Source of the DNA: Nitrospirota bacterium | GTDB lineage: Bacteria > Nitrospirota > Nitrospiria > JACQBW01 | Length of the DNA: 37,219 nucleotides | Reading direction: 5' to 3' | NCBI GenBank assembly: GCA_016201875.1 | Contig: JACQBY010000134.1 | Location: forward strand, 1 to 37,219 | Shown here: positions 1-37,219 of the stretch, piece after piece | Position numbering within the stretch: position 1 is the first letter of the stretch | Layout: every line of letters begins with the position of its first letter | Position numbers and translations under genes: made by a program | The notes under the pieces: generated by a model | The model's database searches: none | The model's input: only the letters and a program-made list of their open reading frames with translations | What the model was told of the DNA's origin: nothing

Positions 1-1061
1 AGATCGACCAGCATGACATGTTCCGCCCGTTCTTTGGGATCTGCCAGAAGTTTCTTTTCAAGCATCCGGTCTTCTTCTTCGGTCGCCCCCCTTTTATAGG
101 TCCCCGCGATGGGGCGGGTCTGGACTTTTCCGCCGACCGACCGGACCAGCAGTTCCGGAGAAGAGCCTGCGATCTTTAAATCTTTTAACTTCAGATAAAA
201 CATATAAGGGGAAGGATTGACCTGCCTTAACGAACGGTATAGATCAAACGGATCAACCGAAAGAGTCTTTGAAATTCTCTGGGAAATCTGAACCTGGAAA
301 ATATCCCCGGTCTTGATAAATCCTTTGGCGGCCTGGACACTCTTTAAGAATTCTTCTTTGGGGGTTTCGTAAACCAGTTTTGCGGACAAACCGCGAAGTG
401 CGGAAGACTCTTTTTTTCGAGTTTTTTTGATCTTCAGAGGTTTTTGCATGAGCTGAATAATCTGATCGATCTTTTTGACCGCCCGGTCGTATGCTTTTTT
501 GGGGGCGGACAACCCGTTCCGCACTCCGTTTGATTCAACCCGGGCATTTGAAATCACCTTGATCCGGTGATTGATATGGTCAAAGACCAAAAGGGTGTCG
601 GTGATCAGAAAAAAAAGGTCGGGGACTTTAAGCGGATCGGGAAGCCGGTCGGGGACTTTTTCCATAAAACGGACGGCGTCGTAGCTCATATATCCCACCG
701 CCCCTCCATGGAACGGGGGTATTCCTTCGGTCACCGCCGGCTTAAAAGAGGCCATGATCTCCTGCAATTTCTTAAGGGGATCGGAGACATTCCGGAGAAC
801 CTCTTTTTTCCCTTCGCGGATGAGGGTCACGGTCTTTCCCTTGCTCTGGAAGACCAGAAGAGGGCGGCTCCCCATAAAGGAGTAGCGGCCGATCTTTTCT
901 CCCTGTTCAACGCTTTCGAGAAGATAGGAGTAATCTCCCTGGTCGATTTTTAAAAAAGCGGTGACCGGGGTTTCAAAATCGGCGAGGATCTCTCTGTAAA
1001 CGGGGATTAAATTCCCCTCTTTTGCTTTTTGCTCGAATTCTTTAAAAGCGGGATAATACAC
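1..1061 (-). CDS. trpE: Anthranilate synthase component I, 3'-truncated by window edge (not in ORF track)
   Basis: Manual translation from GTG at 1061: YYPAFKEF..NLIPVYREILADFETPVTAFLKI..YLLESVEQGEKIGRYSF..GDIFQVQISQR..NPSPYMF..GSSPELLV..TRPIAGT..KERAEHVMLVDL; frame open to position 1. Confidence 0.93.
   Translation of the reverse strand, partial: MYYPAFKEFEQKAKEGNLIPVYREILADFETPVTAFLKIDQGDYSYLLESVEQGEKIGRYSFMGSRPLLVFQSKGKTVTLIREGKKEVLRNVSDPLKKLQEIMASFKPAVTEGIPPFHGGAVGYMSYDAVRFMEKVPDRLPDPLKVPDLFFLITDTLLVFDHINHRIKVISNARVESNGVRNGLSAPKKAYDRAVKKIDQIIQLMQKPLKIKKTRKKESSALRGLSAKLVYETPKEEFLKSVQAAKGFIKTGDIFQVQISQRISKTLSVDPFDLYRSLRQVNPSPYMFYLKLKDLKIAGSSPELLVRSVGGKVQTRPIAGTYKRGATEEEDRMLEKKLLADPKERAEHVMLVD
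382..405. repeat. Family A palindromic repeat (S+L' modules) inside trpE, read as SALRGLSA
   Basis: gcggacaaaccg-cgaagtgcggaa. Confidence 0.9.
505..528. repeat. Family A repeat (S+L) inside trpE, read as GVRNGLSA
   Basis: gcggacaacccg-ttccgcactccg. Confidence 0.9.
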
Positions 1062-1070
1062 AATAATCTA

Positions 1071-1146
1071 TTTATATTCAGGGGCCTTCGTAAACTGCAC
1101 TCAATGCCCCCGAACCCCATGCTCGGCCAGGCAAAGCCTGATCCTC
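1071..1146. repeat. Family B structured repeat immediately upstream of trpE
   Basis: 75/76 identical to 28251-28326; related to 7945-8028 and to the ends of 6087-6244. Confidence 0.92.
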
Positions 1147-1223
1147 TGATTTAAAATGGTCATGAAATCAATGAAATATCATAACAGATTTATTTTTTAA
1201 ATGGAATAGACGTTTGGGGGAGA

Positions 1224-2696
1224 TCAAGAGGAAAATCGCAAATACCAGGAGGGGCTTTGAAAGACAAGCGTTCCTTCCGGTTTTTGGATCGCTTGCGCGG
1301 AACGGGTTGTCCGCGACAGAGTCATCCGGTAATCGACGGTAATGGCAGCTCCTTCCCGTTTGATTTGCTGAAACTCCATGTTGATTTCGCGGGAATCGCG
1401 GAACATCTCCTGGAATCTCTCCCTCGCGGACAAACCGTTCCGCACTTCGCCGGGAGGAGACAACCGGATCTCTTTTTCTATGGCGCCAAGGTCCTTTTGT
1501 TCGACGTTTCTTTTAAACTCCATGAGAAACGCTTCCAATTCATGGTCATCAAGTATTAGCGGAGGTCCGACCTGGGGAGGAGAGTGAGCCTCTTTTTCTT
1601 TTTTCAAAAATACAATTTCAATTGGCAGACAACCCGTTCTGCACTTCGGCGGAACATCGGTATTTATCAGAGCTGACGGTTCATGCGAAGTGCGGAGCGG
1701 GTTGTCCGCAACCTCTTGAATGACCGGCTGTTTATGAGATTGAACCCTTTCTATGCGAGGGGGATCAAATATTTTTCCGATCAAAAATAAAACAACCATA
1801 AAGGCCAGGCCGAAAGCCAGGATCATCCTCCTTTCACCAGACAAAGTGCGTCCGCACGGTTTGTCCGCTCGAACTTGATCCAGTAAGGTTTGGACATCAG
1901 GGAAACGGCGCGACGGCTCCTTTTCAACTAATTTTCGGATGACCGATTGAAAGTACGGAGGGATTTCAGGAGGAAAGGTTAATGAAAACGGATGCGTCTC
2001 GTAAACGATCTTCCCCCAGACTACGGCTTTTCCCATCCCATTAAAAAAACTCTTCCCGTGGATAAGGGTATAAAAAATCATTCCGAGCGAATATAAATCA
2101 CTCCTCCCGTCCGGCGGTTCCCCCCTGACCTGTTCCGGGGAGATATACTCGAGCGTTCCGAGCGGACCGGTCAGAGGAGCGGTGATTTGAAGGTCTCCTT
2201 GAATGGAGGCAATCCCAAAATCAGAGAGATAAGGCTTGCCGGCATGAGAGATCAAAATGTTTTCAGGTTTTAAATCAAGATGGAAAATATTTTTTTGATG
2301 GAGATACGCCAGAGCGGAGGAGATCTCCAGAAAAAGAGAGAGAAACCGTTCAAAAGAGGAGGGACCATTTGCAATGAGCCACTCTTTTAAATTCACCCCT
2401 TCGATATAGTCCATGACAATGGCGGACAAACCGTTCCGCACTTCGCCATACCCATCAATCCCCCGGGACGAAATCGGTTGGAAAGCGATAAACGAAACGA
2501 TATGGGGGTGCTTTAAAAGGGATAGGCTGAGCGCTTCTTTTTGAATCAGTTTTTGATAGCGGGGGTCCGCCGCAAGCTGAGGATGGAGTTTTTTGACGGC
2601 GAGCCAGCGGTTGGCGCCGGGGGACCAGGCTTTGTAGACAATCCCCATGCCGCCCCTGCCGATTTCTTCGAATTGTTCGAGTGGCCCGAAATCCAT
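1224..2696 (-). CDS. Membrane-anchored Hanks-type Ser/Thr protein kinase (non-RD), carrying six family A inserts
   Basis: IGRGGMGIVY, AVK, HLDLKPEN, DFG, GTLEYISPEQ, SDLYSLG motifs; TM segment MILAFGLAFMVVLFLIG. Confidence 0.93.
   Translation of the reverse strand: MDFGPLEQFEEIGRGGMGIVYKAWSPGANRWLAVKKLHPQLAADPRYQKLIQKEALSLSLLKHPHIVSFIAFQPISSRGIDGYGEVRNGLSAIVMDYIEGVNLKEWLIANGPSSFERFLSLFLEISSALAYLHQKNIFHLDLKPENILISHAGKPYLSDFGIASIQGDLQITAPLTGPLGTLEYISPEQVRGEPPDGRSDLYSLGMIFYTLIHGKSFFNGMGKAVVWGKIVYETHPFSLTFPPEIPPYFQSVIRKLVEKEPSRRFPDVQTLLDQVRADKPCGRTLSGERRMILAFGLAFMVVLFLIGKIFDPPRIERVQSHKQPVIQEVADNPLRTSHEPSALINTDVPPKCRTGCLPIEIVFLKKEKEAHSPPQVGPPLILDDHELEAFLMEFKRNVEQKDLGAIEKEIRLSPPGEVRNGLSARERFQEMFRDSREINMEFQQIKREGAAITVDYRMTLSRTTRSAQAIQKPEGTLVFQSPSWYLRFSS
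1285..1314. repeat. Family A repeat variant inside kinase (RTTRSAQAI)
   Basis: tggatcgcttgcgcggaa-cgggttgtccgc; 1283-1306 is the exact reverse complement of 3491-3514. Confidence 0.85.
1426..1449. repeat. Family A repeat (S+L) inside kinase (EVRNGLSA)
   Basis: gcggacaaaccg-ttccgcacttcg. Confidence 0.93.
1625..1648. repeat. Family A repeat (S+L variant) inside kinase (KCRTGCL)
   Basis: gcagacaacccg-ttctgcacttcg, identical to 5233-5256. Confidence 0.9.
1686..1709. repeat. Family A repeat (L'+S') inside kinase (ADNPLRTS)
   Basis: cgaagtgcggag-cgggttgtccgc, inverted relative to 1625-1648. Confidence 0.88.
1844..1868. repeat. Degenerate family A repeat inside kinase (ADKPCGRT)
   Basis: aagtgcgtccgca-cggtttgtccgc (intact S' module). 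Confidence 0.75.
2422..2445. repeat. Family A repeat (S+L) inside the kinase catalytic domain (EVRNGLSA)
   Basis: gcggacaaaccg-ttccgcacttcg, identical to 1426-1449. Confidence 0.93.
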
Positions 2697-2705
2697 CCGG
2701 TTCCG

Positions 2706-3590
2706 TTAAAAGAGCTGTAAAAAGCGTAAAATCAACGGTTCAAAAATCAATATAAAGACGGCAGGGAAAATACACCCTAAAAGGGGGATCAGCATTTTAA
2801 CCGGCATCTGGTAGGCCCGTTTTTCGGCCAGCTGGAACCTTTTGGTTTTGATTTCCTCCGAGAGCTGGCGAAGCGCCGCCGAGAGGGGGCTTCCGATCTG
2901 ATCGGTTTGAATAAAAACCAGAATCAGCGAATGGACTTCCGGAAGGTTGATCCGGTTTGAGAACTCCCGCCAGGCGTCTGACCGGCTTTTCCCCATCCGG
3001 ACCTGCCGGACCATCGTCTCCAGTTCTTCTTTGAGAGGGCCCGGTTTAGAATTTTCCATGACTCTGGCCAATACCGTTAAATAATCGAGCCCCGCTTCAA
3101 CTCCTAACGTCATCAAATCGAGATAATAAGAGAGGTCCTTCACCATATTTTTTTGTCTCGCCTCGACGGCGCTCAACAAGAAAAGGAGGGGAAAAACCAG
3201 ACCGATGATAAAAAAGAGACTCAAAAGGAGAAGCATGAAACTAAAGACGGGCCATCGGTTTTTAAAAAAAAGGATTCCGGCCAGCGCCAGTATTATCGCC
3301 GCACCGCCGGATAAGAGCTGGAGGGAGATAAATCTCCCAGGGGCCATCGTCCAGCGGGCGGTAATCATTTTCTGTTGAAGATAAGCGAGGTAAGGTGACA
3401 ATCGAACGCGGACAAACCGCGAAGTGTAGAACGGTTTGTCCGCCGAAGTGCGGACGCGGACAACCCGTTCCGCACTTCGCGGTTTGTCCGCCCGTTCCGC
3501 GCAAGCGATCCAAAGGCCGGAAGGTCGGAACAAATGATGAGCCGCCCAGGCGGCCGAAATGAAAACTAAAAGATTGATGAAGAGAGTCAA
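2706..3590 (-). CDS. tadC: Tad pilus inner-membrane platform protein TadC (T2SSF family)
   Basis: LDLMTLGVEAGL..GPLKEEL..RMGKSRSDA..QTDQIGSPLSAALR..KRFQLAEKRAYQMPVKMLIPL..IFP pattern. Confidence 0.88.
   Translation of the reverse strand: MTLFINLLVFISAAWAAHHLFRPSGLWIACAERADKPRSAERVVRVRTSADKPFYTSRFVRVRLSPYLAYLQQKMITARWTMAPGRFISLQLLSGGAAIILALAGILFFKNRWPVFSFMLLLLSLFFIIGLVFPLLFLLSAVEARQKNMVKDLSYYLDLMTLGVEAGLDYLTVLARVMENSKPGPLKEELETMVRQVRMGKSRSDAWREFSNRINLPEVHSLILVFIQTDQIGSPLSAALRQLSEEIKTKRFQLAEKRAYQMPVKMLIPLLGCIFPAVFILIFEPLILRFLQLF
3408..3514. repeat. Compound family A array inside tadC: two inverted 36-bp palindromes, a 12-bp linker and a tail
   Basis: 3408-3443 gcggacaaaccg-cgaagtgtagaa-cggtttgtccgc; 3444-3455 cgaagtgcggac; 3456-3491 gcggacaacccg-ttccgcacttcg-cggtttgtccgc. 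Confidence 0.93.
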
Positions 3591-3648
3591 GAGTTAATCC
3601 TCGCCGCCCCGTTCCCTGACCGGTCGCCGGGTGCGCTCCTCGACCCCA

Positions 3649-4323
3649 TCACTGCGTCACCTCGAAAATCATTGGAGCCTCAGCCTCATCTCCGTTCGGA
3701 TTGCGGATCACCACAGCATAGCTCTCTTTCAAAGGCGCCGGCCGGGCCGGAACCGTCCCAAAGTTGTATTTGGCAGTATTGTTGGCTCCTGATTTATAAG
3801 GAGATAACGTATATTGAGCCGCCGAAGTCGTACTCTTTAACACCATCACCGCGTTCTTATCAAAATTCGTACCGTAAGCCTGAATCGTTGCCCCCCCGGG
3901 GCCGTTCGCCGGAGTAAATGAACTGACGGTCATCGTGATCTTGAAAACCGCCGAAGCAACCGCCTCATCTCCATTCTGATTACGGATCACAACAGCATAG
4001 TTTCCCTTTAACGGCGCCGGTTGCACAGGCACCGTCCCCATGTTGAAAATGGGGGTATTGTAGGTCCCTGAATTATAAGGAAATAACGTATATTGAGCCG
4101 CCGAAGTCGTGCTCCTCAACACCATCACAGCCGTCGAATCAAAATTCGCGCCATTAGCCTGAAAAGTTGTCCCCCCCGGGCCGCCCGCCGGGGTGAATGA
4201 ACTGATGGTTGGAGTTGCGGCCTCTGCTTTGCCAAAAGGAAACAGAGTTAAAAAAACAATCCCGGTGAAAATCAGAAAGAAATTAAACTGTTTTGCCTGT
4301 TTGGCTTCCATCTCTATCTCCAA
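3649..4323 (-). CDS. Secreted protein with two tandem IPT/TIG-like Ig repeats
   Basis: Signal peptide ending AEA; two ~85-aa repeats (SSFTPAxGPGGxTxQAxGxNFD...YAVVIRNxNGDEA). Confidence 0.75.
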   Translation of the reverse strand: MEIEMEAKQAKQFNFFLIFTGIVFLTLFPFGKAEAATPTISSFTPAGGPGGTTFQANGANFDSTAVMVLRSTTSAAQYTLFPYNSGTYNTPIFNMGTVPVQPAPLKGNYAVVIRNQNGDEAVASAVFKITMTVSSFTPANGPGGATIQAYGTNFDKNAVMVLKSTTSAAQYTLSPYKSGANNTAKYNFGTVPARPAPLKESYAVVIRNPNGDEAEAPMIFEVTQ

Positions 4324-4349
4324 AATTTCCGGATGAATATCGCCGGGAA

Positions 4350-5300
4350 TTAAACCTCGCCGCTCTCCACGATTTTTTTAATCAGCCAGAAGCCGGAAAT
4401 CTCCAGCAAAAAAATCGCCAGCAACCCCGCTCCGCCGGCGGGGGTCGTCCAGAAAGGGGTCATTAAAGCCGGGTCGATTAAAAAAAGGATTGCGCCAAGA
4501 ATTAACGGAAGAATTCCGACGACCAACCCCTGCATCTTCCCCTGAGCCGTTAAAGCATTGATCTTCCCCTTGAGACGGGTTCTCTCTTCGATCGTCTCCT
4601 CCAGACGTTCAAGGACCGGGGTCAACGATCCCCCTGCATCGTTGGATAAAATCATCGCAGAGACCATCAGGCTCAGGTCTTCTAACCCGAGCCGGTGATC
4701 GAGATATTTAAGGCTCTCTTCAAAACTCTCCCCCATTTTTATCTTTTTTAAAACAAGACCGAGTTCATGGGAAATCGGAGGCGGAATTTCTCTCACCGCC
4801 TGCTTGATCGCCTCTGAAAGGCTCAACCCCGCACGAAGAGATCCGGACATCATCTTGAGAAGGTCGGGAATCTGCCGTTCGATCTTCTCAAGCCTTTTCC
4901 GGGAGAAAAACCGGATCGCTAATTTTGGAAGATGATAGCCTGCCGCGCCAAAGAGGAGAACCGCCAGAACGAACCCGCTCCAGGAGTCATCCATTCCGAC
5001 AACCGATCCGATGAGAATAAAAATACAAGTTGAAAGGAGATGAATCATTCCGGCCTGACGGGGGGTCAAAAAGAGGAATTGTTCGTCGAGCGAAGAGAGG
5101 GTTTCCCTGATGACTTTTGCCCTGTACCGGCGGTAACCCGGAAGGAGGCTGTTTCCTATCGAATAGATTCCGATTGAAACCCCGGAGAAAACCGCCAGAG
5201 AAATGGCGGCGGACAACCCGTTCCGCACTTCGGCAGACAACCCGTTCTGCACTTCGTTGGGAACAATGCCATAAAGGATGAAGTCAGCGAAGAGCGTCAT
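4350..5300 (-). CDS. tadB: Tad pilus inner-membrane platform protein TadB (T2SSF family)
   Basis: QIPDLLKMMSGSLRAGLSL..PISHEL..GGSLTPVLERLEETIEER..KINALTAQGKMQG..LP pattern. Confidence 0.88.
   Translation of the reverse strand: MTLFADFILYGIVPNEVQNGLSAEVRNGLSAAISLAVFSGVSIGIYSIGNSLLPGYRRYRAKVIRETLSSLDEQFLFLTPRQAGMIHLLSTCIFILIGSVVGMDDSWSGFVLAVLLFGAAGYHLPKLAIRFFSRKRLEKIERQIPDLLKMMSGSLRAGLSLSEAIKQAVREIPPPISHELGLVLKKIKMGESFEESLKYLDHRLGLEDLSLMVSAMILSNDAGGSLTPVLERLEETIEERTRLKGKINALTAQGKMQGLVVGILPLILGAILFLIDPALMTPFWTTPAGGAGLLAIFLLEISGFWLIKKIVESGEV
5209..5256. repeat. Tandem pair of 24-bp family A units inside tadB (EVQNGLSA-EVRNGLSA)
   Basis: gcggacaacccgttccgcacttcg + gcagacaacccgttctgcacttcg. Confidence 0.93.
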
Positions 5301-5638
5301 TTAGCCGTAGAGGTTTTTTTCTTTTTCTTTTTGGTATCGGTTTTTTTTGTGGTTGTTTTTTTAGGGGCCGGTTTTTTCTTAAGGGTCTCGATCTCTTTTT
5401 TCAGAGATTTATTTTCCTCTTCGAGCGCCGTCATTTTTTGCTTCGCCTGCTCGCTTTCTTTTCTTAACAGCTCCAGATCAGTCTGCACCCCTTTGTTCTC
5501 TTCCGACATCTTTTCAAATTGCTGTTTCAGCTTTACATTTTCTTCTTTTAATTTTTTTGCTTCACATCCCGACAACATCGGGATCAATACCAATAAAAAT
5601 AAAACACCCAACAGTGGTTTAAATGATTTAAATCTCAT
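5297..5638 (-). CDS. Small lipoprotein with coiled coil and Lys-rich tail
   Basis: Lipobox LSGC after hydrophobic stretch; heptad-like E/K/L region; 4-bp overlap with tadB start. Confidence 0.75.
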   Translation of the reverse strand: MRFKSFKPLLGVLFLLVLIPMLSGCEAKKLKEENVKLKQQFEKMSEENKGVQTDLELLRKESEQAKQKMTALEEENKSLKKEIETLKKKPAPKKTTTKKTDTKKKKKKTSTAK

Positions 5639-5714
5639 CCTCAGTCCTTTCTTGGAATTTAATCAAAGTTTTTTAGATTTTTGCATAAAACCAAACTTTT
5701 ATCAATACATCCTC

Positions 5715-5750
5715 AAAAAAAAAGCACGGTATCTCTACCGTGCTTTTTTT
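5715..5750 (-). terminator. Intrinsic terminator (bidirectional architecture) after the 75-aa gene
   Basis: aaaaaaagcacggta-tctc-taccgtgcttttttt perfect stem with A/T tracts on both sides. Confidence 0.85.
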
Positions 5751-5813
5751 GCTGTAACTGTCTTCGCCGGATAACCGGGGGTCTTAATGGCCATTTTATG
5801 GCCACCAGAAAAA

Positions 5814-6041
5814 CTATTTCGCTTCTTCTTTCTTTTCTTCTTTCTTCATTTCTTTTTTGGCTTTCTTTGCTTTTTTGGCTTTTTTGGCTTTTTTCTCAGC
5901 TTTAGGAGCTTCTTTTGAAGCCTCCGCAGGAGCAGCCGGAGCCGCAGGAGCCGCAGGAGCCGCCGCGTCAGCCGCGAAGGTCACTGTTCCGAACGCAACA
6001 ACCATCATTAACGCAACAACTAAGGAATAGATTTTTTTCAT
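5814..6041 (-). CDS. Small exported low-complexity Ala/Pro/Lys-rich protein (acid-shock/histone-like composition)
   Basis: Signal peptide ..TVTFA; APA and AKK repeats; SD-like GGGGGTGA upstream. Confidence 0.8.
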   Translation of the reverse strand: MKKIYSLVVALMMVVAFGTVTFAADAAAPAAPAAPAAPAEASKEAPKAEKKAKKAKKAKKAKKEMKKEEKKEEAK

Positions 6042-6086
6042 TCTGTTTCACCCCCCCTCTTTTTATAATTTTAAGCCCGGATCATT

Positions 6087-6244
6087 TATTCAGGGGCCCT
6101 TCCGGTTTCACTTCGTGAAATCCTCAGATGTTCCGGCCACCTCACCGTCTCGGTGGCGTTCGTAGCTTGGTGTCACTTCCTCGTGACACCACTCACCCCG
6201 GAACCCCTCGCTCGAACTGGCAAAGCCATATCCTCGCTCTATAG
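6087..6244. repeat. Composite repeat: family B ends enclosing the 68-bp module D (6132-6199)
   Basis: Left end tattcaggggcc and right end gaacccctcgctcgaactggcaaagccatatcctcgctctat match 7945-8028; the internal module is 61/68 identical to 15110-15177. Confidence 0.88.
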
Positions 6245-6270
6245 AACCGCGCAAATTTATCCATGATATA

Positions 6271-6338
6271 TGCAAAAAAAGAACCCTATTTTTTAAATTA
6301 AGAAAAAATATTAATTGCTTAATTTTATCAATTAGTTA
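6271..6338 (-). promoter_or_regulatory. Candidate sigma-54 -24/-12 element (6271-6287) plus IHF-consensus site (6326-6338)
   Basis: Minus strand GG-ttcttttttt-GCA (GG-N10-GC, weak -24); tatcaattagtta fits WATCAANNNNTTR; adjacent to an NtrC-family gene. Confidence 0.4.
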
Positions 6339-6439
6339 AGAAATATTTACGTTAATTTTTTGATTGGCATAGAGTCGTGGATGTCTGTAATGAGGATATC
6401 AATACCTCAAAAAAGGCATTCACAAATCATTAAAAATTT

Positions 6440-7810
6440 TTAAGTCATCTTTTTGAGGTCGAATTTATCGAGACGGTATTGGAGGGTTTTATAAGAGAGG
6501 CCGAGCATTTTAGCCGCTTTGGCAATGACCCAGTCGCTTTTTTCCATCGCTTTTATCAGGAGTTGTTTTTCAAACTCTTCCATCGAGAAACCTTCGGGGG
6601 GAAGGTCAAAATCAATGCCGCTTAACGGAAGAGAGGGTTTTCTGATTTCGAGCGGGAGGTCTTCAATCTCTATGACGTCCGATTCACATAAGAGGACCGT
6701 CCGTTCCATCACCCCCTCCAGCTGTCGGACATTACCAGGCCAGGAATAATTCAATAACGTCTGGAAAGCCTCTTTAGAAATGCTTTTGATCTGTTTCTCT
6801 GCCTGTTGATTGAATTTTTTAAGAAAGTGCGAGATCAGATCCGGAATATCGGAGCCTCGCTCCCTTAAAGGAGGCAACTGGATTGAAATGATATTGAGCC
6901 GGTAAAAGAGATCCTCTCTGAAATTCCCTTTTTTGATCTCCCGGGGAAGGTTCTTATTGGTCGCCGCAATCACTCTGACATCGATTTTAATGTCCTCTTT
7001 TCCCCCGATCCGCCTGATCTCTTTTTCCTGCAATGCCCGGAGAAGCTTGGCCTGAATTGGCTTGCTCAGATCCCCTATTTCATCGAGTAAAAGGGTCCCT
7101 TTATCGGCGGCTTCAAAAAGGCCTGTTTCCATTCCGGTCGCCCCTGTGTAAGAACCTTTTTCATGCCCGAACAACTCATTTTCTATCAGGCTTTCGGGAA
7201 TCGCCGCGCAGTTAATGGCCCTGAAGGGATAATCTTTCCGCTGGCTGTTAAAATGAATCGCTCTCGCGATCAATTCTTTTCCGGTTCCGCTTTCTCCATA
7301 AATCAAAATCGTGCTGGCGCTGTTGGCGATTTTTTGAACAATCTTGAAAATCTCCTGCATGACCGGGTGCTTCCCGATAATATTCTGGAGATTGAATTTT
7401 TCTCCCAGCTGTTGTCTCAGGTTTTTGTTTTCTCTCAAGAGGTCTAACCGTTCAAACGCCCGCTGAATTGAAATGAGGAGTTCCTCCCGGTCAAGCGGTT
7501 TGGTCAGGTAGTCAAACACACCCTTTTTCATCGCCTCGACGGCCGAATCAATGGTTCCGTGCGCCGTCATCATGATCACGCAGGCATTGGGGTTTACCTT
7601 GAATAGGGCGTCTACGCCGCTCAGATCGACTGTATCGGGGAGCTTTAAATCGCTCAGGACCAGATCGACGGAATTGTTTTTTAAGATTTTGACCCCCTGA
7701 AGGCTGGTGGAGGCGGTTTCGACTTTATATCCGGCATCTTCGAGAATGATTTTCAGGATATCCCGCTGGTGTTTTTCGTCATCGATCACTAAAATCGTTT
7801 TAGGTTTCAT
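6440..7810 (-). CDS. Sigma-54-dependent response regulator (NtrC/AtoC/ZraR family: REC-AAA+-Fis HTH)
   Basis: VIDDE/DLKLP receiver; GESGTGKE; ELFGHEKGSYTGA (GAFTGA variant); LLDEIG; FREDLFYRLN; WPGNVRQL; AAKMLGLSYKTLQYR. Confidence 0.95.
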   Translation of the reverse strand: MKPKTILVIDDEKHQRDILKIILEDAGYKVETASTSLQGVKILKNNSVDLVLSDLKLPDTVDLSGVDALFKVNPNACVIMMTAHGTIDSAVEAMKKGVFDYLTKPLDREELLISIQRAFERLDLLRENKNLRQQLGEKFNLQNIIGKHPVMQEIFKIVQKIANSASTILIYGESGTGKELIARAIHFNSQRKDYPFRAINCAAIPESLIENELFGHEKGSYTGATGMETGLFEAADKGTLLLDEIGDLSKPIQAKLLRALQEKEIRRIGGKEDIKIDVRVIAATNKNLPREIKKGNFREDLFYRLNIISIQLPPLRERGSDIPDLISHFLKKFNQQAEKQIKSISKEAFQTLLNYSWPGNVRQLEGVMERTVLLCESDVIEIEDLPLEIRKPSLPLSGIDFDLPPEGFSMEEFEKQLLIKAMEKSDWVIAKAAKMLGLSYKTLQYRLDKFDLKKMT

Positions 7811-9402
7811 TTCTGGTTTACGGCATCCCTGGCGGACAAACCGTTCCGCACTTCGCGGGTTGTCCGCTTCTGCACTCCGTCTAAAAAAAGCGGCGATTCA
7901 TATCTCACCGGAAGGGTCAACACAACTTTCGTTCCCTTCCCCTCTATTATGTTCAGGGGCCTGTTCGCTGCGCTCTCATTGCCCCCGAACCCCTCGCTCG
8001 AACTGGCAAAGCCAGATCCTCGCTCTATCTCCGAGCTGATCTCAATTTTACCATGGTGTTCTTCGATGATCCTTTTGGTCAATGCAAGGCCGAGGCCGAT
8101 CCCGAGCTGTTTTGTCGTAAAATAAGGCTGAAAAACTTTTTTTAAATCGTCGGGGCTGATCCCCGGCCCGTTATCGATAATTTCGAGAACCACAAAAGAA
8201 GGGTCCGGTCGGAGCGCCCGGATCGCCAGTTTTCCGCCGGTCGGCATCGCCTGAATCCCGTTTGCGACGATATTCATCAGGCAGGTTTTGATCCTTTCGC
8301 TATCTCCTTCGATCAGGGGGATCTCTCCGGGCACATATTCGATTTCAACCCCCTGTTCGATCGCTTTTTGATTCGCCAGACTGATCACCTCTTTTAATAA
8401 GAGGTTCAGGTTCATCCATTCTATTTGAAGCCTTAACGGCCGTCCATACTTTAAAATATCCTCCACCATATTGTTCAGCCGGAAAATTTCCGATTTAATG
8501 CTCGACATCAGGTCGGACATTCTCTCCTTTTCGTCGGGCGATGCACGACCCGCTTTTTCTTTAAGATGATCGATACTCAGGGAGATGAAATTGAGCGGGT
8601 TTCTGATTTCATGGGCGATCCCCGAAGCGAGCTGGCCGAGCGCGGTAAAATGTTCGGTCTCCCGGAGCCTCTCTTCGAGCGCTTTATTCTGCCTTAGTTT
8701 TTCAACCATTTCGTTAAAGCTTTCGGTCAGCTCGTTGATTTCATCGTTTCCTTTATGGACCGGTATCGTCTGGCTCAAATCTCCGCTGGCGACTTTTTTG
8801 GCGGCCGCCATGATCTGGTAAATGGGCCGGGTATACCGCGAGGAGAGAAAGATCGAAACGATAATCCCGAGAGAAAAGACTACTAATGTGGCGGCCAGGC
8901 GGTTCAGGTAATGCGATTCGATCAGTTTTTCATAATCGTCAAAAATCATGCTGATATGGGCATACCCCAGCTGTTCTCCCTCGACGACGATGGGGACAAG
9001 GAGATTGTAGGCTTTCTGGGTAGGCGACGGGAGCTGATCCCCTAATTTTGCGGTGATCAGCAGATCTTTTCTTTTAGGATCGAGTCTGGCTCCCACCCGA
9101 TGGGGATTTGAGCTGGCGATCACCTCTTTTTCATTGCTGACGATCGATATCTCTTTCACCCCCCTCGTTTCAAGCCTCTTCACATAATCCTGAAGTCGTT
9201 TTTCGGTCGTTCGTTCGGGGCTGGTCAGCTCTTCAACGCTCACCGAAATCGCGTTGGATAACTCATTGATATTCTGCTCCATTTCTTGTACCAGGGCTTT
9301 TTCTGTCCGGGCATAAAGATAAAAAGAGACGCCGAGGGATAGAAACGACAGAAGGAGCATGATCAGGACGAGTTTTGCGGTCAGAGTCAGTCTGATCTTC
9401 AA
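7807..9402 (-). CDS. HAMP-domain sensor histidine kinase; probable start TTG at 9402; carries family A and B inserts
   Basis: Two TM helices, HAMP, AHEIRNPL H-box, N-box, DNGPGI, FQPYFTTK, GIGLGL; TTGA overlap with the tsaC stop; the longer ORF-track N-terminus overlaps tsaC. Confidence 0.92.
   Translation of the reverse strand: MKIRLTLTAKLVLIMLLLSFLSLGVSFYLYARTEKALVQEMEQNINELSNAISVSVEELTSPERTTEKRLQDYVKRLETRGVKEISIVSNEKEVIASSNPHRVGARLDPKRKDLLITAKLGDQLPSPTQKAYNLLVPIVVEGEQLGYAHISMIFDDYEKLIESHYLNRLAATLVVFSLGIIVSIFLSSRYTRPIYQIMAAAKKVASGDLSQTIPVHKGNDEINELTESFNEMVEKLRQNKALEERLRETEHFTALGQLASGIAHEIRNPLNFISLSIDHLKEKAGRASPDEKERMSDLMSSIKSEIFRLNNMVEDILKYGRPLRLQIEWMNLNLLLKEVISLANQKAIEQGVEIEYVPGEIPLIEGDSERIKTCLMNIVANGIQAMPTGGKLAIRALRPDPSFVVLEIIDNGPGISPDDLKKVFQPYFTTKQLGIGLGLALTKRIIEEHHGKIEISSEIERGSGFASSSEGFGGNESAANRPLNIIEGKGTKVVLTLPVRYESPLFLDGVQKRTTREVRNGLSARDAVNQK
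7832..7879. repeat. Family A full 36-bp palindrome plus extra L module in the kinase C-terminal tail (GVQKRTTREVRNGLSA)
   Basis: gcggacaaaccg-ttccgcacttcg-cgggttgtccgc-ttctgcactccg. Confidence 0.93.
7945..8028. repeat. Family B repeat inserted in frame (28 aa) in the HATPase domain
   Basis: ttcaggggcc..gcccccgaacccc..ctggcaaagccagatcctc matches 1071-1146; removal restores HGKIEISSE-EGKGTKVVLTLP. Confidence 0.88.
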
Positions 9403-10040
9403 TAGATTTTTTCCAACGAAGTGCGGACGAAGTGCGGAACGATTTTTCCCGGCCTTAATATTTTTATTTCTTCGCCGGTCACATCGACCACCGTGGAGGG
9501 TTCGGATTCTAAAGCTCCGCCATCCAGGATTAAATCGACCTGTTTTCCAAAAACCTTTTCGGCTTCCCGGGCATTTCTGCAGGGAAATCCGGCTGACAGG
9601 TTGGCGCTGGTAGCCGTCACCGGGAAGCCGGCAAAAGATAAGAGCCGCCGGACCATTGCCGAACCGGGGCACCGGATTCCGATTTTTCCGCTGTGGGCGG
9701 TTAACCGGGTAGAAATCTTTTCAGAAGCCTCAAAAACAAAAGTAACAGGGCCGGGCCAGTACTGTTTGATCAGCTTTGCCGCGGCGGGGGAAACATTTTT
9801 AACCAGAGGGAAGATATCCTCAGGCTTTTCGACCAGGATGAGAACCGGCTTTTGGCTCTCCCTCTTTTTAATCTCGAACAGTTTTTCAATCGCCGCTTCA
9901 TGGTAGATGCCGGCGCCGATGCCGTAGAGGGTGTCGGTCGGGTAGATGATGATTTTCCCCTCGCCAAGGAGGCCGGCTCCCTTTTTCAGCGCAGGATCAG
10001 GATCATTAAAATCTATTTTAACGATTTTTGTTTTTGTCAT
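9399..10040 (-). CDS. tsaC: L-threonylcarbamoyladenylate synthase (Sua5/YrdC)
   Basis: YPTDTLYGIG, KKR..KPV, WPGPVT, IGIRCP, ATSANLS, PSTVVD, ILRPG. Confidence 0.93.
   Translation of the reverse strand: MTKTKIVKIDFNDPDPALKKGAGLLGEGKIIIYPTDTLYGIGAGIYHEAAIEKLFEIKKRESQKPVLILVEKPEDIFPLVKNVSPAAAKLIKQYWPGPVTFVFEASEKISTRLTAHSGKIGIRCPGSAMVRRLLSFAGFPVTATSANLSAGFPCRNAREAEKVFGKQVDLILDGGALESEPSTVVDVTGEEIKILRPGKIVPHFVRTSLEKIY
9417..9441. repeat. Family A loop-module doublet in the tsaC 3' end (VPHFVRTS)
   Basis: cgaagtgcgga-cgaagtgcggaa-cg. Confidence 0.8.
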
Positions 10041-10533
10041 ACGAAGACTTTGCCTGGGCTTCGACTTCTTTTGCCATGGCGGCTTTATATTCCGCCATTT
10101 TTTTTGCCAGTCCGGGGTATTTTATTGCCAGGATTTGAACCGCCAGAATCCCTCCGTTTTTTGCCCCTCCTTTGCCGATCGCCATGGCGGCCACCGGAAC
10201 GCCTCCCGGCATCTGGACCGTCGATAAGAGGGCATCCATCCCCTGAAGAGAGGAAGAGTCGATCGGAACGCCGATCACCGGCAGGGTGGTTAACGACGCG
10301 ACCACTCCGGCCAGATGGGCCGCTCCCCCGGCCCCCACGATAAACACTTCGATCCCCTGATCCATGGCAGAGGCGACAACTTGATGCGTCCGCTCCGGAG
10401 AGCGGTGGGCCGATGTCACGGTCAGATCATATTCAACCTTAAAATGTTCCATGATTTTTACGGCTTCTTCCATCACCGGAAGATCGTTGGGGCTCCCCAT
10501 GAGGATTCTGACAAGCGGTTTCCCTTTGGTCAT
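10018..10533 (-). CDS. purE: N5-CAIR mutase PurE; probable start ATG 10533
   Basis: ILMGSPND, SAHRSPE, GAGGAAHLAG, PVIGVP, DALLSTVQMPGGVPVA. Confidence 0.95.
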   Translation of the reverse strand: MTKGKPLVRILMGSPNDLPVMEEAVKIMEHFKVEYDLTVTSAHRSPERTHQVVASAMDQGIEVFIVGAGGAAHLAGVVASLTTLPVIGVPIDSSSLQGMDALLSTVQMPGGVPVAAMAIGKGGAKNGGILAVQILAIKYPGLAKKMAEYKAAMAKEVEAQAKSSYDKNKNR

Positions 10534-10620
10534 AAGCTTCCTTTCTCGCGGTGATTCCATAGCCGGGTGACCCGGTTATCTTTCAAAGGGGCTTGCGTCG
10601 CCCCCTTGATTAAGGGCATC

Positions 10621-10679
10621 TGTCCGCTGTGGAACCGCTCCCAAAGCCAGCTCGGATGCTCCTCGCTCTCTTTGCTCGC
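10621..10679. repeat. Family C repeat (form lacking module D) between prmA and purE
   Basis: tgtccgctgtggaac..cccaaagccagctcgga..ctcgctctctttgctcgc matches both flanks of 15089-15225. Confidence 0.78.
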
Positions 10680-10689
10680 TGAGAAATCT

Positions 10690-11580
10690 TCAATTACACC
10701 CCTTTTCCCAAACCTGGGTAACCCAGTTCCCGTCAATCTTTTCATCCGCTTTTTCAAGCTTTAACAGTCCGAACGTTTTCTCCACCTCTTCTTTTTTCTC
10801 CACCAGAATCCCGGAAAGAATCAGCGTCCCGCCGGGCAGAAGCGCTCCCTGAAGCTCTCTGCCTGACCGGATTAAATCTTCGGCGGTTAAATTGGCCAGA
10901 ATCAGGTGATAGCTTCGTCTGTCGGCCTGAAAAATCGACCCGAGCCTGATCCGGATTTTATCCTGAACCTGATTTAAAATAAAATTGTTCCGCATCGATT
11001 CGACCGCGTCGCCGTCTATCTCGGCCGCAACGATATATCCGGCCCCGAACAGGGATGCCCCTATCGCCAGAATCCCCGAACCCGAACCGAGGTCGAGCAC
11101 TTTTAAGGACGGCGGGTCGGGATGGGCCAACATAAACCGTTCGAGAAAAACCAGGCAATTGAACGTCGTCGGGTGGGTGCCTGTTCCAAACCCGAGTCCC
11201 GGGTCGATGATGATGTCTCTTTCTCCCTTATTTTTCCGGGAAACGGTTTGCCAGGGAGGGGCGACGGTCAGCGCGGGGGTCACGCTAACCGGTTTGAAAA
11301 ACTTTTTCCATTCCCCGTTCCAGTCCTCCTGGATATTCTTCTGGATATGGAATGATTTAGAAGGAACTTCAACCCCTTCTTCCCTAAACCGGTCGAAAAA
11401 GGGGACCATTCTTTTTTCAATCTCTTCACCGGCGCAGTCGGCGGGATTAAAAAAGGCTTTTACTTTTGCCCCATCGATCCAGGCTCCTCCTGCCCCGATT
11501 TCAATAAAAAACGACGAGAGGCTCTCCTGCAGTTGGGGCGCCACCTCCAGCGACACTTCGATATATTCTTTTTCCTTCAC
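10690..11580 (-). CDS. prmA: Ribosomal protein L11 methyltransferase; probable start GTG 11580
   Basis: EDWNGEWKKFFKP, PPW, IDPGLGFGTGTHPTT, VLDLGSGSGILAI, ILANL, LILSGIL; GTGA overlap with the upstream stop. Confidence 0.93.
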   Translation of the reverse strand: MKEKEYIEVSLEVAPQLQESLSSFFIEIGAGGAWIDGAKVKAFFNPADCAGEEIEKRMVPFFDRFREEGVEVPSKSFHIQKNIQEDWNGEWKKFFKPVSVTPALTVAPPWQTVSRKNKGERDIIIDPGLGFGTGTHPTTFNCLVFLERFMLAHPDPPSLKVLDLGSGSGILAIGASLFGAGYIVAAEIDGDAVESMRNNFILNQVQDKIRIRLGSIFQADRRSYHLILANLTAEDLIRSGRELQGALLPGGTLILSGILVEKKEEVEKTFGLLKLEKADEKIDGNWVTQVWEKGCN

Positions 11581-12092
11581 TTTTTCGTCTTTAAATAGTT
11601 TCGTGCGTCTTCGATATAGTTTTTTGCCGAGAGGGTTAAAAACGCCTTTTCTTCTGCCGTCAGCGGCCGTTTTGGTTTTGCCGGGACCCCGAAGGCCAGC
11701 ATTCCGGCGGGGATCACCATCCCTTCCGGGACCAGCGATCCGGCTCCGATCAGGGCGCCGTCTTCTACCACCGCGCCGTCCATCACCACCGCCCCCATTC
11801 CGATCAGACAGCCATTTCCGATCGTGCATCCGTGGAGGATCACCCGGTGCCCCACCGTATTATCGTTCCCGACCCGGAGGGGGTGGTCTTTGCGGGTAAC
11901 ATGGAGCATCGAGAGGTCCTGAAGGTTGGTGCCGGACCCTATCCGGATATCATGGACATCTCCCCGGATAACCGTGTTGAACCAGACGCTCGAATTTCCG
12001 CCGATCTCCACATCGCCGATGATCATGGCGCCGGGCGCGACAAAAACAGAGGATGGAACCTTTGGCAGGATTCCTTGATAAGGGATCAGCAT
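11577..12092 (-). CDS. Gamma carbonic anhydrase family / hexapeptide-repeat protein (YrdA-like)
   Basis: IIGDVEIG..SSVWF..IRGD..IG..TNLQD..LH..TVGHRVILHGC..LIGMGA..G.PAK..R. Confidence 0.92.
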   Translation of the reverse strand: MLIPYQGILPKVPSSVFVAPGAMIIGDVEIGGNSSVWFNTVIRGDVHDIRIGSGTNLQDLSMLHVTRKDHPLRVGNDNTVGHRVILHGCTIGNGCLIGMGAVVMDGAVVEDGALIGAGSLVPEGMVIPAGMLAFGVPAKPKRPLTAEEKAFLTLSAKNYIEDARNYLKTKK

Positions 12093-12132
12093 TTCTTTAT
12101 CTTAAAGGAAATGAAGAAGTTCAAAAAACCGG

Positions 12133-14385
12133 CTACGGAACGGTAACCGTTCCGGATGAGGCCTTTATGTTGTTGGTCTCATTGGTCTCGATGATCACAT
12201 TACCCGAATCAGTTACCGCAATGATGTAGTAACTCCCCGCCGGCGTTCCTCCCGGGATGGGAATGGAAGTTGTCTTACTGTTGGTCGCATTTCCTCCTGC
12301 CAGACCGGATAGGTTTCTGCTCCCCAGAAGGATATCTCCTGAATCATAAGCCGTGTCCAATGAAAGATAAAACGATACCGTAAACCCTGATGCCACCTGA
12401 TTCCCGATATTCATTTCTGTATCGCTTACATAAACGGTGTTAGCCGAAAGAAAGGCTGAAACCACAAACGTCACCAGGTCAGGCCCGATCTTGTAAGTTC
12501 CCGCCGCGCATTTGACATTGTTCGTTTCGCTGGTCTCAGCAACACCACTCCCGGAATCAGTCATCGCGCAGAGATAGTAAGTCCTTTCCGCCAGGCTTCC
12601 CGGAACCGCGAAGATTGTGGTGGCGGAATTCGTCGCTCCTGACGCCAACCCCGAGAGACTCCTGGTTCCCACCAGGATATCCGTGGATGGATTCGGCGCG
12701 GCGGCAGTCGAAAGATAAAACGAAACTGTAAAGGCTCCCGCAGGCTGGCTTCCGCTGTTGATCCCGGTATCGCTGACATAAAGAGCGGTTCCAGAAAGCA
12801 ACCCTGAAAACATATAAACCGATAAATCAGGCCCAATATGATAAGCCCCGGTCACACATCTGGCGTTGTTGGTTTCATCGGATTCTGCTACGGTATTTCC
12901 AGAGTCGGTCATGGCACACAGATAATAGTCTCCTGCGGGCAGAGTTGCAGGAATGAGTAATGTCGTGGTCGCCGAATTGGTCCCCCCTGCGGGGAGGCCA
13001 TTCAGCAGGTTTCTGTACCCGATCAAAGCATCTGTAACGGGATTCGGCGCTGTGGTGGCCGAGAGATAAAATGAAACCGCAAAGGCGGCGGCAGCAGGTT
13101 GATTGCCGCTGTTATATTGGGTATCGCTGACATAGAGCCTGGGTCCTGAAAGCGTCCCTAATAACGCATAAGCCTTCAAATCAGGCGCTACAACAGTCGC
13201 CACGGCCAAGGTTCCAGCCCCGGAGACACCCCCCCATTTTGCGTTTATTGTTACTGTGCCGACTGAAATAGCCGAGGCTACGCCCGGACTTCCAGCCGAA
13301 TTGCTGATCGTGGCAACCGCGGCATTTGACGAACTCCAGGCGACAGAGGAGGTCAAATCCTGCGTGCTGTTATCGGAATATTTCCCCATGGCCGTAAACT
13401 GCTGAACGGTTCCCAGGGCAATCAAGGATTTCAGCGGAGTCACAGAAAGAGAAACCAGCGAAGCCGGCGGCGTCACCGTCAGAACCGCGCGACCTGATAG
13501 CCCCCCCGATGCCGCCGTAATGTCCGTTGTCCCCGCCGCCAGGCCTGAGACCAATCCCTGACTTCCGGCCGTATTACTGACGGCGGCAATTGAGGGATCT
13601 AATGAACTCCATGTGACAGAAGCGGTTAAATCCTGCGTGCTGTTATCGGAGTAATGTCCCGTCGCCAAAAAGTTTTGAGTCGTTCCCGCGGCAATAGTCG
13701 GACTTGACGAAGTCACAGAAATAGCGATCAGCGCCGCCGTGGTTACGGTCAGATCCATGCTCCCTGATAGCCCCCCCGATGCCGCCGTAATGGTCGTCGG
13801 CCCCGCCGCCAGGCCTGATACCCATCCCTGACTTCCGGCGGTATTGCTGATGGTGGCAATTGAGGCATCTGACGAACTCCATATGACAGAAGCGGTTAAA
13901 TCCTGCGTGCTGTTATCGGAGTAATGTCCCGTCGCCAAAAAGTTTTGAGTCGTTCCCGCGGCAATAGTCGGACTTGACGAAGTCACAGAAATAGAATCCA
14001 GCGTAGCCGTGGTCACGGCCAGAGTCATGCTCCCTGAAATAGCCCCCGATGCCGCGGTGATAATTGTGCTCCCCACTGCAGTCGCAGTGGCCAATCCTGT
14101 ATTAGTGATGGTGGCAATGGTGGTATTTGATGAATTCCAGGCGGCAGAGGAGGTCAAATCCTGCGTGCTGTTATCGGAGAAAAAACCGGTCGCCGTAAAT
14201 TGCCGGGTCGTCCCTTTCGCAATAGACGGATCCAGCGGCGTGATTTCCAGTTTAACCAATGATGGCGCCCCTGCTCCCTGCGGATTGTTCGAACTGCCGG
14301 CACAGCCATAAAACAAAAAGAAAAACAGATAAAAGGGAGCTAAAACATAAGAAATTTTTCTATAAAGTTTTTGAATAAGGGCCAT
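12133..14385 (-). CDS. Surface lipoprotein: 4 Big_2 (Lig-like) Ig domains plus 3 CARDB-like domains
   Basis: Lipobox-like FYGC; repeats ..ATGxxSDNSTQDLTxSxxWxSS..; C-terminal repeats PDL..N.G.Q.A..F.VSFYLS..G.YY..DS....E..ETNN; two Big_2 copies near-identical at a 270-bp period. Confidence 0.85.
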   Translation of the reverse strand: MALIQKLYRKISYVLAPFYLFFFLFYGCAGSSNNPQGAGAPSLVKLEITPLDPSIAKGTTRQFTATGFFSDNSTQDLTSSAAWNSSNTTIATITNTGLATATAVGSTIITAASGAISGSMTLAVTTATLDSISVTSSSPTIAAGTTQNFLATGHYSDNSTQDLTASVIWSSSDASIATISNTAGSQGWVSGLAAGPTTITAASGGLSGSMDLTVTTAALIAISVTSSSPTIAAGTTQNFLATGHYSDNSTQDLTASVTWSSLDPSIAAVSNTAGSQGLVSGLAAGTTDITAASGGLSGRAVLTVTPPASLVSLSVTPLKSLIALGTVQQFTAMGKYSDNSTQDLTSSVAWSSSNAAVATISNSAGSPGVASAISVGTVTINAKWGGVSGAGTLAVATVVAPDLKAYALLGTLSGPRLYVSDTQYNSGNQPAAAAFAVSFYLSATTAPNPVTDALIGYRNLLNGLPAGGTNSATTTLLIPATLPAGDYYLCAMTDSGNTVAESDETNNARCVTGAYHIGPDLSVYMFSGLLSGTALYVSDTGINSGSQPAGAFTVSFYLSTAAAPNPSTDILVGTRSLSGLASGATNSATTIFAVPGSLAERTYYLCAMTDSGSGVAETSETNNVKCAAGTYKIGPDLVTFVVSAFLSANTVYVSDTEMNIGNQVASGFTVSFYLSLDTAYDSGDILLGSRNLSGLAGGNATNSKTTSIPIPGGTPAGSYYIIAVTDSGNVIIETNETNNIKASSGTVTVP

Positions 14386-14432
14386 TTTTTTTCCTTTTGT
14401 TATTCTTTCGCAACTTCATTTATAATTTGGAC

Positions 14433-14462
14433 ATTATATATAAAACAGCCTCCCCATCGCAA
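14433..14462 (-). promoter_or_regulatory. Candidate sigma-70 promoter for the 750-aa lipoprotein gene
   Basis: Minus strand TTGCGA-N18-TATAAT. Confidence 0.4.
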
Positions 14463-14512
14463 TGAAAATTATTGCCCGGTTAATTGAAGGTCCATTGCCG
14501 GCCGGTGTAAAA

Positions 14513-14539
14513 CTGGTTTCCCGCTTTCGCGGGAATGAC
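14513..14539. repeat. Solitary dRS3/CGTC-REP-like palindrome downstream of the HAD gene
   Basis: ttcccgc-tttc-gcgggaatgac, the same palindrome as inside 29545-29677 and 35476-35608. Confidence 0.82.
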
Positions 14540-14554
14540 TATTCTTTTCACCGT

Positions 14555-15412
14555 TCATAAATAGTCGAGTAATTCGGACAGCGACTCAATTCTAACAAAA
14601 TCTTCGCCCGGCTTAAAGAGGTGATTCCGGTCGATTAAAACCGCCTGGAGACCCGATTTTAACGCTCCGCCGATATCATCCGAAAGGGAGTCTCCCACAT
14701 GGATCGCTTCTGCCGGTTTAACCCGGTGGGTTTCGACCGCTTTTTTAAAAATCAGGGGGTCTGGTTTTGGAGCGCCCGCTTCGCTCGAAAGGGTCATCGA
14801 ATCAAACAGAGGGGAAATCCCCAGCGCTCTGGCCACCTCGTAAACCCGCGTGTCAAAATTGGTAATCATTCCCAGGGAATACCCTTTTGTTTTTAACAGG
14901 CCTAACACTTCAACCGTTTCGGGAAAAAGTTCCCATCCCTGGCTCCCTTTAAAAACAGTATAAACCTCCTGGAAGTAAGATTCAAAAGAAGGAATCATTC
15001 CGACTTCGGTAAACACCCCTTACACCACCTCGTACCACCATTGTTTTTCGATTTCCAGCCTCTCGGCTGGAGAAAGGGGAAAAGCTGATGTCCGCTGTGG
15101 AACAGAGTCTCCGGCCACCTCACTGTCTCGGTGGCGTTCGTGGCTTGTCGTCACTTTCTCGTGACGACACTCACCCCCCAAAGCAAGCTCGGAGGGAGCC
15201 CCCCCTTCTCGCTCGCTTTGCTTGCCGGGTAGAAAAACAGGGGGTGGTTTCTTTTTAAAGGCATTAAAAAAAGCATTATCAACGGCTTCTTTCGCCGCTT
15301 TCGAACCATATTTTTTGGCGATTTGGAGATAAATATCTCCCACGGAGCCTCTTGTTCTAAAAAGGGTCTCCGCCGCGTCAAAAAATATGACTTTAACCGG
15401 TAATTTGATCAT
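14555..15412 (-). pseudogene. HAD-IA (REG-2-like) hydrolase with an in-frame composite repeat insert and one in-frame TAA at 15020-15022
   Basis: FFDAAETLF ... WWYEVV*GVFTEVG ... ITNFD, KPDPLIF, HVGDSLSDDIGGA; the two ORF-track pieces are in the same frame. Confidence 0.8.
15089..15225. repeat. Composite repeat: family C enclosing module D (15110-15177), in frame in the HAD gene
   Basis: Flanks match 10621-10679, core matches 6132-6199; translated as GKQSEREGGAPSELALGGECRHEKVTTSHERHRDSEVAGDSVPQRT. Confidence 0.87.
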
Positions 15413-15437
15413 TCGCGCCACTCCCGGCTTTTCGTCA

Positions 15438-16958
15438 TCAATCCAGCAGAATCTCGGAGCCGGTTCCCCTCCAGATCGCCAACCGCCATTCCAGGGCAAT
15501 CTGTTGTTCCAGATAATCCGCCGGGTTATAATCATCGGTCAGAACATGTCCCGAATCCTCTCTTAAATGGACTTCTCCGGCAAAAAGTTTTCCGGAGGAA
15601 GCAATCAAAGGGCCCAGAGGCCGGTTCGAAGCCAGCATGATATAATTGGTGAAATTATCTTTCAAAGAAACCGTTAAAACAGCTCTGTGGGAAAAATTTT
15701 GCTGGAGCGTTTTATAGATCGATTGGGTGAATTCCGAACCCTCGCCGGTAAAAAGTCCGATGGTGTTCATCACCAGAATGCCGTCGTCCGTCAAACTGTT
15801 CCTCAGTTGTTCAAAACACTCCCGGCTCAGCAAATAAAAAGGAGAAGATTCCCCCGCGAAAACGTCCAGAACAATGTAGTCATATTTTTTTCTGTTCCCA
15901 TTTAAAAAATGGCGGGCATCTTCGAGAATGAGATTGAACCGTTCGGGATGAAATTCAAAAAATTTTTTAGCGACCATGGGCATTCGGGGATCGATCTCGA
16001 CAATATCAATCAAGTCCCCGGATTTAAACTCCGATTCCGGAATGACCCCTCCTCCCAGCCCGATGACGGCTCCTTTGAAAACCTTCTTCAGGGATTTCTC
16101 CCGGCAGGCTTTAAGAACTTCTTCTATCATCCCGGTGTACGGGGCCAGGGATTGATGGAGGCCTGTTTGATAAGCCGTCTGGATCGCTCCGTCGACCATC
16201 AACATATGTATTCCCGCGTTATCGAGAACCTTTAATTGGCCGTAATAACTTTCTGATTTAAAAATAATTTTTCCGGTTTGAGTTCTTTGAGAAAAATAAA
16301 TGATCAGGACTCCGCTGATGAAAATAACGGAAAGACAGGCCAGAGCCGGCTTCCAGTTTTTTGTTTTCACGAAATGAATGGCCGGGAAAATAGAGAGGGA
16401 GATAGAAATGACAAATAAAATATTTTTCAGCCCCAGATTGGGAATCAGCCAGAAACCCACCAATAAGGTTCCCATGATTCCGCCAAGGGTGGAAAGCGCG
16501 TATAAATTTCCGGCGATTTTACCTGCCCGATCAATTTCCCTGAGAGAAAGTTTTAAGGAAAACGGGGCCACCATTCCCAACAAGGTCAGGGGAACGGTAA
16601 AAAGGATAAAAGCGGTCGTCAGGCATCCCATCCTCGGTCCGAACGAAGTCATCGCGAGAGAAACCGGCTTTTGAATCAGCGGAATCATCATGACAAAAAT
16701 TCCCGAGACCAGGACCAGAAGATAAAAAAGATCCCGGTTTTGATAACGGTCCGAGAGAATGCCTCCGATCCAGTATCCCAGGGACAGCGAAATCAAAGTG
16801 ACCGTAATTAACGAGGTCCAGATAAATAAGGAGATTCCAAAATAGGGGCTCAGAATACGCGATCCCAGCACTTCAAGGACCAGCACGATCATCCCGCAAA
16901 TAAAGATGGTCAAGAGCAATAAAACAAAATCGGCGCGTTGTTGACTATTTTTTTTCAT
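15438..16958 (-). CDS. Fused membrane domain / spermidine synthase-like SAM-fold protein
   Basis: ~7 TM with LEVLGSRILSPYFG.S..W, G.LYA.STLG.I.G; soluble domain IGLGGG, VEIDP, EDARHFL, YDYIVLDVF. Confidence 0.88.
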   Translation of the reverse strand: MKKNSQQRADFVLLLLTIFICGMIVLVLEVLGSRILSPYFGISLFIWTSLITVTLISLSLGYWIGGILSDRYQNRDLFYLLVLVSGIFVMMIPLIQKPVSLAMTSFGPRMGCLTTAFILFTVPLTLLGMVAPFSLKLSLREIDRAGKIAGNLYALSTLGGIMGTLLVGFWLIPNLGLKNILFVISISLSIFPAIHFVKTKNWKPALACLSVIFISGVLIIYFSQRTQTGKIIFKSESYYGQLKVLDNAGIHMLMVDGAIQTAYQTGLHQSLAPYTGMIEEVLKACREKSLKKVFKGAVIGLGGGVIPESEFKSGDLIDIVEIDPRMPMVAKKFFEFHPERFNLILEDARHFLNGNRKKYDYIVLDVFAGESSPFYLLSRECFEQLRNSLTDDGILVMNTIGLFTGEGSEFTQSIYKTLQQNFSHRAVLTVSLKDNFTNYIMLASNRPLGPLIASSGKLFAGEVHLREDSGHVLTDDYNPADYLEQQIALEWRLAIWRGTGSEILLD

Positions 16959-16996
16959 TCAATATCCCATCGGGGGAAAATCAGCCTGTCCCCTTT

Positions 16997-19900
16997 TTAT
17001 CTTTGAAGTTTCAGAAACATGTTGTTATTGGCGTCTATACCAAAATTAAAAAAAGCGGATGCGGAATCGGAAAAAGCCTGGACACCGGTCCCTAAAACGG
17101 AAATTTGAACCCCCTCGACGTTCCGGACAATGCTCCCTCCGCCCGTCGCGTCTCCCACCGCGTCAACCGTCGTTCCGCTATACTGAATGGCCGGAGATCG
17201 AGGGGAAATGTTTGAAATATTTCCAAAGGTCGCGCTCCCCTGATAAGCGGTTAAAAACCGGTTCCCGGAAGCGCCCTGAATCGCATGGACATTCTTCACC
17301 CCGGGGGAAACGTTATAGATGATGAAACGGCCGGAGTCGTCGGTCTGATTCCCGGGGAGAATATTACCTGAAGCGTCAAGGTACCGTGGAATTCCCACCG
17401 GGCTTCCGTCAAGATCAAGCGCTTCAATCGTAACGTTTGGAAGAACGACATCCTTCCCCGGCATTAAAGCCAGGCTTCCCGACCCTTTTTTATACACCAA
17501 AAGATCAGAATAGGTATCGTCATTAAAATCGGCAATCAATAGATTCGAGGGATTCCCCAGGACAGAATAAACGGTTTTTGTGCCAAACGTGCCGTCACCC
17601 AGGCCGGGGAGGGTCAAAATATTCCCGGAAACCGTGGTCACCACCAGATCGATTCTCCCGTCTGAATTGACATCATTGAGGGCCACAAACTCAGGAAACT
17701 CAGGAGGCTCCGGAAACCTTGACAGGAGTACGGGGGGACTCTGTGCCTGGCTGAATAATCCCCCTCCCTTTCCGAGCAATACCGATACCGTTCCCGATCC
17801 CTGGTTTGGAATCACAAGATCAGCCAGGCCGTCTCCATTCATATCACCCGCCGCAATTCCAACCGGAAAGGCCCCGACAGGATAAGGGCTGTTTGGGGCA
17901 AGGACAAAAAGTCCCGTCCCATACCCCAAAAAGAGGGCGACATTGTTGCTCCCCGAGTTGACGACCGCCAGATCGAGATTCCCGTCGCCGTTAAAATCAA
18001 GGCTTAACAGGGCGATGGGGAGATTCCCCCGGGTATTATAGGGATATTTTGTACTGCTGAACGTGCCGTCTCCATTCCCGGGAATAAAATAATAGGCGCT
18101 GGCCGCGGAACAGAGGACCACGAGATCGACTTTGCCGTCTCCGTTAAAATCAGCCGCCGATACGGCAACCGGAGCGCACCCGGACGGCAGAGCGAGAGGA
18201 ACGTATGGAGGAACGCCTGCCGGAATAAAATTCCCTTTGCCGGTTCCTAAAAAAATCGTCAGGGAATCGCTCCCAAGGTTTGCCACAATTAAATCTAAAA
18301 CCCCGTCGCCGTTGATATCTATCGACCGGACGGAAACAGGGTTGGCCCCGGTGATTAAAGGGGAACCGGAGCTTTCTCTGAAGGCGCCGTCTCCTCCGCC
18401 TAAAAGAACGGTCAGTTTATTGTCGTTGTCCCTCACATAGGCGACGTCGATTTCGTTATCTTCGTCAAACAGCCCTTCCGCCATTCTCTGCTGGGAAATT
18501 CCGGGCATCGGGGCAGAGGAAAATGAAAACTGGTTTAACGGGACAGGTGTTGAAAACCCCGTGCTCGCGACCGTGCCGCTCAAAATCCCTTTGGAAAAAT
18601 CGACCGTAAAAGGGGAGGGTCCATTGGAAACCTGGTTTTGAATGGCCGGCCTCGTAAGCGCCCAAAAGGTCATGGAGCCCATATTTGAAATGACCGTGTC
18701 AAACAGAGAATAGGTGTCGAGCGAATCCGCCTGAGGCCCCCTGGCTTTAACCGCGTACCGGCTGAACGTCGAAAAGGACCTGGAAAAACTTCCGTCCGAT
18801 GCCGATTGGAAACGGACTTTCTCTCCCATCACCGATAGACTGGCATTACCGATAGCCGTTCCATCAATATCCCGGGTCACTCCCGAAACCTGGATAGCCG
18901 GCGGAGAGGAGTTATTGACATCTATGTCCGAAAGGACTATTCCGTTCGAATACGAATGAATCCACCGGTTGCCCGAGTCATCCTGGGACACGGCCCGGAC
19001 CTGGACAGGCCCCGCGGGGAGATTAAAAATGATAAACCTTCCATTCTTTGCCGACGCCTGATTCAACGTCGGAAGCCCGGACGAATCAAAATAACGGATA
19101 TCTCCCACGATATTCCCCGACGTGTCCGAAGCCTGAAGGATGACTCCGTCTGTCCCCCGGCCGGTTTTATTCTCTACGATCATCCCGGCGAGGATCCCTT
19201 TAGAAGAATCATATTGCGCTGAAAGACCGGCCGCGCTCAGATATTGGCCAAGCCCTGTGGCGGAATAAAGAGCCAAAGTTTTTAATTGGCCGTCCATTTT
19301 TATATCCTGATAGGTATCCAGATAAGAAGGCTTGCTCACTTTAAAGGTATAAGAAGCCTGATCGAGAAAAACCTTATCCGCCAGCGGTATATTAAAATAA
19401 CCTGCCGGATCGGCTGTGGTCAGGGAGAGCGCATTACCCAGGGCAAAAACAGCCGCGAGACCGATGGGAGTTGTTCCGTCCGAATCGGCCACGTTCCCCG
19501 AGAGTCCCTGGAAAAAGTTATTTTTTCCCAGAGCCGTTTGTCTCACCGTCACTTTTTTAATCGACGCGCTCCCCGGAAAAATTTCAACCTTCTCCACTCC
19601 GGCAAAATAGGAGAGCCCCTGGGCCGTTTCCTCAAGGGCGGTCGCGGAAAGATTCACCCTTCCGGGGGGGAGGTTAAACGCAATATACGATCCGTCGGTG
19701 ATGCCGACCGAAATGGAAGGGCAGGTTTTGGCGGAAGGCATGGCGCAATCGTACGTTTGAATATTAAAACCGGAATCATAATAACTGATTTTTTTTCCGG
19801 CCGGATCATCAAACCAGAAAAAGGTAGGGATTAACGTCCCCGTGACTGGATCTTTGTATGACCCATTCTGATATATCCGGGGCTTTCCGTTAGAATCCAT

Positions 19901-20860
19901 ATTTAAAAACGTCCCCTGATCATCGGTTAAAATCACGGCGGAATAGGGCCGCCGGGTTTCATCCAGACCCTGTACCACCCCCACCAGAACCCCTTGAGCG
20001 GGGTTAAACGCCGTAAAACGGGTCTGTGTCAGGCTGTCCTGCAGGGAAGCCATTGAAAGAATATCAATATTTTCAGTCACATCCACAGCGCCCTGGGGGA
20101 GCGCGGCCAGATCGGTCGCTATTTCCTGGTAGGTGGGGAGATATCCCGCGGCAGAGGCTTCGATTAAAAAACGGCTATCGGACCCGAGGGAGGGGAACCG
20201 GTACAATCCTGCAGGTGGGGAAAAGACGGAGAGGCCTTTTAAACCTGCCGGAGCCAATAAAGCGCCGGAAACATTGACGCCGGTCTGATACGCCCTAACG
20301 TTCCCGGTCACTCCGATAAAAGGAGGGGGCACTTTAACCATCCCGATATTAATCAAGGAGACCGCGTCCGAATAAGATAAGACCGATGTTTTGCCCCTTC
20401 CCCCCTGGACGGCTTTAAGATAAACCTCGCCGGGAGGCGCGTTGAGAAGGGTAAACCCTCCGTTGGCGCTGGTCCCGGCCTGGTTTGAAAAATCGGGAAC
20501 CCCTCCCAGGTTATTATAAAAAAAATCGCCTATTTTATTCCCGTCCGCATCGGTCGCTTCGAGAACGATATTTGAAATATCTCCTCCAAAAATCGCCAGA
20601 AGGTTTCCGCTCACAGACCCCGTTCCGGAAACTTTTGAGACGTTGGCCGCGTTGAACAAATTCGCAAGATCGGCCTGGGAAATAATCCTGAGGAGCGATT
20701 GATCGGCCACTGTATTCTTCAAGCCTGTATGTTTATTAAAAATATAGGTCGTGGTATAGGGAACGTTTTTATCTCCCTTCTGCTCGCAGCAAAAGGGAAA
20801 ATCGGAATTGGCGCAACCGGTAAAAAAAAGGACGAGAATTAAAAAAGGTTTTCTTAACAT
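16997..20860 (-). CDS. Large lipoprotein with carboxypeptidase-regulatory-like repeats and an FG-GAP/VCBS beta-propeller
   Basis: Lipobox FTGC; repeated DxNGDGxxDL and LGxGxGxF motifs; recurring G.F..xNxPxG.V units. Confidence 0.85.
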   Translation of the reverse strand: MLRKPFLILVLFFTGCANSDFPFCCEQKGDKNVPYTTTYIFNKHTGLKNTVADQSLLRIISQADLANLFNAANVSKVSGTGSVSGNLLAIFGGDISNIVLEATDADGNKIGDFFYNNLGGVPDFSNQAGTSANGGFTLLNAPPGEVYLKAVQGGRGKTSVLSYSDAVSLINIGMVKVPPPFIGVTGNVRAYQTGVNVSGALLAPAGLKGLSVFSPPAGLYRFPSLGSDSRFLIEASAAGYLPTYQEIATDLAALPQGAVDVTENIDILSMASLQDSLTQTRFTAFNPAQGVLVGVVQGLDETRRPYSAVILTDDQGTFLNMDSNGKPRIYQNGSYKDPVTGTLIPTFFWFDDPAGKKISYYDSGFNIQTYDCAMPSAKTCPSISVGITDGSYIAFNLPPGRVNLSATALEETAQGLSYFAGVEKVEIFPGSASIKKVTVRQTALGKNNFFQGLSGNVADSDGTTPIGLAAVFALGNALSLTTADPAGYFNIPLADKVFLDQASYTFKVSKPSYLDTYQDIKMDGQLKTLALYSATGLGQYLSAAGLSAQYDSSKGILAGMIVENKTGRGTDGVILQASDTSGNIVGDIRYFDSSGLPTLNQASAKNGRFIIFNLPAGPVQVRAVSQDDSGNRWIHSYSNGIVLSDIDVNNSSPPAIQVSGVTRDIDGTAIGNASLSVMGEKVRFQSASDGSFSRSFSTFSRYAVKARGPQADSLDTYSLFDTVISNMGSMTFWALTRPAIQNQVSNGPSPFTVDFSKGILSGTVASTGFSTPVPLNQFSFSSAPMPGISQQRMAEGLFDEDNEIDVAYVRDNDNKLTVLLGGGDGAFRESSGSPLITGANPVSVRSIDINGDGVLDLIVANLGSDSLTIFLGTGKGNFIPAGVPPYVPLALPSGCAPVAVSAADFNGDGKVDLVVLCSAASAYYFIPGNGDGTFSSTKYPYNTRGNLPIALLSLDFNGDGNLDLAVVNSGSNNVALFLGYGTGLFVLAPNSPYPVGAFPVGIAAGDMNGDGLADLVIPNQGSGTVSVLLGKGGGLFSQAQSPPVLLSRFPEPPEFPEFVALNDVNSDGRIDLVVTTVSGNILTLPGLGDGTFGTKTVYSVLGNPSNLLIADFNDDTYSDLLVYKKGSGSLALMPGKDVVLPNVTIEALDLDGSPVGIPRYLDASGNILPGNQTDDSGRFIIYNVSPGVKNVHAIQGASGNRFLTAYQGSATFGNISNISPRSPAIQYSGTTVDAVGDATGGGSIVRNVEGVQISVLGTGVQAFSDSASAFFNFGIDANNNMFLKLQR

Positions 20861-20923
20861 ATTAATCTTCTTATTTTATAATCAAATCCCTTATTTTCAA
20901 AGAGAAATGTGAGATGGCTTCAC

Positions 20924-22378
20924 TTAAAAGCTGTAGGTGAGATCAAATTCCATACGGCTTTCATTTTTAAAAAAACCGACAAACGTAAATTCTCCCGGCA
21001 TGGGCCCCCCGATGTCACCCACCATCAGATCAAGCCCGAATGAAAGCTTGAAACGGTCTGTCAGCCCATACTCGATTTTCGGCCTGACAAGGTAATCATT
21101 ATCGACCAGAAAATAGAGCACCAGAATCGACGGCACCAGGCGGTCATTCCTTAAAGGTTTTCTGGCAAAAAGAGAGAGGACGGTGTCATATTCCCTCTGG
21201 ATAATATTCGGGTCATAATTTAAAATTTTTTGCTGCTGCATCGATAAAGAAATATCGGCGGAATAAAGGGTAAAATCGGCCCCAACGGCATATTTCAAAT
21301 AATTTCTTTTTATCTCTCCATAAAAAAATTGCGCCGGGTCGGCCGGATCGACCCCGAGAAGGGTCCCGAAATATTTATCCCGGACAAGAGCCCCTTCCGC
21401 GTTTAAAATCAGTTTTCCAAAAGATTTTGAGAGGGTTCCCCCATAGACCCTGACTTTGGTGTAACGGGGCTGGAAAACCACATCGGGAGAGACTCCGAAC
21501 CCTCCGAGGCCGAAAACCGACCGGTAAGAGGCCGGAAAGGGGTCCCACATATAATAATAGCTGACGGCCAGATCGGCGCCAAAAAGGGGTTTGGATAAAC
21601 GGATCCCCCAATCGGCATTTTCAAGATTGCTCTTTGGGACCGTCGTGCCGGGCAAGATCTGAAACTGTTCGAACTGACTCGCCTTTGGCGCCGGTTTATG
21701 AAATTTCAGGTCGGGAATATAGAGGCCTTCGAGGGCCCACTCTCCAAGGTAAAGATCGGACTTTACCATCCATCGGGGAAGGTACCGGTCGGCGACCTCC
21801 CGTAAAATAAACTCCTTAAAATCAAGGGGGTTGATTTCATCGAGGATTCTGGCCCCTTCAACCACCCCCCAGCGGACAATCTGCCTGCCGAGACGGAGAT
21901 CGAGAGCGGAGAAATGAGCATCGAGGTAAAGTTCCCTGAATTCGGCATTTTTATTCTCGATATCCACCCCCCGAAGATTCCCCACATCGGTCCCGGCAAT
22001 TTGCGGGACCGAAGGACTGTCGGTTAAAACCGTCCGGGGGCCGATAATCCGGCTGAGAGAGTCGATCTGCGCCAGGTCGGGCGCGATATCATAATAAACC
22101 CATGGGATGACGGTTAATTGAAACTTCGGAGAGAACGTGTAATGCGCTTCTATTCTCAACACCGACATGATCTTGGTAAAAACAACGGGATTGTAAATCC
22201 GCATGGCCGTCTCCTGCCGGAAATAACCGGAATAACTGAAATGAGATAAAGCGCCCGATGGCGTTTCTTCCGCGGCCAGAGGACGAGCGAAAAAGGTGAA
22301 AAGTGAAAAGTGAAAATTGAAAATTAAAAGATAAAAAACAAAATAATTCAATTGAAGGCGGTCCCGTAAACTTTTCAC
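20924..22378 (-). CDS. Outer-membrane beta-barrel, DUF1302-like
   Basis: FRELYLD..DLRLGRQIVRWG pattern; amphipathic strands; C-terminal LTYSF. Confidence 0.72.
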   Translation of the reverse strand: MKSLRDRLQLNYFVFYLLIFNFHFSLFTFFARPLAAEETPSGALSHFSYSGYFRQETAMRIYNPVVFTKIMSVLRIEAHYTFSPKFQLTVIPWVYYDIAPDLAQIDSLSRIIGPRTVLTDSPSVPQIAGTDVGNLRGVDIENKNAEFRELYLDAHFSALDLRLGRQIVRWGVVEGARILDEINPLDFKEFILREVADRYLPRWMVKSDLYLGEWALEGLYIPDLKFHKPAPKASQFEQFQILPGTTVPKSNLENADWGIRLSKPLFGADLAVSYYYMWDPFPASYRSVFGLGGFGVSPDVVFQPRYTKVRVYGGTLSKSFGKLILNAEGALVRDKYFGTLLGVDPADPAQFFYGEIKRNYLKYAVGADFTLYSADISLSMQQQKILNYDPNIIQREYDTVLSLFARKPLRNDRLVPSILVLYFLVDNDYLVRPKIEYGLTDRFKLSFGLDLMVGDIGGPMPGEFTFVGFFKNESRMEFDLTYSF

Positions 22379-22428
22379 TTTTTCCTTTTTACATTTACAT
22401 TTAACTTTTTACTTTTCACTTTTTACCT
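22290..22428. repeat. Inverted pair of degenerate 7-mer tandem arrays ((gtgaaaa)n ... (ttttcac)n) overlapping the barrel gene start
   Basis: 22290-22337 ggtgaaaagtgaaaagtgaaaattgaaaattaaaagataaaa; 22370-22428 acttttcactttttcctttttacatttacatttaactttttacttttcactttttacc. Confidence 0.85.
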
Positions 22429-25400
22429 TTAAAATGAATAATTGACCGTTAATCCCAGCGTATGTTTTTTATAACCTCCGATGGGGGCAGTTTGCTCGCT
22501 TAAGACATCATTCACATTCCGGCTAACCAGGGCAGAAAGGTTCGAAGCGACGCTTTGCCATCCTGCCGAAGCCGTCAGGGTCACATTACTGTAAAAAAAC
22601 CAGGTCACTCCGGCATTGAGGCTGACCGATTGATTTTTACGATAGAGCGCCCCCAGACCCGCCTGTAATGCCGCCGGATCGGGATTCTTATACAGGACCT
22701 GTCCATAAGCGATACTCAAAGAACCGTTATAATAATCTAAAAATTTCCGATTGTAGGTCACTCCGGCATTCCAGGAAATCTGGCTGTCATCGCTGGCCAC
22801 GACATCCCTGTTGGCCGCGCTCATCACCCAGGACAATCCGCCATAACTCTGAAGACTTTTAAAAACGGACCAGCTGACGGCCTGCTGAATGGAATTATAA
22901 AAGGGGTTGATCGCGGACACGCTGTAGGCATAACCCAGATGGGTCGTGATGGAGTCAAACCAGTTCCCTTTTGTCTGGATGTCCGCGCCGAACTGGCTGT
23001 TCCAGCCCGCAAATCCGCCGGCCTGATAACTCATTCCCATCGACGGAGAAAGGACAACCGTCAGGCCGTTTAAATCGGGCCATCTGGCCTCGAAGGAAAC
23101 GCTTTCGCCGTTAAAGAGGCGTTGATTGTCATAATAAACCGAATTTGAAACGCTCAATCCGCCTGAGAGAATCACCTTCAATGATTTATAAAAACTGTAT
23201 TTCAAGCTCAGGGCATAAACTGAATAGACTTCGGAGCTTTCAAATGCTTCACTGTTGCCGGCGTTGCTGTCGCTGCCAAAGAGCGTCGCCGAAACATTTC
23301 CGGAAACCCTCTGCTGATAATAATCAAGACGGGCCTGAAGGAGCACCCCCTCTTTAGACTTTTTATTTACCAGGTACTTTGCTCCCTTCTTGAAGTTTTC
23401 ATACGCCCCATGGAAGTCCCCCCGCCGCTCCTGGATGATTCCAAGGTAGAAATAGGGAGATGAAAAGTTGGGGCTTTTTTCTATGGCTTTTTGATAAGCG
23501 TCCGCCGCCCGATCATCGTCCTCCACCGCTTCGTAATAATTCCCAAGGTCATACCAGGTATCCCCCTCCCAGGGGACAAGTTCGGTTGCTTTCAAAAGGA
23601 GTCTGCCGGCTGTCGGGTATTCTTTTCTTTGCATCAGCAAAGCCCCGACGATAGAATAGCCTTTCGCCTCTTCGGTCCTGGTAAGCTTTGGCCTTATTTC
23701 ATCGAGTTTTTTCACCGCCTCCCTGACCTCCTCCTCTTCCGGTTTCCCGAGAGCGATGACCTGTTCATACTCGCTGAAGGCTGATTTGTAAGCCCCTGCC
23801 AGATCATAAAGGATGGCCAGCCTGTAATGGGCGGCAAAAAGATCAGGTTTCAGTTCAATCGCTCTTTTAAGCGCATATTCCCCCGATACCAGGTCGAAAT
23901 TCCGGATGTACGCAAAACCGAGATTGTAATAATAATAGGCGTTATCCCGGTTGAGGCGGATAGCCGCCTCGAACTCTGCCACCGCTTTTTGAAGCATGTT
24001 TTTTTTATCCCGGGAAACAGGAACTCCCTCTTCAGGGGGATTCTCTTTTTCCAACTGTTCCAGCGTCTGCATCGCTTCATTTCCGGATTTAAAATGCGCT
24101 TCGCTTTCGGCCTTTTGTTCTAACCCCTCCATCTCTTTTTTAGCCGTCTGAACCAGTTTCCCTTCTTTTCCCAGCAGGATCACCTTTTTCATCTCCTCGA
24201 TGCTTTCGGTATATTTTCCAACCGCTCCGAGTAAAAGACCTGATTGGAAACGGGCTTCCAGGTAATCGGGATTTATTTTTAAAAGGGCCTCCAGGTCTTT
24301 TTGAGCTTCCACCGGATTTTTTTGTTTTATTTCCACCAGAGCCAGCGCATAAAGGGCCTGAACCTGCTCCGGCACGAGACCCAGCGCTTTTTGATACGCT
24401 TCTTTGGCTTCGCTCCATTTTTCTTCTTTAAAGAGCTGATTCCCCGACCTGATATAGGAAAACAGGGCTCTGGCTTTTTCGGGAGACCCGCCCATTTGAG
24501 AAAGAAAATATTTTGCCCGCCTGCTCCATTCGCTCTCTTTTTGATCCATTTGAATCACCTCCTCGAGCAGAACAATGGCTTTTTCATATTTTTCCTGGCT
24601 CTGGTAGATTAACGCCAGATCGATTCTCGGGGAGGGGAGTTCCGGATAAAGGGCAAGGATCTGTTTGGAATAGTCCCCGGCTTTTTCTAAATCGAGGCTG
24701 GTTTCCCGGAGATAAATCTTTCCCAGACTGTCAAGCGCCTGAAGGTTTTTTGGCGAAAGGGAAAGCGCCTGAATAAACTTTTCTCTTGCGGCATCGATGT
24801 TTTCACTTTTGAGGAAGGCCCCCCCTTCGTCCAGAAGAAGCTGAATCTCAAGCGTCCTGGCAGAATCATCCCCGAACTGAGCCAACTCCCTCTCCGCCTT
24901 CGCCAGCTCCTCTTTGAATTCTTCCGGATTTCCGAGCTGATGGATCAATTCTTTCACTCTCGAAAATTCATTGAAGGCTTTTTGAACCTCTTTCTCTTTG
25001 AGATAAATCTGCCCCAGAAAAAGATGCCCGGGCACGAGCGATGGCTCTTTTGCAACCACATCGAGAAAGAGTTTCCTGGCCTCGGGCAACCTCTCTTTTT
25101 GAAAAAGGATCACCCCGAGTCCGAATTTTGCCTTGATATTTTCAGGGACACTCTTTAAAATCCCGCGGTATTCCAGTTCCGCCGCGTCAAGCTTCTTTTC
25201 TATTTCAAACAGGGAGGCCGCCTTTTTTAACCTGGAAACGATCTCAAGAGCGATCTCTTTTGTCTGGCCTGACTGCTCCATTTTTTTTCTCGCCTCAATA
25301 ACCTCCCGGAATTGCGGTGTTTTCTGACCCCGTTGAAGAATGGTCTGATACTCCTCCCAGGCCTCTCCCACCCGCTCCTCGGCCTCGTAGGCTTCTCCCA

Positions 25401-26100
25401 GCAAAAGATGGGCAAATAGAAGCCCCGGATTAATCGAAATAATCTTCTGGAGATATTTCTCCGAGGCCTCATATCGGGCCAGTTCAAATAAAAGGGTCCC
25501 CGCGTTTTCAAGCGCTTCCATCTGATCGGGCGCAAGATCAATGACCGATTGATATTCCATCAGGGCCTTCTCCCGCTCCTTTTTTTTCAGGTAAGCGCTC
25601 CCTTTTGACAGATGATCTTTGATTTTTTGAGCCTTTTCAGGGGTTTCTCCGATCTGGGTGAGGCGGAATTTTGCCGTTGCCACAAAAGACGCAAAGGCTT
25701 TGTTGACATTTTCAAGTGAAACCGTCTTTTGATAATTGAGAATGGCATTGGGAAGATCGTTTTTGAGTTCAAAAACCTCCCCTAAAAACTGGTAAGCAGG
25801 GGCATAATCGGGCTGAATGGAGATGGCGGAGCGCAAAGCCTTTTCAGACTGATCGATCAGTTGTTTCTGAAGATAAACCCGCCCCAGGCCAAAATAGGCC
25901 CTGTGGTTATTGGGATTTTTGATCAGGGCTTTTTTAAACTCCTCCAAAGCGGCATCCAGCTTTCCCTGGGATAAATATTCTGTCCCTTTTTGAGTGGGGT
26001 CTTTATCCGCGGGAGTGTCAGAAGGTGTCACAACAGGAAGATCGGGAGGGGTCTGGCCAAATAAAAATGCCGGATAAAAAGAGAAGAAAATAAAAATCAA
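22429..26100 (-). CDS. Multi-TPR protein with a C-terminal outer-membrane beta-barrel; true start may be ATT at 26193
   Basis: Many TPR-like repeats (A...LG..Y...A...Y..A..L.P); last ~300 aa are amphipathic strands ending LTVNYSF. Confidence 0.85.
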   Translation of the reverse strand: MIFIFFSFYPAFLFGQTPPDLPVVTPSDTPADKDPTQKGTEYLSQGKLDAALEEFKKALIKNPNNHRAYFGLGRVYLQKQLIDQSEKALRSAISIQPDYAPAYQFLGEVFELKNDLPNAILNYQKTVSLENVNKAFASFVATAKFRLTQIGETPEKAQKIKDHLSKGSAYLKKKEREKALMEYQSVIDLAPDQMEALENAGTLLFELARYEASEKYLQKIISINPGLLFAHLLLGEAYEAEERVGEAWEEYQTILQRGQKTPQFREVIEARKKMEQSGQTKEIALEIVSRLKKAASLFEIEKKLDAAELEYRGILKSVPENIKAKFGLGVILFQKERLPEARKLFLDVVAKEPSLVPGHLFLGQIYLKEKEVQKAFNEFSRVKELIHQLGNPEEFKEELAKAERELAQFGDDSARTLEIQLLLDEGGAFLKSENIDAAREKFIQALSLSPKNLQALDSLGKIYLRETSLDLEKAGDYSKQILALYPELPSPRIDLALIYQSQEKYEKAIVLLEEVIQMDQKESEWSRRAKYFLSQMGGSPEKARALFSYIRSGNQLFKEEKWSEAKEAYQKALGLVPEQVQALYALALVEIKQKNPVEAQKDLEALLKINPDYLEARFQSGLLLGAVGKYTESIEEMKKVILLGKEGKLVQTAKKEMEGLEQKAESEAHFKSGNEAMQTLEQLEKENPPEEGVPVSRDKKNMLQKAVAEFEAAIRLNRDNAYYYYNLGFAYIRNFDLVSGEYALKRAIELKPDLFAAHYRLAILYDLAGAYKSAFSEYEQVIALGKPEEEEVREAVKKLDEIRPKLTRTEEAKGYSIVGALLMQRKEYPTAGRLLLKATELVPWEGDTWYDLGNYYEAVEDDDRAADAYQKAIEKSPNFSSPYFYLGIIQERRGDFHGAYENFKKGAKYLVNKKSKEGVLLQARLDYYQQRVSGNVSATLFGSDSNAGNSEAFESSEVYSVYALSLKYSFYKSLKVILSGGLSVSNSVYYDNQRLFNGESVSFEARWPDLNGLTVVLSPSMGMSYQAGGFAGWNSQFGADIQTKGNWFDSITTHLGYAYSVSAINPFYNSIQQAVSWSVFKSLQSYGGLSWVMSAANRDVVASDDSQISWNAGVTYNRKFLDYYNGSLSIAYGQVLYKNPDPAALQAGLGALYRKNQSVSLNAGVTWFFYSNVTLTASAGWQSVASNLSALVSRNVNDVLSEQTAPIGGYKKHTLGLTVNYSF

Positions 26101-26252
26101 AAAAAAAGAGAGAACCTGTCCGACCCGTGGACCGGTCGATCCAAAGACCGGAGGAGAAAAATAAATCTTAATGTTCGATTTCCTGAAAATAATAAAGTTT
26201 CCTCCTGAGAGGTTCTTGAATAAAATATCCTATTTGCCTTAAAAAACAAACA

Positions 26253-26295
26253 AAAAAAAGGGAGAACCGGGCATGGTTCCCGAATTCTCCCTTTT
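26253..26295 (-). terminator. Intrinsic terminator between the 335-aa gene and the TPR gene
   Basis: aaaagggagaa..cggg..cccg..ttctccctttt stem followed on the minus strand by a U-tract. Confidence 0.78.
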
Positions 26296-26330
26296 AGGTC
26301 CTGACAACGACCTGCTAGCCTGTCACAGAT

Positions 26331-27338
26331 TTATGGAACTAAAGCCTGTGTCGCAGGATCATAGCTGCTGGCCGGGAGTCCTGGCGCAACAGGAGGAGTA
26401 TTCCCGTCAGTAACCGAAACGCTATTGTTAAACAGCTGACCGTAGGAACCGATATCAAGACCAGCTGATTGCTGACCGGCTTGATTATCACCCACAGCCT
26501 GGGCAACCGAACCGGTGTTAAAGTAATCCGGTCCACCGAACGGATCGATGTTGCCTGTCCATGTGGCATCAACAAGTCCCAAGTCGACAGCGATAGACAA
26601 ACCACCGCCTGCCACGGTTGCCTGATTCATGACCTGGAAACCAGCCGCGGGATTGAGGTTATCCGCATATTCGAACATCGCCAGTCTCTGATCGATATAA
26701 TCCGCATCCGCTGGTGAAGCAGTGTGATTCATCTGCTGGCTCAAACGGTTTCCGAAATCTAAAGGACCTTCTTCAAAGCCGCTGACAAGCGCTGTGGTAA
26801 AAGTCCCCTGATTGAAAAAGTCGGTACCGACAGGGATGGTCGCACCACCCTGAGAGTCAAGCAGAGTGACCGCGCCTGAAGGAACAAATGTGGAGCAACC
26901 ATTGTCACCGCACATTCCGAAAAGGAGCTGGTCTAACGCGTAACCCGTTGTCGAATCAGCTCCGCCGGTATACTGAGTACCTGCGTAGCTAACCTGTGTA
27001 GGAACGCTTCCAAGGCCGAATCCGGTACCGGAACCGCCCGCACCCTGATCAGCCGCAAACGTACCGGCGTTAACGGTACAGGTGTTAATTAAACCAACGT
27101 TCGGACCAGCCGGACAGGTGACATTCGGTCCAAGATTAACGCTTTTCCCGAATAATGTTCCATCCAGGTCAAGACTTGCAGATGTTGTTGTTGTGGTAGC
27201 CGCCATTGCGCCACCGGCCATGGCCAGAATAGCGACCATAGATAACATAAGTATCGATTTAAGTTTCATACTTTTCTCCTTCATGACCTTTAGGTCATTG
27301 TTAGTTTTGTTTGTTTTGTTCATTGATAATATTCGCAT
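26331..27338 (-). CDS. Secreted acidic Gly/Thr/Ala/Gln/Asn-rich protein, candidate abundant surface or fibre subunit (alternative start 27269)
   Basis: Signal peptide ..AMAGGAMA; mature region nearly devoid of Lys/Arg; two Cys pairs; strong SD at both in-frame ATGs; own terminator. Confidence 0.8.
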   Translation of the reverse strand: MRILSMNKTNKTNNDLKVMKEKSMKLKSILMLSMVAILAMAGGAMAATTTTTSASLDLDGTLFGKSVNLGPNVTCPAGPNVGLINTCTVNAGTFAADQGAGGSGTGFGLGSVPTQVSYAGTQYTGGADSTTGYALDQLLFGMCGDNGCSTFVPSGAVTLLDSQGGATIPVGTDFFNQGTFTTALVSGFEEGPLDFGNRLSQQMNHTASPADADYIDQRLAMFEYADNLNPAAGFQVMNQATVAGGGLSIAVDLGLVDATWTGNIDPFGGPDYFNTGSVAQAVGDNQAGQQSAGLDIGSYGQLFNNSVSVTDGNTPPVAPGLPASSYDPATQALVP

Positions 27339-27377
27339 TTTGTTTCACCCCCTCTCCATGCTTAGGTTCTACTTACT

Positions 27378-27411
27378 GACATTCAGAGCCGACAATTCGG
27401 CGCTGAATGTC
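27378..27411. other. Long stem-loop in the 5' leader of the 335-aa gene
   Basis: gacattcagagccga-caat-tcggcgctgaatgtc, 14/15 paired. Confidence 0.65.
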
Positions 27412-27452
27412 TTCGCCGGGTGTATCGCCACCCGAAGAAACTGATTAAACCC

Positions 27453-27545
27453 GTTGAACGGTTGAAAAGTTGAAAGGTTTAAACCCCTCGACTCATCAAC
27501 TCTTCAACTTCCTCTCAACCCATCAACTCTTCAACCTTTCAACAA
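27453..27545. repeat. Inverted pair of 8-mer tandem arrays ((gttgaann)x4 then (tcaacynn)x7)
   Basis: gttgaacg gttgaaaa gttgaaag gtttaaac ... tcgactca tcaactct tcaacttc .. tcaaccca tcaactct tcaacctt tcaac. Confidence 0.85.
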
Positions 27546-28250
27546 TCATTTCGTAGTACATCGCGAACCGGTTCCCTGGGCCGTTCCGGAGGTTAACGTA
27601 AATCCATTATCCGGATCCCAGGTATAGGTGCCGGCGCAGGTGGTTGTCTGCGTCCCTCCCGGCACAATCTCTTGCCGGGTTTGAATAAAATTCCCCGCGG
27701 CCTGGCCGATTAAATTTCCTGTCGCATCGGTCATCGAGTTGACGCCGAATTTATTGTCGAAAATATAACCCGCCGCGGCCTGATTTTGATAAATCTGGGT
27801 TTGCAATTGATTCAGCCTGCTTGTTCCGGACGCAGTCGAATTCATCCGGGTCACCACCGATTGAAAACCGGCTATCCCTGAGGTGGTGGTTGCATCCAAC
27901 AGGCCGATCTGGCTAAATCCGGAAGGGAGATCCCTTCCGAACTGGGTATCCACCGTCGTTCCGGTAATCGACCGGGGAAGGACTGTTTCGGGATGAGGGT
28001 CGGTATTGGAGGACATCTGCGCCCCGTCCATTCCCCACGGACCCGGGTCCGCCGGATTCGACGGTCCCTGCTGTAGATGCATCTGGCTGGTCCTTGAAAC
28101 CGTTGCCGTATCCGCCGCATCTGCAGAAAAAGCCAGGCTCATGGAAAGAAGAATGGCGGAAAAGAGAACTTGGCAGACAACCCGTGCGGACAACCCGTTC
28201 CGCACTTCGTCTGCACTTCGCAATTTTTTAGTTTTTAGCAATTTTATCAT
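27546..28250 (-). CDS. Secreted Gln/Thr/Gly-rich protein; probable start ATG 28250; nested family A insert in its signal peptide
   Basis: Signal peptide ..ILLSMSLAFSADA; C-terminal Cys pair; local similarity by eye to the downstream 335-aa protein. Confidence 0.75.
   Translation of the reverse strand: MIKLLKTKKLRSADEVRNGLSARVVCQVLFSAILLSMSLAFSADAADTATVSRTSQMHLQQGPSNPADPGPWGMDGAQMSSNTDPHPETVLPRSITGTTVDTQFGRDLPSGFSQIGLLDATTTSGIAGFQSVVTRMNSTASGTSRLNQLQTQIYQNQAAAGYIFDNKFGVNSMTDATGNLIGQAAGNFIQTRQEIVPGGTQTTTCAGTYTWDPDNGFTLTSGTAQGTGSRCTTK
28173..28220. repeat. Nested family A: one 24-bp unit inside another
   Basis: gcagacaacccgt[gcggacaacccgttccgcacttcg]tctgcacttcg. Confidence 0.9.
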
Positions 28251-28326
28251 TTTATATTCAGGGGCCTTCGTAAACTGCACTCAATGCCCCCGAACCCCAT
28301 GTTCGGCCAGGCAAAGCCTGATCCTC
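28251..28326. repeat. Family B repeat abutting the ATG at 28250
   Basis: 75/76 identical to 1071-1146. Confidence 0.92.
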
Positions 28327-28353
28327 GCATTTTTTTATTTTAAAATCCCTTTA

Positions 28354-28428
28354 GGAGCAGGGGCAATCCCCACCAGGTTACCCCTGCTCCGGTTATTGTA
28401 CGGGCAAATTATGCCCCTTACAATGACC
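28354..28428. other. Two adjacent hairpins downstream of moaA (possible attenuator or REP-like)
   Basis: ggagcagggg..cccctgctcc (28354-28390) and ggttattgta-cgggca..tgccc-ct-tacaatgacc (28391-28428). Confidence 0.55.
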
Positions 28429-28441
28429 CTTTAACTCATCA

Positions 28442-29461
28442 CTAACCGCCGATGCTGATCATGGACTTTAATGTCTTTTCTTCCGCAAACTGCTCTAACA
28501 TGTGCCCCTCGGGCTTAATCTGCAACGACTGGTCAAAAAGGTCGTCAAGCTCTTCGTCGGAACAGTTTCTCCGCAACGCTTCCCTGAAATTGACCTCGAT
28601 ATCCGAGAAAAGGCAGGGGCGGAGCGAACCGTCCGCGGTTAAACGGACGCGATTACAGGTATCGCAGAAATGCTCGCTGATCGCATGAATAAAACCGACC
28701 ACCCCTTTACCGCCGGGGAGTTTGAAATTGTAGGCCGGACCGGACGTCCCCTCATTTCCACCTTTGTCTTCGAGGTTGGTTTCAAGCTTGCCGAATTCCG
28801 CCTCGATTCTTTTCATCACGTCGTCCATCGGCATATATTTCGATTTCCAATCGTCATAATCGCCGCAGGGCATATATTCAATAAACCGGACATGAATGTC
28901 GCGGTTCAGGGTCATTTTTACAAAATCGATCACTTCGTCGTCATTACACCCTTTTTGAAGAACCATGTTGATTTTCAGCGGGCTGAAACCGACCCGCTCG
29001 GCCTCTTCGATCCCTTCCCATACTTTGCGGAAGCAGTTCCCCCGGGTCACTTCTTCAAACCGTTTTGGATTTAAGGAATCAAGACTGATATTCATTCTCC
29101 GGAGGCCCGCTTTATAAAGGGGGCCTGCCATTGTTTTTAACAATACCGCGTTGGTGGTCATGGCAAGATCTTTTAAGCCGCGTTCTTTCAAGGCGGCCAC
29201 TTTGGCGATAAAATCGACAATTCCGCTTCTGACTAAAGGCTCTCCGCCGGTAATCCGGATCTTTTTTAATCCCCGGGCCACGGCGCGTTCAATAATCCGG
29301 TAAAATTCGTCAAAGGACAAGATCGTATCCTGCTGCATCCAGTTTACCCCGTACGCCGGCATACAGTAGGTACAGCGAAGGTTACACCGGTCGGTCACAG
29401 AGACCCTCATATAATTAACGGTTCGATTGAAACTATCGACTAACGGAAGCGGCTGACTCAT
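28442..29461 (-). CDS. moaA: GTP 3',8-cyclase MoaA (radical SAM); probable start ATG 29461
   Basis: YMRVSVTDRCNLRCTYCMP, RITGGEPL, NISLDSL, RFIEYMP, FCDTCNRVRLTADG.LRPCLF, C-terminal MISIGG; SD AAGGAGGT. Confidence 0.97.
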   Translation of the reverse strand: MSQPLPLVDSFNRTVNYMRVSVTDRCNLRCTYCMPAYGVNWMQQDTILSFDEFYRIIERAVARGLKKIRITGGEPLVRSGIVDFIAKVAALKERGLKDLAMTTNAVLLKTMAGPLYKAGLRRMNISLDSLNPKRFEEVTRGNCFRKVWEGIEEAERVGFSPLKINMVLQKGCNDDEVIDFVKMTLNRDIHVRFIEYMPCGDYDDWKSKYMPMDDVMKRIEAEFGKLETNLEDKGGNEGTSGPAYNFKLPGGKGVVGFIHAISEHFCDTCNRVRLTADGSLRPCLFSDIEVNFREALRRNCSDEELDDLFDQSLQIKPEGHMLEQFAEEKTLKSMISIGG

Positions 29462-29482
29462 GGATGTGACCTCCTTCATGGA

Positions 29483-29722
29483 AGTAATCGGTGATTAGTA
29501 ACTAAAGTTAAATGTGAAAAGTAAAACGTTATAAAGTTAATCATGATGGTCTCGTACAAAGTCTGAAAAAGCGGTTTTCTGTCATTCCCGTGCAAACGGG
29601 AATCCAGTTTTTTCAAATAGTTATGTACTCCCTAGATTCCCGCTTTCGCGGGAATGACAACTTTTCACGAAACCATCAATCATTGTGTAACATTTTTCTT
29701 TTAACCTTTAACTTTTTACCTG
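29483..29722. repeat. Degenerate inverted 7-mer arrays (29483-29540 and 29688-29722) flanking the MITE-like element
   Basis: agttaaa tgtgaaa agtaaaa.. versus taacatt tttcttt taacctt taacttt ttacctg. Confidence 0.55.
29545..29677. mobile_element. 133-bp MITE-like element with imperfect terminal inverted repeats, 6-bp direct repeat AATCAT and two internal ATTCCC-N8-GGGAAT palindromes
   Basis: gatggtctcgtacaaagt ... acttttcacgaaaccatc; AATCAT at 29539-29544 and 29678-29683; second copy at 35476-35608. Confidence 0.85.
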
Positions 29723-29766
29723 CTTATACCCTTCAGGGCTTTTATTCTCACTGTTCCTACTTATTT

Positions 29767-29841
29767 TGCAAGTTAAGGGCCAGAATGTTTCATTTATGAA
29801 CTTATTTGAACTTATCGATAATAAAACATAACCCATTGAAA
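29767..29841 (-). promoter_or_regulatory. Candidate sigma-54 promoter for moaA (29767-29783) with an IHF-like site (29829-29841)
   Basis: Minus strand CTGGCCCTTAACTTGCA (GG-N10-GC); TTTCAATGGGTTA is one mismatch from WATCAANNNNTTR. Confidence 0.6.
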
Positions 29842-30013
29842 AATAAATACTTTTTATTAATCCCCTTTCTTAAACCCAGGTTTTTTGTTATGGCTCTATT
29901 CCATGACACTTATTATAGGAATCAATGAGTAAAGTTTTTCACAAATTAGAGGAATATTTTTTCCTATTTTACCTGAGTGTTGACCTATACCCGGATTAAA
30001 CGGCTTTTTTCCT

Positions 30014-30053
30014 AAAAAAATGGGATCAGAAGGGGGTTTCCTTCTGATCCCAT
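30014..30053 (-). terminator. Intrinsic terminator after the 1717-aa gene
   Basis: 14-bp perfect stem atgggatcagaagg/ccttctgatcccat followed by a U-tract on the minus strand. Confidence 0.9.
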
Positions 30054-30087
30054 AAAATAACATAATCTCATTCGTTTAAGAACAATT

Positions 30088-33000
30088 TTATGGTATAGCG
30101 GGTATAGCCAATACCCCGGTCGTGGAGAGGGTGTTATTGGTTTCAACCAGCTCCAAAACGGTATTACCTGAATCACTGACGCCGATCAGATAATAGCTCC
30201 CCGCGGGGGTGCCTGAGGGTATGGCAAAGGTCGTGGAAGCGCTATTCGATGCCGATCCTCCTGCCAGAGACGATATTGACCGGGTCCCGAGCAATATATC
30301 TCCCGTGCCAACCAGTTTATCGAGAGAGAGGTAAAATGTCACCGTAAAGGCTCCCGCCGGTTGAGTCCCGATGTTTTGCTGGGTATCTGTGGCGATGATA
30401 TTCGTCCCGGACAGAATGTCCGTTATGGTATAGGTCTTCAGGTCGGGAGAAACCGCGTATTTTGTCGTGGTGCATTTGTAATTACCCGTCTCCACCAGCT
30501 CCGCCACCTGATTGAGGGAGTCCGAAATGGCGCAGAGGTAGTAGCTTCCGATCGGCATCGCCGGGGGAATCGCCAATGTCGACGTGGCCGAATTGGTGGC
30601 GCTTCCGCCGTCCAGGCCCGCAAGATCCCTTGTTCCGATCAACGTATCGCTTAACGTGCTGGGGATGGTGGTCGACGTCAGGTAATAGGCCACCCTGAAG
30701 GCCCCCGCCGGCTGATCCCCGGTGTTTTGCTGGGTATCGCCGACGACGATATTCATCCCGGACAGTGTTCCCGATATTAAATAGGTCTTCAGGTCGGGAG
30801 AGATGGCAATTTTTGCCGCGGTGCATTTGGTATTATTCGTTTCAGCCAGCTCCCCGACCTGATTCAGGGAGTCAGAAATGGCGCAGAAGTAGTAGTTCCC
30901 GATCGGCATCGTCGGCGGAATTGCCAGGGTCGCGCTGGCCGTATCGATGGCGCTCCCTCCGGCCAGGCCCGCAAGATCCCTTGTTCCGATCAGAAAATCG
31001 GTTGACGTATTGACCGTGGTGGTCAACGCCAGGTAATAGGCCACCCTGAAGGCCCCCGCCGGCTGAGTCCCGGTGTTTTGCTGGGTATCGGATATTTTAA
31101 GGGTCATCCCCGCAATGGTTGCCGATACCGCGTAGCCCTTCAGATCAGGCGTAACGGCATAGGTGGTAGTGGTGCATTTGAAATTGCTGGCATAACTCAA
31201 CTGGGCAACCGCATGCGCCAGATCGGGCATGGTGCAGAAATAGTAGTTCCCGATAGCCATCGTCGGCGGAATCCCCAATGTCAGGGAGGCCAAGTTGACA
31301 GCCAATCCGCCGGCCAGGCTTGCGATATTCCGCGTCCCGATCAGCATATCGGTTGACGCATTGGGGGTGGTCGTCTTCGCCAGAAAATGAGAAACCATAA
31401 ACGGCCCCGCCGGCTGATTGCCTGTGTTTTGCTGGGAATCGGAGGTCTTGATCGTCATCCCCGCCAGAGTTCCCGTTACCGTGTAGGACTTCACATAGGG
31501 ATTGACCGCATAGAGCGCCGTGGTGCATCTGGAGTTATTGATTTCACTCGTCTCTGAAACCTGATTGTCCGAGTCAGAAATAGCGCAGAGATAGTAGTTC
31601 CCGATCGGCATGGTCGGAGGAACCGTGAATTTTGAGGCCAACGCGTTCGTTGCGCCTCCGCCCGCCAGGCCATTTACTTTCCGGACTCCGATCAGATGGG
31701 CCACGGAAGGGTTGACTAAAAGCGTCGGCGAAAAATAAAAGGAGACATTGAAGGGGACAGCGGCCTGGATCCCGGTATTTCGCTCGGTGTCTCCAGCAAA
31801 GGCATAAACCCCGCCAAGGGTGGTTGTCAGGGAGTAGACCGTTAAATCGGGACTGTCGGATGGCGCATACCCGGTAAACGGCGCGGTCGAGGTGCTCCAA
31901 ACGCCGCCGACGGTGACAACCGGAACTCCGGAAGCGCCGATTGTGGGATAAATCACCACAATCTGCGTGTCGCTCCAGCTCACCACCGTTGCCACCACCC
32001 CTTCAAAGGTCACGGTGCTGGTACCCTGAGTGGCTCCAAAACCATAACCGGTAATGGTGACCTGCAATCCGGAGTAGGCCGAAGCGGGAGAAATGCCGGT
32101 AATCACAGGGCTCACAGAACCGGTCACGGTAGAAACGGTAAACACCACGCCGTTGCTTGAAGTGCCATTCACCATAACGACCACCTGCCCGGTAGTTGCT
32201 CCCGACGGAACGGTGGCGATAATCTGCGTATCGCTCCAGCTCACAATGGTATCGGCCGGCAGACCGTTGAACAGAACGGCGCTTGTCCCCTGGGAGAAGC
32301 CGAAATAGGACCCGGTAATCGTCACCTGCGTGTTGACATAACCCGCCACAGGAGAAAGCGCGCTAATCGCCGGGCTCGCCGCAGGAGGAGGCGCCGTCAC
32401 CGTGAAGGTCACGCCGTTGCTGGTAAGTCCATTCACCGTCACCGTCAGCGGCCCGGTGGTTGCTCCGGACGGAACGGTGGCCACAATCTGCGTGTCGCTC
32501 CAGCTGACAATCGATCCTGCCGGCGCCCCGTTAAACAACACGGCGCTTGAACCCTGGGTCGCTCCAAAATCAGACCCCGTAATGGTCACCGGTGTCGTGA
32601 CAATTCCCGAAGAAGGGGAAATGGCGCTAATGACCGGACTGATCACCGGAGGAGGAGAGGGAGGGGTCACCGTAAAGGTCACCCCGTTGCTCGAAACCCC
32701 GTTGACAATCACGACCAGAGGGCCGGTGGTTGCCGCGGAAGGAACGGCGGCCACAATCTGCGAGCCGCTCCAGCTCACAATGGTGCCCGCGGGCGTCCCG
32801 TTAAAGAGAACCGAACTTGTCCCTTTGGACGAACCAAAATTCGACCCTGTTATGGTGACCTGGGTGTCTATCACCCCCGATAGAGGAGCAATGTCGCTAA
32901 TGACCGGGCTTGCCGGAGGAGGAGGCGCCGTCACCGTGAAGGTCACGCCGTTGCTGGTGAGTCCATTCACAGTCACCGTCAAGGGACCTGTGGTGGCTCC

Positions 33001-35241
33001 GGTAGGAACGGTGGCTAAAATCTGGGCATCACTCCAGCTCACGATTGAGCCGGCCGGCGCTCCGTTGAACAGAACCGTGCTTGAGCCCCTGGTCGCTCCA
33101 AAATACGACCCTGTAATGGTTATCTCTGTGCTGACACTCCCTGACGTGGGAGAAATGCTTCTGATGATAGGGGTCTGCTGAGGTGGAGGGGGCGCGGGAT
33201 AACAGACGTCGACGGCTTCGGTATCGGAATATCTCCATCCGGAAGAGCCATCGGTTCCGGCAAAAAGGGTCCCGTCGCAGGGGTATCCCGGGGAAACACC
33301 CAGCCGGGTTATATCTAAATTCCCCAATCCGTTATTCACCAGGATCCAGTTGTTCCCGCCGTCAAGCGTTTGAAAAACGCCGTTGCCCGAAGTTCCCGCA
33401 AAAAGAGCCGGCTTGGCCGCGTATGCGGGAGAGATCGAAAGAGAGGTGACTGATTTATTCCCAAGCCCGTTTCGCGCAGAAACCCAGGTCGATCCTCCGT
33501 TAACCGTCTTAAACACGCCGGCAGAGGCTGTTCCGACATACAGGGTAGAATCACTCGAATAATTCGGCGAAATGACCAGCTCCGAAATCGATAGATCGGT
33601 TATACCCGAATTGACCGCCGTCCAGCTTGACCCCCCGTTTACCGATTTAAAAACCCCCCCTTCGGCCGTACCGGCAAAAAGGGTTTGATCTGAAGCAAAA
33701 TTCGGAGAAATGGCAAATGTATCGATATTCGGTTTGGTTATTCCGGTGGCTGAAGCTATCCAGGTAGCCCCTCCGTCAGTGGTTTTATAAACACCGCCAA
33801 GGGTTCGCATGCCGGCAAAAAGCGTCCGGTCGTTTTTGTAGTTCGGAGAGATTTTCAACGTCTGAACGTTTAAGCTCGCGATACCCGAATTGACCTGGGA
33901 CCAGCTGTTTCCGCCATCAACGCTTTTGTAGATACCAGGCCTGCCGTGGTAACCGGCAAAAATCGTGCTATCCGCGGCATAATTGGGAGAGACCGCCAGA
34001 GCCACCGGACTTTTACCGGACAGCCCCGTATTTAACTGCGTCCAGGTCGATCCTCCGTTGACCGTCTTGTAGATACCCTTTTCTTTCAATCCGATGAAAA
34101 CGGTGCTGTCCGCGCTGAAATCCGGCGAAACTCCCAGAGCGCTCACATGAGGATTTCTCATCCCATCGTTGGAATCATGAGAGTTGTTCCCGCCATCGTC
34201 CGATTTGTAAACCCCATGACCGTCAGTCCCCGCAAAAAAAGTCTGGTCATTCGAAAAATCCGAGGAAAGGTTTAAAGATAATATAATATGATTGGCCAGA
34301 GTGGCATCCGCGGAAACCCAGGTGGCGCCGCGATCCGTTGATTTAAAAATACCGCCGTTACTCGTTCCCGCAAGGAGGGTATTGTCGGTAGAAAAGTTCG
34401 GTGAAATCGATAACGTTGACACCGCGGGAGAACCCAGGCCGGTACTCGCGGCTGTCCAGGTAGTGGTGCTGTTTCCGCCGGTTGTGGTTTTAAACACACC
34501 GCCGATCAACGTGCCCACAAAAACGGTTTGGTCGGTGGAAAAACCGGGAGAAATAGCAATCGCAGTCACCGAGAGCGACGTAATGCCGGTGTTAAAGGCC
34601 TTCCAGGTGGCGCCCCGGTCGAGGGACTTAAACACCCCCGCATTCGTTGCGGCATAAAGAATCCCATCGGATGAATACGCCGGAGAGATCGTCACGCCAT
34701 TGACATAAAGGTTGGTTAATCCACTGTTGATAAGGGTCCAGGTGTTCCCGCCGTCTGTCGACTTGAAAATCCCCCCCCCGTTTGTTCCCGCCAAAAGGGT
34801 AGAATCAGATGAAAAGGAAGGGGAAATAACGAGAGACTCGATATTCCGCACGGTGATGCCATTACTCATTTCTTTCCAGGAACGCCCGCCGTTGACGGAT
34901 TTAAAGACCCCATGCGCCGTTCCGACATAAGCGGTTTGATTGGAGGAAAAATCGGGAGTTACGGCTACCGAATTGACCCTCAAACTATCCAGCCCCGTAT
35001 TTACGGCTGACCAGTTTTTTCCGCCATCGGTTGATTTCAGCACCCCTTCATTGTCGGTGGCTAAAAAAACAGTCTTATCCTGGGAGAACCGGGGAGAGAC
35101 CGCGGCCTGATGAACATGCCCTCCATCCGGCCCTATCCATGTCCAGGTTCCCGCCTGGGCGGCCACCGGCAGAAAAAGAGCCAGAACCGACAAAAGAATT
35201 TTTGCCGAGATCTTTTTAAAACCATTTAAATTAGCAATCAT
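30088..35241 (-). CDS. Large secreted protein: BNR/Asp-box beta-propellers, 4 IPT/TIG domains and 5 CARDB-like domains (adhesin-like)
   Basis: Signal peptide ..AAQA; many GVFKSxDGGxxW Asp-boxes; ISP.SG....VTITG..FG..QG.S.V.F..VSWSDTQI repeats with poly-Pro linkers; PDL..N.G.Q.AG.F..YY.C..D....E..E.NN repeats. Confidence 0.9.
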   Translation of the reverse strand: MIANLNGFKKISAKILLSVLALFLPVAAQAGTWTWIGPDGGHVHQAAVSPRFSQDKTVFLATDNEGVLKSTDGGKNWSAVNTGLDSLRVNSVAVTPDFSSNQTAYVGTAHGVFKSVNGGRSWKEMSNGITVRNIESLVISPSFSSDSTLLAGTNGGGIFKSTDGGNTWTLINSGLTNLYVNGVTISPAYSSDGILYAATNAGVFKSLDRGATWKAFNTGITSLSVTAIAISPGFSTDQTVFVGTLIGGVFKTTTGGNSTTTWTAASTGLGSPAVSTLSISPNFSTDNTLLAGTSNGGIFKSTDRGATWVSADATLANHIILSLNLSSDFSNDQTFFAGTDGHGVYKSDDGGNNSHDSNDGMRNPHVSALGVSPDFSADSTVFIGLKEKGIYKTVNGGSTWTQLNTGLSGKSPVALAVSPNYAADSTIFAGYHGRPGIYKSVDGGNSWSQVNSGIASLNVQTLKISPNYKNDRTLFAGMRTLGGVYKTTDGGATWIASATGITKPNIDTFAISPNFASDQTLFAGTAEGGVFKSVNGGSSWTAVNSGITDLSISELVISPNYSSDSTLYVGTASAGVFKTVNGGSTWVSARNGLGNKSVTSLSISPAYAAKPALFAGTSGNGVFQTLDGGNNWILVNNGLGNLDITRLGVSPGYPCDGTLFAGTDGSSGWRYSDTEAVDVCYPAPPPPQQTPIIRSISPTSGSVSTEITITGSYFGATRGSSTVLFNGAPAGSIVSWSDAQILATVPTGATTGPLTVTVNGLTSNGVTFTVTAPPPPASPVISDIAPLSGVIDTQVTITGSNFGSSKGTSSVLFNGTPAGTIVSWSGSQIVAAVPSAATTGPLVVIVNGVSSNGVTFTVTPPSPPPVISPVISAISPSSGIVTTPVTITGSDFGATQGSSAVLFNGAPAGSIVSWSDTQIVATVPSGATTGPLTVTVNGLTSNGVTFTVTAPPPAASPAISALSPVAGYVNTQVTITGSYFGFSQGTSAVLFNGLPADTIVSWSDTQIIATVPSGATTGQVVVMVNGTSSNGVVFTVSTVTGSVSPVITGISPASAYSGLQVTITGYGFGATQGTSTVTFEGVVATVVSWSDTQIVVIYPTIGASGVPVVTVGGVWSTSTAPFTGYAPSDSPDLTVYSLTTTLGGVYAFAGDTERNTGIQAAVPFNVSFYFSPTLLVNPSVAHLIGVRKVNGLAGGGATNALASKFTVPPTMPIGNYYLCAISDSDNQVSETSEINNSRCTTALYAVNPYVKSYTVTGTLAGMTIKTSDSQQNTGNQPAGPFMVSHFLAKTTTPNASTDMLIGTRNIASLAGGLAVNLASLTLGIPPTMAIGNYYFCTMPDLAHAVAQLSYASNFKCTTTTYAVTPDLKGYAVSATIAGMTLKISDTQQNTGTQPAGAFRVAYYLALTTTVNTSTDFLIGTRDLAGLAGGSAIDTASATLAIPPTMPIGNYYFCAISDSLNQVGELAETNNTKCTAAKIAISPDLKTYLISGTLSGMNIVVGDTQQNTGDQPAGAFRVAYYLTSTTIPSTLSDTLIGTRDLAGLDGGSATNSATSTLAIPPAMPIGSYYLCAISDSLNQVAELVETGNYKCTTTKYAVSPDLKTYTITDILSGTNIIATDTQQNIGTQPAGAFTVTFYLSLDKLVGTGDILLGTRSISSLAGGSASNSASTTFAIPSGTPAGSYYLIGVSDSGNTVLELVETNNTLSTTGVLAIPAIP

Positions 35242-35294
35242 TGTCTTTTCTCCCTTTTAAAAACTCTCAATATTTTTTAAAAACATTTCTTAAC

Positions 35295-35354
35295 AAAAAA
35301 AGCCGGGCAGCCAAAATGACATCGTGTTAGAACGTCACCTCGGCAGCTCGGCTT
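35295..35354 (-). terminator. Riboswitch expression-platform terminator overlapping the aptamer 3' end
   Basis: Minus strand AAGCCGAGCUGCCGAGGUGAC pairs with GUCAUUUUGGCUGCCCGGCUU, followed by a U-tract. Confidence 0.82.
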
Positions 35355-35456
35355 TCTTAATTTCCGGAATCGACTCTTAAAGAGGATCCCGGTTTGATAT
35401 AAGACCCGCGGCTTTGCGCCCTGCCGTCACCGGCAGTTTACCCTGATAGAAGGTAT
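35336..35456 (-). ncRNA. Cyclic di-GMP-I (GEMM-I) riboswitch aptamer
   Basis: Minus strand AGGGUAAACUGCCG-GUGA-CGGCAGGGCGCAAAGCCGCGGGUCUUA...UAAGAAAGCCGAGCUGCCGA: GYAAAC motif, GNRA-capped P2, GCAAAGC, 3' AGCCG..UGCCGA. Confidence 0.9.
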
Positions 35457-35475
35457 TACCTGTATATATATACTT

Positions 35476-35608
35476 GATGGTCTCGTAAAAAGTCTGAAAA
35501 AGCTGTTTTCTGTCATTCCCGTGTAAACGGGAATCCAGTTTTTTCCAGTAGTTATCTGCTCCCTAGATTCCCGCTTTCGCGGGAATGACGACTTCTTACG
35601 AAACCGCC
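35476..35608. mobile_element. Second copy of the 133-bp MITE-like element, just upstream of the riboswitch
   Basis: Same length and colinear with 29545-29677; sits in a (TA)n tract with tatatatatactt on both sides (35463-35475, 35613-35625). Confidence 0.85.
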
Positions 35609-35644
35609 ATTATATATATATACTTTTATAAAATAATTTTTAGA

Positions 35645-35674
35645 AGTTTAATCAAATCCCCATCCATTTGTCAA
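35645..35674 (-). promoter_or_regulatory. Candidate sigma-70 promoter for the riboswitch leader
   Basis: Minus strand TTGACA-N18-TAAACT. Confidence 0.5.
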
Positions 35675-35725
35675 GAAATATTTAAAATCTTAAGACCCTA
35701 GTTTATTATTTGATGATAAAGTATA

Positions 35726-35742
35726 TGCAATTCATAAACCAG
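35726..35742 (-). promoter_or_regulatory. Candidate sigma-54 -24/-12 element upstream of the 1717-aa gene
   Basis: Minus strand CTGGTTTATGAATTGCA (GG-N10-GC). Confidence 0.42.
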
Positions 35743-35925
35743 TTTATTTTAAACCTTAATAAAAAAAATATACTCCAAAGTCATTGAAATATTTAGTAAT
35801 TTTTTTCTAAAAAATGAATAAATCCTTTTTAGTTTGCGCCGAAAAAGAAAAATAGATGAATAAGGACAATAGGAGGAAAAGATTTACCCAAAAAAGCGGT
35901 ATTATTTTTCTCCTTAATGCCAATT

Positions 35926-37080
35926 TTAAAAGTGGAATTGGATGTAGAATGTGATGTCGAATCCATCCAGATCGATAGAAAGATCCTGGGGATCTCCCAC
36001 ATAATCCGCCGCCCCGACGGTTTTCATCGGGGCGTATGTAATGGTATCACCCGGAACAGGCGTATTGACCGGCTTTGGAATGGGTATCGACGGGTCGGGA
36101 GGAGACGAATCGGGAGGCGGCGGAGGTGGATTGGCAAACCCGCTGGCAAAAAACCGGGAGACTTTTAAGGTGGCAATTTTACCGACCACGTAATTGACAT
36201 TGGCCCCTATCGAGAGCCATCTGGCAAAATAGTATTCCCCTCCCGCTCCAAACCGGGTGGTAAACCCATAACCCGATGCTTCAGTCACGCTCACCGAGTC
36301 AAAACTAAGATTATTGTTGGTGATCACCCTTTCTAAAGAGTCCATGGTCAAATAAGCAGCCGACCCCCCGATCAGGCCCAGATTGACATAAAACTTTTTC
36401 TTGCCCGGCTCGTTGTAAAAATGATACCGCAAGCCCGACCAGAGCTGGTTAATCAGCACGTTATACCTGGCATCTCTGGGGACGATACTGGACGGCTGAT
36501 TCGACCGGGTGAAGATGCTCGCCGAATCTTCGGCCCTGGATTCCCCCGCCCAGGAAGAAAACGCCAGGGTAAACGAATATTTGGGATTTAAATCTAAATG
36601 CAATTCGAATCCATATTCACCCAGCCCGAAAATATCCGGGGCCGCGATATTTCTCTGGGTAACGTTAAAATCGGGGTTCCCCGGGAGGAGAAAATTGGGG
36701 TCCTGTAAGATTCCTATCCGGTTATCGGCAAGAATATGATTTAATGTATTGAGGGATGGATGATAAATCCCGATCAGAAGCCCGACGCTCCAGTTTTCCC
36801 AATCGAGCGGTTTGAGAGGAAACGCTTCAAGAAGCGGGAGGGTTGTCTTCTCGGACGATGTCGTCGAAAATTCGGGAGAGGCGGTTCCTGAATCTGCGGC
36901 GGAAAGGGAAAAATCGGGCAGGCCGATCCCAGGACCGGTGGACTCTTCGACCGGCGTCGACGAAAAACCGGGCAACAAGGGGTATTCAGGCGATGGCAGG
37001 GGGGCAAACTGTCCGAAGGCCGGCTGATTGAACGTGGTGACTGCAATCAGACTCCCGATGATGACAAAAAAGTAGTTCAC
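35926..37080 (-). CDS. Outer-membrane beta-barrel protein (small barrel with long loops); probable start GTG 37080
   Basis: Signal peptide ..NQPAFG; strands such as FGAGGEYYFARWLSIGANVNY; C-terminal FYIQFHF; GTGA overlap with the upstream stop. Confidence 0.75.
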   Translation of the reverse strand: MNYFFVIIGSLIAVTTFNQPAFGQFAPLPSPEYPLLPGFSSTPVEESTGPGIGLPDFSLSAADSGTASPEFSTTSSEKTTLPLLEAFPLKPLDWENWSVGLLIGIYHPSLNTLNHILADNRIGILQDPNFLLPGNPDFNVTQRNIAAPDIFGLGEYGFELHLDLNPKYSFTLAFSSWAGESRAEDSASIFTRSNQPSSIVPRDARYNVLINQLWSGLRYHFYNEPGKKKFYVNLGLIGGSAAYLTMDSLERVITNNNLSFDSVSVTEASGYGFTTRFGAGGEYYFARWLSIGANVNYVVGKIATLKVSRFFASGFANPPPPPPDSSPPDPSIPIPKPVNTPVPGDTITYAPMKTVGAADYVGDPQDLSIDLDGFDITFYIQFHF

Positions 37081-37219
37081 ACTTGTGGTCTTCCCATCGG
37101 ACCGAAGATAAATTTTGGGCGGAGCCATACAATTAAAGCGGGTAAAAGGGTGATCGCTCCGACGGAACTGGTCAACATCGCCAGGGGAACCAGAATCCCT
37201 TCGGTGTGGAGGTAATACC
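37077..37219 (-). CDS. 3' end of a probable MMPL/RND-family transporter (not in ORF track)
   Basis: Manual translation YYLHTEGILVPLAMLTSSVGAITLLPALIVWLRPKFIFGPMGRPQV*; the last-TM pattern 'G.L..L.M..S...A.TLLPAL' is typical of MMPL/RND; only a short fragment is visible. Confidence 0.6.
   Translation of the reverse strand, partial: YYLHTEGILVPLAMLTSSVGAITLLPALIVWLRPKFIFGPMGRPQV

What the first reader, a model, noticed from the sequence alone, without database searches (positions are those of the whole stretch)
382..28220. Codon-neutral 12-bp-modular palindromic repeat that lies inside genes and is read in all six frames (family A)
Seen: 13 loci (382, 505, 1285, 1426, 1625, 1686, 1844, 2422, 3408, 5209, 7832, 9417, 28173) are built mostly from two 12-mers and their complements, S=GCGGACAA(A/C)CCG and L=TTC(C/T)GCACTTCG. 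The full unit S-L-S' is a 36-bp hairpin (12-bp stem, 12-nt loop). The consensus has no TAA/TAG/TGA in any frame and each module is 4 codons. All 13 loci are inside open genes (trpE, kinase, tadC, tadB, histidine kinase, tsaC, secreted protein) and none is intergenic. All six frames are used: EVRNGLSA, ADKPRSAERVVR, KCRTGC, ADKPFYTSRFVR/ADNPLRTS, SALRGLSA, VPHF. Established: classical REP/BIME repeats are mostly extragenic, and Rickettsia palindromic elements insert in frame but are much longer (roughly 100-150 bp). Inference: this is a minimal mobile palindrome that proliferates in coding DNA and grafts short peptides into loops, linkers and termini. I do not recognise it as a described family, and no mobilising enzyme is in this window.
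Basis: partly seen in the sequence, partly recalled or inferred. Interest (0 to 1): 0.92.

Follow-up and report, generated by a model that had tools for sequence, protein, structure and literature searches.

The report
Tiny in-frame hairpin repeat family
A 24-base hairpin repeat, found so far in one genus of uncultured Nitrospiria bacteria, is added to genes as eight readable codons, which shows unusually clearly how selfish DNA can lengthen working proteins.

Summary
The two 12-mers occur 18 and 17 times in the window against about 0.4 expected. The basic unit is the 24-nt S-L block ("U": GCGGA-N8-TCCGC-ACTTCG), a small hairpin.

U was found in 2 of 41 related genomes, both of one genus, and in one MAG among the GTDB species genomes. 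A congeneric genome has exact 24- or 48-nt empty sites with no target duplication, and it holds units where the window is empty. A third lineage in another study's contigs lacks two more. Outgroups show the inserts are derived.

Units stand in tandem, nested in their own loop (up to 5 deep) and in the loops of other hairpin repeats. U is stop-free in all six frames and sits in genes at about the background rate (20 of 25 loci). Two classical REP-like families in the same genome are excluded from genes (12 of 102 and 9 of 50).

No mobilising enzyme was identified. Intragenic REPs and Rickettsia RPEs are precedents, so this is a new variant of a known kind.

The parts
382..405 (+). S+ L- block ('V' arrangement) in trpE. 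It codes SSALRGLSA.
   Evidence: There is a 21-nt in-frame indel against the congeneric genome G001. The insert is absent from G001-G004 TrpE. The X5 lineage has 3 extra bases (TTC) at 393.
505..528 (+). U unit in trpE. It codes GVRNGLSA.
   Evidence: Present in G000 and G001. The 8 residues are absent from G002, G003 and G004 TrpE.
1275..1317 (-). Truncated family-B element (left arm of palindrome C plus a U-like 24-mer) in the kinase C-terminal domain.
   Evidence: There is a 33-nt indel against G001. It coincides with a pLDDT dip at residues 463-470.
1426..1449 (+). U unit in the kinase gene. It codes EVRNGLSA.
   Evidence: G001 has an exact 24-nt empty site (CCCTT^CCGGAAGG) with no duplication. 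The insert is absent from G002 and G004.
1625..1648 (+). U2 subfamily unit (GCAGA...TCTGC) in the kinase gene. It codes KCRTGC.
   Evidence: A diverged copy stands at the same site in G001.
1686..1709 (-). U unit in reverse orientation in the kinase gene. It codes ADNPLRTS.
   Evidence: G001 has an exact 24-nt empty site (TTTCATG^AACTT).
1758..1759 (.). Empty site in the window where G001 carries a 24-nt U.
   Evidence: the window reads GCGAG^GGGGATC, and G001 reads CTGAG[24 nt]GGGGTTC.
1844..1868 (-). Degenerate remnant: a partial L- followed by S-.
   Evidence: The region does not align with G001.
2422..2445 (+). U unit in a loop of the kinase N-lobe. It codes EVRNGLSA.
   Evidence: These 24 bases are left out in one X5 contig (tables 4 and 8). 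G001 instead has a family C plus B composite 11 nt away. The loop is short in G002 and G004.
3408..3491 (.). Seven modules (S+ L- S- L- S+ L+ S-) forming an 84-nt near-perfect palindrome inside a T2SSF (tadC-like) gene.
   Evidence: The DNA fold of 3408-3530 gives -47.5 kcal/mol, z -8.3. G001 has two tandem U units here instead. X5 has 11 extra bases at 3443.
3492..3522 (+). Right part of a family-B element abutting the palindrome.
5209..5256 (+). Tandem U plus U2 near the N-terminus of a T2SSF (tadB-like) gene. It codes NEVQNGLSAEVRNGLSA.
   Evidence: All 48 nt are absent from G001. Frame.
7832..7879 (+). U with an inverted 24-mer (L+ S-) at its centre, in the C-terminal tail of the histidine kinase.
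   Evidence: Three states exist: 48 nt here, 24 nt in G001, and none in X5 (joint 7826 to 7875 skips 48, side 149).
9417..9439 (-). Two L modules (11 + 12 nt) in the C-terminal tail of TsaC. They code VPHFVRTS.
   Evidence: G001 has a different module arrangement here.
11430..11436 (.). Approximate empty site in prmA where G001 carries a U-like 24-mer.
   Evidence: The alignment around the gap is loose.
26118..26153 (-). Copy of family C, the 34-nt core palindrome that hosts the U-like 24-mer in family B.
28173..28220 (+). Nested pair: a U inserted between CCGT and TCTGC of a U2 unit (S S L L), in the n-region of the signal peptide of a 244-aa protein.
   Evidence: The DNA fold gives -12.4 kcal/mol, z -4.4.

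Best explanation
This is a genus-restricted family of very short, non-autonomous mobile hairpin repeats.

The unit U is 24 nt (GCGGA-CAAACCGT-TCCGC-ACTTCG): a 5-bp stem, an 8-nt loop and a 6-nt tail. That is eight sense codons in every frame on both strands. U is the smallest member of a nested set. Family B is a 34-nt core palindrome (family C) carrying a U-like 24-mer at its centre.

Shown: whole 24-nt units are gained, and perhaps lost, without target-site duplication. In unique sequence they land preferentially just 5' of CCGG(A). They also land in the loops of existing hairpins, including their own loop. This yields tandem (SLSL), nested (S^n L^n) and inverted (long palindrome) arrays. 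Each event adds 8 stop-free codons, so insertions in tolerant parts of proteins survive. The family therefore sits in genes at the background rate, while two classical REP-like families of the same genome are kept out of genes.

Inferred, not shown: units are moved on single-stranded DNA by an enzyme acting in trans, most plausibly an HUH/Y1 transposase of the RAYT/TIRYT kind, as proposed for REPs.
For: Reality and excess.

Restriction: the 24-mer (up to 2 mismatches) occurs in 2 of 41 related genomes, G000 with 27 and G001 with 12, and reversed-pattern controls give 0. In the 185,579-species collection it occurs in one MAG only. It gave 0 hits in JGI metagenome contigs and 0 in viral contigs.

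Gain and loss in about 12 kb of 75-93% identical synteny:
- Present only in the window: 1426 (24 nt), 1686 (24), 5209 (48), 7832 (+24), 382 (21) and 1275 (33).
- Present only in G001: at window 1758/59 (24 nt) and about 11433 (24).
- No duplicated flank at 1426, 1686 or the D-hairpin pairs.
- Third lineage X5, from another study's contigs: 24 left out at 2421 and 48 skipped at 7826-7875.

Polarity: the inserts at 505, 382, 1426 and 2422 are absent from the outgroups G002-G004.

Independent assembly: Logan contigs X1 and X2 reproduce the loci (records with 0-3 other letters; the piece over 3408-3485 has 3 gap letters) (table 8).

Nesting:
- C69 carries S5L5, 120 nt.
- C69:5610, C90 and window 28173 carry S2L2.
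- U sits inside the loop of the U-like 24-mer of family B at 4 loci.
- U sits in the loop of the D hairpin, with empty paralogues in the same genome.
- Family B equals family C plus 24 nt.

Growth at orthologous sites: C90 has 3 units against 1 in G001, and C192:9377 has 2 against 1.

Target: CCGG stands 3' of the unit at 6 of 21 independent unique-sequence sites, against 1.08% of random sites (binomial p 7.5e-8). GG stands at +3/+4 in 12 of 21 against 7.6%.

Gene tolerance:
- 20 of 25 loci lie in ORFs of at least 150 codons, against 84.5% of 3000 random sites.
- Counted as units in long ORFs: U 21/27, B 10/13, C 17/20, CGTC-REP 12/102, REP2 9/50.
- At least 40 codons from both ORF ends: U 13/27, B 9/13, C 9/20, CGTC-REP 4/102, REP2 0/50, random 66%.

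Hosts are ordinary conserved genes.
Against: - No cognate enzyme was found. All 6 Y1_Tnp genes of G000 are flanked by their own GGGGTCA-type inverted repeats. They have no S, L, B or C motif within 2 kb; one lone 2-mismatch L-like 12-mer near the C187 gene is within chance. The same held for 2 of the 5 in G001.
- Such Y1 genes also occur in G002 and G003, which lack U.
- No gene flanked by U, B or C copies looks like a transposase.
- The stem rests on one compensatory subfamily (GCAGA/TCTGC). It is not significant against shuffles, which reach the observed values in 53 or 222 of 500. The fold of a single unit is only modestly better than shuffles (z -2.2).
- The CCGG target holds for 6 of 21 sites only, and a palindrome at unique target sites is not significant (Mann-Whitney p 0.09).
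- Orientation against GC skew is inconclusive (16 of 24 loci).
- Only two genomes, 83% and 90% complete, plus one metagenomic lineage carry the family. Where no outgroup aligns, gain cannot be told from precise loss.
- A simple trans-acting transposase does not predict the clustering: 10 of 27 units lie in 7.4 kb of the window, and 7 of 12 in the syntenic stretch of G001.
Confidence: 0.55

Rival explanations
1. No dedicated enzyme is involved. Units are copied in by replication or repair errors at hairpins, such as template switching, fold-back synthesis, or repair of breaks at hairpin tips using nearby copies as template. The family then grows locally without being a transposon.
For: - Strong local clustering that continues independently in both species.
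- Half-units and inverted modules: S+L- at 382, L-L- at 9417, and the 84-nt perfect palindrome at 3408.
- Insertion into hairpin loops.
- No enzyme was found.
- The preferred flank (C/G)CGGA resembles the unit's own first five bases, which would suit microhomology.
Against: - The same exact 24-mer appears on at least 14 contigs in unrelated genes, which needs a template acting in trans.
- Boundaries are exact to the base at 1426, 1686, 1758 and the D hairpins.
- The stems of the targeted hairpins (D, C) share no homology with U.
- Neighbouring copies are a mix of sequence variants, so there is no local homogenisation.
- S^n L^n would need two coordinated slippage events per step, whereas one central insertion explains each step.
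Confidence: 0.22
2. Units are moved by a different or still unknown site- or structure-specific recombinase, for instance a tyrosine or serine recombinase acting on folded hairpins as integron integrases do on attC, encoded in an unassembled part of the genome.
For: - Hairpin loops are targets in four different repeat families.
- There is no target duplication.
- The assemblies are incomplete, 83% and 90%.
Against: Nothing points to such an enzyme, and no recombinase gene was seen next to any copy examined. Twenty-four nucleotides is much shorter than any known recombination cassette (recalled, not tested).
Confidence: 0.12
3. The repeat is kept because it does something for the host, for example as a binding site for a DNA- or RNA-binding protein, an mRNA structure that paces translation, or a useful peptide linker. 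Its spread would then reflect selection rather than selfish mobility.
For: - The frame giving (E/G)VRNGLSA is the commonest reading: 505, 1426, 2422, 5209 (twice), 7832, 28173 and C69:5610.
- Several units are fixed in both species.
- No variation was seen within the X1 or X2 populations at a 10% share.
Against: - All six frames are used and some copies are probably untranslated.
- Hosts are functionally unrelated: TrpE, PEP carboxylase, SMC, PutA and others.
- Presence varies between close relatives at most sites.
- A function would not by itself explain how exact copies reach new sites.
Confidence: 0.07
4. Assembly, adapter or chimera artefact.
For: The window comes from a fragmented MAG of 200 contigs.
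Against: - The same units stand in frame in a second species' genome with reciprocal differences.
- They stand in contigs of another study's run (X5) and in an independent assembly of runs X1 and X2.
- All indels are multiples of 3 within conserved genes.
Confidence: 0.01

Closest known systems
Intragenic REPs (GTAG- and CGTC-tagged palindromic repeats; Di Nocera et al. 2013, PMC3733652; passages read)
   Same: Both are 20-40 nt stem-loop repeats. The paper reports some inside ORFs of known proteins in Opitutus terrae, Rickettsia conorii (RPE-4, RPE-6), Thauera and others. They occur as single, dimeric or grouped units, with subfamilies that differ by complementary stem residues and by G-T pairs. 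The authors argue they sit in linkers or loops.
   Different: The consensus here carries neither a GTAG nor a CGTC tag. That paper states that most REPs are intergenic, whereas this family sits in genes at about the background rate. In that paper's passages read here and in the listing (terms: RAYT, REPIN, intragenic, coding) I saw no description of self-nesting in the loop or of an exact 8-codon unit. The paper's Additional file 3, which lists intragenic REPs, could not be opened, so similar small in-frame units there cannot be excluded.
Rickettsia palindromic elements (RPE-1 type; Ogata et al.; recalled, and cited in PMC3733652)
   Same: Palindromic selfish DNA inserted in frame in functional genes, with no known transposase.
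   Different: RPE-1 is roughly 100-150 bp (recalled). Here the unit is 24 nt, in a free-living Nitrospiria lineage, with no sequence relation tested or expected.
REPIN-RAYT systems (Bertels and Rainey 2011, PMC3116915; search listing and start of abstract only)
   Same: Short hairpin repeats that also occur as inverted doublets folding into a long hairpin, as at 3408-3491. They are vertically inherited within a lineage and non-autonomous.
   Different: No RAYT flanked by the repeat was found. The Y1 genes present carry their own GGGGTCA-type inverted repeats, fitting the GGGGWSAS motif of 'TIRYT' genes in PMC3733652. Copy number is tens rather than hundreds, and the copies are genic.
IS200/IS605-type single-strand transposition (mechanism recalled from the IS608 literature)
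   Same: There is no target duplication and the unit carries a hairpin. Read on the other strand, a favoured target (TCCGG^) resembles the unit's own 3' end (TCCGC), which would also explain tandem arrays.
   Different: The element encodes no transposase. The target rule holds for only 6 of 21 sites. Strand bias is not shown. At 24 nt it is far below any known IS end pair.
Mobile GC clusters and hairpin elements of fungal mitochondrial genomes (recalled only)
   Same: Short GC-rich palindromes that spread within a genome and can sit in coding sequence.
   Different: A different compartment and lineage. No comparison was run here.

Membership tests
REP / REPIN (RAYT-mobilised) | A short (20-40 nt) imperfect palindrome repeated many times in the genome | tested here: met
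   The unit is 24 nt with a 5-bp stem. There are 27 copies in G000 and 12 in G001. The fold gives -4.7 kcal/mol, z -2.2.
REP / REPIN (RAYT-mobilised) | A conserved GTAG or CGTC tetranucleotide at one end (superfamilies of PMC3733652) | tested here: not met
   The consensus of 34 aligned copies is GCGGACAACCCGTTCCGCACTTCG and holds neither tag on either strand. A CGTC-tagged family does exist in the same genome (CGTCATTCCCGCGAAAGCGGGAAT, 102 copies).
REP / REPIN (RAYT-mobilised) | Predominantly extragenic location | tested here: not met
   20 of 25 loci lie in ORFs of at least 150 codons. 13 of 27 units lie at least 40 codons from both ORF ends, against 4 of 102 and 0 of 50 for the two control families.
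REP / REPIN (RAYT-mobilised) | A cognate Y1 transposase gene flanked by the repeats | tested here: not met
   Checked for 6 of 6 Y1_Tnp genes in G000 and 2 of 5 in G001. None is flanked by the repeats: the only motif hit within 2 kb is one lone 2-mismatch L-like 12-mer near the C187 gene, within chance. The genomes are 83% and 90% complete, so a missing gene cannot be excluded.
REP / REPIN (RAYT-mobilised) | Inverted doublets that fold into a long hairpin | tested here: met
   Window 3408-3491 is an 84-nt near-perfect palindrome. This is one locus only.
Rickettsia palindromic elements | In-frame insertion in genes that remain open and conserved | tested here: met
Rickettsia palindromic elements | Element length of about 100-150 bp (recalled) and occurrence in Rickettsia | tested here: not met
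   The unit is 24 nt. The only titled holder is a Nitrospiria MAG.
MITE | A 70-300 bp element with 15-30 bp terminal inverted repeats (definition as in PMC3733652) | tested here: not met
   The whole unit is 24 nt.
MITE | Target-site duplication | tested here: not met
   There are no duplicated flanks at 1426, 1686 or the D-hairpin empty/filled pairs. At 1758 a one-base G ambiguity remains.
IS200/IS605-like mobility (works like, not a member) | Insertion next to a fixed tetra- or pentanucleotide, in one orientation | tested here: inconclusive
   CCGG abuts the unit's 3' end at 6 of 21 sites (p 7.5e-8). The other 15 sites differ, and the C69 array has CCGG on the other side.
IS200/IS605-like mobility (works like, not a member) | Strand bias relative to replication | tested here: inconclusive
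   16 of 24 loci agree with the sign of the local GC skew. The contigs are short and the loci are clustered.
CRISPR array | Regularly spaced direct repeats separated by unique spacers | tested here: not met
   Copies are dispersed or directly abutting, with no spacers.

The most novel reading that the evidence does not exclude
The 24-nt unit may be the smallest mobile DNA yet seen. On this reading it is a hairpin copied into single-stranded hairpin loops (its own included, giving fractal S^n L^n growth) and next to CCGG. The agent would be either a TIRYT-type HUH enzyme acting in trans or a process not yet described. Its codon-neutral build would make it a natural in-frame peptide-insertion mutator, concentrated in a conserved hotspot of signalling and Tad-pilus genes.
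Probability: 0.2. Interest if true: 0.8.

Novelty: new variant of a known kind. Interest (0 to 1): 0.62.

Why it matters
How REP-like repeats multiply, and how selfish DNA comes to be translated as part of working proteins, are old open questions. Most known REP families are extragenic and show few clean empty sites.

This system offers several things together:
- exact 24-nt empty and filled pairs in both directions between close relatives;
- stepwise growth at single sites, from 0 to 24 to 48 nt;
- a measurable target preference;
- self-nesting;
- an internal control, namely classical REPs of the same genome that stay out of genes.

These features make hypotheses about mechanism (HUH enzymes on hairpin ssDNA versus template switching) testable with oligonucleotides and with population sequencing. 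The system also shows how element length and stop-freeness decide whether a repeat can live inside genes. It is also a practical warning for annotation and for protein-family alignments in such lineages.

Tried and rejected
- Palindromic target in unique sequence: not significant. The best inverted-repeat arm at 21 sites against 20,000 random sites gave Mann-Whitney p 0.09, and arms of at least 4 occurred in 3 of 21 against 12%. I keep the loop-targeting claim only for the four hairpin repeat families.
- Covariation of the 5-bp stem: one compensatory type and three G-T intermediates among 16 distinct sequences. Shuffles reach the observed values in 53 or 222 of 500. This is not evidence on its own.
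- Orientation against GC skew: 16 of 24 loci, inconclusive.
- Candidate enzymes: RVT_1, IS110 DEDD and the TnpB zinc-ribbon family gave no match in G000 or G001. The Y1_Tnp genes are not linked to the repeat. Genes lying between repeat copies are ordinary housekeeping genes.
- Rfam on the window found only a c-di-GMP-I riboswitch.
- Wider distribution: the JGI metagenome scan with the 24-mer gave 0 hits. The scan with the family-C core gave one TARA scaffold with a single match, which I take as chance and did not use. Two viral-contig scans gave 0.
- Family C length: I first read it as 36 nt. The conservation profile supports a 34-nt core, with family B at 58 nt, so I dropped the claim that all three families are multiples of 12.
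- Structure of the kinase: the model is poor (mean pLDDT 47.2, pTM 0.28, 4 sequences). I use only the C-terminal domain, where 10-residue blocks score 71-87. Its two dips (51 at 411-420, 49 at 461-470) overlap the U insert (about residues 417-424) and the B insert (about 461-474). I ran no fold search.
- Orthologue of window 25300-28900 in G001: too diverged around 26118 and 28173 to call empty sites.
- Read laying: X6 and parts of X5 gave no cover at several loci. Joints between distant U loci (for example 528 to 9435) are cross-matches of the repeat, not rearrangements.
- CRISPR, terminator and protein-motif readings were rejected, as set out in the membership tests and rivals.
Additional file 3 of PMC3733652 may list comparable small in-frame REPs.

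Full report
**Observation.** The two 12-mers are real and far above chance. S has 18 matches at up to 1 mismatch against 0.43 expected. L has 17 against 0.30. No shuffle out of 100 reaches either count. Eleven are multi-module. Locus 1285 is a truncated copy of a related longer family, and 1844 is a degenerate remnant.

**The unit.** The recurring unit is the 24-nt S-L block, here called U. Its consensus over 34 copies from two genomes is GCGGACAACCCGTTCCGCACTTCG. U folds by itself into a 5-bp stem (GCGGA/TCCGC) with an 8-nt loop and a 6-nt tail, at -4.7 kcal/mol and z -2.2 against shuffles. A subfamily, U2, has GCAGA/TCTGC. That is a compensatory pair, and G-T intermediates exist. It is a single event, however, and is not significant in the shuffle control.

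**Where it occurs.** The window is contig C169 of a 1.88-Mb, 200-contig, 83%-complete assembly with 48% G+C. The 24-mer (up to 2 mismatches) occurs 27 times in this genome and 12 times in G001, the one other genome of the same genus. It occurs in none of 39 further genomes of the family and class, and reversed-pattern controls give 0. A scan of one genome for each of 185,579 species found it in three contigs of a single MAG titled Nitrospiria bacterium. JGI metagenome contigs and viral contigs gave nothing.

Two related families, B and C (described below), show the same restriction: 13 and 20 copies here, 20 and 66 in G001, and only single 2-mismatch hits elsewhere.

The distribution is strongly clustered. 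Ten of the 27 units lie between 505 and 7855 of the window. Seven of the 12 units of G001 lie in the syntenic stretch.

**Mobility.** G001 contigs C105 and C4 are syntenic with window 1-12100 at 75-93% identity. In pairwise alignment the window has units that G001 lacks:
- exactly 24 nt at 1426;
- exactly 24 nt at 1686;
- 48 nt at 5209;
- 24 extra nt at 7832;
- 21 nt at 382;
- 33 nt at 1275.

G001 in turn has a 24-nt unit where the window is empty at 1758/59 and near 11433. Units at 505 and 1625 are shared. At 3408 and 9417 both genomes have modules in different arrangements. The clean pairs show no duplicated flank.

Outgroup proteins from G002-G005 polarise several events. The 8 residues at 505 are found only in the two congeners. 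Those at 382 and 1426 are found only in the window. The kinase loop at 2422 is short in G002 and G004.

A third lineage adds more states. Contigs of run X5 come from a different study and are roughly 93-95% identical to the window. One contig leaves out 24 bases at 2421, and another skips 48 bases from 7826 to 7875. Locus 7832 therefore exists as 0, 24 and 48 nt in three lineages.

Logan contigs of runs X1 and X2 are likely from the source study but come from a different assembler. They reproduce the loci (records with 0-3 other letters; the piece over 3408-3485 has 3 gap letters) (table 8). An artefact is excluded.

**Architecture.** Units occur in four arrangements:
- singly;
- in tandem (5209; C192:9377);
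- inverted, as in the 84-nt near-perfect palindrome at 3408-3491 (-47.5 kcal/mol for 3408-3530, z -8.3);
- nested.

Window 28173-28220 is a U inserted between CCGT and TCTGC of a U2 unit (S S L L). C90 and C69:5610 show the same pattern. C69:5214-5333 is S5L5, a 120-nt block of 40 codons inside an FGE-sulfatase domain. Each nesting step adds 13 + 11 = 24 nt. A single 13- or 11-nt slippage would break the frame, so central insertion of whole units is the simpler account.

At orthologous sites the arrays have grown: three units at C90 against one in G001, and two at C192:9377 against one.

The nesting extends to other families. Family C is a palindrome with a 34-nt conserved core. Family B is C with a U-like 24-mer at its centre, giving a 58-nt core. 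U sits in the loop of that 24-mer at four loci. U also sits in the 5-nt loop of an unrelated hairpin, D (CCCCTCCCTTGA^TGGGAGGGG), and empty D copies, including a paralogue with the same flanks, stand in the same genome.

**Targets.** I inferred 21 independent unique-sequence sites from both genomes. In 6 of them CCGG directly follows the unit, against 1.08% of random sites (p 7.5e-8). In 12 of them GG stands at +3/+4, against 7.6%. The G001 empty site at 1426 retains CCGG, so CCGG belongs to the target and not to the element. The favoured flank (C/G)CGGA resembles the unit's own first bases. A palindrome at unique sites is not significant (p 0.09). I therefore claim loop targeting only for the hairpin families.

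**Genes.**
- By a crude test (longest stop-to-stop frame spanning the locus), 20 of 25 multi-module loci lie in ORFs of at least 150 codons, against 84.5% of 3000 random sites. The family is therefore tolerated in genes, not attracted to them.
- The same genome provides a control. A CGTC-tagged REP family has 12 of 102 copies in long ORFs, and a second REP-like family with no stop triplet in its consensus has 9 of 50. U has 21 of 27, B 10 of 13 and C 17 of 20.
- At least 40 codons from both ORF ends, the counts are U 13 of 27, B 9 of 13 and C 9 of 20, against 4 of 102 and 0 of 50 for the controls, and 66% for random sites.
- U has no stop triplet on either strand, as do 17.7% of random 24-mers. 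All six frames are read.
- Hosts are ordinary conserved genes. In the window they are TrpE, a Ser/Thr kinase, two T2SSF proteins, a histidine kinase, TsaC and a secreted protein. Elsewhere they are an FGE-sulfatase protein, an EamA transporter, PEP carboxylase, a radical-SAM/BATS (biotin-synthase-like) protein, SMC, a TPR protein, PutA and a SpoU methylase.
- Inserts fall in length-variable loops, inter-domain linkers, the n-region of a signal peptide or terminal tails.
- The kinase model is poor overall (pLDDT 47). In its one well-modelled domain, the two confidence dips overlap the U and B inserts.

**Enzyme.** Nothing in the window looks like a mobilising enzyme. The genome has six Y1_Tnp (HUH) genes of 290-345 codons. 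Each is bounded by its own inverted repeats beginning GGGGTCA, which fits the GGGGWSAS motif of 'TIRYT' genes described in PMC3733652. None has an S, L, B or C motif within 2 kb apart from one lone 2-mismatch L-like 12-mer near the C187 gene, which is within chance. Similar genes occur in relatives without U. RVT_1, IS110 and TnpB families were not found in either congener. Genes lying between repeat copies are housekeeping genes.

**Mechanism.** Three things are shown: gain of exact 24-nt units without target duplication, a sequence preference at unique sites, and landing in hairpin loops including the unit's own. The agent is inferred.

I favour movement on single-stranded DNA by a trans-acting HUH-type enzyme. 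The unit is a hairpin with short tails, and there is no duplication. On the other strand the favoured target (TCCGG^) resembles the unit's own 3' end (TCCGC), which would also give tandem arrays. Loops are the parts of a folded strand that stay single-stranded.

Against this, no cognate gene was found, the target rule is partial, and strand bias is unproven (16 of 24). The hotspot, which is conserved and still active in both species, fits a local copying process better. The main rival is therefore enzyme-free template switching or break repair at hairpins. That rival has trouble with identical units on at least 14 contigs and with base-exact boundaries.

**Comparison and verdict.** REPs of 20-40 nt inside genes are in print: Opitutus terrae, Rickettsia conorii RPE-4 and RPE-6, Thauera (PMC3733652; passages read). 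So are the longer Rickettsia RPE-1 elements (recalled). The kind is therefore known.

This family differs in four ways. It has no GTAG or CGTC tag. It is mostly genic, in contrast with the classical REPs of its own genome. Its unit is exactly eight codons. It nests within itself and within other hairpins.

I file it as a new variant of a known kind. It is of real interest to people who work on REPs, RAYTs and protein evolution, and its mechanism is open.

Noticed in passing
window 7948-8026 (also 1068-1146 and 6085-6260): A second repeat family of about 80 nt (TTCAGGGGCC ... CCCCCGAACCCC ... GGCAAAGCC.GATCCTC). It is inserted in frame as 28 residues inside the HATPase_c domain of the histidine kinase. 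G001 shares the insert and G002-G005 lack it. Copies outside long ORFs lie at 1068-1146 and 6085-6260. Read depth is high over these stretches.
   Followed up: partly
window 35339-35452 (-): A c-di-GMP-I riboswitch (Rfam RF01051, 53.1 bits) upstream of the 1717-codon ORF at 30088-35241.
   Followed up: no
window 3593-4350: The TIG/IPT-domain gene (3649-4323) between the two T2SSF genes is absent from G001. It is also skipped (756 nt) in contigs of runs X5 and X6, so it is an indel specific to this lineage.
   Followed up: partly
G000 contigs C50, C187, C38, C119, C56, C62: Six diverged Y1_Tnp (HUH) genes of about 290-345 codons. Each is bounded by inverted repeats starting GGGGTCA, as described for 'TIRYT' genes. 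They are unrelated to the S/L repeat.
   Followed up: partly
G000 genome-wide: The commonest repeats are classical REP-like hairpins: CGTCATTCCCGCGAAAGCGGGAAT (102 copies, CGTC-tagged) and CATTCCCGTGCAAACGGGAATC (50 copies). Both lie almost entirely outside long ORFs.
   Followed up: partly
G001 contigs C1, C5, C7, C32, C2: Family C copies often stand as pairs 25 nt apart, which suggests overlapping or partly deleted tandem units. The true boundaries and mode of insertion of family C are unresolved; the conserved core is 34 nt, which is not a multiple of 3.
   Followed up: no
window 9399-9672: The long ORF of the histidine kinase (7807-9672) runs about 90 codons upstream of the conserved start of its orthologues and overlaps the 3' end of tsaC. 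The true start is probably near 9400, so locus 9417 is read in tsaC and not in the kinase.
   Followed up: partly
G001 C26:95-118 and C105:7633-7656: Two paralogous genes of G001 carry a U unit at the same position. This implies either insertion before the duplication or conversion between the paralogues.
   Followed up: no
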